Assembly (NCBI GenBank): GCA_041649575.1 | Contig: JBAZMW010000002.1 | Span: 148,487-212,486, forward strand | Source: Patescibacteria group bacterium | GTDB taxonomy: Bacteria > Patescibacteriota > Patescibacteriia > 2-01-FULL-39-33 | DNA: 64,000 nucleotides | Direction: 5' to 3' | Part shown: in pieces, positions 1-64,000 of the stretch | Numbering within the stretch: position 1 is the first letter of the stretch | How the letters are laid out: the number at the start of each line of letters is the position of its first letter | Position numbers and translations under genes: made by a program | The notes under the pieces: generated by a model | Told to the model about the DNA's origin: nothing | What the model saw: the letters and a program-made list of their open reading frames with translations, nothing else | Databases searched by the model: none

Positions 1-876
1 GGCCTACTCTTTGTGGCCAGTTTGGTTAGTCTTTTCCTTTGGGGCCTAAGACCCGGTTTGGATTTTACCGGCGGCAGTCTCATGGAGCTGTCTTTTGCCA
101 CCAGTCGCCCCGGTTCTCAAGAAGTCTCCGCCGCGCTGGTGCCGTTGAATCTAGGGGATTTGATAGTTCAGCAGGCCGGGGAAAAAGAAATAATGTTGCG
201 TTTTAAGGCCGTTGACGAAGCGACGCATCAGGGTATTTTACAAACTATTAGCGATAAATTTGCCGCTGATTCTCCGGAACAAATCAAAGAATTGCAGTTT
301 GAATCCATTGGTCCGGTTATCGGTAAAGAGTTGCAGCAAAAAGCCTGGTGGCAGATATTTTTGGTTTCTTTGGGCATTATTATTTACATCGCTTTTGCTT
401 TTCGAAAGGTTTCCAAACCGCTGGCCTCCTGGAAATATGGCGTCTCGGCCATTATCGCCTTGCTTCACGACATTGTTATTGTTGCCGGCTTTTTCTCGGT
501 CTTGGGGCATTTCTTTAATGTAGAAATCGACGCCTTGTTTATTACGGCTCTTTTAACCATCATGGGTTTTTCCGTTCATGACACCATTGTGGTTTTTGAC
601 CGTACCAGAGAAAATATCACCCGTCATCATGGCGGCACTTTTGCCGAAGTGGTTAATGATAGCGTCAACCAGACCATTGTTCGCTCCGTCAACACTTCTC
701 TAACGGTGCTATTGGTGTTGTTGTCGCTTTATATTTTGGGAGGCGCGACTATCAAAAACTTTGTTTTGGCTCTGCTTTTTGGCATTGCCATTGGCACTTA
801 TTCCTCTATCTTTGTCGCCAGTCCGGTAATTGTTGACTGGAATAATTTTGGCAAGAAAACAAAATCAGCCAGATAA
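1..876 (+). CDS. secF: Protein translocase subunit SecF, 5' end cut by the window edge (could be the SecF half of a SecDF fusion)
   Basis: Frame is open from nt 1. GLDFTGG motif near the start, multi-TM C-terminal half with FDRTRENI. Stop at 874-876, followed by an AT-rich hairpin and T-run. Confidence 0.85.
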   Translation, partial: GLLFVASLVSLFLWGLRPGLDFTGGSLMELSFATSRPGSQEVSAALVPLNLGDLIVQQAGEKEIMLRFKAVDEATHQGILQTISDKFAADSPEQIKELQFESIGPVIGKELQQKAWWQIFLVSLGIIIYIAFAFRKVSKPLASWKYGVSAIIALLHDIVIVAGFFSVLGHFFNVEIDALFITALLTIMGFSVHDTIVVFDRTRENITRHHGGTFAEVVNDSVNQTIVRSVNTSLTVLLVLLSLYILGGATIKNFVLALLFGIAIGTYSSIFVASPVIVDWNNFGKKTKSAR

Positions 877-929
877 TTATTAATCATTTTAGTCAAGCAA
901 GCTCTAAAAAAATAGAGTTTGTTTTTTTA

Positions 930-958
930 TTGACAAAAATATTTATTTTTGATATAAT
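930..958 (+). promoter_or_regulatory. Sigma70-type promoter: TTGACA, 17-nt spacer, TATAAT
   Basis: TTGACA at 930-935 and TATAAT at 953-958, upstream of the CDS starting at 1024. Confidence 0.6.
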
Positions 959-1023
959 AAAGTAAATAATAAAAAGTTTATTATTTTTTAGCTAGATTTA
1001 GCTGAAATATTTATATTTTTAAT

Positions 1024-2181
1024 ATGTCTATTTTAGATCAAGTTAGAAAAAATCAATTTCAGGACAATTTAGCCGGTTTTAATCCCGTGTCCACTCTTAA
1101 TACTTTATTTTCCAGTCTAAGCGACAAAGAAAGAGATGTTGTTAGGCGGCGTTTTGGCTTGGGTACGGATCGCAAATATACCTTGGAAGAAATCGGCAAA
1201 CAATACGGCATTACTCGGGAAAGAGTGCGCCAGATAGAGAGTTTAAGCATCAAAAAATTAAAAGAACTTCAAGAATTGAAAGAAGAAATCGAAAAAGCCG
1301 AAAAAGTTGTGGTTCAGCTGTTGGAGCAGTATGGCGGCGTTATGGAACAAGATTTCTTTTTGGAAAAAGTCCTTAATTATTTAGAGGCCCAAGAAAATAT
1401 CGAGAATGTCTTGTTGTTTTTGGCCGAACACATTTTTTCCGACAATGTCTCCAAGGTCCGCCAGGACAAGGAATTCAATAATTTATGGAGAACCGATAGC
1501 GCCGATGTCACCTCGCTGAAGGATATTGTTAATGAGATGGTCCGAGTGATCAGTCAAAACAATCAGCCCGTTCAGCTGCAGAACTTGCTTAACAGTTTCA
1601 AAGACTCCGAATTCTATCAAAAAAACAAAGATAAAATTCTTTCTCGGGCGGTTTTTTTGGAAGCCACCGAAGAGGACGTGGATAAAATTTTAGAGAGTTA
1701 TCTGCGCGCTAGCCGCAAAATCAAATCCAATTTGTTTGACGAGTGGGGCTTGGTCTCTTGGGGCACTGTTCAACCCAAGAAGATCAATGATAAAATATAT
1801 ATGGCCCTAAAGAAAGCCGGCAAGCCTTTGCATTTCACCGAGATTGCCAATTTAATCAACGAAACCAAGTTCGACGATAAAATCGCTTATCCGCCCACCG
1901 TTCATAATGAATTGATTTTGGATGACAAATATGTTTTGGTCGGCCGCGGTATTTACGCTCTGAAAGAATGGGGCTATAATCCCGGCAATGTGGCCGATGT
2001 TTTAGAGGAAGTGTTAAAGGAAAATGGTCCTTTAACCCGCGACGAAGTTATCGAAAAAGTTTTGGCCAAGCGCCAAGTCAAGAAATCAACCGTCTATTTG
2101 TCGCTGATGAACAACAGCCAGATCAAGAAAAACGAGCAGGGCAAATACTATTTACTGGACGATACTGCCAAAAGTTTATAA
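1024..2181 (+). CDS. Sigma-70 region-4-like HTH protein with a C-terminal HARE-HTH-like domain
   Basis: N-terminus ERDVVRRRFGL..YTLEEIGKQYGITRERVRQIE matches the sigma region 4 pattern. The C-terminus (KPLHFTEIANLI...VLVGRGIYALKEWGY) resembles the HARE-HTH of RNAP delta-type proteins. Confidence 0.7.
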   Translation: MSILDQVRKNQFQDNLAGFNPVSTLNTLFSSLSDKERDVVRRRFGLGTDRKYTLEEIGKQYGITRERVRQIESLSIKKLKELQELKEEIEKAEKVVVQLLEQYGGVMEQDFFLEKVLNYLEAQENIENVLLFLAEHIFSDNVSKVRQDKEFNNLWRTDSADVTSLKDIVNEMVRVISQNNQPVQLQNLLNSFKDSEFYQKNKDKILSRAVFLEATEEDVDKILESYLRASRKIKSNLFDEWGLVSWGTVQPKKINDKIYMALKKAGKPLHFTEIANLINETKFDDKIAYPPTVHNELILDDKYVLVGRGIYALKEWGYNPGNVADVLEEVLKENGPLTRDEVIEKVLAKRQVKKSTVYLSLMNNSQIKKNEQGKYYLLDDTAKSL

Positions 2182-2256
2182 ACTTTAATTGTCAGCTAAA
2201 GTTAGCGTTTCAGACGCTAATCTAAGATAGTCTAAAACTCAGGAAGGTGACAAGGT

Positions 2257-3804
2257 ATGGGAATTGAACTTAATTTTGATTTGGCTTCAGTTTGGGAAAG
2301 TTTCGTAATTTTTGCTTCCCAGGATCCAATTACCATTGGCATTCAACTGTTTCTTAAAGGTGGTTGGGTGATTTTTTTAATTGTAATACTGACTGTTTTT
2401 TACGATGCGTGGCTAGATGCCCGCCAAGGCCAGTATGCCGGCAAGTGGCAGCATGTTCTCTTGGCTATCGATATTCCCAAAAACAATGAACAAACACCTA
2501 AGGCGGTAGAAAATCTTTTTGTCGCTTTGGCCGGTACGCAATCCAGCGGCAATTTGATTGATCGTTATTGGCATGGCAAAATACAAGAAAGTTTTTCCTT
2601 CGAAATCGTCAGTCTCGAAGGCTATATCCAATTTTTGGTGCGCACTCCCGTTCATTTCAGGGATCTGGTGGAGGCCGCTGTTTATGCCCAGTATCCGGAA
2701 GCGGAAATCACCGAAGTCGAGGATTACGCCAAGGATTATGCCGGATTGCGTTTTCCCAATGAGCAATATAATTTGTGGGGCACCGAATTGGTTCTGACCA
2801 AGGATTACCCCTATCCCATCAAAACTTATATTGATTTTGAACACACTTTGACCGGCAATTTTTTGGATCCCATGGCGGGGTTATTGGAGATTTTGAGCCG
2901 CTTCGGTCCCGGCGAGCAGCTCTGGCTGCAGCTGGTGGTGACGCCGTGGAAGCCGGACTGGGGCGAAAAAGCCAAAAAAGCCATCAAGACTCTTAAAGGA
3001 GAAAATTATGCTCCGCCGACCACCATAGCCGACAGGATAGCCAAACCAATCGAGTGGTTGGGCACTCAGGCCTTAAATGTCGCTAATGAATTTGCCGGCG
3101 GCGGGGGAGAGGGAGCCAGCAAAAAAGAGGAAGATCAGTGGAAAATGTTCAAACTTACTCCTGGAGAAAGACTGGTTTTTGAAAAAATTCAGCATAAATT
3201 GTCCAAAATTCCTTTCCGGGTGAAATTTCGCATGATTTATTTGGCCAAAAAAGATGTTTTTGCCAAAGGCCGGGGCGTAGCGGCTGTGATTGGCAATATT
3301 CAGCAGTTTAATGTCTCCGACGCCAATGGCTTCAAACCCGGCCCGAAAACCAAGACGGCGGTCGATTATTTTCGCGTTAAGAAAAGATTGGCGGAAAGGC
3401 AAAAAAGGATTTTGCGTCGTTTTATTGGCCGCAGTAATTTTTATGGCGAACCGGTCAGTAATATGTTTTTGAGTACCGAGGAATTAGCCACCCTTTGGCA
3501 TTTCCCGGTGATGACCGTTAAGGCGCCCAGGCTGGAAATGATTGGCTCCAGGCGAGCCGTTCCGCCCACTCGTTTGCCCTACAAAAGTCGTGGTTTTACC
3601 GTTGAAAAAGAGAGAGTTAGAACTTTGGCGGAAAGAGACGGCAGGATTGAAGAAAAAATTGAAGGTTCACTGGAATCTCATCCCCGGTCGCCAAAGTTAC
3701 CAGCGGTAGCGCCGCTGGTTCGGCCGGCCAATTTAACGGACAAATCGACCGAACCGCCGCCGCGAAGAAATCCCGAACCGCCGGCCAACTTACCCACTGT
3801 TTAA
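2257..3804 (+). CDS. Membrane-anchored hypothetical protein, partner of the downstream ATPase; Pro/Arg-rich tail
   Basis: AGGAAGGTGA SD upstream and one N-terminal TM helix (GWVIFLIVILTVF). I recognise no motif. Stop is 12 nt before the next gene. Confidence 0.7.
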   Translation: MGIELNFDLASVWESFVIFASQDPITIGIQLFLKGGWVIFLIVILTVFYDAWLDARQGQYAGKWQHVLLAIDIPKNNEQTPKAVENLFVALAGTQSSGNLIDRYWHGKIQESFSFEIVSLEGYIQFLVRTPVHFRDLVEAAVYAQYPEAEITEVEDYAKDYAGLRFPNEQYNLWGTELVLTKDYPYPIKTYIDFEHTLTGNFLDPMAGLLEILSRFGPGEQLWLQLVVTPWKPDWGEKAKKAIKTLKGENYAPPTTIADRIAKPIEWLGTQALNVANEFAGGGGEGASKKEEDQWKMFKLTPGERLVFEKIQHKLSKIPFRVKFRMIYLAKKDVFAKGRGVAAVIGNIQQFNVSDANGFKPGPKTKTAVDYFRVKKRLAERQKRILRRFIGRSNFYGEPVSNMFLSTEELATLWHFPVMTVKAPRLEMIGSRRAVPPTRLPYKSRGFTVEKERVRTLAERDGRIEEKIEGSLESHPRSPKLPAVAPLVRPANLTDKSTEPPPRRNPEPPANLPTV

Positions 3805-3816
3805 ATTTTCTAAAAA

Positions 3817-5418
3817 ATGACAGAAGAAAGCGTCGAACAAAAAAAAGAAATAACCATTTTTGCCGAAACCAATTTCCGCAACCAGCGGCGCAGTTTTGGT
3901 ATTAAGCGCGATGATCGCCGGCGCCATATGTATATTATCGGTAAGACCGGCATGGGCAAAACCACGCTTTTGGAAAACATGATTATTTCCGATATCATCA
4001 ACGGCGAAGGTTGTTGCTATATTGATCCTCATGGCGATACCGCCGAAAAAATTCTAAATTATATTCCTTCCCACCGGGTTAACGACGTGGTCTATTTCAA
4101 CCCGTCCGATACGGATTTTCCCATCGCTTTCAATATTCTGGAGGCGGTTGACGAAAAAAGCAAGCACTTGATCGCTTCCGGCTTGGTCGGAGTTTTCAAG
4201 AAGCAATTCGCCGACAGCTGGGGCCCGCGTTTGGAATATATTTTAAGAAATGCTATTTTAGCTCTTTTGGATTATCCCGGTAGTACGCTTTTGGGTATCA
4301 TGAGGATTTTGGTTGACGCCGATTATCGCGACAAGGTGATTGAGAAAGTCACTGATCCGGTGGTCAGGTCTTTTTGGACCAATGAATACACCAAATGGAA
4401 CGACCGGGTTTTGCAAGAGGTCATTTCGCCGATTCAAAACAAAGTGGGCCAATTTTTATCTAATTTTTTAATTCGCAACATCGTCGGTCAGGTCAAATCG
4501 ACCATTGATATGCGCGAGATCATCGACAACAAAAAAATAATGATAATGAACTTGTCCAAGGGCCGTATCGGCGAAGACACCATGCAGCTTTTGGGATCGA
4601 TGATTGTCACTAAATTGTATTTAGCGGCCATGAGCCGCGTTGATGTTCCCGAGCAGCAGCGCCAAGATTTTTATCTTTACGTTGATGAGTTCCAAAATTT
4701 TGCTACCGACAGTTTTGCCGATATTTTGTCAGAAGCCAGAAAATATCGCCTGAACCTGGTTATTGCCCACCAGTACATCGAGCAACTGCCGGAGCTGGTG
4801 ACTGCCGCGGTTTTTGGCAACGTGGGCACGCTGATCAGTTTCCGGGTGGGCGCTTCCGATGCCGAGAGCTTGGTGCGGGAATTCACTCCTACCTTTACTG
4901 AAGAAGACCTGGTTAACCTGCCTTCTTTTAATGTCTATCTGAAATTAATGATTGACGGCATTTCTTCCGATCCGTTCTCCGCCACCACTTTACCACCACT
5001 TTTCGACGAAATGATCACCGACAGCAGTGAAAAGGTCATTAAAGTTTCTCGCGAACGTTATGCCCATGGTCGTAAGGTAATAGAAGACAAAATTAACCGC
5101 TGGAGTGGCATTGATCTAAGTGAAAAGTTGGCCGAAGCCACCGTGGGCAAGGGAGTGCCGGTTGTCATTTCCGCTTCCGGCGACGGCGCGAAGAAGAAGA
5201 AAAAAAAGAAGAAAAAGAGCCAGGCCACCGCTGGCAATAATTTTTCCGTGGCCTGCGCTTCCTGCGGCACGCCGGTCAAGCTGAACTTTCAGCCCGATGG
5301 CAAGCGCCCGATTTTTTGCGAGAATTGCCTTAATCAAATGGCCAAAGAAGAAGTCAAGTCCGACGAGGACGATGGCTACCAGAGTTTGGAAGATTTAAAA
5401 AAGATTCTGGGCCGATAA
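3817..5418 (+). CDS. TraD/TraG/VirD4-like (type IV coupling-protein-like) P-loop ATPase with a C-terminal zinc ribbon
   Basis: Walker A GKTGMGKT and Walker B-like YLYVDEFQNF. Lys9 run encoded at about 5190-5217. C-terminal CASCG..x17..FCENC zinc ribbon. Confidence 0.75.
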   Translation: MTEESVEQKKEITIFAETNFRNQRRSFGIKRDDRRRHMYIIGKTGMGKTTLLENMIISDIINGEGCCYIDPHGDTAEKILNYIPSHRVNDVVYFNPSDTDFPIAFNILEAVDEKSKHLIASGLVGVFKKQFADSWGPRLEYILRNAILALLDYPGSTLLGIMRILVDADYRDKVIEKVTDPVVRSFWTNEYTKWNDRVLQEVISPIQNKVGQFLSNFLIRNIVGQVKSTIDMREIIDNKKIMIMNLSKGRIGEDTMQLLGSMIVTKLYLAAMSRVDVPEQQRQDFYLYVDEFQNFATDSFADILSEARKYRLNLVIAHQYIEQLPELVTAAVFGNVGTLISFRVGASDAESLVREFTPTFTEEDLVNLPSFNVYLKLMIDGISSDPFSATTLPPLFDEMITDSSEKVIKVSRERYAHGRKVIEDKINRWSGIDLSEKLAEATVGKGVPVVISASGDGAKKKKKKKKKSQATAGNNFSVACASCGTPVKLNFQPDGKRPIFCENCLNQMAKEEVKSDEDDGYQSLEDLKKILGR

Positions 5419-5434
5419 AGCTATAAGCTAAGAG

Positions 5435-5460
5435 AGCGGCGCAGGAGCCGCTTTTATTTA
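5435..5460 (+). terminator. Intrinsic terminator
   Basis: AGCGGC / GCCGCT stem followed by TTTTATTT. Confidence 0.6.
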
Positions 5461-5486
5461 TCTTTAAAATGTGTTAAATTTTTCAT

Positions 5487-6035
5487 ATGTGGTCTGTTGT
5501 TTGGCAAGCTTTTTATTTGGCCTGGCCGGCTTATTTGGCCAATATGGCGCCGGTTATTTTCAAAAATTTTGGTTGGTTAAAATTTTTGGATCGGCCGATA
5601 GATGGCGGCAAAAAATTCGGCGGTGATTATCTTTTTGGACGGCACAAGACTTGGCGCGGGCTCCTGGCCGCTATCGTCGGCGGAGCTTTGGCCAGCTTTT
5701 TTCAGCTGATTCTTTATCGTTATCAGTTTTTCAGTTCTTTTTCTCTTTTTGACTACAACCAGCAGTGGCTGCTGGTCGGTTTACTTGGTGGTCTGGGCGC
5801 TATCCTGGGTGATTTGGCAAAAAGTTTTTTCAAACGTCGCCTGAAGATCGCCTCGGGCCGGTCTTGGCCGGTTTTTGACCAGTTGGATTTTATTTTTGGT
5901 TTTTTTGTTTTTGTTTATCTAACAGTCAGGCCGCCACTATTAGTGGTTGTCGTTGTTTTTCTAATCACCCTTATTCTTCATCCTTTGACTAATGTTTTTG
6001 CTTATCTTTTGAGATTTAAAAAAGTTTGGTGGTAA
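5487..6035 (+). CDS. carS: CDP-archaeol synthase (CarS, DUF46)-family membrane cytidylyltransferase homolog
   Basis: Motifs PIDGGKKF..G.HKTWRG, GDLAKSFFKRR, DQLDF and a C-terminal N..AY..R.KKVWW match the archaeal CarS pattern as I remember it. Confidence 0.7.
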   Translation: MWSVVWQAFYLAWPAYLANMAPVIFKNFGWLKFLDRPIDGGKKFGGDYLFGRHKTWRGLLAAIVGGALASFFQLILYRYQFFSSFSLFDYNQQWLLVGLLGGLGAILGDLAKSFFKRRLKIASGRSWPVFDQLDFIFGFFVFVYLTVRPPLLVVVVVFLITLILHPLTNVFAYLLRFKKVWW

Positions 6036-6040
6036 TCAAG

Positions 6041-6934
6041 ATGAAAAAAGCGTTAATTATTTTTAACCCCACCGCCGGCCTGGTTAGCAGACAGGATGTC
6101 CGCGGGCTGGTGGAAAAAAAATTGAAAGAGCTGGGCTTCGACTGGGAATTGTTTTTGCTTAACTCGGAGTTTGAAAAAAATATCTCCAGCTTTGATTTTT
6201 CCGGGCTCAAGTTGGTGGTGGCGGTGGGCGGTGACGGCACGATCAAGGTGGCGGCCCGCACCATTTTAAAAAACAAACTGACTTGCCCGTTGGCGGTCGT
6301 GCCTTTTGGTTCGGCCAATGTGATAGCTTCCACCCTGGCCATCCCCATTAGTATTAAAGAAGCTTTAAAGCTTTTAGACAAACCTAGTACCAAAAAAATC
6401 GACGTCGGCCTGATTAATGGCAACCGTTATTTTTTGGTCGGTTTTTCCTTGGGCTATATCTCCGACATCGTTATTAATACCGGCAAAGGACTGAAAAATC
6501 GTTTTGGTATGCTGGGCTATTTTTGGCGATTATTTTTTAATAAAATCAGAATCTCCCGGCTTAAATTCAAAATCCAAACCCGCAACAGGACTTTCTGGCT
6601 CAAGGGCAATAGCCTGATAATTTTTAACGCTTTCAATTATTTTGGTTTCCGGCCCAAAAGGCCTATCAGCATCAGCGACGGCATTTTTAATCTCTACGTC
6701 ATTACTAATAAGACTTTTTTTTCTTTGATCCGGGCTGGATTTTATATCCTGCTCTACCACCAGCCGCCGCGTTATGTTTTTACTTTGGATAATAATTTCT
6801 TTAGAATAACTCTGCGCCGTCAACACTTTCTCAAAACCGCTCAAATCGACGGCGATCATCTCAATTTGCCGCGGGAAATAATCATCGAGGTATTGCCCCG
6901 GGCGCTAGAAATGGTGGTAAAAAATAATGGCTAA
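6041..6934 (+). CDS. Diacylglycerol/lipid kinase family protein (DAGK catalytic domain, YegS-like)
   Basis: ALIIFNPTAG and VVAVGGDGTI motifs. ATG at 6041 lies 5 nt after the carS-like stop; the track's TTG at 6026 overlaps that gene. Confidence 0.8.
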   Translation: MKKALIIFNPTAGLVSRQDVRGLVEKKLKELGFDWELFLLNSEFEKNISSFDFSGLKLVVAVGGDGTIKVAARTILKNKLTCPLAVVPFGSANVIASTLAIPISIKEALKLLDKPSTKKIDVGLINGNRYFLVGFSLGYISDIVINTGKGLKNRFGMLGYFWRLFFNKIRISRLKFKIQTRNRTFWLKGNSLIIFNAFNYFGFRPKRPISISDGIFNLYVITNKTFFSLIRAGFYILLYHQPPRYVFTLDNNFFRITLRRQHFLKTAQIDGDHLNLPREIIIEVLPRALEMVVKNNG

Positions 6935-8045
6935 AGAAAAAGTGGTAGTAGCGATGAGTGGTGGCGTTGATTCCTCCGTCGCTGCGGCCTTACTCAAAAA
7001 ACAAGACTATGAAGTGGTTGGAGTTTTTATGCAGTTTTGGTTTCCCTTGTCTCGCCAGGGACAAGCGGAGGCGGGCTCGTTTACTAAAAATAAAACCATT
7101 CAGTCAAGTATAAATACCAAGGTTTACGAAGAAAACCGCTGTTGTAGTTTGAGGTCTTGGAACGAAGCGCAACAAGTGGCGCGAATTCTGGATTTTCCTG
7201 TTCGCAAGGTAAATTTCGGACGGCAATTCAAAAAACTGATTGTTGATGAATTTTTGCGTGAGTACAGACTGGGTCGCACTCCCAACCCTTGTGTCGCTTG
7301 CAATAAATTTATCAAATTTGATTTGTTGTTGAAATATGCGAGAACTGTTTTTGGTGCGGATTATTTGGCTACCGGGCACTATGCTAGCTTGGTGTCATTC
7401 AAATTAGGACGGCCCAAAGACAGACAAAAAGACCAGACTTATTTTTTGTATAATTTAAAACAAGCACAATTAAAGCACCTGCTTTTTCCGCTTGGTAATT
7501 ATACTAAAAATGAGGTCAGAAAATTGGCTAAGAAGTTTAAGCTGCCGGTTTTTGATAAGCCGGACAGCCAGGAAATCTGTTTTGTGGGGCAGTCACATTA
7601 TGATTTTTTGAAGAAATATTTGCGCTTACAGCCGGGTAAAATCATTAGCAACCAAGGAAAAATATTGAGAACGCATCAGGGTCTGCCCTTGTATACCCTG
7701 GGCCAAAGGAGCGGCTTGGGGCTTTCGGGCGGACCGTGGTATGTGGCTGAAATGGATTATAAAAAAAATCGGCTGGTTGTCACCAAAAAAGAAAAGCAGT
7801 CAGCAATCTTTCGAAAAGAATTAGTCGCCCAAAAAGTTAATTGGCTTTTTGGCGAACCAAAATTTCCTCTCATATGCCAGGCGCAAATTCGTTATCATGC
7901 CCGGTCGGCCAGTTGTCTGGTGAAAAAGCAGGACCAAAAGATTGTTGTTGAATTCAGGCAAAAGCAGCGGGCGATAATGCCCGGCCAATCTGTGGTTTTT
8001 TATCAAGGTGATGAGCTGTTGGGCGGGGGAGTGATAGTGGGTTAG
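6927..8045 (+). CDS. mnmA: tRNA 2-thiouridine(34) synthase MnmA
   Basis: PP-loop VVVAMSGGVDSSVAA and PNPCVACNKFIKF. The loop between FW and CCS is unusually long. Confidence 0.9.
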   Translation: MAKEKVVVAMSGGVDSSVAAALLKKQDYEVVGVFMQFWFPLSRQGQAEAGSFTKNKTIQSSINTKVYEENRCCSLRSWNEAQQVARILDFPVRKVNFGRQFKKLIVDEFLREYRLGRTPNPCVACNKFIKFDLLLKYARTVFGADYLATGHYASLVSFKLGRPKDRQKDQTYFLYNLKQAQLKHLLFPLGNYTKNEVRKLAKKFKLPVFDKPDSQEICFVGQSHYDFLKKYLRLQPGKIISNQGKILRTHQGLPLYTLGQRSGLGLSGGPWYVAEMDYKKNRLVVTKKEKQSAIFRKELVAQKVNWLFGEPKFPLICQAQIRYHARSASCLVKKQDQKIVVEFRQKQRAIMPGQSVVFYQGDELLGGGVIVG

Positions 8046-8153
8046 TACAGAAGGAGTCAGGTTAATAATAAAAAAAGAAGACAAAGATCGGGCAGAAGAG
8101 GTTTTAGAAATTGGTAATAAGTAAATTATTAATAATAAACAAAGATTTAACGT

Positions 8154-8182
8154 TTGACATAATTTTGAAAGCATAATAAGAT
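8154..8182 (+). promoter_or_regulatory. Promoter: TTGACA, 17-nt spacer, TAAGAT(AAT)
   Basis: TTGACA at 8154-8159 and TAAGAT at 8177-8182. Same -10 string as the promoter at 9196. Confidence 0.55.
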
Positions 8183-8284
8183 AATATATCTTTCTCCAGA
8201 GAGAATGATTCATAGTCCACTTGTGGTGGAAGATGATTGCACAAAAGACAAGGGAACAGGAACCCAAGAAGGAGGCTGTACGTC

Positions 8285-9106
8285 ATGATTAAAAGAACCG
8301 TCGTGGGGCGACTTTTCCGTGATTCTGGCGCATTCGGCCAGTTGACGCCGCCGCCCGGTCTGGAGGGAACCATTGGTGATCCCGATTGGGATTTCTTCTC
8401 GAAGCTGCCGCCGCGTTTTGATTTTCTGGAACTCTGCGATCGGGTCGGCCACGCTTTTGAGATGTCCGAGTCACCCATCTCGCCCTCCGACTGGGAGGAC
8501 CAGTTCGAAAGTCAGAAGGAGCGGCTGCTCGCTCTGTCCGGCTGCTCTGATGGCCATGGCATCGTGCTTTTGCCCGGCCTATTGCCAGTGGCTCCCGGTG
8601 ATTGTATCAGGAAGAGCCTTTTCAATGTCTACATCCCGGCGGTAGAACGCGGCTACGGGGCGATCTATCCCAAGAGGGCTTTTGAGGATTGGTGTGATGG
8701 TCGGGCGGACAGTGTCGCGGCTTTTCCCGGAGTGGGCCACGAGCATCTAATCCACCTCGCCAGTAAAGGCTTGGTCGCCGTCTTCGTCTACATCGCCCAT
8801 TGTATGCGGGCGTGGCCCGTCTCGACCCAGCGCCGACTGCCACGGAAGTTGTTCAAATCGAATTTCTCCTTGGCCGGCGGCTGTGACACGCTTTCCGTCC
8901 TGTCTCTGCACCCTGATATTCTCGCCGCTGGTTTCTGTAGCCCGACGATCGAGCTCAGTGCCTTGCAGACAGATTCGCCGCGCCTCTCGATCTGCGTGGT
9001 GCCAGAAGACAAACGCCTCAGACTCGACATCTGGGGTAATCCCGACGATTTCGCGCCTGAAGCTTCAGGAGGGCTTTCGTTCTGGAAGGAGCAACCTGTC
9101 TTCTAG
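8285..9106 (+). CDS. GC-rich orphan protein, 273 aa, no recognised domain
   Basis: ATG at 8285 has AAGGAGG 9 nt upstream. The long open frame is in GC-rich DNA where other frames are also open, so the frame choice rests on the SD and on length. Confidence 0.6.
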   Translation: MIKRTVVGRLFRDSGAFGQLTPPPGLEGTIGDPDWDFFSKLPPRFDFLELCDRVGHAFEMSESPISPSDWEDQFESQKERLLALSGCSDGHGIVLLPGLLPVAPGDCIRKSLFNVYIPAVERGYGAIYPKRAFEDWCDGRADSVAAFPGVGHEHLIHLASKGLVAVFVYIAHCMRAWPVSTQRRLPRKLFKSNFSLAGGCDTLSVLSLHPDILAAGFCSPTIELSALQTDSPRLSICVVPEDKRLRLDIWGNPDDFAPEASGGLSFWKEQPVF

Positions 9107-9195
9107 CTGGCGCGCCTTAGCCGGCTGCCGGAGTTCTCTAATTGGGGCTAGTGATCATACCAATCACCGGCCTCTGTTTTTTGTTTTAAGCGTAG

Positions 9196-9224
9196 TTGAC
9201 ATTGATAATGAAAACCCTTAAGAT
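9196..9224 (+). promoter_or_regulatory. Promoter: TTGACA, 17-nt spacer, TAAGAT(AAT)
   Basis: TTGACA at 9196-9201 and TAAGAT at 9219-9224. Confidence 0.55.
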
Positions 9225-9277
9225 AATCTTTCGATCTTTCAAGTTAAACTAGTAAGGCAACCATGGAGGGAGCTGCC

Positions 9278-10015
9278 ATGTTTCTGGTATTATTTTCCAT
9301 TCTGGTCTACCCAGTGGCCTTTGTCACCTTCGTCGTTTGCGCCTCAATCTACCTGGCGTTTGTCTTTGTCTTCAAGTCGCTGGGCTGGGAGCTGCAGTAC
9401 CTGGGGCCGTTGGTTCGGTTTCTGGCTCGCGTGATTCTCTTGAGTTGTGGCCAATGGCTCAAGGTTGGGGGCAACTGGCCCTCTCCGACTATCGGGCCTT
9501 GCATCTTTCTCTTCAACCACAGCTCTATCCTGGATGCTCTGGTGGCTGGCGCGGTGCTAAAAGGACGGTTCACTGGCGTGGCTGCCCAGGAGTATTTCTT
9601 TTGGCCGCTGTGGGGAACCATTATGCGCTGGCACAATATCATTCCCATCAAGCGCAAGTGCCACGACGAGGCCATAGAGAGCATGCGGCGGGCGGAAGAG
9701 GCGATAAAAAACGGCTGGTCAATAGGCGGCTTTCCCGAGGGCACCAGAAGCAAGACAGGAGAGTTGCAGCCGTTCAAAAAGGGCCTTTTCTATGTGGCCA
9801 AGGCCACGGGCGCGCCGATCGTGGTGATAGCCATCAAGGGGGCGTACCGTGCCAAGAGTCGCGTCGGTTGGTGTGTTCGGCCGGGAGTGATAACGGCCAC
9901 TATCGGCAAACCCTGGACCCTGTGGTCTAACGGAAAGCAACGGTATGCGGCCTTGTCGGTGGAAGAGTTAAGGCAACTGGCCGAAGGGCTCATGGCAACC
10001 ATGCTCGAAAGTTGA
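9278..10015 (+). CDS. plsC: 1-acyl-sn-glycerol-3-phosphate acyltransferase-like (PlsC/LPLAT family), GC-rich
   Basis: NHSSILD (H-x4-D) and FPEGTRS motifs. ATG at 9278 is preceded by GGAGGGAG; an alternative in-frame ATG is at 9263. Confidence 0.8.
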   Translation: MFLVLFSILVYPVAFVTFVVCASIYLAFVFVFKSLGWELQYLGPLVRFLARVILLSCGQWLKVGGNWPSPTIGPCIFLFNHSSILDALVAGAVLKGRFTGVAAQEYFFWPLWGTIMRWHNIIPIKRKCHDEAIESMRRAEEAIKNGWSIGGFPEGTRSKTGELQPFKKGLFYVAKATGAPIVVIAIKGAYRAKSRVGWCVRPGVITATIGKPWTLWSNGKQRYAALSVEELRQLAEGLMATMLES

Positions 10016-10045
10016 GCGTCAGGCGGTTCCCGCTAGCGTAAGTAT

Positions 10046-10075
10046 CCGGCAACAGCGATGTTTGCCGGTTTTTCT
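10046..10075 (+). terminator. Intrinsic terminator
   Basis: CCGGCAA / TTGCCGG stem followed by TTTTTCTTT. Confidence 0.7.
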
Positions 10076-10079
10076 TTAC

Positions 10080-10107
10080 TTGATAAAATCTCCTAATTTG
10101 TTATAAT
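10080..10107 (+). promoter_or_regulatory. alaS promoter: TTGATA, 16-nt spacer, TATAAT
   Basis: The -10 box ends 16 nt before the alaS ATG and there is no SD, so the leader is very short. Confidence 0.55.
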
Positions 10108-10123
10108 TCAGTCAAACATTTTT

Positions 10124-11941
10124 ATGACCGCCAAAGAACTCAAACAAAAATATTTAGAATTTTTTGAGCGCCACGGCCACCAGATTATTCCTGGCGCCTC
10201 ACTGATTCCGGAGAACGACCCGACGGTTTTATTTACCACGGCCGGCATGCATCCGCTCGTGCCTTATCTGCTTGGCGAAAAGCATCCCGCCGGCACACGC
10301 CTGGCCGATGTCCAAAAATGCATCAGGACCGGCGACATCGACAGCGTGGGCGACGACTGGCATCTGACTTTTTTTGAAATGCTGGGCAATTGGTCGCTGG
10401 GCGACCCCAAGGATCCCAAAGGGATCGGGGCAGGTTATTTCAAAAAAGAAGCCATTGAGATGAGTTTTGAATTTTTAACCAAAGAGTTAAATATACCTTT
10501 GGAAAAATTGGCGGTTTCTTGCTTCGCCGGCGATGATGATGCGCCAAAAGACGAAGAATCGGCGAGTGCTTGGCGTTCGCTGGGGATCAGTGACAAACGG
10601 ATTGCTTTTTTGAGTAAGGAAGATAATTGGTGGCCGGCCGGTGGCAAAATGCCCGGTCCTCAAGGCCCGGACACGGAGATGTTTTATTGGAACTCGGATG
10701 AGTCGGCGCCGGAAGATTTCGACCCACAGGACAAGCGCTGGGTGGAAATCTGGAATGATGTTTTTATGCAATATAACAAGGCCGCCGACGGCAGCTACCA
10801 GCCGCTGGTGCAACAAAATGTCGATACCGGCATGGGATTGGAGCGTACCGTTGCTATCTTAAACGGCAAAAAAAGCGTCTACGAAATCGAGCCGCTCTTA
10901 ACCGTTTGTTCGCAAGTAACGGCTTTATTCGAGAGCACCCTGGAAGAACTGGAAGCCGAACAAACCAAAGCCGTCAGAATCATTGCCGATCATTTGCGCG
11001 CCGCCGTCTTTATTTTGGCCGAGAGCGTGGCGCCCTCCAACGTTGAACGTGGCTATGTCCTGCGCCGGCTGATTCGGCGCGCTATTCGCTATGGCAAGCA
11101 ACTGGGCATCAAAGACGCTTTCACTGCCAAAGTGGCCGAAGTGGTCATCGCGCAAATGGGCGGATTTTATAAGGAACTAAGAGAACAGCGAGATTTCATT
11201 ATCGATGAATTAAACAACGAAGAAGAAAAGTTTAGCGCTACTTTAGAAAACGGCTTAAAAAAGTTTGAAAAATTAAAAATTGACGAGCAAAAAAAGATCA
11301 GCGGCCAAGATGCTTTTATTCTTTTTTCCACTTATGGTTTCCCTTTGGAGATTACCAAAGACTTGGCCACCGAGCGCGGTTGGCAAGTTGACGAAGAAAA
11401 TTTTAATCTAGAATTTGCCAAGCATCAGGACATTTCCCGAAAAGGCGCCGAGCAAAAATTCAAGGGCGGTTTGGCCGATAATAGCGAAGTGACGGCCAAG
11501 ATGCATACCGCCACGCATTTGATGTTGGCGGCTTTGCGCCGGGTGTTGGGCGATCACGTTTACCAAAAAGGTGCCAACATCACCAGCGAGCGCATTCGCT
11601 TTGATTTTTCCCATGGCGAAAAAATGACAGCAGAACAAATCAAGCAAGTGGAAGACTTGGTCAATGAACAAATTAATAAAAAGATTCCCGTGGTCTGCGA
11701 AGAAATGACGCTAGAAGAAGCCAAGGAGAGGGGAGCGATGGGAGTTTTTAAAAATAAATACGGCGAGCGGGTTAAGGTTTATACCGTCGGCGATCCCTCG
11801 GCAGGATCGGGACAGGTTTTTTCCAAAGAGATTTGCGGCGGTCCGCATGCCGCCAACACCGGTGATCTGGGCCACTTCAAAATCCAAAAAGAAGAATCCA
11901 GCTCCGCCGGAGTCAGAAGAATTAAGGCGGTTCTGGAGTGA
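10124..11941 (+). CDS. alaS: Alanine--tRNA ligase, short form ending after the editing domain (no C-Ala domain)
   Basis: FTTAGMHPLVPY, editing-site HTATHL and CGGPH. 605 aa, versus about 870 aa in typical bacteria. Confidence 0.9.
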   Translation: MTAKELKQKYLEFFERHGHQIIPGASLIPENDPTVLFTTAGMHPLVPYLLGEKHPAGTRLADVQKCIRTGDIDSVGDDWHLTFFEMLGNWSLGDPKDPKGIGAGYFKKEAIEMSFEFLTKELNIPLEKLAVSCFAGDDDAPKDEESASAWRSLGISDKRIAFLSKEDNWWPAGGKMPGPQGPDTEMFYWNSDESAPEDFDPQDKRWVEIWNDVFMQYNKAADGSYQPLVQQNVDTGMGLERTVAILNGKKSVYEIEPLLTVCSQVTALFESTLEELEAEQTKAVRIIADHLRAAVFILAESVAPSNVERGYVLRRLIRRAIRYGKQLGIKDAFTAKVAEVVIAQMGGFYKELREQRDFIIDELNNEEEKFSATLENGLKKFEKLKIDEQKKISGQDAFILFSTYGFPLEITKDLATERGWQVDEENFNLEFAKHQDISRKGAEQKFKGGLADNSEVTAKMHTATHLMLAALRRVLGDHVYQKGANITSERIRFDFSHGEKMTAEQIKQVEDLVNEQINKKIPVVCEEMTLEEAKERGAMGVFKNKYGERVKVYTVGDPSAGSGQVFSKEICGGPHAANTGDLGHFKIQKEESSSAGVRRIKAVLE

Positions 11942-12018
11942 GTTTTTGGTATAATATAGAGTTCTATAAAATAAAACATTTATTTGGAAAGGCAGTGTTG
12001 CCTTTTTGTTTTCATTTC

Positions 12019-12174
12019 TGCGAGCGCATGAAAATTTAGCAACAAAACAGGCGGAGTTCGAGCGTAAATTTTAATTTGTTTGAGCAAAAGCCACCAGTAA
12101 ACTGGTGGCTTTTGCGAGTTATTAAAATTAGCGAGAACAACCCTGTTTTGTCTAAATTTTCATTTAGCTCGCGC
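12019..12174. repeat. Long imperfect palindrome, copy L1 (~156 nt, MITE-like or structured RNA)
   Basis: Arms GCGAGCGCATGAAAATTTAGCAACAAAACAGG... and ...CCTGTTTTGTCTAAATTTTCATTTAGCTCGCGC, centred on CCACCAGTAAACTGGTGG (12091-12108). Confidence 0.75.
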
Positions 12175-12185
12175 TTTTTTCTTTT

Positions 12186-12226
12186 GTGTCAGCTTTTCTT
12201 TTTACTAAAAAAAGAAAAGCTGACAC
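12186..12226. repeat. A/T-rich perfect hairpin H1 (GTGTCAGCTTTTCTTTTT...AAAAAGAAAAGCTGACAC)
   Basis: Perfect inverted repeat. Related left arms occur at 22159 and 24649. Confidence 0.7.
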
Positions 12227-12252
12227 AAAAAAAGAGTATATTTAATAAACTA

Positions 12253-12281
12253 TTGACAGAATTCTAATTATATGCTATTAT
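12253..12281 (+). promoter_or_regulatory. Promoter: TTGACA, 17-nt spacer, TATTAT
   Basis: TTGACA at 12253-12258 and TATTAT at 12276-12281, upstream of the GC-rich two-gene unit. Confidence 0.55.
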
Positions 12282-12357
12282 AATAAGAAGTACCTTTTAC
12301 CACTGTGAGCTGGCCGACTTAGTCGGAAAACTAAGAACGAAGAAGGAGAAACACATC

Positions 12358-12714
12358 ATGAGTCAAAAGACTGGCATACTATTGCTGCTGTTGCGGCCGA
12401 AAGACGGAGCGGCCGTCTTCTTGGACTGGACCCAGAACGCCCTCTTCATGCTGGAGAGCGCGAGTGCCACAGGCGTTTCGCCGTTGGCCGAGAGGGAAGA
12501 TCTGGCCAAGTGTATGAAGGGTTACGAGCTGTGTCCCGCGCTTGGCTACGGCCTATGCGCCAGGTGCCCTATGTCAGTCACCGGCGGTGCTCTCTGTAAT
12601 TTCTGGGCTTCCCAGGGATTCGCCCGCGTGCTCGACGCGCGCACAGAAGAGGAGGCGACCTTTGCCGATCTCGATGCCATGCGCGCCGCGCTCACCGCTT
12701 CCATTACCGGCTGA
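12358..12714 (+). CDS. GC-rich orphan protein, 118 aa
   Basis: AAGGAG SD 9 nt upstream of the ATG. Contains CARCP and other Cys residues. No recognised domain. Confidence 0.55.
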   Translation: MSQKTGILLLLLRPKDGAAVFLDWTQNALFMLESASATGVSPLAEREDLAKCMKGYELCPALGYGLCARCPMSVTGGALCNFWASQGFARVLDARTEEEATFADLDAMRAALTASITG

Positions 12715-12729
12715 AAGGAGAACACGGAC

Positions 12730-13107
12730 ATGCCAACGGTACAAGTGGCCGCGATAAATCTGCCGGCTGGCGCCTTCCTTTTCTTCTATCCGGAACACGC
12801 CACCCCCCAGTACCTTCTGTACAAGAATATCTGGCTGGGACAGACGATGTTCAGGCAGAAGCTAAACGAAGACGAACTTCAGGCTCTCCTCGCCGCCGGT
12901 CGAAATGGGTGGGAGGAAGTGGGCGAGGTGACTCGACGAGAGTTGCAGGCCGCGGATCTCTCTGGACTGGTTCGCAATCTCAAGACCAGGTGCGTCTGGC
13001 CCGAGAATGCGACCGCGTCAATCGCTGTCAGTCCTGACTGCAGCGGACGATGCTCGGAGTGTCGCGGGTGCTATAGCGACATGGAGCCAGTCACAGTAGA
13101 GCGATAG
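12730..13107 (+). CDS. GC-rich orphan protein, 125 aa, with a C-terminal Cys cluster
   Basis: AAGGAG SD 9 nt upstream. C-terminal CSGRCSECRGC (C-x3-C-x2-C-x2-C). Confidence 0.55.
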   Translation: MPTVQVAAINLPAGAFLFFYPEHATPQYLLYKNIWLGQTMFRQKLNEDELQALLAAGRNGWEEVGEVTRRELQAADLSGLVRNLKTRCVWPENATASIAVSPDCSGRCSECRGCYSDMEPVTVER

Positions 13108-13129
13108 TCACACTGTGGTTCGTATCCGG

Positions 13130-13170
13130 GGGTTGTTGGTCGAGAAAGACCGGCAACCCTCTTTTTTTTT
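13130..13170 (+). terminator. Intrinsic terminator
   Basis: GGGTTGTTGGTC / GACCGGCAACCC stem followed by a T-run (about 10 T). Confidence 0.8.
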
Positions 13171-13238
13171 ATTTAAATTTTAGAATCCCATTATTTCCTT
13201 GACATTTTTCGGTTCTTGCTTTAAAATACTTAAAGTTG

Positions 13239-13266
13239 TTGACAAATTAATCAAAATTGCTATAAT
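13239..13266 (+). promoter_or_regulatory. infA operon promoter: TTGACA, 16-nt spacer, TATAAT
   Basis: TTGACA at 13239-13244 and TATAAT at 13261-13266. Confidence 0.55.
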
Positions 13267-13378
13267 TAGCTTGAGCTTAAAAGTTTCAAAATTTAGCTTA
13301 ATTAGTGTAAAATTCTAGGCCGACTAGAAGCTTATAAGTTGCCAAGAATTTTATTTTTATCTAAAATATTTAAGCTGC

Positions 13379-13618
13379 ATGAATCAAAAACAAGGCAATA
13401 CCCCCGATTCCAAAGATTTTTTGGAAGTCGATGGAGAAGTACTGGAGCTTTTGCCGGCCGCCAGTTTCCGGGTGAAGCTGGAAAGCGGCCCGGAAATTTT
13501 GGCCCACTTGTCAGGCAAAATGAGGATGTTTAACATCCGCATCCTGCCCGGCGATCGCGTCAAGATCCAGATGACTCCTTACGATTTGACTCGGGGCAGG
13601 ATAATCTACCGTTATTAA
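13379..13618 (+). CDS. infA: Translation initiation factor IF-1
   Basis: S1-like core: [58 protein letters not shown]. Confidence 0.93.
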
Positions 13619-13623
13619 AAATT

Positions 13624-13737
13624 ATGAAAGTCAGATCATCGGTAAAAAAAATCTGCAAAGATTGCAAGCTTGTCCGTCGCAAAAAACGGCTGGTTGTCAT
13701 TTGCAAAAACCCTAAACATAAACAAAGACAGGGCTAG
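13624..13737 (+). CDS. rpmJ: 50S ribosomal protein L36 (37 aa, absent from the ORF track)
   Basis: My translation is [37 protein letters not shown]. It sits in the canonical infA-rpmJ-rpsM position. Confidence 0.92.
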
Positions 13738-13743
13738 TGGCAG

Positions 13744-13843
13744 ATGGCTTGTGGCATATAGCAAATAGTTAAAACTAAAAAACTATAAGCTATATACTAT
13801 ACGCTATAAGCCATTTGCTATACGCTAATAAATATTATGGCTT
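13744..13843 (+). promoter_or_regulatory. Candidate structured leader of rpsM with a start-codon-masking element
   Basis: ATGGCTT occurs at 13744-13750 and again at the rpsM start (13837-13843). AAGCCAT at 13808-13814 is complementary to both. GGCATATAGCAAAT (13753-13766) is partly complementary to ATTTGCTATA (13813-13822). Confidence 0.3.
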
Positions 13844-14229
13844 TAAGAATTGCCGGTACAACTCTGCCAAACGACAAGCGCATCGAAGTGGGCTTGACTT
13901 ATATTTTCGGCATCGGCCGCAATTTGGCCGTCAAGATTTTGGCCGAAGCCAAAGTCAGTCCCGATATTCGCGTCAAGAACTTGAGCGAAGAGCAAGCCAA
14001 TAAGCTAAGAGTTATTGTCGAAAAGAATTATCGGGTTGAAGGTGAATTAAAAAGAGAAATTTTGGGTAATATCAAAAGATTAAAGGAAATCAAGGCTTAT
14101 CGCGGCACCCGTCATGCCAGAGGCTTGCCGGCTCGCGGCCAACGCACCAAGACCAACAATCGCACCGTGCGGGGCAATGTCAGAAAAACCATGGGTTCGG
14201 GCAAGAAACCGTCCGCTCAGAAGACTTAA
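13837..14229 (+). CDS. rpsM: 30S ribosomal protein S13
   Basis: [27 protein letters not shown]... and the conserved operon position. Confidence 0.93.
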
Positions 14230-14241
14230 TTTATTATCAAC

Positions 14242-14712
14242 ATGACCGAAGAAACAAATCCAATCGAAGAAGCTGCTAAGAGCGCTCCTGTGGCCGAAAA
14301 AGAAAGCGCGGCTGCTGGCAAAAAAGTTATCAAGCCCAGAGCCAAAAAAACCGTCGCTTATCGCCAGGTGAGCTCCGGCCGTGTTTATGTTAAGGCCAGC
14401 TACAACAATACCATGGTGACTTTTACCGATCAGAACGGCAATGTCTTGTCCTGGTCTTCGGCGGGCCAATGCGGCTTTAAGGGTCCCAAAAAAGCTACGC
14501 CCTATGCCGCCACCATTATCGTCAAAAATTGTTTTGAAAAGGTCAAAAATTACGGTTTGAAAGAAGTGGCAGTCTTTGTTAAAGGCATTGGCGGCGGCCG
14601 GGAAGCGGCCATTCGCGCCTTAAATGCCAACGGTTTGATTGTCACCGGCATTAAGGATGTCACTCCCATTCCTCACAACGGTTGCCGTCCCAAGAAACCG
14701 CGGCGCGTCTAA
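14242..14712 (+). CDS. rpsK: 30S ribosomal protein S11 with an N-terminal extension
   Basis: VYVKASYNNTMVTFTDQNGN and PHNGCRPKKPRRV. Confidence 0.93.
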   Translation: MTEETNPIEEAAKSAPVAEKESAAAGKKVIKPRAKKTVAYRQVSSGRVYVKASYNNTMVTFTDQNGNVLSWSSAGQCGFKGPKKATPYAATIIVKNCFEKVKNYGLKEVAVFVKGIGGGREAAIRALNANGLIVTGIKDVTPIPHNGCRPKKPRRV

Positions 14713-14727
14713 TCCTATAAATTATTT

Positions 14728-15330
14728 ATGAAAAAGAGTACTCACAAAGCCTGCCGTCGTTATGGCGTTAAACTGTGCCAATCGGATAAGTGCCCGGTCA
14801 TCAGACGCAATTATCCGCCGGGCATGCATGGTCCTAAAGGCGCCAGAAAACTCACCGAATACGGCCGGCAACTGGCCGAGAAGCAAAAAGCCAAGATTGT
14901 TTATGGTTTAAGAGAGAAACAGTTTGCCAATTATTTTGACGCCGCTTTTAAGAAAGTCGGCAACACCGCCGAACTGTTGTTTAAGCTTTTGGAAAGCCGT
15001 CTGGACAACGTGGTCTATCGGTTCGGCTTTGCCAAAACCAGGACTCAAGCCAGGCAACTGGTCAGCCACGGCCACGTTGAGGTTAACGGCAAGAAAGTCG
15101 ACATCCCTTCTTTTCAAACCAAAATCGGCGATGCCATTTCCCTTAGAGAAAAAACTTTGAAAACCAACGCTTTTGCCAATTTAGCCGAAGCGCTCAAAGA
15201 CAAAGAAGTCATGTCCTGGCTTAGTTTAGACGCCAAGGAACTAAAGGGTAAAATAGTCGATCTGCCTAAATTAGGCGAAGTGGAAATGAATATCGACTGG
15301 CGCATGATTGTCGAATTTTATTCCAAATAA
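14728..15330 (+). CDS. rpsD: 30S ribosomal protein S4
   Basis: YGRQLAEKQKAK, LESRLDNVVYR, and the S4 domain QLVSHGHVEVNGKKV. Confidence 0.93.
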   Translation: MKKSTHKACRRYGVKLCQSDKCPVIRRNYPPGMHGPKGARKLTEYGRQLAEKQKAKIVYGLREKQFANYFDAAFKKVGNTAELLFKLLESRLDNVVYRFGFAKTRTQARQLVSHGHVEVNGKKVDIPSFQTKIGDAISLREKTLKTNAFANLAEALKDKEVMSWLSLDAKELKGKIVDLPKLGEVEMNIDWRMIVEFYSK

Positions 15331-15388
15331 AAAGTTATTTTAAAAATATTAAAATATAAATTAATTAGCTTAAGGAGGAATAAAAATT

Positions 15389-16261
15389 ATGAAATATATT
15401 TCCTTGCCAAAGAAATTCATTGTTGAGGAAGAGGCCAGAGGCACCAAGGCGAAGATCATCATCGAGCCCTGTTATCCCGGCTACGGCTTGACTTTGGGCA
15501 ATGCCTTAAGACGGGTGATGCTGTCTTCTCTGCCGGGCGGCGCTGTCACCGCTGTTAAAATCAAGGGAGTGGGTCATGAGTTTAGCGCCATAAAAAATGT
15601 TTCCGAAGACGTTGTCGATATTATTTTGAACTTAAAGCAGTTGCGCATCAAGGTTTATGCCGATGAACCGGTGACTTTGCAGCTCAAAGCCAGGGGCGAA
15701 AAAAAGGTTACTGGCGCCGATATCGAGCCTTCTTCCGACGCCGAGGTTATTAACAAAGATTGTTTTATTGCCAGCCTCAATGATAAAGACGGCGAGCTGG
15801 AGATGGAGCTGACTGTTGCCAAGGGAGTCGGCTATGTGCCTACCGAAGAACAAGTAAAAAGCAAGGGCAAAGGCGAGATTGGTTTGATTTTGGTCGATTC
15901 TATTTTTACGCCGGTTCTTAATGTTCGTCTGAACATCGAAGCCACTCGTGTTGGTCAGCGCGTCGATTATGACAAGATTGTTTTGGAAATAGAAACAGAC
16001 GGGACCATTTCCCCAGAAGAAGCGTTGCAGAAAGCCGCCGAAATCCTGGCCAATCAGTTCAGCTGGCTGATGGAAGGCGGCAGGCAGGAATTGGTCGAAG
16101 TTGATCTGGAAGCGCCGGTGGCTTTGCCGGAAAACAAAGAAGCGGAGTTATTAAAGGAAGTCGCTTCGTCAGACGGTTTGGACGAAAGCCAAGTAGCGGC
16201 CGAGACAGAAGTTGTCGAAGACAAACCCAAAAAACGAGGTCGTCCCAAGAAAGTTGAATAA
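15389..16261 (+). CDS. rpoA: RNA polymerase alpha subunit: N-terminal domain only, acidic tail ending in an AT-hook
   Basis: GYGLTLGNALRRVMLSSLPG. No helix-hairpin-helix CTD is recognisable. The tail ends KPKKRGRPKKVE. AAGGAGG SD upstream. Confidence 0.9.
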   Translation: MKYISLPKKFIVEEEARGTKAKIIIEPCYPGYGLTLGNALRRVMLSSLPGGAVTAVKIKGVGHEFSAIKNVSEDVVDIILNLKQLRIKVYADEPVTLQLKARGEKKVTGADIEPSSDAEVINKDCFIASLNDKDGELEMELTVAKGVGYVPTEEQVKSKGKGEIGLILVDSIFTPVLNVRLNIEATRVGQRVDYDKIVLEIETDGTISPEEALQKAAEILANQFSWLMEGGRQELVEVDLEAPVALPENKEAELLKEVASSDGLDESQVAAETEVVEDKPKKRGRPKKVE

Positions 16262-16270
16262 AGCGTTTTT

Positions 16271-16621
16271 ATGAAACATCAGAAAAGAGGAAAAACTTTA
16301 GGCAGAACCAGATCGGTGCGTGAAGCGTTGATGAGAAATCTAACGACCAGTTTTATAATTTATGAAAAAATAAAAACCACCAAAGCCAAAGCCAAACTAT
16401 TGAGGCCTAAAGTGGAAAAGCTGATTACTTTGTCCAAGCATGACACCCTGACCAATCGGCGACAGGCCTTAAGGGTTTTATATTTTGATAAAGCGGTCAA
16501 AAAATTGTTTGAGGTTTTGGGTCCTCGGTATCAAGAAAGAAATAGCGGCTATACCAGGATTGTCAAGTTGCCGCCGCGCAAAGGCGATGCCGCTGAAATG
16601 GCAATTTTGGAATTAGTTTAA
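16271..16621 (+). CDS. rplQ: 50S ribosomal protein L17
   Basis: MKHQKRGKTLGRTRSVREALMRNL and YTRIVKLPPRKGD. Confidence 0.92.
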   Translation: MKHQKRGKTLGRTRSVREALMRNLTTSFIIYEKIKTTKAKAKLLRPKVEKLITLSKHDTLTNRRQALRVLYFDKAVKKLFEVLGPRYQERNSGYTRIVKLPPRKGDAAEMAILELV

Positions 16622-16628
16622 TTCAAGT

Positions 16629-16985
16629 ATGAAAAAAATAGAAAGAAAAATTCATTCACTAGATGCCAGCGGCCGGCCGCTGGGCCGATTGGCCAGTCAG
16701 GTGGCGATGATTTTGATGGGCAAAAATCGGCCCGATTATCAGCCCCAATTGGATAACGGCGATATAGTAGAAGTTGTTAATTGCGATAAAATCAAGCTGA
16801 CCGGTAAAAAGCTGGAGCAGAAGGAATATATCTGGCATTCTCATCATCCGGGCGGCTTAAAACGCAAGAAAGTCAAATTGGTTTTGGCGGCAGATCCGGG
16901 AGAAGTCTTGCGCCGGGCGGTAGTCGGCATGTTGCCCAAAAACCGGTTGCAACGGCCGCGGCTTAAACGCCTGAAAATAAAATAA
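16629..16985 (+). CDS. rplM: 50S ribosomal protein L13 (short, 118 aa)
   Basis: DASGRPLGRLASQVAMILMGK and GMLPKNRL. Confidence 0.9.
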   Translation: MKKIERKIHSLDASGRPLGRLASQVAMILMGKNRPDYQPQLDNGDIVEVVNCDKIKLTGKKLEQKEYIWHSHHPGGLKRKKVKLVLAADPGEVLRRAVVGMLPKNRLQRPRLKRLKIK

Positions 16986-16992
16986 TTTTATT

Positions 16993-17433
16993 ATGGAGAA
17001 AGAAAAAAAAGAGAAAATAGAAAAAGAAAAGAAGGTGGTTAAGAATAAGTATCTTTATGCCAAAGGCGCCAGAAAAACCTCGGTAGCCCAGGTGCGTTTG
17101 TATAGAAAGGGTAGCGGCAATTTTGAAGTTAATGGCAAAAAGTTTAATGAATATTTTAGAACCGAAAATCTGCAGAGAATTTTTTTGGCCGCTTTGACTG
17201 CCGTCAACCATCTGCAAGATATTGACCTTACTATCAAAACCCAGGGCGGCGGAATCACCTCGCAGTCGCAGGCTTGCCGACATGGCATTGCTCGCGCCTT
17301 GGTTGAACTGGATAAGGAATTGCGGCCGCTCTTAAGAGCCGAAGGCTTTTTGACCCGCGATCCGCGCGTCAAAGAAAGAAAGAAACCGGGCCTGAAGCGC
17401 GCCAGAAAAGCGCCGCAATGGAGCAAACGTTAA
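16993..17433 (+). CDS. rpsI: 30S ribosomal protein S9 with a Lys/Glu-rich N-terminal extension
   Basis: GARKTSVAQVRLY, GGGITSQSQACRHGIARAL and KKPGLKRARKAPQWSKR. Confidence 0.92.
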   Translation: MEKEKKEKIEKEKKVVKNKYLYAKGARKTSVAQVRLYRKGSGNFEVNGKKFNEYFRTENLQRIFLAALTAVNHLQDIDLTIKTQGGGITSQSQACRHGIARALVELDKELRPLLRAEGFLTRDPRVKERKKPGLKRARKAPQWSKR

Positions 17434-17446
17434 GGGAAAATTTATC

Positions 17447-17479
17447 AGCTGGGGCCAAAATTGGCCCCAGCTTTTTTTA
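17447..17479 (+). terminator. Intrinsic terminator
   Basis: AGCTGGGGCCAA / TTGGCCCCAGCT stem followed by T7. Confidence 0.85.
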
Positions 17480-17520
17480 TTATTGTTAATCTGTTAGAAT
17501 TACTTTAGTTTTAAGCAGCT

Positions 17521-20500
17521 ATGCCAGAAAAAGGACTATCTTTAAATGCCGAGCAACAAGCCGCGGTTCTTCATGATCAAGGGCCGCTTTTAATCGTGGC
17601 TGGCGCCGGCACCGGCAAAACCACGGTGATTACCGAAAGAATAGCTTATTTGATAAAAAACAAAAATTGCCGGCCGGAGGAAATTTTGGCCCTAACCTTT
17701 ACCGACAAAGCCGCCGGTGAAATGGAGGAGAGAGTCGATCGTCTTTTGCCTTACGGTTATGTCGATTTATGGATTCACACCTTTCACGCTTTTGCCGAAA
17801 AAGTTTTACACGACCACGGCCTGGAAATTGGTCTGCCCAATGATTTTAAGCTGCTCAGTACCACCGAGCAATGGCTTTTGGTTCGTCAAAATTTGGAAAA
17901 ATTTCCACTGGATTATTACCGGCCGCTGGGCAACCCGGTCAAGTTTATCCATGCCTTGTTAAAACATTTTTCGCGCGCCAAGGACGAGAATATTTCTCCC
18001 GCAGATTATCTAAATTATGTCCAGGAATTAAAGCTTAATGCCGATGGCGCAGAATTTATTAAAACCATCATCGACGAAGAGACCAAAAAACAATTAAGCA
18101 AAAAAGAACTTAAAGAAATTTTGGCCCAGGAAATCGCCAAGCAGACAGAGGTGGCCGAAGCCTATCACAGCTATCAGCAGTTGCTTTTGGCCAACAGCGC
18201 GCTGGATTTTGGCGATCTAATCAATTACGCCCTGAAACTCTTTACCACCAGAAAGAATATTCTTTTGAAATACCGCAACCAGTTCAAATATATTTTGGTT
18301 GATGAATTTCAAGACACCAATTACGCTCAATATGAATTATTGAAGCTTTTGGTCGGGCCTCAAAGCAACCTGACGGTGGTCGGCGATGACGACCAGTCGA
18401 TTTATAAGTTTCGGGGCGCTTCCATTTCCAATATTTTACAGTTCAAAGACGATTATCCGCAGGCCAAAGAAATTTTTCTCAACCAGAATTACCGCAGTTG
18501 TCAGAATATTTTAGATTTGGCTTATCGTTTTATCAAGCAGAACGATCCTTATCGTTTGGAAGTCAAGCTGGCTGGCGCCAGACAGCTTTCCAAAAAGCTC
18601 TCGGCTCAAAAGGACGGCCAAGGGGAAATCATTCATCTCCATGGCCGCCAGTTGGCCGACGAAGTGAAACTGGTGGTGGAAAAAATAATCAAGCTTTATA
18701 ACAACTCTCAAGCCGTCTCCTGGTCGGACTTCGCCGTTCTGGTTCGAGCCAATTCCAGCGCCGATGATTTTTGCTACGCTCTGGAAATGGCTGGCGTTCC
18801 TTTTAATTTTGTCGCTTCCAAGGGCCTCTATTCCAAGGCGGTGGTTTTGGATCTTTTGGCATACCTGAAACTATTGGACAATTATCACGAGGGGCCGGCT
18901 ATGTATCGCTTTTTGACGTTGCCGGTTTGGCAGATAAGTCAGAGCGATATCGTCAACTTGAATTATTGGGCCAAGAGGAAAGGCCAGTCGCTTTATGAGA
19001 CTCTCAAGCAGTCGGCGGCTCTAAACAATTTTACCCCAGATTTCCAGAGGCAGATTGGTCAGCTTTTGGCGGTGCTGGAGAAGCACGCCCAGCTGGTCAG
19101 AGAAAACAAAAAAACCACCGAAATTGTCCAAGCTTTTCTGGGCGACACCGGATATCTGAAGCAGCTTTCGGCCACGGATTCTCTGGCCAGTCGCGAACAG
19201 CTCGGCTATCTCAATCAGTTCTATAAAAAAATCCAAAATTTTGAACAGACTAGCGCCCACAACTCGGTTAAAGATTTTTTGTCTCTGGTGGAGCTGGAGC
19301 TGGAAGCTGGCGAAGAGGGGAGTTTGGAGGTCAACCTGGAGGAAGAAGGCCCCGATACCGTGAAAATCATGACCATTCATGCCGCCAAAGGCTTGGAATT
19401 CAAATATGTTTTTATCTCTAATTTGGTTGACAAGCGTCTGCCGACAATCGAGAGAAAAGACCCGATAGAATTGCCGGACAAGCTGGTCAAAGAAATTATT
19501 CCCGAGGGCGATATTCATTTACAGGAAGAGAGACGGCTGATGTATGTGGCCATGACTCGCGCCAAAGACGGTCTGTACCTGACTTCGGCCGCTGATTATG
19601 GCGGCGTCAGAAAAAAGAAACTCTCTCGTTTTCTGACGGAGCTTGCCGATTTGGGTTTGCCGCTGGCGGCCGAAATCAAAGCCGAGAGAGTCGGCGATTT
19701 GTCGGCCCGCCGACCTGCTCTAAGCGATAAGACCAGAGAAAAGGCCCCCGGCTTTTTACCCAGTAAATTCTCTTTTACCCAACTCAAGGCTTTTGAGAGC
19801 TGCCCTTATCAATATCGCTTCGCCCATGTCTTGAAGATCCCAGTCAAAGGCAAGGCCCAATTTTCTTTTGGCAAAAGCATGCACGGAACTTTGCAGAAAT
19901 TTTTTCTGTTGCTTAAGACCAAGCAAAACAAACGCCAGGGTGATTTGTTCGGCGCTAAAGATGGCAGTTCTGTCGAGGCCAGCGAAGCCGAGCTCTTAAA
20001 GATTTATCAAGAGACTTTTATCGACGATTGGTATGCCAGCAGAAAGGAGCGTGACGAATATTTTGCCAAAGGCCAGAGGGCGCTTAAAGGATTTTTTGCC
20101 CTGCACCAGCTCAACTGGCCAAGGGTGGCGGCGCTGGAACAGTCTTTTAATTTTAAGATTGCCGACGGCGGCGTTTATACTCTTTACGGTTTTATGGATC
20201 GTCTCGACGAGGTCGAGGGCGGCCTAAGAATCGTCGATTATAAAACCGGCCAGGCCAAAACCAAACTCTCCCCGGAAGACAAGGAACAGCTTTTGATTTA
20301 TCAGCTGGCGGCCGAAAAGGTGCTGGCCGAAAAAGTCAAAGAGTTGGTTTTCTATTATCTCGATGAAAACAAAGCGGTTTCTTTTTTGGGCGACGATAAA
20401 GAGCTGGCCGCTCTAAGGAAAAAAATCATGGCCATCATAGATGAGATCAAAAAAGGGGAATTCCCGCCCAAGCCGGGAGAAATCTGCAAGTATTGTGATT

Positions 20501-20532
20501 TTAATGGTATTTGCGAATATCGTTATAAATAA
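17521..20532 (+). CDS. UvrD/PcrA-type superfamily-1 helicase fused to a C-terminal PD-(D/E)XK (Cas4/AddB-like) nuclease with a Cys cluster
   Basis: AGAGTGKTT, VDEFQDTN and TIHAAKGLEF helicase motifs. C-terminal part has SCPYQYRF, VDYKTG and CKYCDFNGIC. Confidence 0.85.
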   Translation: MPEKGLSLNAEQQAAVLHDQGPLLIVAGAGTGKTTVITERIAYLIKNKNCRPEEILALTFTDKAAGEMEERVDRLLPYGYVDLWIHTFHAFAEKVLHDHGLEIGLPNDFKLLSTTEQWLLVRQNLEKFPLDYYRPLGNPVKFIHALLKHFSRAKDENISPADYLNYVQELKLNADGAEFIKTIIDEETKKQLSKKELKEILAQEIAKQTEVAEAYHSYQQLLLANSALDFGDLINYALKLFTTRKNILLKYRNQFKYILVDEFQDTNYAQYELLKLLVGPQSNLTVVGDDDQSIYKFRGASISNILQFKDDYPQAKEIFLNQNYRSCQNILDLAYRFIKQNDPYRLEVKLAGARQLSKKLSAQKDGQGEIIHLHGRQLADEVKLVVEKIIKLYNNSQAVSWSDFAVLVRANSSADDFCYALEMAGVPFNFVASKGLYSKAVVLDLLAYLKLLDNYHEGPAMYRFLTLPVWQISQSDIVNLNYWAKRKGQSLYETLKQSAALNNFTPDFQRQIGQLLAVLEKHAQLVRENKKTTEIVQAFLGDTGYLKQLSATDSLASREQLGYLNQFYKKIQNFEQTSAHNSVKDFLSLVELELEAGEEGSLEVNLEEEGPDTVKIMTIHAAKGLEFKYVFISNLVDKRLPTIERKDPIELPDKLVKEIIPEGDIHLQEERRLMYVAMTRAKDGLYLTSAADYGGVRKKKLSRFLTELADLGLPLAAEIKAERVGDLSARRPALSDKTREKAPGFLPSKFSFTQLKAFESCPYQYRFAHVLKIPVKGKAQFSFGKSMHGTLQKFFLLLKTKQNKRQGDLFGAKDGSSVEASEAELLKIYQETFIDDWYASRKERDEYFAKGQRALKGFFALHQLNWPRVAALEQSFNFKIADGGVYTLYGFMDRLDEVEGGLRIVDYKTGQAKTKLSPEDKEQLLIYQLAAEKVLAEKVKELVFYYLDENKAVSFLGDDKELAALRKKIMAIIDEIKKGEFPPKPGEICKYCDFNGICEYRYK

Positions 20533-20709
20533 CGAGTGTTTTTAGATAATTTTTTTGAATAATATTAAAACTTTTGTTATTGTGGATAATTTTTGGTATT
20601 TTCATTTGACATACAATAAAAAAAATTTTATATTTTAAAATTATAATGATTATTATAATTTTATTTTGTTTAAATTTAGCTAAATTATTGGTATTTTAAA
20701 AAAATTACT

Positions 20710-20738
20710 ATTGACAAATATTTATCTATATGATATAA
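20710..20738 (+). promoter_or_regulatory. Promoter: TTGACA, 17-nt spacer, TATAAT
   Basis: TTGACA at 20710-20715 and TATAAT at 20733-20738, at the downstream end of a very A+T-rich ~230-bp spacer. Confidence 0.55.
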
Positions 20739-20744
20739 TTATAA

Positions 20745-21314
20745 TTGTAAAAAGATAAATAAGATATTTTTCGAATCTCCTTGCTCATGGCGTTACGCCA
20801 GTTATCTGGATGTATCGCCATTGACAAGGGTCTTTGAAAGGCGTTAGAACTATAATTTAGAGGAGGATGGCGCTTTATACGCTGCCAGTCCTGGCTTCAA
20901 GATAACTTCTTGAGGCGAGGCGGCCGGCTAAGCGCCCTGGGAAATCAGGTCACAAAATATAATTTTGCGGGCCGTACGATTCTCCCGCCAATCACCCTCT
21001 AATAATTGTTCTAAAAAATCAGGCGGGGATCTTGTCCCTGCCGCGATGCGAAGGAAGCCAGTGCCCGTAAATCTGCGCCTGTTTGGCGCAGATCAGGGCA
21101 GTCAGAAAAAGTTCGGCAAGTAGCAAAACAAACATCTTTACCGTGGCCGGCAACTTTTTCTCAAGTTTTATTCGTATCGTGGCAGAGGTAAGCGGCCACT
21201 GCCCTCTCCTTGGTGGCAAGCCGGTTTGGTTTGTATGACCGACCGGCTTGCCTCTCTACTTTAGTCAACAAGATTTGTTGACTGGGGCAGGGAAGTCAAC
21301 GAGGAGGGCGAGTC
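20745..21314 (+). other. GC-rich, hairpin-dense ~570-nt untranslated region (long leader or independent RNA)
   Basis: I found no SD-preceded ORF on the plus strand. Perfect hairpins at 21071-21093 (9 bp), 21215-21252 (11 bp) and 21264-21282 (8 bp). Confidence 0.4.
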
Positions 21315-21503
21315 ATGATTGTACAATGTTGTAAGTGCCTTCGCGTACGCGAAGGTACACAAGGTAGTGAGTGGAGCCAGGAGCCCGGAGAACGTTTGAC
21401 TGAAACAGACGTCTCCCATGGGTACTGCCCCGCTTGCACCGAGAAGGCGTTGGCAGAAGTACGCCAACACCATGGACAGAAGGAGGATACGCGGACCGAA
21501 TAG
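21315..21503 (+). CDS. Small zinc-ribbon-like protein, 62 aa (CxxC ... SHGYCPAC)
   Basis: GGAGGG SD 6 nt upstream. Sequence begins MIVQCCKCLRVREG...W...SHGYCPACTEKAL. Confidence 0.6.
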   Translation: MIVQCCKCLRVREGTQGSEWSQEPGERLTETDVSHGYCPACTEKALAEVRQHHGQKEDTRTE

Positions 21504-21520
21504 GACCGCGTTTTAATTTT
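21489..21520 (+). terminator. Intrinsic terminator overlapping the stop codon
   Basis: ACGCGG / CCGCGT stem followed by TTTTAATTTT. Confidence 0.5.
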
Positions 21521-21776
21521 CTCAAAAATTATCAATAAATTTTTAAAGCACTCTTGACAACATCTTGTTTTTGATTTTTTTTCTGTGTTATAATTTTTTT
21601 GCAGGGAAGGATTATCACTCGTCATATTACCAGTTACACTTTAAACTCTCTCCCCTTAGTGTGGCCTGGCAATATCCAGAGTGCCTTCTCTAAATCCCGC
21701 CTTTACGGCGGGATTTATATTTTTTATTTTGTTAGTGTTTTATTTTGTGTTATAATAAGCCCATAAAAGGAGCGTT

Positions 21777-22157
21777 ATGACCATTAAGCAATTGCTTTAT
21801 ACCATTATTTTTGCCACTTTGGTTTGCTGGCTGGTGTGGTTTTTTGTTTTGTTTCAGATAGACCCGACCAGTAGCGGCCTCTTTGGTTTTTTTCTGTTTT
21901 ATGCCAGTTTGTTTTTTGGACTAGCAGGCGCTTTTTTTCTGCTTAGCTTTGCCTGGCGCAAGGTTTTCGGCAAGCTGAATTTGGAATATAAGATTGTCGG
22001 CACTTCTTTCCGCCAATCGATTTTTTTGGCGCTACTGATAGTCGGCTTGCTGTTTTTACAAAGCAAGAATTTTTTGAGCTGGTGGAATGTTATTTTACTG
22101 GTGGTGGTGGTTAGTATTTTGGAGTATTTTTTCTTGACTACCAAGAAGACAATTTAG
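21777..22157 (+). CDS. Small integral membrane protein (about 4 TM)
   Basis: Four hydrophobic segments and A+T-rich host-like composition. Confidence 0.7.
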   Translation: MTIKQLLYTIIFATLVCWLVWFFVLFQIDPTSSGLFGFFLFYASLFFGLAGAFFLLSFAWRKVFGKLNLEYKIVGTSFRQSIFLALLIVGLLFLQSKNFLSWWNVILLVVVVSILEYFFLTTKKTI

Positions 22158-22158
22158 G

Positions 22159-22224
22159 CTGTTGTCACCTTTCTTTTTTTAGAAAATTATTTTTAATGCC
22201 GCTTCTTTTCTAAAAAGAAGCGGC
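22159..22224. repeat. H-type element remnant plus a terminator-like hairpin
   Basis: GTTGTCACCTTTCTTTTTTTAG matches the left arm of the element at 24649. It is followed by GCCGCTTCTTTT / AAAAGAAGCGGC. Confidence 0.55.
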
Positions 22225-22410
22225 AGAAGAAAATCGCAGCTATTGTAAAATCCAGACAAAATTAGGTGAGTTTTCGCTAAGGCCATTAACTCCCCGCTCA
22301 GGCGCTAGCGCGCTGAGCGGGTCAAACATAATGGCCTTTGGCCTGCGGCCACCGCTCAAACTCCCAGCCAATTTTGTTCCTGGATTTTCCAGCGCTGCCT
22401 TTTTTGATCT
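22225..22410. repeat. Long imperfect palindrome, copy L2
   Basis: AAAATCCAGACAAAATTAGG... pairs with ...CCAATTTTGTTCCTGGATTTT. Centre is CCCCGCTCAGGCGCTAGCGCGCTGAGCGGG. TTTTCATAGGCTCGC follows at 22414-22428. Confidence 0.7.
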
Positions 22411-22454
22411 GCTTTTCATAGGCTCGCCGTAATGATTTAAATAGGACAATAACG

Positions 22455-22484
22455 TTGACTAAAGCAGCGCAAAAAGGTTATAAT
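22455..22484 (+). promoter_or_regulatory. pheS promoter: TTGACT, 18-nt spacer, TATAAT
   Basis: The -10 ends at 22484 and the ATG is at 22494, so the mRNA is leaderless or nearly so. The track's TTG start at 22455 is the -35 hexamer itself. Confidence 0.6.
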
Positions 22485-22493
22485 ATTTTTATT

Positions 22494-23543
22494 ATGAAAG
22501 AAAAGCTCAAGCAGTTAAAAATCGAATTTTTTGAGGCGATCAAGAAAATAAAAACCGCCTCTGATTTGGAAAATTTAGAAAATAAATTTTTGAGCCGTAA
22601 AAACGGCTTGCTCACCAATCTAATGAAAGGCCTGAAAGAGGTGGCGCGTGAAGAGGTGGCGGAGATCGGCCAATTAGCTAATGAGGTAAAAATCCAAATC
22701 ACCGATGAATTAGAGGGCCTCAAAAGCAAGCTTTCCGACCAGAGAGTCGGTGATTTTGATTTTTCTCTGCCGGGCGAGATGCCGCCCATTGGTCATTTGC
22801 ATTTGGTCACCGAGGCCATTCGCGAAATCGCTTCGATTTTTGAGGGTGTCGGCTTCCAGCGGGTCAGCTATCCGGAGGTAGAGTGGGATTATTATGCTTT
22901 TGAGGCCCTAAACATGCCCTCTGATCATCCAGCCCGCGATGAGTGGGAAACGTTTTTTATCGACCGTGAAGCTGTCAGCAAAAAGTATGGTAAGAGGATT
23001 TTGACGCCCCATACCTCTAACGCCCAGGTGCGGGAAATGGAAAAAGGCAGGTTGCCAATCCGCATGATGAATATCTCCAAAACCTATCGCCGGCAGATAG
23101 ACATTTCTCATACCCCCATGTTTCATCAGTTCGAAGGCTTGGTGATTGATAAGGATATCAATATCACTCATCTCAAAGGCACGATCGATTACTTTGTTAA
23201 GAAATTTTTTGGAGCCGACAGGACAATTCGCCTAAGGCCGCATCATTTTCAATTCACCGAGCCGAGTTTTGAAGTGGATATTTCTTGCGGCTTGTGCCAC
23301 GGTACCGGCAAGTTGGTGGATGGCTCGGCGTGTCGTATGTGCAAAGAGGGTTGGCTGGAGCTGGCTGGCGCTGGCATGGTGCATCCCAATGTCTTGAAAT
23401 TTGGCGGTATCGACTCGGGCAAATACAGCGGTTTTGCTTTTGGCTGGGGCGTGGAGCGGTGTTATACCATGAAAGCAGGATTAAACATCGATGATATTCG
23501 ACTGTTGTATAAGAATGATTTGCGGTTCAATACGCAGTTTTAA
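22494..23543 (+). CDS. pheS: Phenylalanine--tRNA ligase alpha subunit
   Basis: HPARDEWETFF, FRLRPHHFQFTEPS and GFAFGWGVER. Confidence 0.92.
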   Translation: MKEKLKQLKIEFFEAIKKIKTASDLENLENKFLSRKNGLLTNLMKGLKEVAREEVAEIGQLANEVKIQITDELEGLKSKLSDQRVGDFDFSLPGEMPPIGHLHLVTEAIREIASIFEGVGFQRVSYPEVEWDYYAFEALNMPSDHPARDEWETFFIDREAVSKKYGKRILTPHTSNAQVREMEKGRLPIRMMNISKTYRRQIDISHTPMFHQFEGLVIDKDINITHLKGTIDYFVKKFFGADRTIRLRPHHFQFTEPSFEVDISCGLCHGTGKLVDGSACRMCKEGWLELAGAGMVHPNVLKFGGIDSGKYSGFAFGWGVERCYTMKAGLNIDDIRLLYKNDLRFNTQF

Positions 23544-23569
23544 TAAATTTATAAATAAGGCTGGTTTTC

Positions 23570-24649
23570 ATGAATTATATTAAACAACCAATTGGCTACA
23601 TTAAAGCAGAGGGTTCTGGTCCTGATATAGTGGGTTCGGCTATTCGTATTTTAAAAGAAGTCGAAAAAAAGATGGATGTAAGATTTAAACTAATAGAGTA
23701 TAAAGGCCAAGCGCCAGCACTGAAATATACCACTAAATCATTTACTGAACTAAAAAATTTTTATAAAAGAATTCGAGAAAGAAAGGGATGTATTATTCGT
23801 GGAGGAATTTACGCTAGACAGGTTTATAGATTGCGACACGATTTTAGGCTGACATATAAACCAATCTTAATCAACCCCATACCGGAATTGTTTGAAAATT
23901 CTCCTTTTAAGGCAGCCTTTGCCAAAAAAATAAACTTATTAATAGCCAGAGAAAACGCGCAAGGGCTATTGGTTTCCAAAGAGATATTAAAGAAAACAAA
24001 AACTAACGAGATATTTGAGGGAAAATTTTTTTACGACAAAAATCTTTGCCGAAAGTTTATAGAAATGTGCTATCAGGCCGCTAGTAAAAGGAAGAAAAAA
24101 ATCATGTTTTTAATTAAGGGTGATGTTTGGAGTCGTCAGAGTTTTGGTGGTATGTGGTTTAGTTTATGGAAGGAGGTTGGAAAAAAATATCCAGAAGTGG
24201 AATTTGATTGGGAACACGACGACACTTGGCTTGGCTATTTTATGAATCATCCAGAAAAATATGATATGGTAGTAGCTTTGGGCATTAGTGGCGATTTAAT
24301 TACCGATCCGATTGCCACTTTAGCTTATGGCACCAGAGCAATTACTCCTAGCGCTAACATTGCTCCAGACGGTTTTATGACTGTTCAAACCATTCATGGC
24401 GCCGGAACCGGTATACCAAAAGGTAAGGCCAATCCCATCGCCATGATTAGAGGCATTGGTCTATTGATGGAATATTTTTTTGAAATGCCAGAGATGAAAA
24501 ATCTTATCGATCTATCTATAAGAAAGGTACTGGCCAGAGGATATAGAACAATAGATATTTATCTTAGTAATAATCCCAAACACAAATTGATCGGCTGTAA
24601 AGAAATGACCAGCTTAATAGTAGAAGAGATGCAAAAACTAACCAGTTAA
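23570..24649 (+). CDS. Divergent isocitrate/isopropylmalate dehydrogenase-family (beta-decarboxylating dehydrogenase-like) protein, low GC
   Basis: ARENAQGL and GDLITDPIATLAYGTRAITPSANI....QTIHGAGTGIPKGKANPIAMI resemble the Iso_dh family pattern. Visibly more A+T-rich than pheS and pheT. Confidence 0.55.
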   Translation: MNYIKQPIGYIKAEGSGPDIVGSAIRILKEVEKKMDVRFKLIEYKGQAPALKYTTKSFTELKNFYKRIRERKGCIIRGGIYARQVYRLRHDFRLTYKPILINPIPELFENSPFKAAFAKKINLLIARENAQGLLVSKEILKKTKTNEIFEGKFFYDKNLCRKFIEMCYQAASKRKKKIMFLIKGDVWSRQSFGGMWFSLWKEVGKKYPEVEFDWEHDDTWLGYFMNHPEKYDMVVALGISGDLITDPIATLAYGTRAITPSANIAPDGFMTVQTIHGAGTGIPKGKANPIAMIRGIGLLMEYFFEMPEMKNLIDLSIRKVLARGYRTIDIYLSNNPKHKLIGCKEMTSLIVEEMQKLTS

Positions 24650-24690
24650 GTTGTCACTTTTCTTTTTTTAGTAAAAAGAAAAGCTGACGC
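24649..24690. repeat. A/T-rich hairpin H3, same family as 12186-12226
   Basis: GTTGTCACTTTTCTTTTTTTAGTAAAAAGAAAAGCTGACGC. Confidence 0.65.
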
Positions 24691-24701
24691 AAAAGAAAAA
24701 A

Positions 24702-24842
24702 GCGCGATCTAATGAAAATTTGGCGCTTTAAGTCAAAATCCTAACAAAATTTTTAAACTCGCTTCGCCTACGGCTCGCTCAAACAGTAAAAATTTAGTAA
24801 CGGATTTTGCCTTACGCTTATTCCAAATTTTCATAGGCTCGC
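24702..24842. repeat. Long imperfect palindrome, copy L3
   Basis: GCGCGATCTAATGAAAATTTGG... pairs with ...CCAAATTTTCATAGGCTCGC. Confidence 0.7.
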
Positions 24843-24853
24843 ATTGTAAAAAA

Positions 24854-25345
24854 ATGAGAAGAATTAATAAAAATACATTGAAATGGATAATAGGAACGAT
24901 AATCGTACCTATTATTATAGCTGTAATAATGGTTAGTAATCAAGTACAGCAAAGCATAACTAATAGTGACAATTCTATTATGGCTGGTATAAATATTGCT
25001 AAAACCACTGGTGACAATAGTCCAGCCGTGGTTGGTGATAATAATAATTTTGAATACCATGTTAGTACTACAAGCACGCCTCAAAGACATGTTGATCAAA
25101 AGGTTATCGATTATTTAAATAGAGAAATACCCAAAGATGATCAAATAAAAATATTTATTGGGGCTGTTGCTCTTGATTCGGAAGCGTATATTTTTGCACA
25201 AGAAATATTTCATTATTTAACTGGTAAGTATAAAAATGTATATGGCATTGAATCTTTGGTGAATGATAATATGTCCCCAGGAATTCATATACACAAAAAG
25301 TTACAAGAAAAAAATATTTATATTGATATTCAAACTCATGAATAA
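24854..25345 (+). CDS. Hypothetical membrane-anchored protein, very low GC
   Basis: One N-terminal TM helix. No recognised motif. This looks like the most A+T-rich coding region in the window. Confidence 0.55.
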   Translation: MRRINKNTLKWIIGTIIVPIIIAVIMVSNQVQQSITNSDNSIMAGINIAKTTGDNSPAVVGDNNNFEYHVSTTSTPQRHVDQKVIDYLNREIPKDDQIKIFIGAVALDSEAYIFAQEIFHYLTGKYKNVYGIESLVNDNMSPGIHIHKKLQEKNIYIDIQTHE

Positions 25346-25389
25346 TATAAAATACAGCCCTGTTTTGATAAAAATAGATTAAATAAAAT

Positions 25390-34002: not shown

Positions 34003-34968
34003 ATGAAGAAATCAAATCTGCCTATTCTCAGTCAGTTTTCGGACTTTCTGGCCTATTGCGAGGTAGAAAAAGGTCTTAGCCCCATTTCTACCAGAAATTA
34101 CCACAATTTTTTGAGAATGTTCGAAGGTTGGCTAAAAATCAAACATTTAACGCAGCTCAAGCCGCATGAGCTCACTCCAGAGCATGTCTGGGACTACCGG
34201 CTTTATCTTTCCCGTCGGCAAGACCGCTCTGGTCGCTATATCAAAAAAACCACTCAAAATTATTATTTAATCGCCCTTAGGAACCTTTTGAACTACTTCG
34301 CCGATAAAGATATTATCTCTTTGCCTTCAGAAAAAGTTAAATTACCAAAATTAACCGAAAAAGACAAAGCGATAAAGTTTCTAAAGTTTGATCAGATAGA
34401 AAAGTTATTACAGGTGCCGGATGTCACCACTCTTGAAGGCCTAAGGGACAGAACGATTCTCGAAATTCTCTTCTCTACTGGTATGCGGGTTTCGGAGTTA
34501 ACGTCGCTTAATATCAAACAGTTTGATCGCCTAGCTTTACTAAAAAATAATTTTTCTGATCAAGAGTTAAGCATCGCTGGTAAAGGTGGTAGAACAAGAA
34601 CGGTTTATTTTTCTCATCGAGCTTTGGGTTGGCTGGCTAGATACTTAAAAAACAGAAACGACCTCTATCCCCCGCTTTTTATTAACTATCGTCCCCATAA
34701 TGACAGAGATGACGAGCACCGTTTAACGCCTCGTTCGGTTGAAAGATTGGTAAAAAGACACACCGTGATGGCCGGGTTGCCTGTTGATGCCACGCCGCAC
34801 ACCCTGCGTCATAGCTATGCCACGGATTTATTGGATCAGGGAGCAGATTTGCGCAGTGTCCAGGAGCTTTTGGGGCATAAAAATATTGTTACCACTCAAA
34901 TTTATACTCACGTCACCAATCAAAAGCTTCGCTCCATTCATAAAAAATTTCATAGTGGCAATCATTGA
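34003..34968 (+). CDS. xerC: Tyrosine recombinase XerC/XerD family
   Basis: TPHTLRHSYATDLLDQGADLRSVQELLGHKNIVTTQIYTHV. Confidence 0.88.
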   Translation: MKKSNLPILSQFSDFLAYCEVEKGLSPISTRNYHNFLRMFEGWLKIKHLTQLKPHELTPEHVWDYRLYLSRRQDRSGRYIKKTTQNYYLIALRNLLNYFADKDIISLPSEKVKLPKLTEKDKAIKFLKFDQIEKLLQVPDVTTLEGLRDRTILEILFSTGMRVSELTSLNIKQFDRLALLKNNFSDQELSIAGKGGRTRTVYFSHRALGWLARYLKNRNDLYPPLFINYRPHNDRDDEHRLTPRSVERLVKRHTVMAGLPVDATPHTLRHSYATDLLDQGADLRSVQELLGHKNIVTTQIYTHVTNQKLRSIHKKFHSGNH

Positions 34969-34979
34969 AATAAAAACTA

Positions 34980-35006
34980 CGTCCCGATAACCGGGACGGA
35001 GTTTTT
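34980..35006. terminator. Bidirectional hairpin terminator
   Basis: CGTCCCG / CGGGACG stem with T-runs on both strands. Confidence 0.7.
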
Positions 35007-35029
35007 CAGAGAATAAAATCGTCTTTTGT

Positions 35030-35158
35030 TTATTCTTTCTCTTTGCAACCGCAGCCGCAACCGGCCCCGCAGGAACAGCAATGAAAACAAACCTCCGGCT
35101 CGCAGGAACAGCGGGTTTCTTCGTCTATGGGCATCTCGCATTTAGCGCATTTATCCAT
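35030..35158 (-). CDS. Cys-rich 42-aa ORF (11 Cys), metallothionein-like or peptide precursor; absent from the ORF track
   Basis: My translation is MDKCAKCEMPIDEETRCSCEPEVCFHCCSCGAGCGCGCKEKE. GC-rich. Possible promoter TTGCCT, 16-nt spacer, TATTAT. No SD. Confidence 0.4.
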   Translation of the reverse strand: MDKCAKCEMPIDEETRCSCEPEVCFHCCSCGAGCGCGCKEKE

Positions 35159-35197
35159 AAAATTTGGTTAATTATTTAATAATATCTAATTTCTAGT

Positions 35198-36451
35198 TTA
35201 AGGCAAGTAGGTCGAGGGGCTGACTGGGATGCCATTAGAGCGCACCTCGAAATGTAAATGGGGACCGGTAGAAAATCCCGTGTTGCCGCTGTAACCGATA
35301 ATTTGTCCTTTGGTGACATATTGATCACCTTTAACATTAATACTGCTTAAATGGCCATATAGAGTCGAGAGATTGTTGTTATGAATGATCATGACGTAGG
35401 TGCCATACCAGCGGGTGTTGGCGGCTACTTTGGCCACATAGCCGGATTCGGCCGCTTTTACTGGTGTGCCGATTTTGGCCGCTAGGTCGATTCCCGAATG
35501 TTCAAAGAGATTACGAAACGGGTAATCGGGATCATGAAAATAACAAGTAATCCGGGGATTGTTAATGGGCCAGATCAAAGCGGCTTCTCCCAGAGAATTA
35601 AATTTTTCCTGACTCCCCTTTTTTTCCAGCTCTTGTCGAATTTTTCTTTCCAAGGCGGCGATTTGATTATTGGCCGCCGTTTGTTCTTTTTTGAGATCGG
35701 TAATCAGGTTTTGAAATTTGACCTCCGATTTTTTGGTCTCGACAATCAGATACTGTTTGGCGCCCTTTTGTTCGCCCAGCGCCGTCTTTTCCTGTTCCAG
35801 CTTGTTTAGCAAGTCTGAAAGTTGATCGCGTTCGCCGTTTAATTTTTCTTTTTGCTTGTTCAAAGTTTCTACCAGTTCTTGCACGCGGTTCAGGGTTTTT
35901 TGTAAATCACCTTCTATATTTTCCAAAGCTTTTACCTGATCGAAAAATTCCGAAAAAGAATTGTTGCTTAGTAAAACAAAAAGATAATTTTTGTCGTCAT
36001 AATGATCGAGAGCGCGGATAAAAGCGGCCAGCCGTTCCTTGTCTTTATTGATCATCAGCTCATTTTCTTTGATTTTCAGGCCGATTTTTTCTATTTCCAG
36101 TTCGGTTGATTTAATCTCCTCTTCTTTGGCGGTGATGTCTAGTCCCATTTTGGCGATCTGATTATCCAAAATATAAACTTGATTTTTAAAGTTGGCCGCT
36201 TGGCCCTGGGCTTTTTTGATGCTGTCTTTGTGCTTGTTTATCTCCTCGGCTAATTTGTCTATTTTTTCCTGTTGGGCTTCAATTTGCTTGTTTAAATTGG
36301 CTATCAAAGCTTCATTAGAGCCGGAGTCGCCAGCTGTCTCTTGCGCTCGCCCTATTTCTCTGGACATCAAAAAAACACCGCCAAAAATAATTAACGGCAT
36401 CAAAATTGACGCTAAAATATGATATTTTAGCTTTTTCAGTTCGGCAAGCAT
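35198..36451 (-). CDS. M23 family metallopeptidase with an N-terminal coiled coil (EnvC-like)
   Basis: HSGIDLAA, YGHLS and GNTGFSTGPHLHFEVR, plus a long coiled-coil region. Confidence 0.88.
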   Translation of the reverse strand: MLAELKKLKYHILASILMPLIIFGGVFLMSREIGRAQETAGDSGSNEALIANLNKQIEAQQEKIDKLAEEINKHKDSIKKAQGQAANFKNQVYILDNQIAKMGLDITAKEEEIKSTELEIEKIGLKIKENELMINKDKERLAAFIRALDHYDDKNYLFVLLSNNSFSEFFDQVKALENIEGDLQKTLNRVQELVETLNKQKEKLNGERDQLSDLLNKLEQEKTALGEQKGAKQYLIVETKKSEVKFQNLITDLKKEQTAANNQIAALERKIRQELEKKGSQEKFNSLGEAALIWPINNPRITCYFHDPDYPFRNLFEHSGIDLAAKIGTPVKAAESGYVAKVAANTRWYGTYVMIIHNNNLSTLYGHLSSINVKGDQYVTKGQIIGYSGNTGFSTGPHLHFEVRSNGIPVSPSTYLP

Positions 36452-36500
36452 GGAAAGAAGATTATTTTAATCTTATTCTACAAGAATTATATAACAATTC

Positions 36501-36529
36501 TTGACAAAAATCAATCTCAAAGCTATTAT
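36501..36529 (+). promoter_or_regulatory. Promoter: TTGACA, 17-nt spacer, TATTAT
   Basis: TTGACA at 36501-36506 and TATTAT at 36524-36529. Confidence 0.55.
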
Positions 36530-36584
36530 TTTTATTAAGTTGTCCTTTGGCTTTTGGTGAAGTTTCAACAACGGAGGGAGAAAC

Positions 36585-36848
36585 ATGGGACTCGTCGCTC
36601 CTGACACTCGCGGCAACGCGTGCTGGCTGATTAAATGCAACAACTGCGGCCATCAGGCGGCTTGGGATGGCTCCAATGCCGAGCAAACCCTTAGCCTGGC
36701 CGAGAATGATGGTTGGACGGTAACTCGAGGCAAGGGCCCAGGTGAGGTGGTCGCTCTGTGCCCCGAATGCAGGAAGAAACAACAGAAAGTCACTCCAGCC
36801 GCCATTGTCAGCCTGATGGATTTCCGCCAAGCATTGCCCAGGCGGTGA
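36585..36848 (+). CDS. GC-rich small zinc-ribbon protein, 87 aa
   Basis: GGAGGGAGAAAC directly precedes the ATG. CNNC ... CPEC pair. Confidence 0.55.
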   Translation: MGLVAPDTRGNACWLIKCNNCGHQAAWDGSNAEQTLSLAENDGWTVTRGKGPGEVVALCPECRKKQQKVTPAAIVSLMDFRQALPRR

Positions 36849-36888
36849 GCCGCGGGAGGTTTCCGAGATTCCCAACGTCAAAGGTTTC

Positions 36889-36928
36889 AAGGCTTGGACC
36901 GAGCGCGGTTCAAGCCTTTTCTGTCTTT
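36889..36928 (+). terminator. Hairpin terminator overlapping the gltX 3' end
   Basis: AAGGCTTGGACC / GGTTCAAGCCTT stem followed by TTTTCTGTCTTT. Confidence 0.55.
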
Positions 36929-38418
36929 AAGCGCTCCAGCGCTTGCCTGATTCTTAGTAAACTTTTTTCTGGTCCCAAAATTTCCGCCACCTCAAACGGC
37001 GTTGGCGATTTTTCCATTCCCGTCAGCGCCACTCTCATCGGCCACAGCACTTCGCCGTTGGTCAGATTGTTTTTAGTGATAAAAGTTTTTAATTTATTTT
37101 CCAATACTCCCCTTTCCCAGTCGCTGGCAGAATATTTTTCCAACTCCTGCAAAGTTAATTGCAAATTTTTTTTAGCCGCTTCCGCGCTAGATTTTTTCCA
37201 GACCAGCAAGCTCGGGTTATAACTTAGCTCAGCGGTAAAGAAAAAATTTATCCTCCCCCCTACTTCGTTCAAGCGGCTAACCCTTTCTTGTTCTAGTTTT
37301 AGTATTTTTTCCAAATCCAAATCAGTTGGCATTTGACCGACATTCTTTTCCAAATACGGCTTGGCTAGTTGGGCAAATTTAGTATTGGTCAGTTTCTTAA
37401 GGTATTCGCCATTGAGCCAGTCTAGTTTGGCTAGATCAAAAATGGCTCCGGCCTTGTGCACCTTGGCCAGAGAAAAAGCCTGAATAAGTTCTGGCAGGAG
37501 AAAAATTTCTTGTTCAGTGCCCGGATTCCAACCCAAAAGCGCCACAAAATTTAGGAGCGCTTCCGGCAAATAGCCTTTGTCGCGGTAATCCTCCACCGCC
37601 ACGTCGCCTTGTCGTTTGGACAGTTTGCTGCGGTCGGCGTTTAAGATCAGAGGCAAATGGGCAAACAGCGGCGGCGTCCAGCCCAAAAATTTGTACAACA
37701 ATAAATGCTTTGGCGTCGAAGACAGCCACTCTTCGCCGCGAATGACATGGGAGATTTTCATCAGATGGTCGTCAACCACCGAAGCCAAGTGATAAGTCGG
37801 AAAGCCATCGGCTTTCAAGATCACTTGGTCGTCTATTTCCCGGCTACGAAATTTTATTTCGCCGCGAATCAAATCATTAAAAACCACTTCTTGATTTTCC
37901 GGCACCTTCATTCTGATGGTGTATTTTTCGCCGGCCGCCAACTTATTTTGCACTTCATCTGGCAACAGATGGCGGCAATGCCAATCATATCTGGTTGGCT
38001 GTTTGGCGGCCTCTTGCTGTCGGCGTAAATTTTCTAACCTTTCCTCACTGCAGAAGCAATAATAGGCCAAACCCTTATTTACTAGCTCGGAGGCGTATTT
38101 CTGATAGATTTCGAGCCTTTTAGACTGCGTGTAGGGCCCAAAATGGCCTTTTTCAACGGCTTTTCCGGCTTTATCGAGTATTACGCCCTCGTCGGGTTTT
38201 AGGCTCGCCCAAGCCAAATTTTTGAGCAAATTTTCTACCGCCCCCGGCACTTCCCTGGTTTGGTCGGTATCTTCGATTCTCAGCACAAAAGACCCTTTAT
38301 TTTGTTTGGCAAAAATATAGGCATAGAGCGCGGTGCGTAGTCCCCCGACATGCAAATAGCCAGTCGGACTCGGCGCAAAGCGGGTGCGGACCTTTAATTT
38401 GTTTAGAAAAGAAAACAT
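36910..38418 (-). CDS. gltX: Glutamate--tRNA ligase
   Basis: RFAPSPTGYLHVGGLRTALY (HIGH motif) and KLSKRQGD (KMSKS motif). Confidence 0.93.
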   Translation of the reverse strand: MFSFLNKLKVRTRFAPSPTGYLHVGGLRTALYAYIFAKQNKGSFVLRIEDTDQTREVPGAVENLLKNLAWASLKPDEGVILDKAGKAVEKGHFGPYTQSKRLEIYQKYASELVNKGLAYYCFCSEERLENLRRQQEAAKQPTRYDWHCRHLLPDEVQNKLAAGEKYTIRMKVPENQEVVFNDLIRGEIKFRSREIDDQVILKADGFPTYHLASVVDDHLMKISHVIRGEEWLSSTPKHLLLYKFLGWTPPLFAHLPLILNADRSKLSKRQGDVAVEDYRDKGYLPEALLNFVALLGWNPGTEQEIFLLPELIQAFSLAKVHKAGAIFDLAKLDWLNGEYLKKLTNTKFAQLAKPYLEKNVGQMPTDLDLEKILKLEQERVSRLNEVGGRINFFFTAELSYNPSLLVWKKSSAEAAKKNLQLTLQELEKYSASDWERGVLENKLKTFITKNNLTNGEVLWPMRVALTGMEKSPTPFEVAEILGPEKSLLRIRQALERLKTEKA

Positions 38419-38421
38419 AAA

Positions 38422-39291
38422 TTATTTTTTCTTTACCACCAGCCACCCAAATTTAATGGTGGCATTATAAATCCTACTTAACCGGCGCGGTTCTTGGATT
38501 AGCCGATATAGCCATTCTAACCCCAATCGCCTCAAAAATAAAGGCGCGCGTCTCACCTGTCCCGACAAAAAATCAAAAGTCCCGCCGACGCCAATCGCCA
38601 CTTTAATTTTTGGCACTTTGGCTAAGTTGTCTCTGATCCACTTCTCCTGCCTCACTTGCGGCAAGGCCACCAACAGAATATTGGCTTCGCTGGCATTAAT
38701 TTTTTCCAGCACCTGATTGTTGTTTTCAAATTGCCAACATTTGTTTTCTATGGGATCCCCACGGCCGGCTTCGCCGGCCTCGGGATGACATTGTAGAAGC
38801 GGCCCGCCTTGGTCAAAGCCAGCCACTTTGCCAATATATTTTTCTGCCACTTGTTTTGCCGCTCCTTCTTTTCCGCCCAGTAAATAAATTTTATAAATGT
38901 CATTGCGAGGGAGCGCGAGCGACCGTCCGCCTAGGCTCGGCGAGACTGGTGGCAATCCCGTGGGATCACCGCGTTGCCCGGTCATTTGACCGGGCTCCTC
39001 GGGATGACAACTTAGAAGTGCCTCTATTAGATCCACGCCCGTCACTCTCTCTAATTTTTCTTGTTTTAAAAATTTAGCCGCCCAAACCAGCCCAGCGCCA
39101 TCGCAGGTGGCCAAATCAGCATTATTTAAAATATTTCTGAAAACTTCGTCTTTTTGCGCCGCCACCACAAATTCCGGATTAATCGTCACCACCTGCCTTT
39201 GGCCTTCCGCTGTCAGCCATTTTTTAATTAACTTCAAGGCTTCTGGCAAATTGACCTGATCGATTTTTATTCCCAGTATTTCTATTTTCAT
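38422..39291 (-). CDS. WecB/TagA/CpsF-family glycosyltransferase carrying three in-frame repeat insertions
   Basis: VTINPEFVVAAQKD and DLATCDGAGLVWAAKF. 289 aa, versus about 240-250 aa that I recall as typical for the family. Confidence 0.85.
   Translation of the reverse strand: MKIEILGIKIDQVNLPEALKLIKKWLTAEGQRQVVTINPEFVVAAQKDEVFRNILNNADLATCDGAGLVWAAKFLKQEKLERVTGVDLIEALLSCHPEEPGQMTGQRGDPTGLPPVSPSLGGRSLALPRNDIYKIYLLGGKEGAAKQVAEKYIGKVAGFDQGGPLLQCHPEAGEAGRGDPIENKCWQFENNNQVLEKINASEANILLVALPQVRQEKWIRDNLAKVPKIKVAIGVGGTFDFLSGQVRRAPLFLRRLGLEWLYRLIQEPRRLSRIYNATIKFGWLVVKKK
38751..38799 (-). repeat. GC-rich CHPE-type element, copy a, in frame in the wecG-like gene
   Basis: Sense strand reads CTTCTACAATGTCATCCCGAGGCCGGCGAAGCCGGCCGTGGGGATCCCA and encodes LLQCHPEAGEAGRGDP. 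Confidence 0.7.
38898..38958 (-). repeat. Second copy of the ~60-nt pheT element, in frame in the wecG-like gene
   Basis: The reverse complement matches 25978-26037 except for a 1-nt indel plus a substitution near the 3' end. Encodes GLPPVSPSLGGRSLALPRND. Confidence 0.85.
38961..39017 (-). repeat. GC-rich CHPE-type element, copy b
   Basis: Sense strand reads CTTCTAAGTTGTCATCCCGAGGAGCCCGGTCAAATGACCGGGCAACGCGGTGATCCCA. Termini match copy a; the central hairpin has a different sequence. Confidence 0.7.
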
Positions 39292-39294
39292 AAG

Positions 39295-39984
39295 CTACTT
39301 TTTTAGATAATTCACGATGATTTTGGCCTGGCTCTGGTTTTCTTTGTCGTCCTTAAAAGACATCAGGCCAAAAATGTCGCCTTTCCAAAAGCCCAAATTA
39401 ATTTCATAATCTGCCAGATTTTCCTTAAACTCAAAGCCGCTTTCCTTCAGCTTGTTTTTGTAGTAGCCGGCCACCTCTTCTTTCGGCTGGCTTATCTGTT
39501 TCCAGGACAAAGAGGTTGTTTCCATTTTTTTCAGTTCCGGCGAGCTTAGGGCTTTTTTTAATTCCTCCGGCGTAAAACCGCGCGACAAGTCTATTTTATC
39601 GGCAAAACTTTGGCTTAATTTAGCTTTCAAATCATTGGATAAATAAGCCAAAGTCGGCTTAAGCAGCCAGTTTGGTAAAAGGCCCATGATTTTCAAAAGT
39701 TTTTCCTTGCCTTCTGGCGTCTGCAGTTCAATCTCGGCTTTTTCCGGCAGATAAATGGCCAGTTCTTCCGGGAAATCACCCGGCAACTGGTTGACTTTTT
39801 CCACCACCGGAGAGACCGCCAATCTGACAGCGGCAAAAAGAGTAATGAAGATAATTACCAACGCCAAAATTAAACAACCGAAAAATTTGATAAATTCTCG
39901 GCTTCTATTTTTTTCCGGATTGTTCAGGTTGAGTTCCTGCCAATTTTTCATTATTTCCTGGCTAATTTTATTATATTCTAGCAA
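39295..39984 (-). CDS. Membrane-anchored hypothetical protein
   Basis: One TM helix (FGCLILALVIIFITLFAAV). No recognised domain. Confidence 0.65.
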   Translation of the reverse strand: MLEYNKISQEIMKNWQELNLNNPEKNRSREFIKFFGCLILALVIIFITLFAAVRLAVSPVVEKVNQLPGDFPEELAIYLPEKAEIELQTPEGKEKLLKIMGLLPNWLLKPTLAYLSNDLKAKLSQSFADKIDLSRGFTPEELKKALSSPELKKMETTSLSWKQISQPKEEVAGYYKNKLKESGFEFKENLADYEINLGFWKGDIFGLMSFKDDKENQSQAKIIVNYLKK

Positions 39985-40026
39985 ATACCAGCCTTTTTTG
40001 CAAAAGTAAATCAGTCTTGTTATAAT
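39975..40026. promoter_or_regulatory. Divergent promoter pair sharing one palindromic -35 hexamer TTGCAA
   Basis: TTGCAA at 39998-40003. Plus strand: 17 nt to TATAAT (40021-40026). Minus strand: 17 nt to TAGAAT (reverse complement of 39975-39980). Confidence 0.5.
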
Positions 40027-40030
40027 AAAA

Positions 40031-40240
40031 GTGGTTCATTTCCTCGAGACCCGAACTGGTCATTTGGGTCTCACCGCTCCGGTGGGGAAGCGAAACCAGC
40101 GCCTTCGCTTCCCCTCTGGCTTAACCAAAGCACCTTGGTAGCACTTCCCGGGTCTACTGAAAGCCGCATCCAGGCAAGCATTAGACCCGTTCCCGCTGTG
40201 GCGGCCGATGGCATCAGTCATCAGCCGTCCTTTTTGTTTA
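40031..40240 (+). ncRNA. Candidate GC-rich structured RNA R1 (~210 nt, class unknown)
   Basis: Has its own promoter and terminator (40200-40240). Perfect stems at 40046-52/40066-72, 40084-94/40104-14 and 40150-56/40182-88. I found no SD-preceded ORF. Confidence 0.45.
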
Positions 40241-40289
40241 TCCACAGTTAAATATTTATAACCAAAGAAATCTTTGCTATAATAAAATC

Positions 40290-40622
40290 ACATTGGACAT
40301 GGGGCTTGTCAAATGGCCCTGCAACCAGTCCGAACGGAGAACGAGCCATGAGAACAAAGACAACGAAGCGAGCAGCAGTGGGCGTGATGGTCGATGGCAC
40401 CGGCGGAACAGCGTACTTGGCGACGTCCTGACCTAACGAGAACGGTCGGACTGGGCGTCAAAGAAGTTCTCCGAGACGCTTGACTCAACCCAAGCGTCTC
40501 GCCGCACCTTAACTCTCCTCGGAGAGTTGTGACTATAGGTTTTCACGCTTTGACAAAGCGTGGACATCCCCCTAAGGTGAGCAGTCGGTTGCTGACAGGT
40601 AGCCGACTCTCTTTTTGTTTTT
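40290..40622 (+). ncRNA. Candidate GC-rich structured RNA R2 (~330 nt, class unknown)
   Basis: Promoter TTTATA, 17-nt spacer, TATAAT (40255-40283). 9-bp long-range helix 40325-33/40446-54. Hairpins at 40473-40500, 40511-28 and 40544-62. Terminator at 40583-40622. Confidence 0.45.
40348..40431 (+). CDS. Possible 27-aa mini-ORF inside R2
   Basis: MRTKTTKRAAVGVMVDGTGGTAYLATS with GGAG 8 nt upstream. It is enclosed by the long-range helix. Coding status is uncertain. Confidence 0.2.
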   Translation: MRTKTTKRAAVGVMVDGTGGTAYLATS

Positions 40623-40767
40623 AAAAAATTTAGTTATCCACAGGTACTATTTATTTCTTTAAAAAATAGTTATATAATGAAAGTGCGGAAGGTATTTACG
40701 ATAGCGTACAACCGAAGCAGGCCATCGGCCAAACGATCGGCCAAACGAAAGAAAGGTGGGACGGAAG

Positions 40768-41259
40768 ATGAGAAAGTTCGTGTTTTGTACGGTAGTACTG
40801 GCGTTCGCGTTTGTGATGATTCCGGCGACGAATACTCCGGCATACGCGACGCAACTCGATCAAGGCAAGGCAGTGGCGACGGCTCCGACGACGATGGGGA
40901 CGACGCAGCAGGACGTGCAGACGGCGATGAAGAGCAACCTGGTCCTCGACGGCACCGGGCAGAAAGTCGCTGAAGTGATGAAGGCGCCGACTCTTGACTC
41001 CGGACGAGTGATTGCGCAGACGGCGACGACGAAGACGGCACGCGAAGAGCAGACGAAGATCACGGCGAAGAGTGACACGGTTGTAACGGCGAAGATCGAA
41101 GCGCAAGGCATGGGCGAGCAGATGGCAGCGGCTGGCGAAGATGACGCTGGCACGATCATCGTGGCGACGAAGAGTGACACCTATGCGACGAGAATCGAGG
41201 GCCGTATCGCTCACGACGCGGACGCGACCTTCAATGCGAACGTTCTGATCATCGGCTAA
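40768..41259 (+). CDS. GC-rich secreted Thr/Ala-rich protein, 163 aa
   Basis: AAGGTGGG SD. Signal peptide MRKFVFCTVVLAFAFVMIPATNTPAYA. Internal repeat CGAAGAGTGACAC at about 41069 and 41168. Confidence 0.6.
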   Translation: MRKFVFCTVVLAFAFVMIPATNTPAYATQLDQGKAVATAPTTMGTTQQDVQTAMKSNLVLDGTGQKVAEVMKAPTLDSGRVIAQTATTKTAREEQTKITAKSDTVVTAKIEAQGMGEQMAAAGEDDAGTIIVATKSDTYATRIEGRIAHDADATFNANVLIIG

Positions 41260-41349
41260 CCACGCGGGCAGCGCCGAAAGTCAGAACGAGTAGTACCTTG
41301 GATACACAACCGATACCGGCCAACAGTCGGATCGGCCACCTCCAGAGTT

Positions 41350-41388
41350 GGGTCAGCTGGCAACGGCGACCCTCTCTTTTTTTGTTTT
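41350..41388 (+). terminator. Intrinsic terminator
   Basis: GGGTC.GC / GC.GACCC stem followed by TCTCTTTTTTTGTTTT. Confidence 0.65.
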
Positions 41389-41396
41389 GAAAAAAT

Positions 41397-41425
41397 TTGC
41401 CAAAATTTTATAAATTTTTTATACT
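41397..41425 (+). promoter_or_regulatory. Promoter: TTGCCA, 17-nt spacer, TATACT
   Basis: TTGCCA at 41397-41402 and TATACT at 41420-41425. Confidence 0.5.
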
Positions 41426-41431
41426 ATAAGC

Positions 41432-41756
41432 AAGCGGTTCCTGCTGTGGGAACCGTGCACATTGGGTCAACGGGTCAACCGGAGGGTACAAGCAATATGA
41501 AAAAGGAAATGAGAGCGCAGGGTTTGGTCGTGGCGAAATGGAAGTAGGCTAGACCGTAGCAAGGCAACTTAGCGTTGTTGGGCGGAGGCCCCAACTAACA
41601 GTGGGCCTCCGCTGAATCTTTCCCTCGCTTGAGCGGGGTGCTGGTATATCCTTCTCTGAAGGGGTTCCCCCGTTGGGAAGTGTTGCCCATTCAACGCCTC
41701 CTGACCGCACAGGCTGCAATTTGTCGCAAGACGAAGGGCAGCCTGAATTATTTTTT
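41432..41756 (+). ncRNA. Candidate GC-rich structured RNA R3 (~320 nt) with a possible 16-aa mini-ORF at 41497-41547
   Basis: Hairpins at 41435-55 and 41582-41612 (10 bp). Terminator CAGGCTGC / GCAGCCTG followed by T6. Mini-ORF MKKEMRAQGLVVAKWK has GGAGGG 10 nt upstream. Confidence 0.4.
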
Positions 41757-41781
41757 GCTATACTTAATTTATACTGAATTT

Positions 41782-42657
41782 ATGAGAGCAGCCAAATTTT
41801 ACAAAAAATCAGGGGCTAATGTTAAATGTCAGCTTTGTCGGCATTTTTGTCTGATTGCCCCAGCCAAGTTCGGCCTCTGCGGCATGAGGAAGAATATCGA
41901 CGGCCGGCTTTATTCTCTTAATTACGGTAAAATCATTGCCAGCCAGATTGACCCGATCGAAAAAAAACCGCTCTATCATTTTTTGCCAGGCAGTTTTGCT
42001 TATTCTTTGGCTTGCCCCGGCTGTAATTTTAAATGCCTTAATTGCCAAAATTCCGATCTTTCCCAAATCACCCCGGCTTTACAAAAGGCCGTTGATTCTT
42101 TGCCGGAAACCAGGCCGGAAGAGATTGTCGAGGCGGCCTGGGAAAACAATTGCCCGTCAATCGCTTATACCTATACCGAGCCCACCATTTTTGCCGAGTT
42201 TGCTCTCGACTGCATGGAGCTGGCCAGAGACAGTAATCTAAAAAATATCTGGGTTTCCAATGGCTATCTGTCGCCCGGTTGTCTGGAGGCCATCAGCCCC
42301 TATCTTGACGCCATTAATATTGATTTGAAATTTTTTAGCGATAAAAATTATCAAAAAATTTGCGGCGCTCGCCTAAAACCAGTCTTGGATAATCTGGTTG
42401 CTTTTAAAACAGCCAAAATTCATTTGGAAATCACCACTTTAATCATTCCCTCACTTAATGATAGCGATGAAGAGTTAACCGCTCTGGCAGAGTTTATTTA
42501 TCAAAAATTGGGCGACGACACGCCCTGGCATCTGGGCGCCTTTCACCCCGCTTACAAATTAAAAAATTTACCGGCTACGCCGACAGAAACCATCAAGCGG
42601 GCCCAGGCAATCGGGAAAAATATCGGCCTGAAATATGTTTATCCGGGAAATGTTTGA
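41782..42657 (+). CDS. AmmeMemoRadiSam-system-type radical SAM enzyme (PFL-activase-like)
   Basis: KCQLCRHFC...GLCGMRKN...DPIEKKPLYHFLPGS...GCNFKCLNCQN. ATG at 41782; the track's TTG at 41629 would run through the upstream terminator. Confidence 0.8.
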   Translation: MRAAKFYKKSGANVKCQLCRHFCLIAPAKFGLCGMRKNIDGRLYSLNYGKIIASQIDPIEKKPLYHFLPGSFAYSLACPGCNFKCLNCQNSDLSQITPALQKAVDSLPETRPEEIVEAAWENNCPSIAYTYTEPTIFAEFALDCMELARDSNLKNIWVSNGYLSPGCLEAISPYLDAINIDLKFFSDKNYQKICGARLKPVLDNLVAFKTAKIHLEITTLIIPSLNDSDEELTALAEFIYQKLGDDTPWHLGAFHPAYKLKNLPATPTETIKRAQAIGKNIGLKYVYPGNV

Positions 42658-42753
42658 CTCTAATTTAAACCGGATTGTTTTTTTGGCTGTCTTAACGCCT
42701 GAATTTTTGTTATAATGATTTATGGTGCATGAAAGATTAGTAAACAAAATTAA

Positions 42754-44109
42754 ATGAGAAAAAACTACCAATTAGCGGTATTATTTTGTTTTTTGCTTTT
42801 TTTGCTTTTACCCTTTACGGTTGGGGCGGCCGATTTCGATCCCGATTATCTGATTTCTGATACCGAATTGGCCAATCACAATTCTTTGGACCTGTCTGAT
42901 ATTCAAAGATTTTTGGACAAAAGAAATGGCACGCTCAAGGGTTATGTCACCCTTGATAAAGAAGGCAACCTAAAAACCGCCGTCCAGGCTTTTTTCGAGG
43001 TGGCGCAGAAGTGGCTGATCAACCCCAAATATTTGTTGGTGTTGGTACAAAAAGAGCAAAGCTTACTCGAAGATACCAATCCCTCCCAGGGCCAATATGA
43101 CCGCGCTACCGGTTATGGTTGTCCCGATACCGGCGGTTGCGACGACCGCTGGAAGGGCTTCTATCGCCAGGTAAATTCCGCCGCGGCTCAAACCCGCTAT
43201 TATCTGGACAATATTAATGAGTTTACTTATCAGCCGGGAAAGGCCTATAATATTGACGGGCAGTCTGTCACTCCCAAAAACACCGCCACCGCCGGTTTGT
43301 ACAATTATACCCCCCATCTTCACGGCAATCAGAATTTCTGGAACCTTTGGAACCAGTATTTTGGCAAAAAATGGCCTAATGGCGCCCTGTTGCAAGCCGA
43401 AGGCGACGCTAGCAAGGTTTATTTGATTGAAAACGAAGAAAAACGCGAAATTATATCCAAAGCGGTTTTTGCCTCCCGCTTCGACAGTAAAAAAATAATC
43501 ACTGTCGGCCAGGAAGATCTGGATTCTTATGACTCTGGCGTGCCCATAAAATACCTCAATTTTTCCCTGCTTAAAAGCAGCCGCGGCGACATTTACATGA
43601 TCGTTGACGACCAAAAAAGAAAAATTGCCAGTCAGGAAGTTTTCAAAAAAATCGGTTTTATGGAAGATGAGGTGATTCCGGCGGATGACAGCGAGCTGGG
43701 CCTTTATAAAGACGGTCCCGAGATTACCAGCTATACCCTTTATCCCGCCGGGACGCTTTTGCAAGACAGCCAGACTAAACAAATTTTTTATGTCATCAGC
43801 GGCAAGAAGCGGCCAATAATCAATAAAGAAATCCTGGCTTTTAATTTTAACGGCTTGCCGGTCAAAAAAGTTTCTCCCGTCGAACTGGAATCGTACCGCT
43901 CTGGCAATCCCGTCACCTTGCCCGATGGTGAACTGGTCAAAATCAAGGGAGCCAATACGGTTTACGTGATTTCCAATGGCAAACGTCTGCCGATTTTCAA
44001 CGCCAAGATTTTCGAAAAAATGAATTATAAATGGACTAACGTCAAAACCGTTTCCAAAGAGACCCTGGAAGTTCATGAGCTGGGTCAAACCATCACCGGC
44101 GATTGGTAA
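42754..44109 (+). CDS. Secreted protein with a lysozyme/PG-hydrolase-like N-terminal region and four C-terminal repeat modules
   Basis: Signal peptide, then LVQKEQSLLED...ATGYGCPD. Four modules of the form hhYhIxxxxKRxIxxxxhF. Confidence 0.6.
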   Translation: MRKNYQLAVLFCFLLFLLLPFTVGAADFDPDYLISDTELANHNSLDLSDIQRFLDKRNGTLKGYVTLDKEGNLKTAVQAFFEVAQKWLINPKYLLVLVQKEQSLLEDTNPSQGQYDRATGYGCPDTGGCDDRWKGFYRQVNSAAAQTRYYLDNINEFTYQPGKAYNIDGQSVTPKNTATAGLYNYTPHLHGNQNFWNLWNQYFGKKWPNGALLQAEGDASKVYLIENEEKREIISKAVFASRFDSKKIITVGQEDLDSYDSGVPIKYLNFSLLKSSRGDIYMIVDDQKRKIASQEVFKKIGFMEDEVIPADDSELGLYKDGPEITSYTLYPAGTLLQDSQTKQIFYVISGKKRPIINKEILAFNFNGLPVKKVSPVELESYRSGNPVTLPDGELVKIKGANTVYVISNGKRLPIFNAKIFEKMNYKWTNVKTVSKETLEVHELGQTITGDW

Positions 44110-44138
44110 AGATTGCTATCTAAATTAATCAAAAACAT

Positions 44139-44930
44139 ATGTCTCTAGTTTTCGCGGCCATTGTGCCGCATCCGCCAATTCTCATACCCACCATTGGCAA
44201 AGAAAATTTGGAAAAGATACAAAAAACCCAAAAAGCCATGGAGCGTTTGGAGCAAGACCTTTATGCTTCCAAACCAGACATTCTAATCATAATTTCCCCT
44301 CATGGCGAAGTTCAGCATGATTTTTTTACCATCAACTTGTCTAATCAGTACCAAATTAGTTTTAACGACTTCGGCGATTTTGCCACCAAATTAGAAACCG
44401 GTGGCGACACTATCCTTATCTCGGTCAATAAAGAAAAAATCAACAGCCGCTCCCCTATCAATATTATTTCCGAGCCTAACTTGGACCACGGAATTGGCGT
44501 CCCTTTTTATTATTTGGGCCAACACCTCAAGGAAACCAAGCTGATCCCGATTTATTTTTCTTTGCTGGATAATTTGGCTCATTTGGAATTCGGCAAAAAT
44601 CTGAAAGAGGCCATTATGGGCACCGAAAAAAGAGTGGCCGTGGTGGCTTCCGGCGATTTGTCGCACTGCCTGACCGAAAACGCGCCAGCGCCTTTTAGTC
44701 CGGCTGGCAAAGAATTTGATGAAAAATTAATCGCTTTGCTCAAAAATGGCGATACCCAGGGGGTGATTAATCTGGAACCAAAATTCATCGAAAGCGCCGC
44801 CGAATGCGGCCTGCGTTCGATTTTAATTCTTTTGGGAGTTTTGAATAACATTAGCTTTCAATCGGAAATCTTGAGTTATGAGGCGCCTTTCGGCGTCGGC
44901 TACCTGGTGGCGAATTTCAAATTGGAATAA
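44139..44930 (+). CDS. Class III extradiol dioxygenase-like (LigB/MEMO superfamily) protein
   Basis: AAIVPHPPILIP, ISPHG, DHGIGVPFYYL and ASGDLSH. Confidence 0.65.
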   Translation: MSLVFAAIVPHPPILIPTIGKENLEKIQKTQKAMERLEQDLYASKPDILIIISPHGEVQHDFFTINLSNQYQISFNDFGDFATKLETGGDTILISVNKEKINSRSPINIISEPNLDHGIGVPFYYLGQHLKETKLIPIYFSLLDNLAHLEFGKNLKEAIMGTEKRVAVVASGDLSHCLTENAPAPFSPAGKEFDEKLIALLKNGDTQGVINLEPKFIESAAECGLRSILILLGVLNNISFQSEILSYEAPFGVGYLVANFKLE

Positions 44931-44968
44931 AGATTAATTTTTTAAAACCGCCCTCGTTGGCGGTTTTT

Positions 44969-45229
44969 TTATTTGTCTGCCAGTACTTTAAAAAAATATT
45001 TCCACCTCTCTTTTTGCGCCAGTTCCTTGGTCTCGTTTAAGGCTCTCTCTATTATAATCTGGTTATTTTCTTTGCAAACCTTAAAAACAGAATTCCGCTT
45101 AAAAGCCGGCACGCCCAGCTCCTTGATTATTTTTAGAGCCAGTTCTTGCCATTGGTAAGCGGGCGGCTTTTTTGACTGCCGATTGGTAAAAATATCACTT
45201 AATGATTGAAGTCCTTTATTGTCTTTCAT
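44969..45229 (-). CDS. Hypothetical small protein, 86 aa
   Basis: ATG at 45229 (MKDNKG...). The longer TTG-initiated version in the track is less likely. Confidence 0.45.
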   Translation of the reverse strand: MKDNKGLQSLSDIFTNRQSKKPPAYQWQELALKIIKELGVPAFKRNSVFKVCKENNQIIIERALNETKELAQKERWKYFFKVLADK

Positions 45230-45317
45230 ACCTAAGGAATTGTAATGGGATTTCTTTAAAAAGTTAAGAGGTGCGAAAATCAAGTAATATTTTGCACCTC
45301 GTTTTTATTTAAAAAAA

Positions 45318-45347
45318 TTGACAAAACTTAGTATAAATTAATATAAT
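45318..45347 (+). promoter_or_regulatory. def promoter: TTGACA, 17/18-nt spacer, TATAAT
   Basis: TTGACA at 45318-45323 and TATAAT at 45342-45347. Confidence 0.55.
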
Positions 45348-45368
45348 ATAAAAAACTTAAATAAATTC

Positions 45369-45827
45369 ATGCTTCAAATACTAACCAATCCCAATCCAAT
45401 TTTGCGCCAAAAATCAGTCTTGGTCGCCGATTTTACTAATGAAGAAGTCCAGAAACTGGTGCCGGAAATGGCCGAGACTATGCTCAAAAAAGACGGGCTC
45501 GGTCTGGCCGCGCCACAAATTGGTAAAAATATCAGATTGATAGTAGTGAGCCATAAGGATGGTGTTTTGGCTCTGTTTAACCCAAAAATTATTAAAAAAT
45601 CTTGGTTTAAAGAATGGGGCGAAGAGGGTTGTTTGTCTCTGCCGGATAAATACGGCGAAGTCAAACGTCATAAGAATATAACTGTAAAATTCGATGATAC
45701 CACAGGCAAATCAGAATGTTTGGAAGCCAAGGGTTTATTGGCCAGAGTAATTCAGCATGAAATCGACCACTTGGACGGAGTTTTGTTTATTGATAAAGCT
45801 AGAAAAATCGTAAATATCGACAAATAA
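45369..45827 (+). CDS. def: Peptide deformylase
   Basis: GLGLAAPQIG, EGCLSLP and QHEIDHLDG. Confidence 0.93.
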   Translation: MLQILTNPNPILRQKSVLVADFTNEEVQKLVPEMAETMLKKDGLGLAAPQIGKNIRLIVVSHKDGVLALFNPKIIKKSWFKEWGEEGCLSLPDKYGEVKRHKNITVKFDDTTGKSECLEAKGLLARVIQHEIDHLDGVLFIDKARKIVNIDK

Positions 45828-45892
45828 AACACGAAGAACGGGCACCGGTTGGCACCCGTTCGGTTCCACAGAACAAACTCACGTCGCCTTGA

Positions 45893-46093
45893 TCACGCTG
45901 GCTCCAGCAGTCTGAAGCATATCATCATGCCGATGAAGCAACAGGCCGCCACAACCATTAAGCGCTCGATTCTCCTTTCCCAACCATGCCTCATGTTTTC
46001 ATAGACGAGTGGGATCGCAAAGCCGGAGAATAAGCCAATTAGGCCAAGAACCACCATGACCACTAGCAATGCACCGTGATATGCGGTAAACAT
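45893..46093 (-). CDS. GC-rich small two-TM membrane protein, 66 aa
   Basis: ATG at 46093 with AGGAGGG 8 nt upstream (the track's TTG at 46099 is too close to the SD). Hairpin and T-run on the minus strand at about 45845-45880. Confidence 0.55.
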   Translation of the reverse strand: MFTAYHGALLVVMVVLGLIGLFSGFAIPLVYENMRHGWERRIERLMVVAACCFIGMMICFRLLEPA

Positions 46094-46157
46094 GTCCAAG
46101 ACCCTCCTGTGTCTGTTGAAATTGTGCTTGTCAAAAACATACCATTAAAATTTACAA

Positions 46158-47096
46158 ATGTCAAAAACAAAAATCATCTTTGCCGGCACGCCGGAATTCG
46201 CCGTGCCGTTTTTAAAAGCTCTGACCGAAGACTCCGATTTTGAAATTATTGGCGTCATTACTCAACCTGATAAGCCTTCCGGCCGAAAACAAGAATTTGT
46301 CCCCTCACCTATCAAACAACTGGCTCTGAAACTTGGTTTAAAAATTTGGCAACCAGGCAGTGTTAAGAATAATCCCGAGTTAGAAAAAGAATTAAAACAA
46401 GTTAGTCCGGATTTATTAGTAGTAGTCGCCTTCGGTCAAATTATTCCGCAAGAAATTTTGGACTTAGCCAAATTTGGCAATATTAATGTCCACCCCTCTC
46501 TTTTACCCAAATACCGCGGGGCTTCTCCGGTTCAGAGTGCCATTTTGACCGGCGAAACAAAGACGGGTGTCACTATCATGCTGATGGACCAAAAAATGGA
46601 TCACGGGCCAATTTTGAGCCAAAAAACCCTACTCCTTAATAGCGAAGAAACCAATCAATCCCTACACCAGGCCTTGGCAGAGCTGGGGGTGCCGCTTTTA
46701 CTGACCACCATCAAAGGCTTTTTGGGGGGTAAAATTAAGCCCCAGGAACAAAATCACGAGTCAGCCACTTTTTGCCAGACCATAACCAAAGACAGTGCCA
46801 AAATTGATTGGTCCAACGCGGCAATTGAGATCAAAAGAAAAATTTATGCTTTTTATCCCTGGCCAGGCGTTTGGGCTATTTGGGGTGGCAAGAGGATCAA
46901 GTTTTTTCCGCCAGCAGAAATCGTCAATGATTCAAAAAAACCGGGTGAAATTTTTTTGTCTGGAGACGGCTTAGCTGTTGGTTGTGGCCAAGGGTCGTTG
47001 AAAATTTCCAAGTTGCAACTGGAAGGCAAAAAAGAAATGACCGCCCAAGAGTTTTTGCGCGGCTATAACAAAGTTGTTGGTGAAATTCTAAAATAA
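46158..47096 (+). CDS. fmt: Methionyl-tRNA formyltransferase
   Basis: IIFAGTPEFAVP and HPSLLPKYRGASPVQSAIL. Confidence 0.93.
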   Translation: MSKTKIIFAGTPEFAVPFLKALTEDSDFEIIGVITQPDKPSGRKQEFVPSPIKQLALKLGLKIWQPGSVKNNPELEKELKQVSPDLLVVVAFGQIIPQEILDLAKFGNINVHPSLLPKYRGASPVQSAILTGETKTGVTIMLMDQKMDHGPILSQKTLLLNSEETNQSLHQALAELGVPLLLTTIKGFLGGKIKPQEQNHESATFCQTITKDSAKIDWSNAAIEIKRKIYAFYPWPGVWAIWGGKRIKFFPPAEIVNDSKKPGEIFLSGDGLAVGCGQGSLKISKLQLEGKKEMTAQEFLRGYNKVVGEILK

Positions 47097-47134
47097 AACT
47101 ACGGCTTCCGATGATTTATAATATACTATCTAAG

Positions 47135-48424
47135 TCAAGCTCGTTTTGTCAATTTATGGCTGATAGGCAGCCCAACCAGCAGGATTAAAATTATATCCAA
47201 ATAAAATTCTTCGCGCATCAAATAATTGGTATAAATGCTCATAACCGTCACGAAGCTGAAATAAGCAAAAAGCATAACCGACAAAACAGTCGGTTTTTTG
47301 GTCACCCAGTTATAAATAACAGCCAAAAGCACTCCCCAAAAAATTGCCGCCACGATTATCCCCAGCCAGCCGAAATCTACCCAATAATTGAACAAAAAAG
47401 TCGCTGTCACCCACCAGGGCAAAAACATTTCTTTCCAAGCAATGGCGCCGTTTAGCTCCGGAGCGCCGAAAATTTTTAAGAACGAATTGAAAGTCGATAA
47501 ACCGTAACCGCCCCAGTGCCAATTAGCATAACTGAAATAATCGGTAGCCCTGAAAAACGCTTGCAGATTAAAGGCGGGAATCAAATAAAGCGGAATCAGG
47601 AAGTCGAGTTGGGCGGGCAGATTAAGTTTTGACAGGTCGGCCAAGTAGGTAAAAGCGTTGTAATCGACATCCGCATAATAATCGCGGTAAGTGATAAAAT
47701 GTCTGAACATCGGTATGGCCACAGAGATCACCAAGACCAAAATAAGCACCACCATCGAAGCCACAGCGATTTTGCGCCAATTGATTTTTTTAATCTTTAT
47801 AATCAGATAACCGAAATAGCTCATCAGTATCGGTAAAATTATCACCAGGCGCGAGGCATAAAGCGACAAGAGCAAAAAGCCCAACAAAATGTTAATAAAA
47901 ATTATTATTTTGACCACCCGGCTTCTGCGGCCGCTCAAGAGGAAGATAAAAGCCAGAGGAATAATAATTCTGGGCAGTAGCGCGGCATATTCCCAAAGTC
48001 CGAAAACTTGTTTGTTGATAATAAAACGCATTTTGTCGGGAACCGACGAGAGTATCGGCAAAGTGCCAAAACGGCTGAAAATATAAGCGTTAGCCGCCAA
48101 ACTCAGAATTGTTAAAATTAGAATCGTTATTAAAAATATTTTACTATTGGTCGTCTCTATTATCTGGCCAGCTTTAATTTTTCGGTTAGCCAACCGGCTG
48201 AAAATCACGTAACTCAAATAAAAAAGTAAAAAAAATAAGGCTAAAATCAGCCAGAATTTGCCGCTCCAGGCCGCTTCATACGGACTAAGCCGCAACTGCG
48301 CTACACCAATCGCCAGGAGCCACAGCGACAAGAGCAATTTGGCCGGGGAAAATTTATTGTTGCCAAAAAAATAGCTCAAACCGACGGCCATGCCCAAGAT
48401 TATAAAAACAAAAAATAGAACCAT
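47135..48424 (-). CDS. Polytopic membrane protein, O-antigen/oligosaccharide repeat-unit polymerase (Wzy)-like
   Basis: About 10-12 TM segments. Located in the GT2/Wzx cluster. Confidence 0.5.
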   Translation of the reverse strand: MVLFFVFIILGMAVGLSYFFGNNKFSPAKLLLSLWLLAIGVAQLRLSPYEAAWSGKFWLILALFFLLFYLSYVIFSRLANRKIKAGQIIETTNSKIFLITILILTILSLAANAYIFSRFGTLPILSSVPDKMRFIINKQVFGLWEYAALLPRIIIPLAFIFLLSGRRSRVVKIIIFINILLGFLLLSLYASRLVIILPILMSYFGYLIIKIKKINWRKIAVASMVVLILVLVISVAIPMFRHFITYRDYYADVDYNAFTYLADLSKLNLPAQLDFLIPLYLIPAFNLQAFFRATDYFSYANWHWGGYGLSTFNSFLKIFGAPELNGAIAWKEMFLPWWVTATFLFNYWVDFGWLGIIVAAIFWGVLLAVIYNWVTKKPTVLSVMLFAYFSFVTVMSIYTNYLMREEFYLDIILILLVGLPISHKLTKRA

Positions 48425-48427
48425 AAA

Positions 48428-49201
48428 TCAATTTTTAAAACCATATTTTTTAAAATACAACCAAGCGCTTTTGAAAAACTGCCATTGCTTGTTTATCACG
48501 CCTTGCTGAGAAAAACTCTGGCCGCCATGATGAATTATTTGCGCCTGGGGCGTGTAGAAAACCTGATAGCCTTTTTGTCTGGCCCGGCGGCAAAAATCAA
48601 CTTCCTCAAACCAGATAAAAAATCTTTCATCGAGCGGGCCAATCTCGCCGATAACCCTCTTGGGCAGCAGCATAAAAGCGCCCATTACCTGATCGACCGT
48701 CTGTTCTTTCTGATAATCAAAATCCTTAGCCAGATAGCGGTTGACTGATTTAAAACTAAAAAACTTTGGCAGTTTTAGAAACAGCAGCAGTATCGGCCAA
48801 AGTCGCGGAAATCGCCGTACCGATGGCTGGACGCTTTTGTCGGAATTTAATAACTGGCAGCCCAAAATTCCTATCCGGGGATTATCTTTTATGATTGCCA
48901 AACATTTTTCTAAACTTCCAGACAAAACTTCCGTATCGGGATTTAGCAGTAGAATAAATTCGCCCTGGGCTTCTTTCAGGGCTAGGTTGTTGGCCTTGGC
49001 AAAACCCAAGTTTTGTTTATTGGCTATCAGTTTCACCTCAGGGAATTTTTGCCTGACCGTTTCCACTGTGCCGTCTGAAGAAGCATTGTCTACTAATACG
49101 ATTTCCCAACTCAAGCCAGCGCTGTTTTTGCTGATAGTTGTCAGGCATTTATTTAATAATTCTTTGACATTCCAGGAAACTATGACAATTGATAAATCCA
49201 T
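48428..49201 (-). CDS. Family 2 glycosyltransferase
   Basis: LSIVIVSWN...EIVLVDNASSDGT. Confidence 0.85.
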   Translation of the reverse strand: MDLSIVIVSWNVKELLNKCLTTISKNSAGLSWEIVLVDNASSDGTVETVRQKFPEVKLIANKQNLGFAKANNLALKEAQGEFILLLNPDTEVLSGSLEKCLAIIKDNPRIGILGCQLLNSDKSVQPSVRRFPRLWPILLLFLKLPKFFSFKSVNRYLAKDFDYQKEQTVDQVMGAFMLLPKRVIGEIGPLDERFFIWFEEVDFCRRARQKGYQVFYTPQAQIIHHGGQSFSQQGVINKQWQFFKSAWLYFKKYGFKN

Positions 49202-49202
49202 A

Positions 49203-49886
49203 CTAAGTTAGTTGGTGTTTTTTTTGTATTAATTCTTTGGCTTTCAGATATTTTTCTTTATTTTTTGTTTTTACCGGCAACTGATAAATAAAACTGGGCA
49301 GCCAGTGGCTCATGGTGCCGCCGGTTTTAATTGTAAACAAAACCTCATCCAGCCAAATTCCCCGTCCGCCTCGCTCGCTGATGGTTAAAAACAAATCCCA
49401 GTCCTGAAATTTTTTTAAACTCTCGTCCCAACCAGGAAAAAACTTTCTTCTAATCAGCGAGGTGGAATGAATATAAGGAAGCTGTTTTAACTTTTCGGAG
49501 TCAAACGGCCAAAGTCTGAACTTCTTCCAGCCGAATTTAAACGAAGAATAAGCAAAAGCCGCTGACTCATCGTTTTCCAAAGCCGTCAGCATCTTTTCTA
49601 GGGCCGAGAGTTTCAGAATGATATCGGCATCGCAAAAAAACAAATACTGGCCGCCGCTTTCTTTAAAGCCGGCGTTTCTGGCCGCCGCCGCGCCTTTGTT
49701 TTCCTGGCGGATTAATCTGATCCCCTCTTGCCAGGGAGCTACGGCCGTAGCGATAGCCTCTTTTGATCCATCGTCGACAATGATCAGCTCGAAATCCCTA
49801 AAAGTCTGGCTAAAAAGACTAACCAAACACTTCTGGAGCGACTTGGCCTGGTTGTAAACAGGTATAATGATGCTAATTTTTGGCAT
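49203..49886 (-). CDS. Family 2 glycosyltransferase
   Basis: ISIIIPVYNQ...ELIIVDDGS and FCDAD. Confidence 0.85.
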   Translation of the reverse strand: MPKISIIIPVYNQAKSLQKCLVSLFSQTFRDFELIIVDDGSKEAIATAVAPWQEGIRLIRQENKGAAAARNAGFKESGGQYLFFCDADIILKLSALEKMLTALENDESAAFAYSSFKFGWKKFRLWPFDSEKLKQLPYIHSTSLIRRKFFPGWDESLKKFQDWDLFLTISERGGRGIWLDEVLFTIKTGGTMSHWLPSFIYQLPVKTKNKEKYLKAKELIQKKHQLT

Positions 49887-50730
49887 TCTGTTTGTATTTT
49901 AAATAACCCCGGACAGCGCCCATAAAATGATACCAGCCTCCCAGCTTGGCTATCATTTTGACCTTAAGTCTGTCTGATAAAGACGGCTTTTGGAATGGAG
50001 TAAAACTATTTAAACTGTCACCGCTCTTGATTTTTTGATAGTTAAAAATTAAATCGCCAAAGTTTTTTATCTCTTTGATTTTTAAATAAGCTGTTTTTTC
50101 GCCGAATTTCCTTTGTTTGTCAAGATAATTTTTTATACTACTGGCGTAATCATGATAAATTATTACATCGGGATAATACCTTATTTTGTATTCTTTTCGA
50201 CAACGGCCAATAAATTCCCGGCCCTCATGGCCATAATCAAGATTGGCGTCGAACAAGCCTACTTTAGCAAAAACTTCGCGCTTAATGGCGCAATTACCCT
50301 CGAGCAGCACTGGCGATTCAGTCGGCTGGTCTCCCTGATAATAATGAGGCGCAAAGTATTGCCAAAGATTATTATTTAACGGTTTGACTCGGCCGGTAAT
50401 TATCGCTTCGTGGAGCATAATTTCGCTGATGTTTTTTAGCCAGTTTTTGTCGGCCAAGGCGTCGTCGTCAAAAAAAACAATTATTTCTCCGCCAGAATTT
50501 TTAACGCCACTGTTTCTGGCCTGCGACACGCCGCCGTGTTCTTCCTTTAAATATTTCAAACTCAACCTATCTTTAAACTGCTTGGCTGTTTTTTCCGTGT
50601 CATCAATACTGCCGTCATCGACAACTATCACCTCGAATTTCTCCTTGGCAAAATCCTGCTCTACCAAGCTTGCCAGAGCCTTGGATAAATAGTTGGCCCG
50701 ATTATAAGTTGGAATCACTACTGACAGCAT
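49873..50730 (-). CDS. Family 2 glycosyltransferase
   Basis: LSVVIPTYNR...EVIVVDDGSIDDT and FFDDDA. Confidence 0.85.
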   Translation of the reverse strand: MLSVVIPTYNRANYLSKALASLVEQDFAKEKFEVIVVDDGSIDDTEKTAKQFKDRLSLKYLKEEHGGVSQARNSGVKNSGGEIIVFFDDDALADKNWLKNISEIMLHEAIITGRVKPLNNNLWQYFAPHYYQGDQPTESPVLLEGNCAIKREVFAKVGLFDANLDYGHEGREFIGRCRKEYKIRYYPDVIIYHDYASSIKNYLDKQRKFGEKTAYLKIKEIKNFGDLIFNYQKIKSGDSLNSFTPFQKPSLSDRLKVKMIAKLGGWYHFMGAVRGYLKYKQNAKN

Positions 50731-52168
50731 TTTCTTTTTTGAATAATAATGATTTAGTCTGCATGATATCTTTTTTTGAAAAACCCCCCACCAGTACCAG
50801 CGTAACCAGATAAACCAGTGCTCCTAGCGGCGCAGTTATTACAAAAGACCAATAACCTTTTAGCCACACAACCACCAGACTCATCACCAGACAGCTAAAG
50901 GTTATTTTGGCAAAAGAAATCAATAAATATTTTTTATCATATTTGACGATTTTTTCAATCACCACTATGCCCAGAGCAAACAAAACAACATAACTGATCA
51001 AAGCGGCTACGGCAGCCCCATTATAACCGTAAAGCGGTATTAGAATTAAATTTAAAATTATATTCAAAACGGCGATAATGCCCAGATGAACGGTGTTTCT
51101 GGTTTGTTTGTCGCAGGCGTTGAGCATGGCGCCTATCGGAAAGCACAAAAAAACCAAAACCAAAGAAGAAATCAGGATTTGCAAAGGCAAAATCGCCCCT
51201 TGATATTCTTGGCCGAAAATCGGCGGCAGGAATTTATCCGCCAGAACAATTACCCCGAAAGATATGGGCAAAGAAATCAACATCAGAAAATACATCGATT
51301 TGGCGAAAGTTTTAGACAACAATTCCTTGGAAGCGACAAAATATCTGCAAAAAGCCGGATAAATGCTGGCCGAAAAAGCCACGGCTACAAACTGCAGGGC
51401 AAAAGTGATTTTGTAAGCCACGCTATAGAGGCCAACCGCTTTATCATTAGCCAGCTTGGACAATAACACGATATCCATCGAAGAATAAATTCTGATAAAA
51501 AATCCGGCGATGGCAAAAGGCAGAGCCAGCCGAAAGAGTTCTTTGATTATTTTTTTATCAAATCGGAAAATGGTTAGAATTTTTAATTTTATTTTCAAAA
51601 ATAGCGCGGCATAAAAAAAGTTGAACAGACTGCCCAGTAGATAAGCGCCCATCAAAATTACCAAGCCCAACTGCAATTTTATAATTACCAGTCCCGCCCC
51701 CAAAACGATCAGTTGGTTTAAAATCACACCGTAGCTCTCGAATCTCAAGTTTTGGTGGCCGCGTAAAATGCCGTAAAAACTCAAGGCGAATGAATCCAAA
51801 AGCATCACAAAACCGGAAACATAAACTAATTGTTTGGTGATTTCCGGATAACCCATCAGATTGATAACCACTATTACCAAAGCATAAATTATTACCGACC
51901 CAAGAAGCTTGAGGCCCAGGACATTGGCCAGGTATTTTTGAGAATTTTTTATATCCCGGGCGCTTTCTCGAATAAGTATTTGCGTCAGACCAAAATCGAG
52001 AAACATGGCAAAAATAGTGGTAAAACTCAAAGCGAAAGAATATTTGCCGGTGTTTTCCACGCCGATGCTTCGCGCTACCAGAATAAAATATACAAAAGAA
52101 AGAATCTTTTGTATGGTTAGGGCGGCAGTAAAAAAAGTAGTATTTTTGACGAGGTTGCTGCTAGACAT
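50702..52168 (-). CDS. wzx: Polysaccharide flippase (MOP/Wzx family)
   Basis: 488 aa with about 14 TM segments. N-terminus NTTFFTAALTIQKILSFVYFILVARSIG is typical of this family. Confidence 0.8.
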   Translation of the reverse strand: MSSSNLVKNTTFFTAALTIQKILSFVYFILVARSIGVENTGKYSFALSFTTIFAMFLDFGLTQILIRESARDIKNSQKYLANVLGLKLLGSVIIYALVIVVINLMGYPEITKQLVYVSGFVMLLDSFALSFYGILRGHQNLRFESYGVILNQLIVLGAGLVIIKLQLGLVILMGAYLLGSLFNFFYAALFLKIKLKILTIFRFDKKIIKELFRLALPFAIAGFFIRIYSSMDIVLLSKLANDKAVGLYSVAYKITFALQFVAVAFSASIYPAFCRYFVASKELLSKTFAKSMYFLMLISLPISFGVIVLADKFLPPIFGQEYQGAILPLQILISSLVLVFLCFPIGAMLNACDKQTRNTVHLGIIAVLNIILNLILIPLYGYNGAAVAALISYVVLFALGIVVIEKIVKYDKKYLLISFAKITFSCLVMSLVVVWLKGYWSFVITAPLGALVYLVTLVLVGGFSKKDIMQTKSLLFKKENAVSSDSNL

Positions 52169-52196
52169 GCGGTTGATTATAATAAGCTAACTTTCC

Positions 52197-52895
52197 TTAA
52201 CCAAAATAGATATTTTTCAACTCTTTATTATTTAAGATGTCTTTATTTCCCTCAAGCGCCACTTGACCATTTTCTAAAACATAAGTCCGATTGGCCAGCT
52301 CTACGGCCTGTCTGGCATTTTGTTCAACAATCATAATCGAAACACCGGTGCTACTTATTTGTTTTATAGTAACAAAAATTTCTTTCATGGCTCTTGGAGA
52401 TAAACCTAGCGACGGTTCGTCTAAAAGCAATAATTGCGGGCTCTGTATTAACGCTCGGCTAATGGCCAAAAGTTGCTGTTGACCTCCCGATAGATTAGCG
52501 GTTCTTTGTTTTTGTTTTTCTTTTAAAATTGGGAATTGATTAAAAATCTTTTTTATTTTCTCAGCCACGCTTTTTCTGTCTTTAAAAATAAATGCCCCCA
52601 TTTCTAAATTCTCTTTTACGGTCATATTGCCAAAAACTTGCCGACCCTGTGGAACATAGCTTATACCTAATTCAATTAGTTTGTAGGTGGGAATCTTGGT
52701 GATTTCCCGATCATTCCAGATTATTTGGCCAGCATAAATATCGCACTGGTTGAAAATGCTTTTTAGAACCGTGGATTTACCAGCCCCATTGGGTCCGATT
52801 ATGGCCACTATCTCCCCTTCTTTGACTGTAATATCAACACCAAAGAGAATTTGCAGTTTTTCGTAGCCGGATTCGATTTTTTTTAGCTCCAACAT
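52197..52895 (-). CDS. livF: Branched-chain amino acid ABC transporter ATP-binding protein (LivF-like)
   Basis: GPNGAGKST, LSGGQQQ and LLLLDEPS. Confidence 0.88.
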   Translation of the reverse strand: MLELKKIESGYEKLQILFGVDITVKEGEIVAIIGPNGAGKSTVLKSIFNQCDIYAGQIIWNDREITKIPTYKLIELGISYVPQGRQVFGNMTVKENLEMGAFIFKDRKSVAEKIKKIFNQFPILKEKQKQRTANLSGGQQQLLAISRALIQSPQLLLLDEPSLGLSPRAMKEIFVTIKQISSTGVSIMIVEQNARQAVELANRTYVLENGQVALEGNKDILNNKELKNIYFG

Positions 52896-52964
52896 GCTTT
52901 TATCTTAGCAAAATTTCTATAATTTTAAAACCCCGCCACGGGGGCGGGGCTTAGGACTAACTTA

Positions 52965-54116
52965 TTAGTTTTGATAAGGCACGAATTGGCCGTTTTTGAT
53001 TTGTTGCATCATAGAAGTCATGTGGGAGTCGCCATTACTGTCGATAGTGATGGGTCCACTGACGCCATCATAATTTTTTACCCCATACAGGTAGTTTTTT
53101 ACGCCATCAGGATTATAGCCGCTACTCTTTATGGCGTTTAGTAACAGATTAGTGCCATCATAGGAATTGGCCACGGCGCTCATAATCGGCGGATCTTGAT
53201 TGTAGGCGGAGATGTATTTTGTTTTGAGGTCTTTGACTTTTTGATTTTGATCATCTAGGGCGGAGGTGATAAAAATTGCTCCTTCGGCGGCGCTGTCGCC
53301 GGCTGTCACCACTTCTTTGACACCAAAATTGTCAGAGCCAATAATTTGAGCATTAATTCCCAGCTCTCTGGCTTGTTTGGCGATCAATCCCCCTTCGCTG
53401 CCATAACTTATAATCACTAATGATGTCGGATTTTTTTCTTTTATTTTTGTCAGGGCGGTTCGGAAGTCAGTCGCTTCCGGCAAGTAGGTTTCGGCATCTA
53501 AAATTTTTCCGCCGCTAGCTTCATAGGTGCTTTTAAAATTATCGAAAAAACCGACGCCGTAGTCATTGCTGGCATAAATGACGGCCACCTCTGGAGTGTT
53601 TAACTGGTGGTAAAGAAAATCGGCCAGATTAGCGCCTTGCACCGCGTCAGAAATGCAAGTCCGAAAAATATAATTGCCAGCTTGGGAGATTTTGGCAGCT
53701 GAAGCCAGCGTGGTCAGTAGGATAACCTTACTTTGTTCAGCAATGGGAGCTGTGGCCAAGACCGACCCGGAACAGCCAACCATGGTGGCTTTGACTTTAT
53801 CAACACTGATTAATTTATTAAAAGCAGTGACGGCCTCGGTTTTGTCGCAAGTCTTATTATCCTCAAAAATCAATTGGATTTGTTGGCCATTTATTCCGCC
53901 GCGATCGTTCCATTCTTTGACGGCGATTTCTATACCACCCTTCATTGATCCACCCCAATTAACTAAGTCACCAGTCAGCGGCGCAATCACCCCGATTTTT
54001 ATAGGCTCGGTATCTTGCGAATTAGCTTTGTTGGTGAGTGCCAAGGCATAGCCAATGATGGCGATAATCACCACCAGAGCAATTATCAGCCAGATAATTT
54101 TTGTTTTCTTTGACAT
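52965..54116 (-). CDS. LIV-type (type I periplasmic) substrate-binding protein, paralog 1
   Basis: N-terminal TM anchor, then IKIGVIAPLTGD.....G, typical of Leu/Ile/Val-binding proteins. Confidence 0.8.
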   Translation of the reverse strand: MSKKTKIIWLIIALVVIIAIIGYALALTNKANSQDTEPIKIGVIAPLTGDLVNWGGSMKGGIEIAVKEWNDRGGINGQQIQLIFEDNKTCDKTEAVTAFNKLISVDKVKATMVGCSGSVLATAPIAEQSKVILLTTLASAAKISQAGNYIFRTCISDAVQGANLADFLYHQLNTPEVAVIYASNDYGVGFFDNFKSTYEASGGKILDAETYLPEATDFRTALTKIKEKNPTSLVIISYGSEGGLIAKQARELGINAQIIGSDNFGVKEVVTAGDSAAEGAIFITSALDDQNQKVKDLKTKYISAYNQDPPIMSAVANSYDGTNLLLNAIKSSGYNPDGVKNYLYGVKNYDGVSGPITIDSNGDSHMTSMMQQIKNGQFVPYQN

Positions 54117-54215
54117 GGTTCTTGGGATATTTTATTTGTCTTGAATTCAAGAATAATGAAATATGGGACTTATCGTCAATTTATATTACAGAAATTTAGT
54201 GATATTTTAGCTAAT

Positions 54216-54244
54216 TTGACAAATATTTAGCTATATTATATAAT
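54216..54244 (+). promoter_or_regulatory. Promoter TTGACA, 17-nt spacer, TATAAT, with phased TTTAGCTA repeats
   Basis: TTGACA at 54216-54221 and TATAAT at 54239-54244. TTTAGCTA at 54206 and 54226, and TTTAGTGA at 54196. Confidence 0.55.
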
Positions 54245-54269
54245 ATCTGTAAATATTTTTTACAACAAT

Positions 54270-55001
54270 ATGCTGGACAAAATTATTGATTATTTCAATT
54301 TAGAAGAAAAAGAAGCCAAAGTCTATCTGGCTGCTCTGGAATTGGGCAATTCTAAGGTCAGTGAAATAGCCAAAAAAGCCGGTTTAAATCGCATTACGGC
54401 TTATGAAATTTTGAAACGATTAAGACAAAAGGGGTTGGCCGTGAGCTTAACTAGAAATAACGTTTTGACTTTTCGGGTGATTGATCCTGAAAAAGTTATT
54501 AAGAAAATGGAAAGCAAGTTATCCTTGTCTCGGGAGCTTTTGCCGGCGCTGGTGCTACTAAAAAATAACAGCGGCAAAAAGCCGAAGATCGAGTACTTTG
54601 ACGGTCGTGAAGGATTAAGGGCTTTGTGCAACGATTCCTTAAACTGTCAAGAAAAAATAATTTATGATTTGGCGGAACCCACCAATCTGTTGAAAACTAT
54701 CGGCGAGGATTTTTTTAATTCTTTTGTCAGACAAAGAGTCAAAAAAGGAATAAAGGTCAAGTTGTTGCTGCCTAAAAACAAAGAGAACAAAAAATATCTC
54801 GGGGTAGTAAAAAGAGATTTAAGAGAATTAAGATTTATTGATGATGATTTGTATCCCAATGAGTTTTATATTTATGACAATAAAGTCGCCATACTCTCCT
54901 TCTCCGGCAAGATGGGAGTATTAATTGAAGACGAGGAAATCGCCAAATCAATGAAGTCCATCTGGAGATTCTTATGGAATCACTCTGACAAAAATTTTTA
55001 A
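54270..55001 (+). CDS. TrmB-family transcriptional regulator
   Basis: N-terminal winged HTH: FNLEEKEAKVYLAALELGNSKVSEIAKKAGLNRITAYEILKRL. Confidence 0.8.
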   Translation: MLDKIIDYFNLEEKEAKVYLAALELGNSKVSEIAKKAGLNRITAYEILKRLRQKGLAVSLTRNNVLTFRVIDPEKVIKKMESKLSLSRELLPALVLLKNNSGKKPKIEYFDGREGLRALCNDSLNCQEKIIYDLAEPTNLLKTIGEDFFNSFVRQRVKKGIKVKLLLPKNKENKKYLGVVKRDLRELRFIDDDLYPNEFYIYDNKVAILSFSGKMGVLIEDEEIAKSMKSIWRFLWNHSDKNF

Positions 55002-55052
55002 CTTAAAACACCCGCCAATGAGGCGGGTGTTTTAAGAATATGTGGTTTTTAA

Positions 55053-56102
55053 CTAATTTACCTTCTCCAGATACATCGGAATAACAATATCATTATTTGT
55101 AATATCTTTGGCTACTCCAGTCACGCCACTGACTTCTTTTTTGTTGGTCAGACAGCTTTCAATACTATCTTTGGGACAAGTGGCCAAAAGGTTGACAATA
55201 TCAAAACCAAAGGCGGCCACGAAGTTGGGTTCTTTGCCATATTTGGCTTTGTATCTGGTTTTGAACTGCTCGCTATTACCGGGAATAGAAAAAGCAAATT
55301 GATTGGTGTAGAAAGTCATTTTGGGAGCTTTGGCTTGCGTTTCCGGATCGGATTGGACATTAGAGACTTCAACTATCGGGATATTAAACTTTAATTCTTC
55401 TATTTTTTTCAAAATGCCCAGTGATTCGCTTGGTGGTGTTGGGACGAATAACAGAGCTTCCGGTCCAGCGTCTTTGGCCTTACTAACGATGGTGGAAAAG
55501 TCAGTCGTGTTGGGAACATATGATTCCATGAAGACTATCTTTTTGCCGGATTCATCACAGAGTTGTTTGATTTTGTCAGCCACCGATTGGGCATACTCGT
55601 CTTTTCTGTAGATGACTGCTATTTTCTTGACGTTTTTGAGCGGTGAAATGTCTGATTCAAATGATGGCGTGGCAAAATGACTGGCGTCGGTATAATATCT
55701 GAAAGCATAATCATTAGTAATATTGTTAGCCGCGCTTTGAGTGATAACCATGGGAATTTTGTCCTCTTTGGCGAGTGAGGCCAGCGGCACGCTGACAATA
55801 CTAAGAGCTGTCACAAAAACATCCGGCTTTTGGAGTTTTAGTTTTTGATAGGCGGTCAAACCATCGGCGGCAGCGCCTTTGCTATCCTCATAGGTGACGG
55901 CAAGATTGGGGTGGTCTTCCAGCGCTAGATCCATGCCGTTCTTGACACTTTCGCCCCAGATGGCCGATGGGCCGCTTAGAGCCAAAATGGCTCCGATTTG
56001 GGTTTTATCATCACTGGTAGCAGCTTTATTGCCCAAGCCACAGCCGGCTAACACTACGCTTGCCATTAAGGCAACGACAATAATCAAAAATTTTGTTTTC
56101 AT
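55053..56102 (-). CDS. LIV-type substrate-binding lipoprotein, paralog 2
   Basis: Lipobox VLAGCG, then IGAILALSGP. Confidence 0.8.
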   Translation of the reverse strand: MKTKFLIIVVALMASVVLAGCGLGNKAATSDDKTQIGAILALSGPSAIWGESVKNGMDLALEDHPNLAVTYEDSKGAAADGLTAYQKLKLQKPDVFVTALSIVSVPLASLAKEDKIPMVITQSAANNITNDYAFRYYTDASHFATPSFESDISPLKNVKKIAVIYRKDEYAQSVADKIKQLCDESGKKIVFMESYVPNTTDFSTIVSKAKDAGPEALLFVPTPPSESLGILKKIEELKFNIPIVEVSNVQSDPETQAKAPKMTFYTNQFAFSIPGNSEQFKTRYKAKYGKEPNFVAAFGFDIVNLLATCPKDSIESCLTNKKEVSGVTGVAKDITNNDIVIPMYLEKVN

Positions 56103-56126
56103 ACGACGTTTTATTATTGTTTAGTT

Positions 56127-57254
56127 TTAATAAGGTATTATTTCACTATTTTTAATCTGATAAAGAATAAAATGTGCATTTTTTCTGTCATTGTTCTTAT
56201 CGAAGCTAATTTCGCCGCCAGCTCCAGAGTAATTAATATTTTTTAGAGACTCTACTGCCTGACTCATGTCCATATTATTTTTTCCAGCTGCTTCGGCCAA
56301 GATATAGATGTCATCGTACATGCCGATACAGGCGTTTTGCTGGGGACAATCGGCGCCGTATTTTTCTTTGTAAGTGTCTAATAAATTTTTTACTGAAACG
56401 ATATTTTCTATGGCAAAATCAGTACTAATAGCCCCATCTAAATAATTTTTATATTTTGAATTTAAATCGGCCGAATGCATAATTGCCTCATTTACTAACA
56501 AAGTTTTAGGTCGAAAATTAATTTCTTTTGCCTCCTTCAAAACTTTATCACCAGAAGTTGGGCTTTGAACGCTCATTAATAAAACATCGGGGTTAGCGTT
56601 TTTGAGTTTTAAAAGTGGGGTGCGGACATCGGTGGCATCCGTTGTAAAGCCCTCGCTTACAATTTTTACTTCCTTATTTTCAAGATTTTTTTCCAGCATC
56701 AATTTCATGCCTTTAGCGTAATCCGTTTCTTCATAGATAATCGCAATTTTTCTTAAATTATTATTAACAATATATTCTCCAAATAAGCGAGCCCCGTCAG
56801 CATCAGAAGCATAATTTCTAAAAACCGAGGGAGAAACCCCGGTCACCTTAACCGAGCTCACAACTGTGGCAATTAAGATCTGATCTGACTTTAATAAAGG
56901 CGCGATTCCTAATACTGTTCCACTACAGGCCACGGAAGAAAAAAGCTTTAGGCCGTTTACATTTGAAAGTTGTTGAAAGGCTGAAATGGCCGCTTGAGGG
57001 GCGCATTGATGGTCTTGATAATTAATTTCTATTTTGTGTCCATTTATTCCGCCTTTGGCATTTATTTCCTCTACAGCGATTTCAGCCGCTTTTTGCGCTG
57101 AGTCGCCATAAATAGCTGCTCCTCCGGTCAAAGGTAATAAAGCCCCGATTTTGATAGTTTCTTTATTGTTTTTGCTAATATTGCTCAGGCTGCAACCGGC
57201 CGTGGCCACGACAATTAACGCCAAAATGATGATGAATAGGGATTTTCTTTTCAT
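56127..57254 (-). CDS. LIV-type substrate-binding lipoprotein, paralog 3
   Basis: Lipobox ATAGCS, then IKIGALLPLTGG. Confidence 0.8.
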   Translation of the reverse strand: MKRKSLFIIILALIVVATAGCSLSNISKNNKETIKIGALLPLTGGAAIYGDSAQKAAEIAVEEINAKGGINGHKIEINYQDHQCAPQAAISAFQQLSNVNGLKLFSSVACSGTVLGIAPLLKSDQILIATVVSSVKVTGVSPSVFRNYASDADGARLFGEYIVNNNLRKIAIIYEETDYAKGMKLMLEKNLENKEVKIVSEGFTTDATDVRTPLLKLKNANPDVLLMSVQSPTSGDKVLKEAKEINFRPKTLLVNEAIMHSADLNSKYKNYLDGAISTDFAIENIVSVKNLLDTYKEKYGADCPQQNACIGMYDDIYILAEAAGKNNMDMSQAVESLKNINYSGAGGEISFDKNNDRKNAHFILYQIKNSEIIPY

Positions 57255-57277
57255 GATTTTACTATATTATTATTATA

Positions 57278-58015
57278 TTAACTCCCCAGATACGCCTCTA
57301 ATACCAGCTTATTCTCCCTTATATCTTTGGGCTTGCCTTCGGCAATAACTTTTCCTGCGTCCATAACAATTATATAATCTGCCACCGTAAAAGTAAAATT
57401 CATATCATGTTCAATCAGTAGGACAGTCTCGCCCTGTTTTTTTAAGTCCTTTAGGATGCTTTTAATACGGTCGCGCAACACCGGATTTACTCCGGCTACC
57501 GGTTCGTCCAGGATGAGCAGCTGATGCGGATTGAGGATCGCTCGCGCTAGCTCCACCAGCCGTTTCTGTCCGTAGCTTAATTCTCCGCAAAGATGCTTGG
57601 GCGATTTATCCAAGCCAATCAGATCCAGGACATCTTGGATTTTTTTCTTTTTTTTCGAGCCGTAATAATTCAGGCCCAAAAGATTTTTGGCAAACTTCAT
57701 GTCTTCATTGTCAAGAGCAATGGATAAGTTTTCTTCTATGCTTAAGTTATTAAATAAATGCGCTTGCTGGAAAACACGGGATAGGCCCAGATTGGAAATT
57801 TTGTCAGGTGATAGGTTGGTGATATTTTTTCCAGCTAAAACTATCTCGCCGCTTTCGGCTTTTAAAATGCCGGAAATTAAGTTAAAGATGGTGGTTTTAC
57901 CGCTACCGTTGGGACCAATGAGCGCCGTGATTTGATTTTGGCCAATCTCAAAACTGCAGTCGTCGACCGCATGCACCCCGCCAAAATATTTTTTTAAGTG
58001 TTGAATTTTGAGCAT
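57278..58015 (-). CDS. livG: Branched-chain amino acid ABC transporter ATP-binding protein (LivG-like)
   Basis: GPNGSGKTT, LSYGQKR and LLILDEP. Confidence 0.88.
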   Translation of the reverse strand: MLKIQHLKKYFGGVHAVDDCSFEIGQNQITALIGPNGSGKTTIFNLISGILKAESGEIVLAGKNITNLSPDKISNLGLSRVFQQAHLFNNLSIEENLSIALDNEDMKFAKNLLGLNYYGSKKKKKIQDVLDLIGLDKSPKHLCGELSYGQKRLVELARAILNPHQLLILDEPVAGVNPVLRDRIKSILKDLKKQGETVLLIEHDMNFTFTVADYIIVMDAGKVIAEGKPKDIRENKLVLEAYLGS

Positions 58016-58020
58016 TATTA

Positions 58021-59127
58021 TTAATACAGCACGAATTGGCCGTCTTTTATTATTTTAATGACTATCGGCTTGATGGCATCGCCATTGCTGTCGAAAGTGG
58101 TGGAACCGGACACGCCAGAATAATCTTTTATTTTATACAAGCCGTCTTTAATGCAGGTTGAGTCCACTGTTGGGCAGCTTTCTTTAATAATTTTGGCCAA
58201 AATTATTAAAGAATCGTAGCCCTGCGCGGCAAAAATATTGGGGTCTTTACCGAATCTATTCTTATACAGATCCCAAAATTCTTGATTTGTTTCTCGTTTA
58301 AAATCAGAAGCAGCGAAGATGATGCCTTCGGCCAAGGGCCCGACCGCAGAAAGAAATTTGCTATCGGTCACTGTATTGTCAGAAATTATCTGGGCATTAA
58401 TTCCCATTTCTTTTATTTGCTTAATAATAAGAGCGACCTCCGGCATTAGGGCCCCGACATAAACTACTTGAGGATTTTTTTCTTTGATTTTTATGAGCTG
58501 GGATCGAAAATCGGTGGAGTTTTTTTGATATGATTGGCGTTCGACAATGACGCCCCCGTCTTTTTGAAAGGAATCAGTGAAGGTCTTCTCACCGATTACA
58601 TAAGCATCGCTTGACTGGTCGAAGATGGTAGCCGCTGTTTTATATTTTTGGGCCACAAATTCAGCCATTTTCTTTTGTTCGGTGCTTTCTAGGATGTGAT
58701 TTCTAAAAATATAATCCCCTGCTTGGCTAATTGAATCGGCCGCTGAAGCCGGGGTCAAGATAATCATCTTGGCTTTTTCGGCCAGTGGGGCGATAGCCAA
58801 AGTGCTTTGAGAGCAGACCGGACCAATGATTATTTTGGCGCCCTTAATGGCGGTAGAGTTATAAGCGTTTATAGCTTCCTTGGGGTCGCATTTTTCGTCT
58901 TCAAGCAATAAGTCTATTTTAAGACCAGAGAGAGCTGTTTTTTCGTTAGCTAATACAATGCCATCTTTTATGTCATCACCCAGGGAAGCCATGTTTCCGC
59001 TAAGCGGCAGAATTACGCCGATTTTTATTGTTTGATTTTGGTGAAGTTTTTTGCTGGAGACAAAAATTGCAACTGCAATAATCGCCAGCACAATGATAAT
59101 TACTATGAGCCAAAATTTTGTCTTCAT
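58021..59127 (-). CDS. LIV-type substrate-binding protein, paralog 4
   Basis: TM anchor, then IKIGVILPLSGN. Confidence 0.8.
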   Translation of the reverse strand: MKTKFWLIVIIIVLAIIAVAIFVSSKKLHQNQTIKIGVILPLSGNMASLGDDIKDGIVLANEKTALSGLKIDLLLEDEKCDPKEAINAYNSTAIKGAKIIIGPVCSQSTLAIAPLAEKAKMIILTPASAADSISQAGDYIFRNHILESTEQKKMAEFVAQKYKTAATIFDQSSDAYVIGEKTFTDSFQKDGGVIVERQSYQKNSTDFRSQLIKIKEKNPQVVYVGALMPEVALIIKQIKEMGINAQIISDNTVTDSKFLSAVGPLAEGIIFAASDFKRETNQEFWDLYKNRFGKDPNIFAAQGYDSLIILAKIIKESCPTVDSTCIKDGLYKIKDYSGVSGSTTFDSNGDAIKPIVIKIIKDGQFVLY

Positions 59128-59144
59128 AAAATTTTGTATTTTAG

Positions 59145-60017
59145 TTATTCCAATTTAACTTTGCCAAAAAAACCCGTTGGTTTGAAGATCAAGATTAGTA
59201 TAAGGATTAGGGCATAAATTATCTGTCGGGCCGGGCCGACAATCGACGAAGGAAAACCGATGAACCTCAGTGGTTCCGGCAATAAGATCAAAATAATCGC
59301 GGCAATAATTGTGCCCCTCAGCGAAGCCAGGCCGGCAATAATTACAATAGCCAAAACAGGAATCAACTGCATGATAGTAAATGAGGAGGGATCGATAAAA
59401 GTAACATAATGCGCGTACAAACTACCGGCAATACCGGCAAAAAAAGCCGAGGTCGCCAAAGAATAACTTTTTAGCTTGAAAGTATTTTTGCCCAGCACTT
59501 GCGCGGCCAACTCATCATCTCGGACAGCTTGAAGCGCTTTGCCAAATGGCGATCGGGTAATTTGTTTGATTATTAGGTAAGTAATGAGCGCAATAGCTAT
59601 GGTCAAAAATAAAAAATTAAAATTACTACTGAAGTCCAGGCCGAATAAATTCGGTTTGGGTATGCCGGGTAGTCCCAGCGGTCCGCGAGTCAAATCAGTC
59701 CAATTGAGAGCCACGGCATAAACTACAAAAGTAAAGCCCATGGTAGCCAGAGCCAGATAGTCCCCTTTCAGCTTGTGGGTGGGTATGGCCAGTAGATGGC
59801 CGAAAGCCATAGCCAACAAGCAGGCGCATAAAATACAAAGCCAAAAGGGGCAGCCAGCTAGAGCCAGCAAGGCCGAAGTATAAGCGCCGATGGCATAGAA
59901 AGCGATATGGCCGAGATTAAGCAAACCGGAAAAACCCATGGCCAATTGCAAAGACATGGCCAGAATGAGATAGATGCCGATTAAAATTAGGAGATGAATA
60001 ATATAAGCAGAAAGCAT
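59145..60017 (-). CDS. livM: Branched-chain amino acid ABC transporter permease (LivM-like)
   Basis: GLLNLGHIAFYAIGAYTSALL. Confidence 0.85.
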   Translation of the reverse strand: MLSAYIIHLLILIGIYLILAMSLQLAMGFSGLLNLGHIAFYAIGAYTSALLALAGCPFWLCILCACLLAMAFGHLLAIPTHKLKGDYLALATMGFTFVVYAVALNWTDLTRGPLGLPGIPKPNLFGLDFSSNFNFLFLTIAIALITYLIIKQITRSPFGKALQAVRDDELAAQVLGKNTFKLKSYSLATSAFFAGIAGSLYAHYVTFIDPSSFTIMQLIPVLAIVIIAGLASLRGTIIAAIILILLPEPLRFIGFPSSIVGPARQIIYALILILILIFKPTGFFGKVKLE

Positions 60018-60020
60018 AGA

Positions 60021-64000: not shown

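Follow-up and report, generated by a model that had tools for sequence, protein, structure and literature searches.

A coupling-protein ATPase and its DUF8128 membrane partner in Patescibacteria as the probable gene-fission form of a VirD4/TrwB-family protein

Background

Patescibacteria account for a large share of bacterial diversity. Their type IV secretion system (T4SS) is essential to the epibiotic lifestyle, and published surveys have found coupling protein (T4CP) homologues to be abundant and far from virB4. Quinonero-Coronel et al. (2025) recorded 5,713 T4CP homologues in 2,918 of 3,035 Patescibacteria genomes, only 148 of them near virB4; relaxases were rare, and VirB4 was found in 2,417 of the 3,035 genomes (PMC12102498). 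Orphan T4CPs far from virB4 were reported there, most such genomes having a T4SS elsewhere (PMC12102498). For Ca. Southlakia epibionticum ML1, Tn-seq showed the fused T4CP SEML1_0293 to be non-essential and its Sigma70_r4 plus HARE-HTH neighbour, SEML1_0294, to be essential (Wang et al. 2023, PMC10633639). An N-terminal DUF8128 domain, a VirB4-like fold or linkage to an HTH gene is described in neither PMC12102498 nor PMC10633639.

Canonical coupling proteins such as TrwB (R388), VirD4 and DotL have a two-helix TM domain of their own at the N-terminus, and their genes occur together with those of a relaxase or T4SS. CedD of the archaeal Sulfolobales is a chromosomal protein, not part of a mobile element, in which a TM segment, a VirB4-NTD-like domain and an FtsK/HerA-superfamily ATPase are joined; it moves DNA and is essential for DNA import in Saccharolobus (PMC11868833). 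Here, a Patescibacterial locus with these same parts on two genes is compared with the described systems.

Locus layout and surroundings

The window, meaning the whole stretch of 64,000 nucleotides that was analysed, contains two ORFs of 515 and 533 aa on the + strand and in one shared frame, separated by a 12-nt spacer that holds two in-frame TAA stops. The features of the locus are as follows.

895-924: terminator-like hairpin after secF, upstream of the promoter-like site
930..958, +: promoter-like site, TTGACA-17-TATAAT with TG extension (12/12 matches), a putative promoter of the three-gene unit by consensus match only
1024..2181, +: gene of a sigma-70 region 4 plus HARE-HTH protein, 385 aa (Pfam, NCBIfam and PDB matches)
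2257..3804, +: DUF8128 (PF26449) membrane subunit, 515 aa, equivalent to the N-terminal half of a fused T4CP-type protein
2335..2403, +: single transmembrane helix, aa ~27-49 (Kyte-Doolittle maximum 2.2; AF2 long helix aa 24-62)
2443..3591, +: conserved alpha/beta domain, probably cytoplasmic, aa ~63-445, with a VirB4-N-terminal-domain-like fold
3775..3801, +: motif EPPANLPTV at the very C-terminus, preceded by a Pro/Arg-rich linker that is disordered (aa ~446-506)
3817..5418, +: VirD4/TrwB-type coupling ATPase without TM domain, 533 aa, equivalent to the C-terminal half of the fused protein
3940..3963, +: Walker A, GKTGMGKT, aa 42-49 (G42, K43, T44, G45, G47 and K48 invariant)
4672..4701, +: Walker B region, YLYVDEFQNF, aa 286-295 (Y288 to A296 invariant)
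5191..5217, +: Lys9 run, aa 459-467, inside a disordered variable basic linker (aa ~432-472, low pLDDT)
5254..5328, +: CxxC-x17-CxxC zinc ribbon (CASC-x17-CENC), aa 480-504
5432..5465, +: terminator-like GC-rich hairpin (5432-5455) followed by a T-run, directly after the ATPase stop codon, consensus match only

Both ORFs and all the motifs named for them in the original prediction were confirmed in the sequence. The GC content at the locus is ordinary (0.457-0.459), and the flanks on both sides consist of housekeeping genes, including the 10 kb upstream of the window. No T4SS, relaxase or pilus gene and no complete conjugative element containing the pair was found within the 74 kb examined (window plus 10 kb upstream), and the relaxase and T4SS channel genes that stand alongside the plasmid relatives described below are lacking there. 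Pfam scanning of 45 window ORFs (the two ORFs of the pair, three neighbours and 40 of the remaining ORFs of >=150 aa) gave no VirB4, relaxase or pilin, in agreement with the original statement that T4SS genes are absent from the window; about 10 of these ORFs had no family, and divergent small T4SS or pilin components could escape such a scan. No relatives of the locus were found in IMG/VR viral contigs. An XerC/D-like integrase is encoded in the window at 34003-34968, 29 kb from the locus. The ATPase had been called an orphan, and it does lie far from T4SS genes, but such orphans were already known (PMC12102498).

Coupling ATPase

Judged by its sequence, the 533-aa protein provides the P-loop motor of a T4CP but no membrane anchor. 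Its Walker A and Walker B motifs, invariant family-wide, are those of the FtsK/HerA superfamily, and more than 8,000 homologues were found; with more than 2,174 for the partner as well, the two ORFs are not there by chance. Against Pfam, it scored 44.6 bits with PF10412 (cut-off 20.5), 24.2 bits with PF12696 (cut-off 22) and 21.6 bits with PF02534 (cut-off 20.1), and the top PDB sequence matches were TrwB and DotL. In hhalign, the family profile aligned to TrwB over 262 columns (probability 95.6%, E 1e-8), whereas the alignment to VirB4/TrwK was limited to the Walker A region, so the ATPase is closer to T4CPs than to VirB4. The Pfam T4CP models, the PDB matches and the TrwB profile alignment back the TraD/TraG/VirD4-like assignment that had been made. 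The scores with the NCBIfam T4CP equivalogs (TraD, CD1115, TrbC) were far under all their cut-offs, which places the protein outside these subfamilies.

The P-loop nucleotide-binding domain, apparently with a helical insertion, is shared with TrwB, VirD4 and DotL, with significant matches of both sequence and fold; in the structural model (pLDDT only 64), a helical block (aa ~113-216) lies between the core strands, and 310 residues align to TrwB. Unlike these proteins, the ATPase shows no TM-like hydrophobic window and its Walker A begins at aa 42, so its own anchor is absent; the anchor is instead a separate protein with a large VirB4-NTD-like domain. Unlike VirB4 (TrwK), the pair has a VirD4-like ATPase.

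The zinc finger was recognised by PF23477 (E 3e-9) and scored 35.1 bits with TIGR04272, slightly below the 36-bit cut-off. It is present in 48 of the 67 complete neighbours and missing in 19, and C480, C483, C501 and C504 are invariant among the homologues that bear it. Zinc binding by the same ribbon domain has been demonstrated for small proteins of M. mazei (PMC12704099). K/R runs resembling Lys9 occur in only some homologues, and the run is an incidental part of a lineage-variable basic linker. Both C-terminal peculiarities noted originally are therefore there, but Lys9 is not conserved and the ribbon is frequent rather than universal.

DUF8128 membrane partner

The 515-aa protein had been described as having a single TM helix, a Pro/Arg-rich tail and no recognisable motif. 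Its one hydrophobic segment (aa ~27-49) and the tail were confirmed, but the last point does not hold: precomputed annotations assign PF26449 (DUF8128), a named though uncharacterised family, to the exact 515-aa protein and to nearly all homologues (more than 2,174), and the fold is that of the VirB4 N-terminal domain. The full-text literature search for DUF8128 returned no paper. The likeness to the VirB4 N-terminal domain is a common three-dimensional fold, at the fold level only: hhalign of the DUF8128 profiles A1 and A4 against TrwK and TrsE gave E values of 0.03-0.6, which are not significant, a broadened profile still showed no significant sequence similarity to the VirB4 N-domain, and a profile search of PDB sequences found nothing. 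With TrsD (pSK41), another VirB4-NTD-like protein, hhalign detected no relation (E 0.09 and 0.66), and identification as a TrsD/TraD (pGO1/pSK41)-type protein, a kind reported beside virB4 in Patescibacteria, was rejected, there being no sequence similarity and the window gene not lying beside virB4.

The alpha/beta domain terminates in the signature EELATLWHFP and a PPTRLPY motif (aa 436-442). A C-terminal motif of the EPPANLPTV type was found in 65 of 80 DUF8128 homologues, with P509, L512 and P513 invariant, and may be a docking peptide for the ATPase. The positive-inside rule and the fused homologues suggest an N-out, C-in topology with the domain in the cytoplasm.

Linkage, split and fused forms

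The ATPase gene follows DUF8128 immediately and co-directionally in 73 of the 80 genomes, each representing one species, and the gap has a median of 6 nt; DUF8128 without a following ATPase was seen in five species. Single proteins combining PF26449 with PF10412 or PF01935 occur in Saccharibacteria (P0476), Gracilibacteria (P0494), Bacillaceae plasmids and other MAGs, and a fused DUF8128-ATPase polypeptide is also found on actinobacterial plasmids. The predicted partnership of the ATPase with a membrane protein is thus genuine, and the linkage of the two genes is kept in other genomes. The DUF8128 profile matched the N-terminal halves of the fused proteins (E 3e-58 to 1e-13), and their C-terminal halves show 28-57% identity to the window ATPase. 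The EPPxNLP motif is shared as well, standing at their junction, 10-15 aa ahead of the ATPase domain. The gene split in the window falls exactly at the join of the fused proteins in other lineages.

SEML1_0293 and the other Patescibacterial VirD4-like T4CPs belong to the same family, the window ATPase being ~51% identical to the ATPase half of P0476. They share with the window pair a distant virB4, the lack of a relaxase nearby and membership in a core Patescibacteria-enriched family. Unlike the fused forms, the window protein is divided into two genes at the domain boundary; its membrane half has gained the disordered tail with the terminal PPxNLP motif, and its motor half the basic linker and the CxxC-x17-CxxC zinc ribbon.

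Similar proteins are found on plasmids. The 885-aa protein of the B. subtilis FUA2231 plasmid has a DUF8128-like N-domain (hhalign probability 96.7%), and its ATPase half and that of the 812-aa protein of Embleya NBC_00896 are homologous to the window ATPase (28-34% identity, E 1e-42 to 1e-72). In B. subtilis, the fused protein is followed by a replication-relaxation protein, conjugal transfer proteins and a VirB4-like ATPase; on the Embleya plasmid, it is surrounded by PrgI, an ATPase, a relaxase-like protein and NlpC/P60. Unlike the window pair, the Bacillaceae and actinobacterial proteins are plasmid-borne, fused and without a zinc ribbon, and because they stand beside replication-relaxation (relaxase-like), VirB4-like, PrgI and cell-wall hydrolase genes, their loci are bona fide conjugation-type loci. 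The TM helix is absent in the B. subtilis fused form and present N-terminally in P0476 of Saccharibacteria. A Natrinema plasmid carries a split pair (hhalign probability 94.9%). T4CP-type proteins of this kind occur widely, both in Patescibacteria and on the conjugative plasmids of monoderms and archaea. As the two halves are one polypeptide elsewhere, on plasmids beside relaxase-like and VirB4 genes, the pair is the gene-fission form of one T4CP subfamily and no new two-gene system; of the proposed two-gene translocation module, the partnership stands and the autonomous novel module does not.

CedD differs from the window pair in being archaeal, in combining its parts in one polypeptide, in having an ATPase from the HerA/CedB clade and in being essential for DNA import. 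Membership in CedD (NF053655) was rejected, the match reaching 25.3 bits (cut-off 600) and covering no more than aa 22-84, and CedD is an architectural analogue only.

The median identity of the ATPase is 61%, versus 51% for SecF and 40% for MnmA, and its conservation ranks first among the three at each of the 46 loci compared. Located on the chromosome amid housekeeping genes, the pair is strongly conserved and passed on vertically.

Upstream sigma-r4/HARE-HTH gene

The 385-aa protein has a sigma-70 region 4 at aa 29-81, matched in the PDB as well as in Pfam and NCBIfam, and a HARE-HTH, RNAP-delta-like winged helix at aa ~256-316. Its gene is directly upstream of DUF8128 in 56 of 80 species loci, and the reciprocal linkage test gave 68 of 72 loci. 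The same gene precedes the fused T4CP of Saccharibacteria directly, in a different neighbourhood (33% identity, E 2e-58). It is the third conserved gene of the unit, with a linkage that spans Patescibacterial classes; the pair of the original prediction holds, but the unit is larger by this gene.

Interpretation

Our preferred reading (probability about 0.6) is that the two genes are one gene-fission VirD4/TrwB-family T4CP working as follows. DUF8128 would tether the motor to the membrane on the cytoplasmic side and grip the ATPase via its domain and the C-terminal PPxNLP peptide, and the ATPase, by analogy with TrwB, would form a hexameric NTP-driven translocase. Through the VirB4-like N-domain, the assembly may dock on the inner-membrane platform of the MPF-FATA-type T4SS encoded elsewhere in most Patescibacteria, and the basic linker and zinc ribbon, possibly with the HTH protein, would engage a nucleic-acid or nucleoprotein substrate. 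The outcome would be DNA-linked transfer through a T4SS encoded elsewhere. The function is accessory and not needed for growth, since the fused orthologue is dispensable in Southlakia epibionticum, and this dispensability is easier to reconcile with DNA exchange or uptake than with the essential part that the T4SS plays in host dependence.

Two observations run counter to this picture. The conservation of the motor is very strong, which is unusual for a dispensable accessory function. By the counts of PMC12102498, the genomes with T4CP homologues outnumber those with VirB4 by about 500, so some copies may work without a T4SS.

That excess of genomes also speaks for a T4SS-independent DNA pump, in which the motor, anchored in the membrane and steered by the zinc ribbon and the HTH protein, moves DNA alone or with non-T4SS partners, in import as archaeal CedD/CedB or in chromosome handling as FtsK. 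The architecture shared with CedD, a weak NCBIfam CedD match, the housekeeping context, the absent relaxase, the very high conservation of the motor and the link to a DNA-binding-type protein point the same way. We nevertheless consider it unlikely: the nearest non-CPR relatives sit within conjugative T4SS gene sets beside relaxase-like genes, the CedD match is restricted to the Walker A region (25 bits against 600), the dispensable fused orthologue speaks against a role in chromosome segregation, and no channel protein gene adjoins the pair. A role as coupling protein for effectors, with secreted proteins rather than DNA brought to the Patescibacterial T4SS in the manner of the DotL and VirD4 of effector-translocating systems, seems quite unlikely. 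Nucleic acid is indicated by the zinc ribbon, by the basic linker and by the HTH protein linked to the pair, the closest plasmid relatives adjoin relaxase-like genes, and the T4SS is essential for epibiotic growth while the orthologous T4CP SEML1_0293 is not; a different T4CP-like paralogue, SEML1_0142, is essential and the better candidate for this role (PMC10633639). Effector coupling would suit the facts that most Patescibacteria have no relaxases, their T4SS being thought to be co-opted for non-conjugative roles, that DotL is among the top structural and sequence matches, and that long, disordered C-terminal tails bearing short conserved motifs are found in many homologues.

Descent from an integrated conjugative or mobile element, as remnant or cargo, is very improbable. 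In its favour are the abundance of the family on plasmids (534 records), a lone copy (40% identity) amid transposases on a Sulfitobacter plasmid and the XerC/D-like integrase in the window, but the synteny of secDF, HTH gene, DUF8128 and ATPase recurs in 74 of 80 species, which effectively refutes this origin. Against it also stand the ordinary GC content, the housekeeping flanks, an ATPase conservation above that of SecF, the absence of relaxase and Mpf genes and of matches in viral contigs, and the 29 kb to the integrase. An ATPase of an anti-phage defence system of the MADS mad8 or DndH/DptH type is scarcely credible: the PADLOC mad8 match (E 2.9e-17), the weak HerA and DndH matches and the match of the HTH protein to the MzaA sigma domain can be cited for it, but the PADLOC and MzaA matches reflect only the common TraD/HerA ATPase fold and sigma region 4 fold. 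DUF8128 has no PADLOC match, no methyltransferase, nuclease or other defence partner is adjacent, and the synteny is kept across the class, unlike that of defence islands.

A broader and rather unlikely reading makes the three genes at 1024-5418 a Patescibacteria-wide, relaxase-independent DNA-handling machine. The essential HTH protein would bind chromosomal or incoming DNA, or RNA polymerase, and pass DNA to the membrane-anchored T4CP, which would retain an ancestral VirB4-like N-domain. If true, this would supply the DNA-substrate arm still missing from the CPR type IV secretion system, which is essential but functionally unexplained, or, alternatively, a Ced-like DNA import route for organisms incapable of making nucleotides, and the T4CP would be a living intermediate between VirB4 and VirD4.

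On the preferred reading of a gene-fission T4CP, the Patescibacterial protein carries a large, previously uncharacterised N-terminal module, DUF8128, with the VirB4 N-domain fold. In the sampled ABY1/Paceibacteria-type genomes, the module is a separate membrane subunit, which is natural evidence for the two halves acting as a complex. The same architecture in T4CPs of monoderm and archaeal conjugative plasmids may connect the two T4SS ATPase families structurally. The conserved neighbour is a sigma-r4/HARE-HTH protein that is essential in the sole tractable species, and the role of the CPR coupling protein is now experimentally approachable in Southlakia epibionticum through SEML1_0293 and SEML1_0294.

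Identity of the gene pair

Together, the DUF8128 gene and the ATPase gene encode a type IV coupling protein (T4CP) in split form. Its membrane subunit is VirB4-NTD-like, and the pair is inherited vertically and makes up one unit with the gene of an HTH protein. The ORF coordinates, the ATPase motifs, and the transmembrane (TM) segment and Pro/Arg-rich tail of the partner in the original prediction were all confirmed in the sequence. Public databases contain identical entries for both proteins, derived from a 235-kb MAG contig of a Patescibacteria group bacterium.

Features of the unit
1024-2181, +, gene with sigma-70 region 4 and HARE-HTH domain matches (HTH gene)
2257-3804, +, DUF8128 ORF, 515 aa
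3817-5418, +, ATPase ORF, 533 aa, 12 nt after the DUF8128 ORF
ATPase aa 42-49, GKTGMGKT
ATPase aa 286-295, YLYVDEFQNF
ATPase aa 459-467, K9 run
ATPase aa 480-504, CASC-x17-CENC

The ATPase was matched in Pfam by TrwB_AAD_bind (E 1e-11, exceeding the gathering cut-off), TraG-D_C, T4SS-DNA_transf, and the zinc finger zf_Tbcl_2. The NCBIfam matches to TraD and CD1115 T4CP equivalogs were all sub-threshold, and the CxxC-x17-CxxC domain, at 35.1 bits, fell slightly short of its 36-bit cut-off. Among solved structures, the sequence search returned TrwB and DotL and no others. The family profile was aligned with TrwB over 262 columns (probability 95.6%), whereas the alignment with VirB4/TrwK was limited to Walker A. 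Hydrophobicity of the protein was examined and no TM-like segment was found. On the basis of these family matches, structure matches, and profile alignments, the protein is a VirD4-type coupling ATPase, though without the membrane domain normally found at the N terminus. [quoted passage not shown] The Lys9 run was rejected as a conserved functional element because it is not conserved, and close kinship to the Gram-positive T4CP TrsK (CD1115 family) was rejected on a non-significant BLASTP result. Distant homologues (22-29% identity) occur in Bacillus phages, including phage G gp156, and are annotated variously as MsbA-like or "DNA helicase or translocase."

In the partner, strong hydrophobicity is confined to a single segment (about aa 27-49). 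Local Pfam and NCBIfam scans of the protein gave no match; PF26449 (DUF8128) was obtained as the precomputed annotation on its homologues, and an exhaustive profile search placed the family at 3,211 clusters at 50% identity. Four regions were recognized in the alignment, namely the TM helix, a core that is conserved over about 380 residues and has EELATLWHFP and PPTRLPY at its end, a variable disordered linker, and a terminal PPxNLP motif that is invariant. Comparisons with TrwK, TrsE, and TrsD by hhalign using two profiles, one of them broadened, were non-significant, and a profile search of PDB sequences was empty; DUF8128 was therefore rejected as a TrsD-like or VirB4 N-domain sequence homologue, and its likeness to the VirB4 N-domain is at the fold level only. 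A full-text literature search found no papers mentioning DUF8128.

Linkage, fission, and fusion

Linkage was counted in the best 80 of >584 species-representative genomes with a DUF8128 relative. Linkage of the pair in other genomes, a check proposed with the original prediction, was confirmed, with the ATPase gene immediately 3' of the DUF8128 gene on the same strand in 73 of the 80 (median gap, 6 nt). Two of the exceptions are contig ends, and the other five carry a glycosyltransferase gene instead. In those five (L043, L065, L073, L076, and L082), the DUF8128 gene is intact with its PPxNLP tail, and the HTH gene lies upstream in four; in that lineage, the motor gene must either sit at another place or have been lost.

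When a homologue from a Bacillus plasmid was used as a database query, single proteins with both PF26449 and T4CP domains were found in Bacillaceae, "Ca. Saccharibacteria," "Ca. Gracilibacteria," and other MAGs. The DUF8128 profile matched the N-terminal halves of the fused proteins P0476 ("Ca. Saccharibacteria," 937 aa; E 3e-58), P0482 (6e-47), and P0494 ("Ca. Gracilibacteria"; 5e-19) and of the B. subtilis protein (1e-13). To the C-terminal halves, the window ATPase has 49-57% identity in the Patescibacterial fusions and 28-34% in the plasmid fusions. The fusion point coincides exactly with the 3' end of the DUF8128 ORF and the start of the ATPase ORF, and EPPxNLP lies 10-15 residues ahead of the motor domain in the fused proteins. 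In the window the two ORFs share a reading frame, but the frame offsets over the 73 loci are uniform (28:23:22); read-through or recoding joining both ORFs was thus rejected as a conserved feature.

A B. subtilis plasmid encodes, after the fused protein, a replication-relaxation protein, proteins of conjugal transfer, and an ATPase that is VirB4-like. The neighbours on an Embleya plasmid are PrgI, an ATPase, a relaxase-like protein, and NlpC/P60, and on a Natrinema plasmid the pair is split (DUF8128 half, hhalign probability 94.9%). These contexts identify the module in those plasmid hosts as the T4CP of a conjugation apparatus that is MPF-FATA-like. Among plasmid matches, the closest to the window ATPase is a solitary 395-aa ATPase of Sulfitobacter mediterraneus (plasmid NZ_CP081110.1; L083, 5986-7173; 40% identity). 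With no DUF8128 partner, and with transposases and a recombinase on its flanks, it may represent a fragment gained by horizontal transfer.

The HTH gene

The HTH gene is located ahead of DUF8128 at 56 of the 80 loci. In a Saccharibacteria genome (L089), 47 nt separate its orthologue (6922-7953; E 2e-58) from a fused T4CP downstream, and the rest of that neighbourhood is unrelated to that of the window. A reciprocal search from the HTH protein (72 informative metagenomic loci) found a DUF8128-T4CP gene directly downstream at 59 loci, as one ORF at 56 of these, and within 4 kb at 9 more. The HTH gene is conserved directly 5' of DUF8128/T4CP in the sampled ABY1-type genomes and Saccharibacteria (loci L089 and L095-L174 included). 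A promoter-like site with a perfect consensus match was located upstream of the HTH gene and a terminator-like hairpin 3' of the ATPase gene. An inverted repeat (2186-2226, TTAGCGT-TTCAG-ACGCTAA) with no T-run after it is present within the 75-nt spacer separating the HTH gene from DUF8128.

In Southlakia epibionticum, SEML1_0293 is a T4CP extended at its N terminus by about 400 aa and is non-essential (Wang et al. 2023, Table S1/S2, PMC10633639). SEML1_0294, the orthologue of the HTH gene located directly upstream, has Sigma70_r4 and HARE-HTH domains, is annotated "RpoS," and is essential by Tn-seq (PMC10633639). The second T4CP-like gene, SEML1_0142 (1019 aa; P-loop domain, aa 381-800), is essential, as is the small hypothetical gene ahead of it (PMC10633639).

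Genomic setting and interpretation

The unit is preceded by S2, EF-Ts, GAPDH, and SecDF and followed by CarS-like, DAGK, MnmA, AlaRS, ribosomal proteins, RpoA, several aaRS, an AddA-like helicase, transporters, and glycosyltransferases. The locus has ordinary GC content. Median conservation is 61% for the ATPase, 51% for SecF, and 40% for MnmA, and the ATPase outranks both at every comparable locus. The only RNA feature found in the window is one tRNA-Gln, distant from the locus. As originally stated, no VirB4, relaxase, or pilin was found among the 45 ORFs scanned. Among the sizeable ORFs without a Pfam family (42754-44109, +; 47135-48424, -; 30084-31110, +; 33043-33900, +; 39295-39984, -), some may code for diverged parts of the envelope, a pilus, or a T4SS.

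Earlier work has already recorded orphan T4CPs in this phylum. Of 3,035 Patescibacteria genomes, 2,918 carry VirD4-like homologues (5,713 in all); just 148 of these homologues are near virB4, relaxases are rare, and exaptation was raised as a possibility (Quinonero-Coronel et al. 2025, PMC12102498). The proposed two-gene translocation module was a real finding and its core reading was right, but the "two-gene module" is a known kind of protein in split form. New here are the DUF8128/VirB4-NTD-like identity of the partner, the fission/fusion relation of DUF8128 and T4CP, the zinc-ribbon T4CP variant, and the conserved HTH neighbour.

In the proposed mechanism, DUF8128 and its PPxNLP peptide would provide membrane anchoring and docking of the motor, and the ATPase would act as a hexameric translocase. 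Nucleic acid would be engaged by the basic linker and zinc ribbon, by the HTH protein, or by both, and would be passed on to a T4SS whose genes lie elsewhere. The chief alternative is a DNA pump, of the Ced or FtsK type, that works without a T4SS; CedD of Sulfolobales, which imports DNA, has the same TM/VirB4-NTD-like/ATPase layout (PMC11868833). Coupling of effectors is less likely. Also less likely is a mobile-element remnant, and mobile element or phage origin was rejected, as no DUF8128 relatives were found in viral contigs (IMG/VR) and the phage matches of the ATPase are to distant Bacillus phages. A defence system, similarly less likely, was rejected because the PADLOC matches were fold-level only.

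Other observations

Window positions 8001-10000 have 53.5% GC (surroundings, about 44%) and contain, besides an acyltransferase gene, a 289-aa ORF without a family match (8237-9106); positions 40001-42000 are GC-rich as well (51%). At 52965-60887 (-), two ABC ATPases and two permeases of the branched-chain type accompany four substrate-binding paralogues (Peripla_BP_6) in tandem, a large commitment to transport for a reduced genome. Many Patescibacterial MAG records from binchicken co-assemblies (e.g., genome records L004, L014, and L019) are titled "uncultured Gammaproteobacteria bacterium," evidently a placeholder that is misleading for taxonomy.

Follow-up and report, generated by a model that had tools for sequence, protein, structure and literature searches.

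The closest described relatives of the system reported here are the archaeal CarS enzymes, represented by AfCarS of A. fulgidus and ApCarS of A. pernix (PDB 5GUF), the CdsA enzymes of E. coli and T. maritima (PDB 4Q2E), and the lipid kinases DgkB (S. aureus, PDB 2QV7), YegS, and BmrU. A. fulgidus CarS strongly prefers DGGGP over phosphatidate in vitro and does not rescue a cdsA mutant of E. coli (Jain 2014, summarized in PMC9385802). Bacterial PgsA and PgpA are described as accepting CDP-archaeol (Caforio 2018, cited in PMC7852524), and genome-reduced archaea keep CarS and headgroup enzymes without isoprenoid synthesis (PMC12411855). Community lipidomics credited CPR bacteria, which lack a complete pathway for making lipids, with fatty-acid-based lipids and lysolipids (PMC7242380). 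Scavenging and interconversion of lipids via CDP-diacylglycerol was proposed earlier for a Saccharibacterium that has a canonical CdsA (Starr et al. 2018, PMC6031116).

Here, a window of 64,000 nucleotides from a Patescibacteria MAG was analysed, in which a CarS gene stands next to the gene of a DgkB/YegS-type kinase. In contrast to AfCarS and ApCarS, this CarS is encoded by a bacterium; the 235-kb contig carries SecDF, a sigma-70-related gene, ribosomal proteins, aaRS genes, and FtsEX. In the literature searched, no account was found of a CarS-DAGK operon or module, of CarS in CPR bacteria, or of such a kinase gene translationally close to a cytidylyltransferase gene.

CarS and the adjoining lipid kinase

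The CarS gene (positions 5487..6035, + strand) encodes a 182-aa protein (NCBI MFA5029479.1), a predicted CTP:lipid-phosphate cytidylyltransferase that PGAP had already named CarS. Pfam PF01864 (CarS-like) matched it with an E value of 4.7e-35 and 121.6 bits (cut-off, 22), and the alignment spanned residues 2-182 and profile positions 2-175 of 175, that is, the full length. The protein scored 156 bits with the NCBIfam equivalog NF003114 (CDP-2,3-bis-(O-geranylgeranyl)-sn-glycerol synthase; cut-off, 148), whereas the CdsA equivalog NF008635 gave 20 bits against a cut-off of 385. The match to PF01148 (CTP_transf_1) was partial and C-terminal (29.1 bits, profile 169-259 of 264). Five long TM helices were predicted, as in the five-TM fold of ApCarS, and the sole PDB sequence match was ApCarS itself (5GUF, E 7e-16). 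CdsA, in contrast, has about 260-285 aa and nine TM helices, and its signature K-D...HGG..DR.D is absent from the host CarS. Thirteen polar columns, which 16 canonical archaeal CarS conserve fully or to at least 88% and whose roles are read from conservation alone, are kept (N19, D39, K54, T55, D109, K116, R117, R118, D131, Q132, H165, N169, and K178). On the other hand, ApCarS R51, a position where 94% of the canonical set have Arg, corresponds to Tyr48, and the host protein has the clade-specific bulky residues M20, W127, F130, P166, and W181. These results confirm that the ORF is an intact archaeal-type CarS in family and fold. The preliminary description had proposed a CarS homolog, and this assignment held when PF01864 was set against CdsA, no profile placing the ORF elsewhere. 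The motif strings that it listed are present; the spacing implied by its dots proved to be schematic only, the actual sequence being PIDGGKKFGGDYLFGRHKTWRG and NVFAYLLRFKKVWW.

The CarS stop codon (TAA, 6033-6035) is followed after 5 nt, the distance given in the preliminary description, by the ATG of a gene (6041..6934, + strand) for a soluble lipid kinase of 297 aa with a DAGK_cat domain (NCBI MFA5029480.1). The ORF listing gives a TTG start at 6026; the ATG at 6041 fits the N-terminus of the family and is also the start in the public annotation (297 aa). The kinase matched PF00781 (DAGK_cat) with 74.6 bits, and its best PDB matches were 4WER, 3S40, BmrU (3T5P), DgkB (2QV7), and YegS, with E values of 8e-17 to 7e-10. 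In 22 kinase orthologues, GGDGT (63-67), P88/G90/N93, D121, D213-G214, D270-G271, and the DG(D/E) motif are invariant. The DAGK_cat domain, the GGDGT nucleotide loop, and the C-terminal DG(D/E) are thus common to the host kinase and to DgkB, YegS, and BmrU, whereas the similarity is distant (E of the order of 1e-17 to 1e-10) and the window copy falls below family cut-offs: TIGR00147 gave 86.6 bits (cut-off, 118.65), and an orthologue (locus L026) passed with 122.4 bits. Domain and GGDGT loop place the protein in the DgkB/YegS/BmrU family, with diacylglycerol as a putative acceptor; members of this family act on differing lipids.

A terminator-like GC hairpin with a T-run (5432..5455, + strand; 9-bp stem, five GC pairs, tail ATTTATCTTT) is located between the stop of a TrwB/VirD4-like ATPase gene (5418) and the start of CarS. 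As a consensus match, it suggests that a new transcription unit opens at CarS. With the 5-nt gap and the hairpin upstream, CarS and the kinase are tightly coupled.

Downstream, mnmA (tRNA 2-thiouridylase; 6927..8045, + strand; PF03054/PF20259/PF20258) shares its first 8 nt with the end of the kinase gene and is syntenic in 14 loci; it is probably co-transcribed with the kinase and lies outside the lipid function. The next gene, WC518_01875 (8285..9106, + strand), encodes a 273-aa hypothetical protein in a GC-rich segment (59% GC at 8501-9000), for which no family, no PDB match, and no relative among 80 loci was found; it fills the slot where relatives have an ORF of 131-140 aa. A gene for a PlsC-like lysophospholipid acyltransferase (9263..10015, + strand; 250 aa) follows in the syntenic position, 2.3 kb past the kinase stop, as the preliminary description had placed it. 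Its product matched PF01553 with 99.2 bits and carries HX4D (NHSSILD) and FPEGTRS; TIGR00530 gave 84.9 bits, under the cut-off of 102.95. The protein is 33% identical to the syntenic PlsC of loci L006, L008, and L020, versus 55-71% for the neighbours, and the GC content is 58-59%. The syntenic PlsC thus seems to have been replaced here by a xenologous gene, the position being conserved and the gene not. The block sigma-DUF8128-VirD4-like-CarS-DAGK-MnmA-(PlsC)-AlaRS was found also in named Buchananbacteria and Patescibacteria MAGs.

Gene context of CarS in CPR bacteria and DPANN archaea

In 21 of the 38 CPR loci, a DAGK gene directly follows CarS in the same orientation, so that the pair is conserved, a point on which the preliminary description had made its reading depend; the adjacent kinase is missing in 14 of 35 evaluable loci. 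A DAGK gene or a gene for a CDP-alcohol phosphatidyltransferase (CAPT) is found within 3 kb of CarS in 26/38. The adjacency occurs in two synteny backgrounds, the second being a lineage with 44-46% CarS identity and other flanks, and the pairwise distances of CarS and DAGK are correlated (r = 0.87). In three loci of the second group (L026, L034, and L073), the order is GT4-CarS-DAGK-PgpA-CAPT; the CarS-kinase gap there is 1 nt, and the downstream genes abut or overlap by about 4-14 nt. PgpA of this extended operon matched PF04608 with 110 bits, and the best NCBIfam model of its CAPT was bacterial pgsA, with a score under the cut-off of that model. As judged from these assignments, the GT4-CarS-DAGK-PgpA-PgsA-like operon reads as covering every step from DAG through PA, CDP-DAG, and PGP to PG. 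Furthermore, three loci (L027, L064, and L018) have CarS-DAGK-CAPT, and CAPT-CarS and PAP2-CarS Rosetta-stone fusions were found. The GT4 is not claimed to be a glycolipid synthase; it obtained no specific NCBIfam assignment, and lipid-glycosyltransferase models were weak among many.

The closest non-CPR relatives of the host CarS are DPANN archaeal CarS (38-50% identity), with weak tree support. In a neighbour-joining tree, CPR, DPANN, and Binatia sequences nest within archaeal CarS (weak bootstrap, 0.6), and CPR and DPANN interleave (window clade, 0.36). CarS homologues were seen also in large-genome non-CPR bacteria, namely on a 3.57-Mb Acidobacteriota contig (L030) and in Binatia. The idea that the CPR clade stands measurably closer to CdsA than canonical CarS does was rejected (median bits versus E. 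coli CdsA, 15.3 and 12.1; p = 0.19). CAPT genes lie within 3 kb of CarS in 23 of the 38 DPANN loci, and the neighbours include Psd, a methyltransferase, tandem CAPTs, a PHP phosphoesterase, and, in five loci, a PF01553 acyltransferase. Thus, the headgroup clusters of Woese- and Nanoarchaeota resemble those of CPR in their CAPT neighbours but differ in the kinase, no DAGK_cat gene being found beside CarS in any of the 38 DPANN loci.

In the window, no cdsA was found by Pfam searches of almost all non-overlapping ORFs of at least 110 aa (for the S13-S9 ribosomal block, synteny served in place of Pfam). A search of all six frames for the CdsA signature S-x-[LIVMF]-K-R-x4-K-D-...-H-G-G-x2-D-R-x-D, an unfiltered CarS-HMM search, and a phmmer detector with the E. 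coli CdsA sequence yielded only the CarS ORF in the window; the detector recovered a true CdsA in a control locus (L095). The statement in the preliminary description that no cdsA is visible in the window was thereby borne out. The same was true of about 83 kb of the contig (the window plus 10-kb flanks), and CdsA searches over the window, the flanks, and 80 CarS loci gave no CdsA in 1.28 Mb in all, which covers only a few percent of any one genome and says little on whole genomes. Within the 83 kb, no G1PDH, GGGPS, or UbiA-type DGGGPS family was among the Pfam matches, and no CAPT or PgpA was found. A homologue search with the CPR PgsA-like CAPT gave only 12 matches, none of them on the 235,073-bp host contig. 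On metagenome contigs collected by CPR CAPT alignment, a generic pattern that drew 80 mixed-organism loci at 25-46% identity, only one CdsA and one CarS neighbour were seen, too few to speak for or against displacement of CdsA.

Proposed lipid re-activation by CarS and the kinase

We favour, with moderate confidence, the reading that CarS and the kinase form a two-step lipid re-activation module, which feeds CDP-lipid to CAPTs in CPR bacteria without lipid synthesis of their own. The kinase would phosphorylate a membrane lipid alcohol with ATP, most likely host-derived diacylglycerol, or possibly monoacylglycerol to be completed by the nearby PlsC-type acyltransferase. The five-helix CarS-type enzyme would then transfer CMP from CTP onto phosphatidate, and CAPTs would turn the resulting CDP-diacylglycerol into phosphatidylglycerol phosphate and lipids of other headgroup classes. 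CarS would thus occupy the pathway slot held by CdsA in ordinary bacteria; because the pair shares one operon with PG-finishing enzymes in relatives, it probably stands in for CdsA. The order of lipid alcohol, kinase, phosphatidate-like lipid, and CTP activation had been put forward in the preliminary description, and the 21/38 CPR loci and the PgpA/PgsA-like operon now lend it strong contextual support. By genomic context, the salvage reading is well supported, not proven. It shares with the Saccharibacteria scheme the idea that phosphatidate or phospholipids are taken up without fatty-acid synthesis and that headgroups are rebuilt via a CDP-intermediate and CAPT, and it differs in that a canonical phosphatidate cytidylyltransferase is annotated there, whereas a CarS-type enzyme with a dedicated operon kinase is found here (PMC6031116).

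A canonical CdsA may be encoded elsewhere, and the CarS-kinase pair may serve an auxiliary recycling branch for DAG from glycolipid or lipoteichoic-acid-type turnover or for an unusual lipid class. This explanation, which we consider unlikely, is consistent with the 83-kb coverage of the CdsA search on the host contig and with the GT4 gene heading the group-2 operon. Some CPR encode a putative CdsA (PMC6031116), and the large-genome CarS bearers (L030, Binatia) probably have a canonical CdsA as well. However, redundant cytidylyltransferases are unexpected in a strongly reduced genome, and the operon from DAG to PG appears complete, with no further activating enzyme needed. The genes pyrH-frr-uppS-cdsA often follow rpsB-tsf in bacteria, whereas none of the four is present in the rpsB-tsf neighbourhood of the host.

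Slightly less probable still is a genuine CDP-archaeol synthase, in which case archaeol-type isoprenoid diethers or their dephosphorylated cores would be taken from archaea living as neighbours or hosts, re-phosphorylated by the kinase, and activated by CarS to receive new headgroups. The NF003114 score, the DPANN CarS as nearest non-CPR kin with CPR and DPANN interleaved in the tree, the DGGGP preference of the characterised enzyme (as summarized in PMC9385802), and the retention of CarS and headgroup enzymes by reduced archaea that lack isoprenoid synthesis (PMC12411855) speak for it. On the other hand, the partner kinase is of the bacterial DgkB/YegS/BmrU family and stands beside CarS in none of the 38 DPANN loci, the syntenic block includes PlsC-type acyltransferases, CPR are credited with fatty-acid lipids and lysolipids (PMC7242380), and archaeal ether-lipid genes are absent from the 83 kb inspected. 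The host-type CarS is set apart from archaeal CarS also by its PgpA and PgsA-like partners in relatives and by a context without GGGPS or DGGGPS. Since PgsA and PgpA take CDP-archaeol according to the account in PMC7852524, the operon is compatible with this explanation, and its context cannot separate acyl from isoprenoid lipids. The substrate that defines the CarS family is DGGGP or unsaturated archaetidic acid, an isoprenoid diether on G1P; for the host CarS, gene context as a whole argues for acyl lipids, not decisively.

The remaining two explanations are both very improbable. Dolichol and phytol kinases belong to the CTP_transf_1 superfamily, and the partial PF01148 match shows kinship of CarS with it, but a CTP-dependent lipid kinase is at odds with the full-length CarS profile and fold, the retained CarS-conserved polar residues, the dedicated ATP-dependent kinase encoded alongside, and the CAPT fusions and neighbours, which imply a CDP-lipid product. 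Mere inherited synteny of CarS and the kinase, as for mnmA and alaS, which are equally syntenic without a lipid role, is hard to reconcile with a pair that is kept where all other flanks differ, with a 1-nt gap and downstream genes that overlap or abut, and that has gained PgpA and a PgsA-like gene as operon partners in the second background.

Implications for CPR membranes

For the question of how CPR bacteria form membranes when they make no lipids themselves, the proposed module offers a concrete and testable route of few genes only, which would lead from a neutral lipid or lysolipid taken from outside through phosphatidate and CDP-lipid to phosphatidylglycerol. It places an archaeal-type enzyme at the sole point of convergence between the phospholipid pathways of archaea and bacteria. 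CarS and CdsA reportedly tell archaeal from bacterial substrates; a natural CarS at work within a bacterial PgpA/PgsA operon would therefore be a ready-made test system for the basis of this specificity. The name CDP-2,3-bis-(O-geranylgeranyl)-sn-glycerol synthase, given by PGAP to hundreds of Patescibacteria proteins, may be wrong as to substrate, and the finding would add one lipid gene to the genes common to CPR and DPANN. A broader proposal, possible but doubtful, is that the CPR/DPANN branch of CarS acts on acyl-lipid phosphatidate or on any lipid type, took the place of CdsA in entire lineages of ultrasmall episymbiotic bacteria, and is shared with DPANN archaea through gene transfer. 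If so, the 'lipid divide' would not split the CTP-activation step, and symbionts that scavenge lipids, bacterial and archaeal alike, would share a minimal kit that leads from a kinase or acyltransferase through CarS to CAPT.

Family membership of the CarS protein

Pfam and NCBIfam searches were performed with the 182-aa protein encoded on the forward strand at 5487-6035. The PF01864 (CarS-like) profile was covered end to end (E 4.7e-35, 121.6 bits), whereas the match to PF01148, the CdsA family, was partial and C-terminal (29.1 bits, profile positions 169-259 of 264). The protein passed the curated cut-off of the NCBIfam equivalog for CDP-2,3-bis-(O-geranylgeranyl)-sn-glycerol synthase (156 versus 148 bits) and reached 20 bits against a cut-off of 385 with the CdsA equivalog. 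The comparison of PF01864 with CdsA proposed in the preliminary description thus confirmed its reading of a CDP-archaeol synthase pattern; the motif strings quoted there are present in content, and their spacing proved schematic, not literal. The sole sequence relative in the PDB was the Aeropyrum pernix CarS (ApCarS, 5GUF; E 7e-16).

A set of 16 named canonical CarS proteins from archaea was aligned with the window protein and 80 relatives. Thirteen polar positions, each invariant or conserved to at least 88% among these canonical proteins, were retained in the window protein (N19, D39, K54, T55, D109, K116, R117, R118, D131, Q132, H165, N169, and K178). The second Asp of the DQLD motif is variable already among archaeal CarS. 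In contrast, R51 of ApCarS, a position occupied by Arg in 94% of the canonical proteins, is replaced by Tyr48, and the window clade has conserved, mostly bulkier residues of its own (M20, K112, W127, F130, P166, L167, and W181). Compared with the canonical archaeal sequences, the clade from Patescibacteria (CPR) was no more CdsA-like. It is apparent that the window protein is a CarS family member by all sequence and structure criteria tested, and not a CdsA-family protein in the narrow sense. GenBank already contains the exact protein (MFA5029479.1, 'MAG: CDP-2,3-bis-(O-geranylgeranyl)-sn-glycerol synthase [Patescibacteria group bacterium]'); the family name is already public as an automatic annotation and hence no discovery.

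Gene coupling, genomic surroundings and the search for CdsA

The stop codon of the CarS gene (TAA, 6033-6035) is followed by TCAAG and the ATG of a DAGK-family kinase gene on the same strand (6041-6934; PF00781 DAGK_cat, 74.6 bits; MFA5029480.1), and the 5-nt spacing described previously was thereby verified. The ATG at 6041 is most likely the kinase start, because its Met is the first aligned residue of the family and also the start in the public gene call. The kinase is distantly related to DgkB/YegS/BmrU, with 4WER, 3S40, 3T5P, and 2QV7 as best PDB matches, and its GGDGT motif and C-terminal D270-G271 were invariant across 22 orthologues. A terminator-like hairpin lies at 5432-5455, between the upstream ATPase gene and CarS. 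This TrwB/VirD4-like coupling ATPase, which has a treble-clef zinc finger at its C terminus and a stretch of nine lysines, and the preceding 515-aa DUF8128 protein occupy 2257-5418. The two genes were found directly upstream of CarS in at least 17 CPR loci, and are apparently fused into one protein of ~840 aa in three of the loci (L007, L009, and L013).

The PlsC-like gene noted near the pair was identified as a PF01553 acyltransferase gene at 9263-10015 (99.2 bits; MFA5029483.1). Its identity to the PlsC at the syntenic position in close relatives is only 33%, whereas the neighbouring genes are 55-71% identical. A GC-rich islet at 8100-10050 (59% at 8501-9000 and 58% at 9501-10000 versus 41-47% around it) contains this gene and an orphan 273-aa protein, for which no match was found in Pfam, NCBIfam, or the PDB and no relative in the 80 loci; it looks as if foreign DNA had replaced the segment of small ORF and PlsC here. 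Two adjoining ORFs of 118 and 125 aa without a family match, at 12358-13107 between alaS and infA, lie in another GC-rich patch (59.6% at 12501-13000); relatives carry no insert there. At 39985-41628, ORFs overlap on the two strands of a 1.6-kb stretch with ~51% GC; none of them had a Pfam match, and Rfam gave no match even at E<=0.1. Genes for an ABC transporter of the branched-chain-amino-acid type occupy the reverse strand at 52965-60887. They specify two permeases, two ATPases, and four paralogous Peripla_BP_6 binding proteins, a high number of binding proteins for so small a genome, and are interrupted by the gene of a TrmB-family regulator on the other strand.

The window is bacterial DNA, with SecF, a sigma-70-related protein, RpoA, a ribosomal protein cluster, many aminoacyl-tRNA synthetases, fmt/def, and FtsX. 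It corresponds, reversed, to ~22.4-86.4 kb of the public 235,073-bp contig k141_2894300 (ENA ERZ27247363). Given this gene content and the public Patescibacteria records, the CarS gene is therefore not contamination.

The absence of cdsA from the window was upheld by Pfam searches of nearly all non-overlapping ORFs of at least 110 aa (the ribosomal block being identified by synteny), a six-frame search for the CdsA signature, an HMM search without filtering, and a detector based on E. coli CdsA. In ~83 kb of the contig, no CdsA, CDP-alcohol phosphatidyltransferase (CAPT), or PgpA was found, nor was GGGPS or UbiA. A CDP-archaeol synthase is defined biologically by an isoprenoid substrate and by the company of ether-lipid genes; such company was absent from the region read.

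Distribution and conservation of the CarS-kinase pair

An exhaustive HMMER search yielded 1,871 clusters at 50% identity (E<=1e-3), including natural CarS fusions to CAPT, to a PAP2 phosphatase, and to DUF212, a divergent PAP2 (P0383, P0347, and P0375). Scanning the species representatives of GTDB gave 281 relatives, from which 80 loci were kept: a CPR set (Buchanan-, Falkow-, Parcu-, Peregrini-, and possibly Saccharibacteria), a DPANN set (Woese-, Nano-, and Pacearchaeota), and a few Binatia, Acidobacteriota, and Spirochaetes. The labels 'uncultured Gammaproteobacteria' and 'Methanosarcinales' on several records of one TPA series (among L001-L075) were treated as placeholders, not taxonomy, because the former loci either contain the synteny block of CPR (E<=1e-150) or encode RpoD and PgpA, and the latter group with loci bearing an archaeal Rpr2 gene; the gene content behind these titles is that of Patescibacteria and DPANN, respectively. 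Among bacteria other than CPR, homologues occur in L030 (Acidobacteriota, 3.57-Mb contig), where a divergently oriented CAPT adjoins CarS, and in L047, L067, and L071 (Binatia and a Spirochaete); the Binatia CarS of L047 has an N-terminal extension of ~125 aa without a Pfam match.

The window CarS shares 50-64% identity with the core CPR group, 44-46% with a second CPR group, 38-50% with DPANN homologues, and 30-43% with the canonical CarS of archaea. In a neighbour-joining tree, the sequences from CPR, DPANN, and Binatia formed a clade that branched within archaeal CarS and in which CPR and DPANN members were intermingled. Since the bootstrap values were only 0.6 for this clade and 0.36 for that of the window protein, descent from archaea with exchange between CPR and DPANN is likely, not established.

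ORFs were called in all 80 loci and searched with the window proteins, neighbours being counted within 3 kb of CarS. The conservation of the pair, a point raised in the preliminary description, was evident: in 21 loci, exclusively from CPR, the kinase gene follows CarS immediately in the same orientation, and it is missing from this position in 14 of the 35 CPR loci (38 in total) with at least 1 kb downstream. CAPT neighbours CarS in 11 CPR loci, either DAGK or CAPT in 26, and a PF01553 acyltransferase in 3; the corresponding numbers in the 38 DPANN/archaeal loci are DAGK 0, CAPT 23, either 23, and acyltransferase 5. In five DPANN loci (L039, L042, L059, L079, and L080) the PlsC-type gene is directly beside CarS, overlapping its start by 8 nt in L042; such a linkage to CarS is unexpected in archaea. 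In many Woese- and Nanoarchaeota loci, CarS belongs to a headgroup gene cluster together with Psd, a methyltransferase, tandem CAPTs, and a PHP phosphoesterase.

Common to the core group is the gene order sigma-DUF8128-TrwB/VirD4-like ATPase-CarS-DAGK-MnmA-(small ORF)-PlsC-AlaRS. The second group (L026, L027, L034, L055, L064, and L073) keeps the pair in wholly different flanks, within an operon of GT4 glycosyltransferase-CarS-DAGK-PgpA-CAPT whose genes abut or overlap by ~4-14 nt. Its PgpA matched PF04608 (110 bits). The best NCBIfam model for its CAPT (PF01066) was bacterial pgsA, at 81-92 bits below the cut-off of 109 and well ahead of archaetidylinositol-phosphate synthase. The order CarS-DAGK-CAPT was seen in L018, L027, and L064, and CAPT-CarS in L029, L031, and L072. 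Pairwise distances of CarS and DAGK correlated (r = 0.87); therefore, the two travel as a unit. These results indicate that the CarS-kinase set is a real module that is conserved and probably functional. No description of CarS in CPR, or of the CarS-DAGK(-PgpA-PgsA) operon, was found in the literature, searched mostly outside subscription journals, which is absence of evidence only.

A putative phosphatidylglycerol and salvage route

The preliminary description had proposed that a salvaged diacylglycerol (DAG)-like lipid is phosphorylated and then activated by CarS in place of CdsA. Based on the gene order of the group-2 operon, the kinase would convert DAG to phosphatidate with ATP, the CarS-type enzyme, the sole candidate for the CdsA step in this operon, would form CDP-diacylglycerol with CTP, and the PgsA-like protein and PgpA would lead through PGP to PG. 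In the window lineage, the PlsC-type gene of the block suggests an extra entry point from lysolipids. This route fits the finding that CPR lack complete lipid synthesis yet contain fatty-acid lipids and abundant lysolipids (PMC7242380), and an earlier proposal, made for a Saccharibacterium whose CdsA is canonical, that lipids are scavenged and interconverted through CDP-DAG (PMC6031116).

According to PMC9385802, the Archaeoglobus fulgidus CarS favours DGGGP over phosphatidate and did not complement an E. coli cdsA mutant, and PMC7852524 describes CDP-archaeol as accepted by bacterial PgsA and PgpA. Therefore, the operon argues for the type of reaction, not for the hydrophobic tails. The case for an action on acyl lipids is built on the bacterial type of the kinase, the PlsC genes nearby, and the lipidomics of CPR; that the CPR/DPANN CarS branch acts on such lipids and has displaced CdsA seems possible but rather unlikely. 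The module is probably an archaeal-type cytidylyltransferase recruited into a bacterial PG and salvage pathway of CPR.

Follow-up and report, generated by a model that had tools for sequence, protein, structure and literature searches.

The window analyzed here, a stretch of 64 kb of Patescibacteria DNA, carries a series of small GC-rich units between its core genes, and 10 or 11 of the 12 candidates listed in an earlier note are compact promoter-to-terminator units. Comparison of the junctions with those of syntenic relatives supports the view that most of the units were added in this lineage, between core genes that are direct or near neighbors in those relatives. Since the same gaps in relatives are empty or hold unrelated cargo, the units look like fast-turnover accessory cassettes. 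We tentatively favor the interpretation that they are a heterogeneous set of small accessory cassettes, moron-like and not one system, which occupy intergenic hotspots ("slots") between core genes. The composition, signals and junctions described in the earlier note were confirmed for most units; the listing of 35030-35158 as an islet, the description of the ORFs as orphans and a shared GGAG(A)AAC context were not.

The best sigma-70-type promoter matches coincide with ten unit starts (8154, 9196, 12253, 20711, 36501, 39998, 40255 and 41397, and 33049 and 46164 on the minus strand), and the strongest terminator hairpins lie where units end (13128-13161, 36889-36918 and 40583-40608, and 32433-32399 and 45861-45836 on the minus strand), in agreement with the host-style promoters and intrinsic terminators noted before. 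The GC-rich segment of every unit begins just past the predicted transcription start and stops at the terminator. A Shine-Dalgarno (SD) motif (GGAG/GAGG at -20..-4) precedes 9 of the 11 islet ORFs vs 3 of the 55 core ORFs (Fisher p=3e-7), which bears out the reported difference in SD usage. Counts of the GGAG(A)AAC context across the window show no enrichment (8 matches vs 5.4 expected, 4 vs 1.9).

The host is a tiny-genome groundwater Patescibacterium, and the window, with an overall GC content of 43.7%, is part of a ~235 kb MAG contig. The 12 units as delimited have 48.3-56.1% GC, compared with 42.6% in the rest of the window, and units 4, 11 and 12 reach just 48-51% (unit 4 as a whole only 48%). 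The previous estimate of 55-62% thus suits the ORF bodies only: the GC of the 11 islet ORFs is 0.50-0.61 vs 0.29-0.50 in the 55 core ORFs, with disjoint ranges (Mann-Whitney p=1e-7). GC and codon statistics differ between islets and core. GC is raised at all codon positions (GC1, GC2 and GC3), with a GC2 of 0.485 in islet vs 0.339 in core ORFs and a GC3 of 0.65 vs 0.48, and the islet UTRs have 0.44-0.61 GC (with a single 17-nt exception of 0.35) vs 0.304 in core intergenic DNA. Codon choice is opposite to that of the host ribosomal-protein genes (TTC 0.68 vs TTT 0.83, AAG 0.68 vs AAA 0.62), with a preference for ACG and GCG, so the GC excess is not an adaptation to host expression. Islet coding regions show no excess structure over shuffled controls (mean z -0.12; core genes -0.27), and selection for RNA structure therefore does not account for the GC either. 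Composition and codon usage of the units are foreign-like. The direction of the shift speaks against import, since horizontally acquired DNA tends to exceed its host in AT and not in GC. The regions at 0-8 kb and 47-64 kb are free of such units, lacking any GC-rich segment longer than about 250 bp.

Unit 1 (8154-9190, plus strand) consists of a promoter (TTGACA-17-TAAGAT, 8154-8182), a leader of ~95 nt, the SD AAGGAGG, ORF A (8285-9106, plus strand, 273 aa; GC 0.58, GC3 0.67) and a terminator-like hairpin with a T-run. All ORFs apart from PlsC had been regarded as orphans, but ORF A has 136 homologues, and its family is Patescibacteria-wide and includes genuine DGR variable proteins. Its AF2 model has a pLDDT of 90.6. 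Residues 18-268 align with a DGR target in locus L174 (29% identity, E=6e-23), and it is this end-to-end alignment that links ORF A to the DGR variable proteins, C-type-lectin-fold targets such as Mtd, TvpA and TaqVP. The C-terminal 124 nt of the L174 homologue form a variable repeat that corresponds to a template repeat and differs from it at template adenines, and the gene adjoins those for Avd and RT, both AT-rich. In contrast to DGR systems, the 64-kb window around ORF A contains no template repeat, Avd or RT; ORF A may therefore be a non-diversified or remotely served homologue, and the comparison concerns unit 1 only. The genomic context of family A was different in each of the nine loci fetched, and in the loci inspected the family gene had its own promoter, leader and terminator. 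In 9/9 loci the gene exceeded its surroundings in GC (+0.06 to +0.18), and its GC followed the host GC (slope 0.71, r=0.70), and its GC excess looks like a persistent property and not like nine recent imports. Since the family is conserved and folds with high confidence, that cargo, at least, is not unconstrained.

Unit 2 (9196-10075, plus strand) has the same type of promoter (TTGACA-17-TAAGAT), the SD GGAGGGAG and the terminator CCGGCAA...TTGCCGG plus a T-run. It contains ORF B (9278-10015, plus strand, 245 aa; GC 0.57, GC3 0.70), a lysophospholipid/PlsC-type acyltransferase that matches PF01553 (E=2.7e-28) and TIGR00530.

Four further units would encode small proteins. Unit 3 (12253-13170, plus strand) has the promoter TTGACA-17-TATTAT, two SD-led ORFs, C (12358-12714, plus strand, 118 aa) and D (12730-13107, plus strand, 125 aa, with a Cys-rich C-terminus), and a 14-bp terminator (13128-13161); family searches with C and D gave no matches. 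Unit 4 (20710-21520, plus strand) starts with a perfect promoter (12/12), followed by a leader of ~570 nt with many hairpins (20747-21314), the SD GAGGAGGG and ORF E (21315-21503, plus strand, 62 aa, CxxC...CxxC). The leader folds with z=-9.9 (by windows z=-1.5 to -3.7) and an Rfam search of the unit gave no match. ORF E is itself structured (z=-5.1), which makes its coding status uncertain. Unit 5 (32399-33049, minus strand) consists of a 12/12 promoter (33049-33020), the SD GAGGAGCGAGGA, ORF F (32453-32950, minus strand, 165 aa), for which a word-indexed search found no homologue, and a 15-bp terminator (32433-32399). Unit 7 (36501-36928, plus strand) combines the promoter TTGACA-17-TATTAT and the SD GGAGGGAG with ORF H (36585-36848, plus strand, 87 aa), which is Zn-ribbon-like, and a 13-bp terminator (36889-36918).

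Three or four units are predicted to be structured RNAs. Unit 8 (39998-40240, plus strand) has a promoter with a TG-extended -10, a structured RNA of ~208 nt (z=-5.15) with no ORF, and a terminator. Unit 9 (40255-40622, plus strand) has a perfect DnaA box, TTATCCACA (40238-40246, plus strand), ~9 nt ahead of the -35 of its promoter. It carries a possible 27-aa ORF I (40348-40431, plus strand, SD GGAGAAC) and an 11-bp terminator (40583-40608), and it folds with z=-3.3, its 3' part being structured as well (z=-3.4). A second perfect box (40634-40642, plus strand) is found upstream of the promoter of unit 10 (40650-41388, plus strand; -10 TATAAT, weak -35, terminator with a T-run). Its ORF J (40768-41259, plus strand, 163 aa; GC 0.59, GC3 0.74) is T/A/K-rich with an N-terminal signal-peptide-like segment, and family and structure searches gave no match. 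Unit 11 (41397-41756, plus strand) comprises a promoter, a structured RNA of ~330 nt (z=-3.4) with a 16-aa SD-led ORF (41497-41547, plus strand), and a terminator whose end is 25 nt short of the radical-SAM gene (41782); the unit may act in cis as a leader of the AmmeMemoRadiSam operon or be an sRNA in its own right. Rfam searches with units 8, 9 and 11 gave no matches. The -35 of unit 12 (45836-46165, minus strand), TTGACA, overlaps the first fmt codons on the other strand; the SD AGGAGGG, ORF L (45893-46093, minus strand, 66 aa), a membrane protein, and an 11-bp terminator (45861-45836) follow. GC-rich structured RNA genes in AT-rich genomes have reportedly been described by Klein, Misulovin and Eddy in 2002. 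Units 8, 9 and 11 and the unit 4 leader resemble them in being GC-rich, in having a promoter and terminator and in folding better than shuffled sequences (z -3 to -10); they differ in lacking an Rfam family and in standing beside equally GC-rich protein-coding units without excess structure.

One candidate was rejected as an islet. ORF G (35030-35158, minus strand), which encodes a 42-aa Cys-rich protein downstream of the M23 peptidase gene, has neither its own promoter nor an SD and is found at the same position in three relatives (L081, L093 and L094), and is thus not an islet. It is an ancestral gene, conserved vertically in four genomes.

The placement of the units (def|fmt, mnmA|alaS, alaS|infA and serS|next gene) was as described before, and four syntenic relatives lack most of them. 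The def|fmt junction measures 16-17 bp in L081 and L093 vs 330 bp here, M23|gltX 54-276 bp in relatives vs 458 bp, 229aa|radical-SAM 284 bp in L081 vs 1,797 bp, mnmA|alaS 370 bp in L001 vs 2,078 bp, and alaS|infA 194-204 bp in L011 and L064 vs 1,437 bp. Unit 3 is missing from alaS|infA in the latter two, and a different unit is found there in L003. At the unit 7 junction L081 has 166 bp and L094 has 54 bp, and L081 and L093 fill the unit 5 slot with unrelated ORFs of 103 aa and 91 aa, oriented as in unit 5. Different SD-led or GC-rich mini units occur at the same kinds of junction in L003 (11800-12240, 16770-17200) and L011 (8760-9960), and further ones in L001 (11780-12380), L081 (15430-15890) and L093 (7975-8320, 15730-16130). 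ORF B, in contrast, has a PlsC counterpart with 39% identity at the mnmA|alaS junction of L002.

At two or three junctions, one of them with a DnaA box, sequence comparison demonstrably identifies the promoter as a resident one common to L093, with an unrelated transcribed body. The slots sharing promoters are 229aa|rSAM, serS|ftsQ and gltX|M23, and the bodies score at chance. The unit 8 promoter matches its L093 counterpart (z=3.9; body unrelated), the box-to-promoter arrangement at unit 9 is conserved (z=7.4), the unit 7 slot has the same TTGACAAAAATCAA promoter core (z=5.4) with an SD-led 15-aa ORF, and the -10 region of unit 5 is common to both (z=3.3). At other junctions matching L093, the SD and start context are similar by eye. 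A promoter match combined with an unrelated body is not predicted by a cassette carrying its own promoter. These promoters are instead among the arguments for a possible but rather doubtful alternative, namely ancestral expression slots with an old promoter, SD and start codon, in which weakly constrained small-protein or sRNA bodies diverge beyond recognition in place and a local force keeps GC high, either GC-biased gene conversion at recombination-prone accessory loci or selection on transcript composition. ORF G, with a GC of 0.56 (GC3 0.60) in the 37%-GC relative L081, fits this alternative, and both the persistent GC richness of family A, correlated with host GC, and the PlsC of L002 speak for it and against import. 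However, relatives have next to nothing at several junctions (16-17 bp, 23 bp, 54 bp), so such slots are not universally ancestral; the coding regions lack excess structure, family A is conserved with a high-confidence fold, and for bacterial biased gene conversion a GC3 excess of 0.2-0.3 would be very large.

We consider a hidden regulon of co-regulated small proteins and sRNAs improbable, whether it were to act through SD-dependent translation in an SD-poor organism or through a shared control such as DnaA. The SD bias and the boxes just upstream of units 9 and 10 (3 DnaA boxes in the window vs 0.38 expected, one conserved in L093) favor it, and about half of the Parcubacteria 16S genes have no detectable anti-SD motif (PMC9297842), so SD availability could be a real variable in the group. 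Yet an identifiable operator is present in two units only, the promoters are plain sigma-70 consensus sites of the kind also seen at alaS, infA and def, the GGAG(A)AAC start context is not enriched, the cargo differs among relatives, which is unexpected for a conserved regulon, and the SD link is more simply explained as a requirement of GC-rich 5' regions. A single mobile-element family (integron-like cassettes, MITE-like elements or retro-inserted transcripts) is very unlikely, even though the GC-rich segments span transcription start to terminator and a tyrosine recombinase gene lies at 34003-34968. That recombinase looks Xer-like and has conserved counterparts in synteny in L081, L093 and L094, the window lacks an RT or integron integrase, and the units share neither DNA or protein similarity with each other or with the units of relatives nor direct or boundary repeats; without shared sequence or boundary motif they are not one element, and the single mobile class proposed earlier is not supported. 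[quoted passage not shown] Least credible of all is an assembly artefact, in which chimeric reads from GC-rich organisms were inserted in the contig. The metagenomic source and the sharp composition jumps at unit borders would allow it, but the insertions are always intergenic and exactly framed by host-type promoters and terminators, the junction of C-D with infA recurs in an independently assembled Logan contig, identical proteins occur in NCBI, JGI, ENA and Logan records, and the architecture is seen again in relatives that come from other samples.

The earlier statement that no described system matches was too strong, as both phage morons and chromosomal HGT hotspots or islets come close. 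The concept of such hotspots and genomic islets between core genes reportedly goes back to Oliveira et al. in 2017. As in hotspots, the same core-gene junctions carry different accessory cargo in some relatives and are empty in others; unlike there, the cargo is tiny (0.25-1 kb), monocistronic, consistently GC-richer than the host and SD-led, with no integrase, tRNA or repeat signature. Morons, defined by a GC content differing from that of surrounding genes and by their own promoter and terminator (PMC3594210), share with our units the position of extra DNA between genes adjacent in relatives, the GC unlike that of neighbors and the one or two small accessory genes (HK97/HK022 type; Cumby et al., 2012). 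They differ in that our units lie among chromosomal housekeeping genes and not in a phage or prophage (no phage or viral matches, including PHROGs, for A, F, J, C and D), the promoter at some junctions is that of the host slot and not of the cargo, and part of the cargo is non-coding RNA.

Under the favored reading of accessory cassettes in slots, the earlier proposal of acquired gene islets with host promoters retains its lineage-specific additions, foreign-like composition and host-type promoters. Each cassette would consist of promoter, SD, cargo and terminator, monocistronic with one bicistronic case, and would be transcribed alone from its sigma-70-type promoter, insulated by its intrinsic terminator. 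The GC-rich cargo would be translated via the strong SD, the A/U-rich SD-less initiation of core genes probably being unusable. The putative cargo set comprises a DGR variable protein homologue, a PlsC acyltransferase, small proteins of the Zn-ribbon or Cys-rich type, one secreted and one small membrane protein, and three or four structured small RNAs, two behind DnaA-box promoters. Neither a donor, a mobility gene, a target duplication nor a boundary repeat was found. Of the individual gene transfers detected in Patescibacteria, most stay within the group (PMC12455944). Recombination within slots would most likely have brought in and replaced the cargo, with other Patescibacteria as the main source, and some slot promoters may remain resident as the cargo turns over.

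The earlier note had described about a dozen G+C-rich mini transcription units lying between the core genes of the window (8154-46165), and this observation proved real and statistically strong, although the collection is mixed. As delimited here, the 12 units have a GC content of 48–56% compared with 42.6% for the rest of the window (43.7% overall), but units 4 (20710-21520), 11 (41397-41756) and 12 (the unit of ORF L) reach only 48–51%. The unit ORFs differ from the core ORFs (n = 55) in GC, GC3 and codon choice. Their GC ranges are disjoint (0.50–0.61 versus 0.29–0.50, p = 1e-7), and GC1, GC2 and GC3 are all higher in the units. The UTRs of the units show a GC of 0.44–0.61, with the exception of one 17-nt 3' UTR (0.35), versus 0.304 in core intergenic DNA. 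Accessory DNA is usually AT-rich, and the GC excess of the units runs counter to this.

The codons favoured in the units are TTC, TAC, CAC, ATC, AAG, GAG, CTG/CTC, GCG and ACG. A high GC3 resulting from host codon adaptation or high expression was rejected, since the core preferences, which are opposite to those of the units, are even stronger in the host ribosomal-protein genes (TTT 0.83, TAT 0.82, CAT, AAA, GAA, TTG, GCC, ACC). That the coding units are under selection for RNA structure was likewise rejected, the mean z being -0.12 versus -0.27 for the core genes (dinucleotide shuffles).

Consensus scans placed the best predicted promoters (10–12 of 12 positions) at the unit starts and the longest putative terminator hairpins at the unit ends, in line with the proposal that the units carry their own signals. 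Promoter-like sites are approximately twice as common in the window as in shuffled sequence. The signals of the units are of the host type, because the promoters of alaS, infA and def resemble them and the alaS terminator has the same stem followed by a TTTTTGTTTT tail. The exception is the short ORF G (35030-35158), which lacks signals of its own and could not be retained as a self-contained unit.

The contrast in Shine-Dalgarno (SD) sequences was also borne out: a GGAG/GAGG motif precedes 9 of the 11 unit ORFs, compared with 3 of the 55 core ORFs (p = 3e-7), while the GGAG(A)AAC context reported as shared among them is not over-represented. Since GC-rich 5' regions presumably cannot use the A/U-rich, SD-less initiation of the core genes, an SD would be required in the units. 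In the 16S genes of Parcubacteria the anti-SD motif is often undetectable (PMC9297842). A strong SD, rare among the core genes, is found 9–10 nt before the ATG of rpoA (TTAAGGAGG, 15365-15388); it is kept in the related locus L003 (~14285-14308) and absent from three others (L011, L053 and L064). Its conservation with L003 hints at a functional anti-SD in this sub-lineage.

The first unit encodes ORF A (273 aa), which appeared to be an orphan in a word-indexed search (no homologues), whereas exhaustive HMMER searches recovered 136 homologues, the named ones belonging to Parcubacteria, Magasanikbacteria and Buchananbacteria. ORF A has no match in Pfam or among PDB sequences, and a single-sequence AF2 model of it was uninformative (pLDDT 33). 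In one related contig (L174; JGI Ga0394675_032559, 4830-9059), two members of the family adjoin bAvd and a reverse transcriptase (RVT_1). The last 124 nt of each (VR1 5775-5898, VR2 6998-7121) match an intergenic template repeat (TR 7498-7621), with differences at template adenines in 13 of 14 and 18 of 19 cases. Judged by its repeats and gene content, this locus is a complete, textbook diversity-generating retroelement (DGR). It is located between secF and a sigma-factor gene, a pair that is adjacent in the window (876|1024), and the promoters of its two target genes are 97% identical.

ORF A aligns with the L174 target over residues 18–268 (E = 6e-23). Unit 1, and no other, thus resembles a DGR variable protein by homology to a target with demonstrated adenine-specific VR/TR differences. 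Unlike such a protein, it has no cognate template repeat of its 3' end within the window, and a Pfam scan of 40 window ORFs revealed no RVT_1 domain. The GC of the A-family gene exceeds that of its own locus in 9 of 9 loci (one in the window and eight on contigs of other assemblies) by 0.06 to 0.18 (mean 0.127), and increases with host GC (slope 0.71, r = 0.70). The genomic context differs at each of the nine loci. Most copies inspected are SD-led, each copy studied in detail comes with a promoter, leader and terminator of its own, and the RT and Avd genes beside the L174 targets are AT-rich, as is the host.

Among the other proteins, ORF B of unit 2 matches PF01553 (E = 2.7e-28, 98.8 bits versus a cut-off of 23), which identifies it as a PlsC-type acyltransferase, its score against TIGR00530 being under that model's cut-off. 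Its nearest homologues (49% identity) lie on contigs of ~44% GC and have an ordinary composition. Searches of Pfam, NCBIfam, PHROGs and PADLOC returned no match to any of ORFs C, D, E, F, H, J and L; F and J gave nothing significant against PDB sequences, and F has no homologue in the word-indexed search. This is weak evidence of orphan status, because the word-indexed search also missed the homologues of ORF A, of which exhaustive HMMER gave 136. The 42-aa ORF G contains approximately 12 cysteines (MDKCAKCEMPIDEETRCSCEPEVCFHCCSCGAGCGCGCKEKE) and lies downstream of an M23 peptidase gene in four genomes (window 35030-35158; L081 10001-10129; L093 ~13579; L094 ~5420). It is GC-rich in all four (0.56 in L081, a 37%-GC genome), and no family could be assigned to it. 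A simple import, recent and from a single GC-rich donor, does not predict the persistent GC excess of the A family and of G.

The orthologous junctions were compared in relatives retrieved via alaS, via the G homologue (L081) or via gltX in metagenomes (L093 and L094). Synteny is good, the core proteins being 45–78% identical, and most units turned out to be lineage-specific. The def|fmt pair, reported to be separated by a unit, is 330 bp apart in the window versus 16–17 bp in L081 and L093. Similarly, the window has 458 bp at M23|gltX (166, 276 and 54 bp in relatives), 1,797 bp between the 229-aa gene and the radical-SAM gene (284 bp in L081), 663 bp between serS and the next gene (23 bp in L094), 2,078 bp at mnmA|alaS (370 bp in L001), and 1,437 bp at alaS|infA (194–204 bp in L011 and L064). 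The exceptions to lineage specificity are G, which is conserved in L081, L093 and L094, and B, since a PlsC gene product with 39% identity to it is encoded at mnmA|alaS in L002.

The relatives have SD-led or GC-rich mini units of their own at the same junction types, most of them with a visible promoter and terminator, and their cargo is unrelated to that of the window. They are found at alaS|infA and in the region after rpsI (L003), before alaS (three in L011, with ORFs of 14, 19 and 37 aa), after alaS (L001) and adjoining serS (L081 and L093); two small RNAs lie beside the 229-aa gene in L093. Of the three consecutive units of L011 (8760-9960; a Komeilibacteria MAG of 33% GC), two pair a terminator with a short ORF (19 and 14 aa) that follows a perfect AAGGAGGT SD; the third has a leader of ~500 nt at 51% GC before the 37-aa ORF, which is reminiscent of unit 4. 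No DNA or protein similarity was found among the units of the relatives or among those of the window.

Alignments of the window with L093 gave elevated scores for the promoter of unit 8 (39998-40240; z = 3.9), for the DnaA box and promoter of unit 9 (40255-40622; z = 7.4), for the -10 region of unit 5 (32399-33049, minus strand; z = 3.3), whose SD and start context also look alike by eye (GAGGAAAnAT(n)ATGCT), and for the TTGACAAAAATCAA core of unit 7 (36501-36928; z = 5.4). These matches are short, and the signal of units 7 and 5 may partly belong to the divergent neighbouring gene. The transcribed bodies align at chance level. This pattern argues that some promoters are probably resident, while the cargo downstream would have been replaced or have wholly diverged.

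Structured RNAs are predicted for unit 8 (z = -5.2), unit 9 (z = -3.3), unit 11 (z = -3.4) and the leader of unit 4 (570 nt; z = -9.9). Rfam returned nothing at gathering score for these four units and nothing at E ≤ 1 for 39950-41800; for 20550-21800 there were only sub-threshold matches, located outside the units. The RNA of unit 11 contains a 16-aa SD-led ORF, and its terminator ends 25 nt before the radical-SAM gene of the AmmeMemoRadiSam operon (41397-41782). Unit 11 could control this operon in the manner of a leader peptide or an attenuator, and would then not be an independent unit. A further self-contained unit, missing from the original list, lies at 21540-21730 (+) and consists of a promoter, an RNA of ~125 nt and a terminator (21691-21717). 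This RNA is very stable (z = -7.0) and not GC-rich; its sole Rfam match, rnk_pseudo, is sub-threshold (29.9 bits versus a cut-off of 55).

Perfect DnaA boxes (TTATCCACA) occur three times in the window, at 20581-20589 (-), 40238-40246 (+) and 40634-40642 (+), versus 0.38 expected, and none is close to dnaA. Two of them directly follow a terminator, ~9 nt upstream of the -35 of the following unit, a layout that is kept in L093 (8205); the third lies inside a 25%-GC stretch (20540-20700). Boxes are also present in L002 (388 and 6873). An origin of replication near 40 kb, an idea raised by these boxes, is unsupported, as convergent gene orientation and a skew peak at 32–36 kb suggest a terminus.

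The core genes of the window (locus tags WC518_01875 onwards) were identified by Pfam and synteny as secF, a sigma-factor-like gene, a TrwB-like ATPase, CarS-like and DAGK lipid genes, mnmA, alaS, infA, rpsM/K/D, rpoA, rplQ, rplM, rpsI, a UvrD/PD-(D/E)XK helicase, pheS, pheT, lysS, serS, a Xer-like recombinase, an M23 peptidase, gltX, WecG, the AmmeMemoRadiSam operon, def and fmt, followed by glycosyltransferases and a Liv-type ABC transporter. Genes point rightward to ~32 kb and leftward from ~47 kb, and the cumulative GC skew over the whole window is maximal at 32–36 kb. The region of ~32000-47000 is thus the probable replication terminus, around which the units are situated; it also contains the conserved Xer-like tyrosine recombinase gene (34003-34968). 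Two ORFs (188 aa, 33% GC; 159 aa) split lysS|serS, a pair adjacent in L081, L093 and L094, and an isocitrate/isopropylmalate-dehydrogenase-like gene (36% GC) and a 163-aa ORF (29% GC) split pheS|pheT. Since such AT-rich or neutral extra genes (30084-31110 and 23570-25345) also interrupt core pairs, insertions are not exclusively GC-rich.

In their anatomy the units agree with the definition of phage morons (PMC3594210): they separate genes that lie side by side in relatives, such as def|fmt, they have a predicted promoter and factor-independent terminator of their own, and their composition and codon usage are distinct from those of their neighbours. Unlike morons, they are not within a phage or prophage, and they are flanked by aminoacyl-tRNA synthetase and ribosomal-protein genes and by def and fmt, all of them conserved among relatives. 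A phage or defence origin was rejected after nothing was found in PHROGs, PADLOC, INPHARED phages or IMG/VR. Integron cassettes, which have an attC end, no promoter and an adjacent IntI, also differ, since every unit has a predicted promoter and no end motif or repeat is shared; the sole recombinase in the window is the Xer-like one. Classical genomic islands are larger than 10 kb and tRNA-adjacent, with an integrase and direct repeats, whereas the units measure 0.25–1 kb and lack flanking repeats, and the only tRNA of the window is at 62619. The units are best regarded as a variant of the accessory-islet or moron biology already known, here in a phylum that has received little study.

We tentatively favour, while stopping just short of expecting it to be correct, the view that the units are moron-like accessory cassettes in intergenic hotspots, where cargo would be exchanged by recombination chiefly between Patescibacteria. 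Turnover mostly within the phylum is consistent with published work (PMC12455944). The main competing explanation, in which the units evolved in place in ancestral slots while some force raised their GC, would account for the conserved promoters and the GC offset of family A, but it is at odds with the empty junctions in relatives and the lack of excess RNA structure, and we regard it as somewhat unlikely. That the units form a co-regulated regulon fits the SD contrast and the two DnaA boxes, and appears quite improbable. One family of mobile elements is essentially excluded, and a repeated element or common boundary motif was rejected, because there is no similarity between units, no repeats and no shared end motif. 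An assembly artefact is essentially excluded as well, given that an independent Logan assembly reproduces the junction of ORFs C and D with infA.

A more far-reaching interpretation, which we consider doubtful, is that SD-poor Patescibacteria maintain a persistent, lineage-wide second gene class, comprising small RNAs as well as monocistronic accessory genes, DGR targets among them. These would reside in conserved promoter slots, exceed the chromosome by 6–18 GC points irrespective of host GC, and be translated from strong SDs, forming a separate channel of expression and turnover not caused by ordinary horizontal transfer. Such a class might be upheld, for example, by GC-biased recombination or repair aimed at the cargo slots, or by a specialised SD-dependent initiation.

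The persistent GC excess and the pattern of conserved promoters with swapped cargo stand out as puzzles. If our reading is true, the former, consistent in 9 of 9 A-family loci and tracking host GC against the AT-rich rule for accessory genes, demands an explanation and could bear on the debated question of whether GC-biased gene conversion or selection is at work in bacteria, and the SD contrast is relevant to translation initiation in lineages that often miss the anti-SD. Patescibacteria genomes are small and rich in unannotated small genes. On the same condition, much of this "dark" accessory content would sit in cassettes, recognisable as running from promoter to terminator, that occupy reusable slots between genes. 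GC excess together with an SD would then offer an easy means of locating the flexible part of the genomes of these uncultured symbionts, along with their candidate small RNAs and binding proteins of the DGR type.

Follow-up and report, generated by a model that had tools for sequence, protein, structure and literature searches.

A dispersed composite palindromic repeat in intergenic spacers of Patescibacteria

The window analyzed here, a stretch of 64,000 nucleotides from a Patescibacteria group bacterium, contains three long imperfect palindromes, L1, L2 and L3. An earlier note took them for a repeat family accompanied by A/T-rich hairpins and lying beside inserted-looking DNA. Are they one family, and what kind of element would that be? 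All three palindromes are present, and with their neighboring hairpins they fold with z-scores of -14.2, -7.7 and -3.8 relative to shuffled sequences. The earlier reading is supported, with refinements in the orientation of the copies, in the boundaries of L2 and its nested or chimeric nature, and in the spread of the family well beyond this genome.

Three copies of one composite repeat

L1, L2 and L3 are copies of one dispersed, non-coding, composite palindromic repeat. Their homology emerges once orientation is fixed, with the plus strand of L1 aligning with the minus strands of L2 and L3. The unit of 200-290 bp comprises a large, branched, imperfect hairpin of 140-240 nt, then a pyrimidine linker of 7-12 nt, then a small hairpin whose 5' arm is pyrimidine and whose 3' arm is purine. 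The small hairpin belongs to the unit rather than being an independent neighbor; such hairpins are found in the window only with L elements. In all full copies the large hairpin is bounded by terminal inverted repeats, opening 5' with GCGAGC-nn-ATGAAAA(A)TTT and closing 3' with its complement, and internal motifs (TGTTTGAGC/GCGAGTT and G.A loops) are kept across the subtypes, of which there are at least four. The shared arm motifs noted before are present, though ATGAAAATTT, which had been placed near the apex, in fact sits at the base of the stem. The open reading frames at 12076-12267, 22240-22449 and 24818-25099, previously called spurious, are in the list of frames and cross these non-coding repeats.

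The large hairpin of L1 (12020-12172, plus strand, subtype B) is in the seed alignment of our covariance model and scores 121.6 bits. It runs from GCGAGC and ATGAAAATTT through TGTTTGAGC, an apical stem at 12084-12115 and GCGAGTT to AAATTTTCAT and GCTCGC. The linker GC-TTTTTTCTTTT (12173-12185, plus strand) is a mirror copy of the 5' arm of the small hairpin, and is therefore parallel-complementary to its purine arm. The small hairpin itself (12186-12236, plus strand) consists of a clamp GTGTCAGC, then TTTTCTTTTT, a loop, AAAAAAAGAAAAG and the clamp CTGACAC, followed by an A-run. L1 is chimeric; its interior is of subtype B, while its 3' base, linker and small hairpin match L3 (12155-12219 against 24657-24721, 91% identity over 65 nt).

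L3 lies on the minus strand, with a large hairpin of subtype A at 24704-24842 (123 bits) in the order GCGAGCCTATGAAAATTT, CGTTAC, CTGTTTGAGC, the apex GCC-GTA-GGC, GCGAGTTT, TGTTAG and AAATTTTCATTAGATCGC. Its linker GCTTTTTTCTTTTG occupies 24690-24703 and its small hairpin 24650-24689, beginning 1 nt past the stop codon of the Iso_dh gene (24647-24649).

L2, also on the minus strand, required the most revision. It had been described as a palindrome at 22225-22410 ending in GCGAGC/GCTCGC. The palindrome is real, but its true stem spans 22236-22398 (subtype C-like, 107.4 bits) and is closed by GCAGC/GCTGC, a closure that recurs in a copy elsewhere (L093, 3441-3595). The large hairpin carries a side hairpin GGCCGCAGGCC, and the linker GATTTTCTTCT (22225-22235) is parallel-complementary to the purine arm AAAAGAAG. 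Adjacent A/T-rich hairpins had rightly been recognized, though L2's own, GCCGCTTCTTTT-CTA-AAAAGAAGCGGC at 22198-22224, was unlisted; the one placed at 22159 is a one-arm remnant of an older small hairpin of the L1/L3 type (about 22161-22190), directly after the ORF126 stop codon. On the other side, at 22410-22427 on the minus strand, an older L3-type copy has left its 5' end (GCGAGCCTATGAAAAGCA) as an orphan that includes TTTTCATAGGCTCGC at 22413-22427. L2 is nested inside the leftovers of that older copy.

The window contains only these three copies, a density of about 3 per 70 kb. Using patterns taken from the window, we found about 20 more in other Patescibacteria contigs, from Candidatus Buchananbacteria-like genomes and groundwater metagenomes. 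A two-block pattern gave 29 metagenome matches, 17 of them true copies, and copies in two GTDB genomes. The covariance model detected six copies outside its seed at E values of about 1e-17; E values of the model, copies outside the seed included, run from 1e-17 to 1e-28. As far as sampled, the family is confined to Patescibacteria around Candidatus Buchananbacteria, and it is apparently undescribed in the intergenic spacers of these ultra-small bacteria. No Rfam family matches it; at the Rfam 15 gathering score the window yields only tRNA-Gln, and scans by E-value of L1 and of three loci that hold subtype A and C copies returned only generic miRNA-hairpin noise. Phage and plasmid collections and the literature likewise gave no match.

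A conserved fold and a mirror linker

The fold is conserved more than the sequence, through two-sided compensatory changes. In the hairpin alignment 95.8% of the cells are paired, compared with 74.7% in shuffled alignments, and 26 of the 38 base pairs have changed on both sides. The covariation score is 0.54, against 0.15 for shuffled and at most 0.09 for slid alignments. The arms are thus more alike than at random, a point on which the earlier note had let its reading stand or fall, along with the existence of further copies. A rival view would make the similarity an accident of low-complexity A/T-rich sequence combined with ordinary terminators; the A/T content of the region is indeed high, and a short motif like TGTTTGAGC is not significant alone in the window. 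This is refuted by fold z-scores down to -14, the 65-nt match at 91%, the covariance-model E values and covariation far above both controls, and we give it practically no weight.

The two strands are not equivalent. G.A or A.G oppositions fill 33 of 60 positions in symmetric loops of the forward strand, against 15 of 65 in those of the reverse, and the triloops C(GAA)G, C(GCA)G, C(GGA)G, C(AGA)G and C(AAA)G lie on the forward strand. Only one strand has the sheared G.A loops and the purine triloops, GCGAAGC among them, and the forward fold is the more stable in 16 of 19 copies with RNA as well as DNA parameters. G.U pairs are rare (13 of 788 cells, 1.6% of paired cells) and equally frequent on both strands. 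As a rule, GCGAAGC-type triloops mark stable hairpins of DNA and not of RNA. A kink-turn was ruled out, as the tandem G.A pairs of UGAGC/GCGAG abut G-C pairs with no bulge on the required strand.

On the strand with the G.A loops and triloops, the linker is a mirror copy of the pyrimidine arm of the small hairpin. Judged from sequence, this is the layout that a triple helix would need, and it has the form of an H-DNA mirror repeat, in which homopyrimidine tracts mirror each other across a short spacer and are complementary, in parallel orientation, to a run of purines. Within the linker, C shifts its place together with G in the purine arm (U6CU4, U4CU5, U5CU4, U4CU3, U4CU2, U4CU2C and U6CU5), agreeing in all seven informative variants. 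The parallel match spans the whole purine arm in most variants, is at least as long as the antiparallel match in 10 of 13 and is longer in eight. Geometry poses a problem; between the linker and the U/A stem sits the GC clamp, with just 0-2 nucleotides left free, so that the clamp and a full triplex may be incompatible. H-DNA mirror repeats and U.A-U RNA triple helices (ENE/MALAT1-type, SAM-II and preQ1-II) similarly have a homopyrimidine mirror flanking a spacer and a complementary purine run, with third-strand C opposite G. ENE-type clamps differ in strand order, which here would be Hoogsteen strand, clamp, Watson-Crick pyrimidine, loop and purine, and in the GC clamp; for the L family the triple helix itself is a predicted one. 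No bacterial repeat family that has a triplex-type module of this kind is known to us.

Genomic position and history of the copies

Copies are single or in head-to-head pairs, dispersed rather than in tandem arrays, and lie in intergenic spacers, in most cases turning the small-hairpin end toward the 3' end of a gene (16 of 19 informative sites). The small hairpin often begins 1-35 nt past the stop codon with no other terminator between. Convergent spacers satisfy this orientation rule automatically, and in tandem spacers the split is 7 to 3. In all copies the forward strand continues from the GC-rich base stem of the large hairpin into (A/C)(C/T)TTTT(C)TT. The small hairpin is preceded by T-rich and followed by A-rich sequence whichever strand is read, and has no U-tract on either; a simple consensus terminator scan calls neither the base stem nor the small hairpin of any L element. 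A sigma-70-like promoter precedes the 5' end in just three of 19 copies, the good example being TTGTAA-16-TATAAT 9 nt upstream of a copy at 690-836 of L057.

Comparison with syntenic relatives, whose pheS is 83-85% identical, bore out the suspicion of inserted neighborhoods; L1 with ORF118 and ORF125, L2, the Iso_dh gene and ORF163 are all missing from them. L121, L122 and L124 have alaS-216 nt-infA and ORF126-16 nt-pheS with neither L1 nor L2, and both are absent from L123 too. In L121, L122 and L124 pheS is followed by an internally deleted copy and rpsI by a truncated one, neither of which the window has; in L123 the copy behind pheS is rearranged. This pheS site is occupied in three genomes at 83-85% pheS identity, which fits retention for a function as well as decay. 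In L121 the apical hairpin of the truncated copy with its TTTT replaces the ordinary rpsI terminator present in the window, and the L2 complex occupies the place of an ordinary terminator in L123.

Copies are found nested, chimeric, truncated or internally deleted, and subtype C copies harbor a different small palindrome within their apex. Within one metagenome, subtype C arms are 91-99% identical between unrelated flanks, which does not imply that those copies share a genome. Around one copy type, two left and two right flanks occur in all four combinations, and one short-read contig ends within the small hairpin. These features speak for recent proliferation. No target-site duplication is common to the flanks of about 20 copies, and the available filled and empty sites are too diverged to place breakpoints.

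About 85 kb of the contig contained no transposase, HUH/RAYT enzyme or other candidate, and no Y1_Tnp (RAYT) domain occurs among Pfam-annotated genes of the fetched stretches. Nor did the window, the same 85 kb, or phage, plasmid and viral collections contain an autonomous insertion sequence with the same termini. The sole recombinase in that 85 kb is a tyrosine recombinase (34003-34968) that scores best as XerD/XerC and far below integron-integrase cut-offs.

Interpretation and closest known systems

We favor, at a probability of roughly 0.55, a mobile repeat that is non-autonomous and depends on its structure, comparable to REPIN, ERIC or a MITE, settling at the 3' ends of genes and now and then put to use as a terminator. 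Such an element would multiply as non-autonomous mobile DNA, recognized by shape as a folded single strand, with the enzyme acting in trans and probably encoded outside this window. The folded form would more likely be single-stranded DNA, because of the GCGAAGC-type mini-hairpins, the near absence of G.U and the T.A-T/C+.G-C triplex layout. Insertions would survive mainly in 3' spacers, where stable hairpins and the U-tract after the large stem could be reused as terminators or insulators; in one relative the apical hairpin of a truncated copy may now be the rpsI terminator. The lack of an enzyme candidate in the DNA covered, and of a target-site duplication or exact boundary at sites this diverged, counts against this reading. 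Conservation of internal motifs across subtypes is unusual for MITEs, and could point to an RNA or protein-binding function.

The element could instead serve mainly as a signal acting in cis at the RNA or DNA level (a terminator, an insulator that blocks antisense read-through or an mRNA 3'-end stabilizer), duplicated occasionally and selected site by site. The orientation toward gene 3' ends close to stop codons, the constant U-tract, the occupied site after pheS and the two exchanges with ordinary terminators all agree with this. We nevertheless think it unlikely, as orientation is automatic in convergent spacers and weakly skewed in tandem ones, the small hairpin has no U-tract, the terminator scan calls no element, and, relative to the adjacent gene, the optimized fold and the U-tract are on the antisense strand. 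A proliferation mechanism would be needed anyway to explain nesting, orphan ends and near-identical copies between unrelated flanks. More doubtful still is that each copy is a forward-strand small RNA gene, whose stable RNA of about 150-250 nt would have its 3' end protected by a U.A-U triple helix, with the linker clamping the U:A stem. Strong covariation, unpaired motifs conserved across subtypes, the forward bias in fold energy and G.A content, the terminator-like base stem and U-tract, the covarying mirror linker and the L057 promoter are all compatible with such a gene. However, a copy is probably not a stand-alone gene; just three of 19 have a promoter-like 5' site and there is no Rfam match. 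Several 5' ends abut another gene's terminator or start codon, G.U is scarce and equal on the two strands, the triloops are of the DNA type, and copies decay freely.

Structure-specific recombination sites, folded as single-strand hairpins like integron attC and capturing accessory genes, are an improbable explanation. In favor of this reading, the upstream ORF has the structured strand as its antisense, starting beside its stop codon, the fold and asymmetric unpaired bases are kept as sequence and apex length vary, and accessory genes missing from relatives adjoin L1 (ORF118/ORF125) and L3 (Iso_dh, ORF163), with ORF146, a NUDIX gene and ORF195 adjoining the copy after pheS in L123. Yet there are no arrays, no integron integrase and no RYYYAAC/GTTRRRY boxes at the hairpin base, and L2 brought no gene. 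Homologues of Iso_dh lie in three other contexts without an L element, so that gene and element do not travel together. The scarcity of spacers that tolerate insertions in compact genomes would alone co-locate accessory genes and repeats. The family would share with attC sites (e.g. Vibrio cholerae repeats) recognition by fold rather than sequence, and it does share specific unpaired bases on one strand, a variable apex and a position right after the stop codon of an ORF to which it is antisense, but it is longer and its one tested case had no cassette linkage. Core attC sites were ruled out by the base, GCGAGC..ATGAAAA / TTTTCAT..GCTCGC; GTTA-type motifs occur only in an internal loop of subtype A.

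The mobile repeat that we favor has other counterparts. Like REP, BIME and REPIN units, mobilized by RAYT, an IS200-like HUH transposase, the L family comprises multi-copy, extragenic, non-coding hairpin palindromes, which would act as folded single-stranded DNA. These lie mostly at gene 3' ends and between convergent genes, may stabilize or terminate transcripts and receive insertions of other elements. REP units measure 20-40 nt and REPINs, two inverted REPs, about 100 nt, whereas the L element is a continuous branched hairpin of 140-240 nt with conserved G.A loops and a second, triplex-type hairpin, no RAYT gene in the fetched stretches and no sequence similarity. ERIC (IRU) elements of Enterobacteria and Vibrios are also intergenic imperfect palindromes (about 127 bp or more) in either orientation, conserved across genera, with length-variable insertions at fixed internal sites and no known transposase; they belong to a different phylum, have no sequence similarity or pyrimidine/purine hairpin, and no mirror repeat is reported for them. 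MITEs (Correia of Neisseria, RUP of Streptococcus, Nezha of cyanobacteria) are likewise non-autonomous, fall into subtypes and affect neighboring transcription, and the L family has both their terminal inverted repeats (GCGAGCnnATGAAAATTT and its complement) and their presence/absence polymorphism at orthologous sites. It differs in that neither target-site duplication nor parent IS was found, in pairing kept by compensatory change over the whole length and not at the termini alone, and in its asymmetry, with linker and small hairpin on one side only.

TIGR-Tas systems of CPR bacteria and phage have tandem box C/D-like arrays beside a Tas (Nop-domain) protein (PMC12045711). Guide arrays of this kind were ruled out, as L copies are not tandem and no Tas protein is among their neighbors. 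Rickettsia palindromic elements (RPEs) resemble the L family in proliferating as palindromic repeats in a reduced genome, but L elements have far more structure and keep strictly to intergenic DNA. The window also has a second repeat family, which lies inside open reading frames, as RPEs do.

Architecture and conservation of the L element

The three large hairpins of the window belong to a dispersed repeat, the L family, in which a large branched hairpin is followed by a pyrimidine linker and a small pyrimidine/purine hairpin. An earlier note had described three long imperfect palindromes here, and folding bears this out, each hairpin being far more stable than its dinucleotide shuffles. Folded with their small hairpins, L1 (12020-12172, + strand), L2 (22236-22398, − strand) and L3 (24704-24842, − strand) reach −109.8 kcal/mol (z = −14.2 against dinucleotide shuffles), −112.5 kcal/mol (z = −7.7) and −58.3 kcal/mol (z = −3.8), respectively. 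Once orientation is fixed L1 can be aligned with L2 and L3, and the three are homologous. The 3′ base of L1 together with its small hairpin (12155-12219) matches 24657-24721 at 91% over 65 nt.

The forward strand is defined as the one reading GCGAGC-nn-ATGAAAA ... TGTTTGAGC. On this strand the large hairpin begins with GCGAGC-nn-ATGAAAA(A)TTT at its 5′ end, continues through variable paired segments to (C/T)TGTTTGAGC, then through a variable apical stem-loop to GCGAGTT, and closes with the complementary segments and AAATTTTCAT-nnn-GCTCGC. The pyrimidine linker G(A/C)(C/T)TTTT(C)TT... leads into the small hairpin, made up of a GC clamp, a T/C run, a loop of 3-5 nt, an A/G run and the clamp repeated. 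There are three copies of the family in the 64 kb, and pyrimidine/purine small hairpins occur in the window only adjoining them; the small hairpin is thus part of the L unit.

The stem of L2 is corrected to 22236-22398 and is closed by GCAGC/GCTGC, a variant shared with a metagenome copy (L093, 3441-3595). L2's own small hairpin is at 22198-22224, and the sequence at ~22161-22190, after the stop codon of the small ORF126, is one arm of an L1/L3-type small hairpin. On the other side, the 5′ end of an L3-type copy survives as an orphan at 22413-22427 (TTTTCATAGGCTCGC). Together these place L2 nested within the remains of an older copy.

A two-arm pattern, run over GTDB genomes, returned 88 stretches, nearly all chance matches as expected, and two of them true copies, one each in MAGs of Candidatus Buchananbacteria (L057) and of the 'Patescibacteria group' (L013). 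The source genome is itself a Patescibacteria MAG (ENA ERZ27247363, contig k141_2894300, 235 kb), and its closest named relatives are Candidatus Buchananbacteria. In metagenomes a 5′-half pattern gave true copies in 17 of 29 stretches, and profile and covariance-model searches yielded further copies that are diverged, truncated or paired. At least four subtypes exist: A is L3-like, B is L1-like, C (which L2 resembles) has a side hairpin and often an apical insert of ~100 nt, and D has a GCGAAGC apex. Rfam (gathering and E-value thresholds) and the tRNA/tmRNA search gave no match, the phage, plasmid and viral collections no true match, and the literature searched no counterpart. Subtype C copies in four stretches (L109, L113, L117 and L118) have an extra TTCC-rich tail, located 30-60 nt ahead of the forward 5′ end and separating the large hairpin from the terminator of the neighboring gene; on the other strand it reads as (A)GGAA repeats, similar to Shine-Dalgarno sequences or GGA protein-binding motifs.

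Base pairs were counted in a covariance-model-guided alignment of 21 distinct copies, six of them outside the model seed, because MAFFT misplaced the middle of the hairpin across subtypes. In this alignment, which is fitted to the structure and whose counts are inflated by related sequences, standard pairs occupy 95.8% of cells (74.7% when shuffled, at most 48% with partners slid), 26 of the 38 pairs have two-sided changes, and the covariation score is 0.54 (0.15 shuffled, at most 0.09 slid). G.U pairs fill just 13 of 788 cells, and with 35 on one strand and 33 on the other their number is uninformative as to which strand is folded. This rarity and parity suggest that pairing is strictly Watson-Crick, as in DNA, or that both strands are constrained.

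A mirror-image linker and strand asymmetry

The linker repeats the pyrimidine arm of the small hairpin in mirror image, and is therefore complementary base for base, in parallel, to the purine arm. Linker and purine arm are U6CU4 and A7GA4 in L1 and L3, U4CU2C and A4GA2G in L2, U4CU5 and A4GA5 in the L098 group, U5CU4 and A5GA4 in L104, U4CU3 and A4GA3 in one L057 copy (L057a), U4CU2 and A4GA2 in subtype C and in L093b, and U6CU5 and A6GA5 in L123. In all informative variants C in the linker and G in the purine arm are the same number of residues from the clamp, and the antiparallel, Watson-Crick register fits less well. No copying mechanism is known to produce mirror repeats. The simplest explanation of the sequences would be that selection has kept the linker for a T.A-T / C+.G-C triplex, as H-DNA or as a triple helix within a single strand. 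With the GC clamp in place there are hardly any free nucleotides between third strand and stem, so that the clamp and the full triplex may be alternatives.

The two strands of the large hairpin differ. In symmetric internal loops G.A/A.G makes up 33 of 60 oppositions on the forward strand and 15 of 65 on the reverse, where T.C/C.T dominates. The forward strand has purine triloops closed by C-G (GAA, GCA, GGA, AGA and AAA), several of them exact GCGAAGC mini-hairpins. In 16 of 19 copies it folds more stably than the reverse strand, with RNA as well as DNA parameters, and the covariance model scores it ~100 bits higher. In the conserved UGAGC/GCGAG and GUUA/GUUA loops we see putative tandem sheared G.A motifs; these do not match a kink-turn, the bulge being absent from UGAGC/GCGAG.

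On a bolder reading the forward strand would act as a folded single strand, of DNA or RNA, its G.A-rich large hairpin being linked to a pyrimidine.purine-pyrimidine triple helix that forms within the molecule and is kept by selection. We consider this rather doubtful, giving it about one chance in four. If true, it would be the first bacterial repeat family with a triplex maintained by covariation, and CPR bacteria would have a new class of structure-recognized element, served by a putative enzyme or binding protein of its own.

Genomic setting and spread of the family

L1 is flanked by the alaS terminator (11985-12008) and a strong promoter (12253-12281). L2 separates ORF126 from the pheS promoter (22455-22484), and L3 separates an isocitrate/isopropylmalate dehydrogenase-family gene (Iso_dh, 23570-24649) from ORF163/pheT, the small hairpin of L3 beginning 1 nt past the Iso_dh stop codon. 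We compared these loci with the syntenic relatives L121, L122 and L124 (pheS 85% identical) and L123 (83%). In the first three, alaS is followed after 216 nt by infA, with L1 and ORF118/ORF125 missing, and ORF126 is followed after 16 nt by pheS, with L2 missing. They have neither Iso_dh nor ORF163, and directly 3′ of pheS carry a small hairpin and an internally deleted mini-copy oriented as L3. In L123 a rearranged copy 3′ of pheS adjoins three other accessory ORFs. L121 also has a truncated copy 3′ of rpsI, whose apical hairpin and TTTT occupy the position of the ordinary terminator in the window.

Between alaS and infA, 12253-13161 is a self-contained GC-rich transcription unit not found in the relatives, comprising the promoter at 12253-12281 (similar to that of the infA operon in L121), two unknown small ORFs (ORF118 and ORF125) and a terminator at 13128-13161. 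ORF118, ORF125, ORF126 and ORF163 have no match in Pfam, NCBIfam or PHROGs. Iso_dh, placed between pheS and pheT and without counterpart in close relatives, has ~20 homologues at E ≤ 1e-40, divided between Patescibacteria and MAGs labelled DPANN archaea, and from this distribution looks like a horizontal transfer. Within ORF163 a promoter-like TTGATT-18-TATAAT (24914-24943, − strand) is aimed at the forward 5′ end of L3 from ~70 nt away, and may be fortuitous. The alanyl-tRNA synthetase (10124-11941) is only 605 aa long (585 aa in a relative), so the usual C-terminal region is missing. The gene cluster at 1024-5418 encodes a VirD4/TraD-like coupling ATPase bearing a CxxC zinc finger, along with a DUF8128 protein and a sigma-70 region-4/HARE-HTH protein, and may belong to a system for DNA transfer or uptake.

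One groundwater metagenome holds seven subtype C copies with arms 91-99% identical and unrelated flanks; their apices contain a different small palindrome (GGGATTCCTCCAC...GGTCGGAATGAC) that is also free-standing elsewhere. One subtype A copy occurs with two left and two right flanks in all four combinations (L098, L101, L108 and L119; metagenomes Ga0233421-Ga0233423), which points either to copies that have inverted or recombined with one another, or to chimeric assembly at this repeat. A short-read contig terminates within the small hairpin of L3.

The best-supported reading of the L family is as a structure-dependent, non-autonomous repeat of the intergenic spacers of Buchananbacteria-like Patescibacteria, where it proliferates, recombines and decays. 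It is nearest in kind to REPINs, ERIC and MITEs, and differs from them in its unusual composite architecture and its single-strand signatures on one strand. No transposase was found within ~85 kb, and a search for target-site duplications found none. The element is unlikely to be a stand-alone RNA gene with a promoter of its own, since only 3 of 19 copies have one at the forward 5′ end. It is not coding: on either strand the conserved ATG runs into a stop after 3-5 codons in several copies, and indels set the subtypes apart. Nor is it an integron attC site, as the hairpins lack the core boxes, IntI is absent with a XerC/XerD-like protein the only recombinase, and Iso_dh homologues elsewhere have no L element, contrary to a cassette link. 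The copies are not tandem and there is no Tas protein, unlike a TIGR array. 6S, SRP, retron, bridge and omega RNA were rejected for want of a single-copy or promoter pattern and of an adjoining RT, IS110, IscB or TnpB gene.

The small hairpin is not a terminator belonging to the host gene, as its clamp sequence is found again at loci unrelated to one another, nor a general terminator type of this genome, since in the window it occurs solely with L elements. Its end of the element points toward a gene 3′ end at 16 of 19 informative sites, often 1-35 nt from the stop codon; this is automatic in convergent spacers, and tandem spacers split 7 to 3. All three adjacent pairs of copies are head-to-head with small hairpins outward. 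The bias is suggestive. It could arise if the forward orientation, with its GC stem and U-tract, were polar and tolerated in operons only with a promoter after it, as at L1. At some sites the host has probably reused copies as terminators or insulators.

Patescibacteria (CPR) have tiny, densely packed genomes thought to be poor in repetitive DNA. A repeat widespread in one CPR lineage, marking spacers of gene gain and loss and reshaping 3′ ends and terminators, bears on how such genomes evolve. It also affects breaks and mis-joins in CPR metagenome assemblies, gives rise to spurious ORFs, so that masking in annotation is advisable, and offers a ready strain-typing marker for this group. The composite architecture is a testable candidate for a new structure-specific mobilization or binding system.

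A second palindromic repeat family of ~68 nt (GTCATTGCGAGGGAGCG..GGCAATCC) lies inside coding genes at two sites in the window, 94% identical and in inverted orientation: 25969-26036 in pheT (25390-27858) and 38899-38967 in a WecG-like ORF (38422-39291). The pheT repeat coincides with a variable segment slightly longer than in L121, and is reminiscent of in-frame elements of the RPE kind. Hairpins related to it (GTCATTCCGACC...GGAGGAATCCC) occur nested in subtype C apices and free-standing in L123 and L057.
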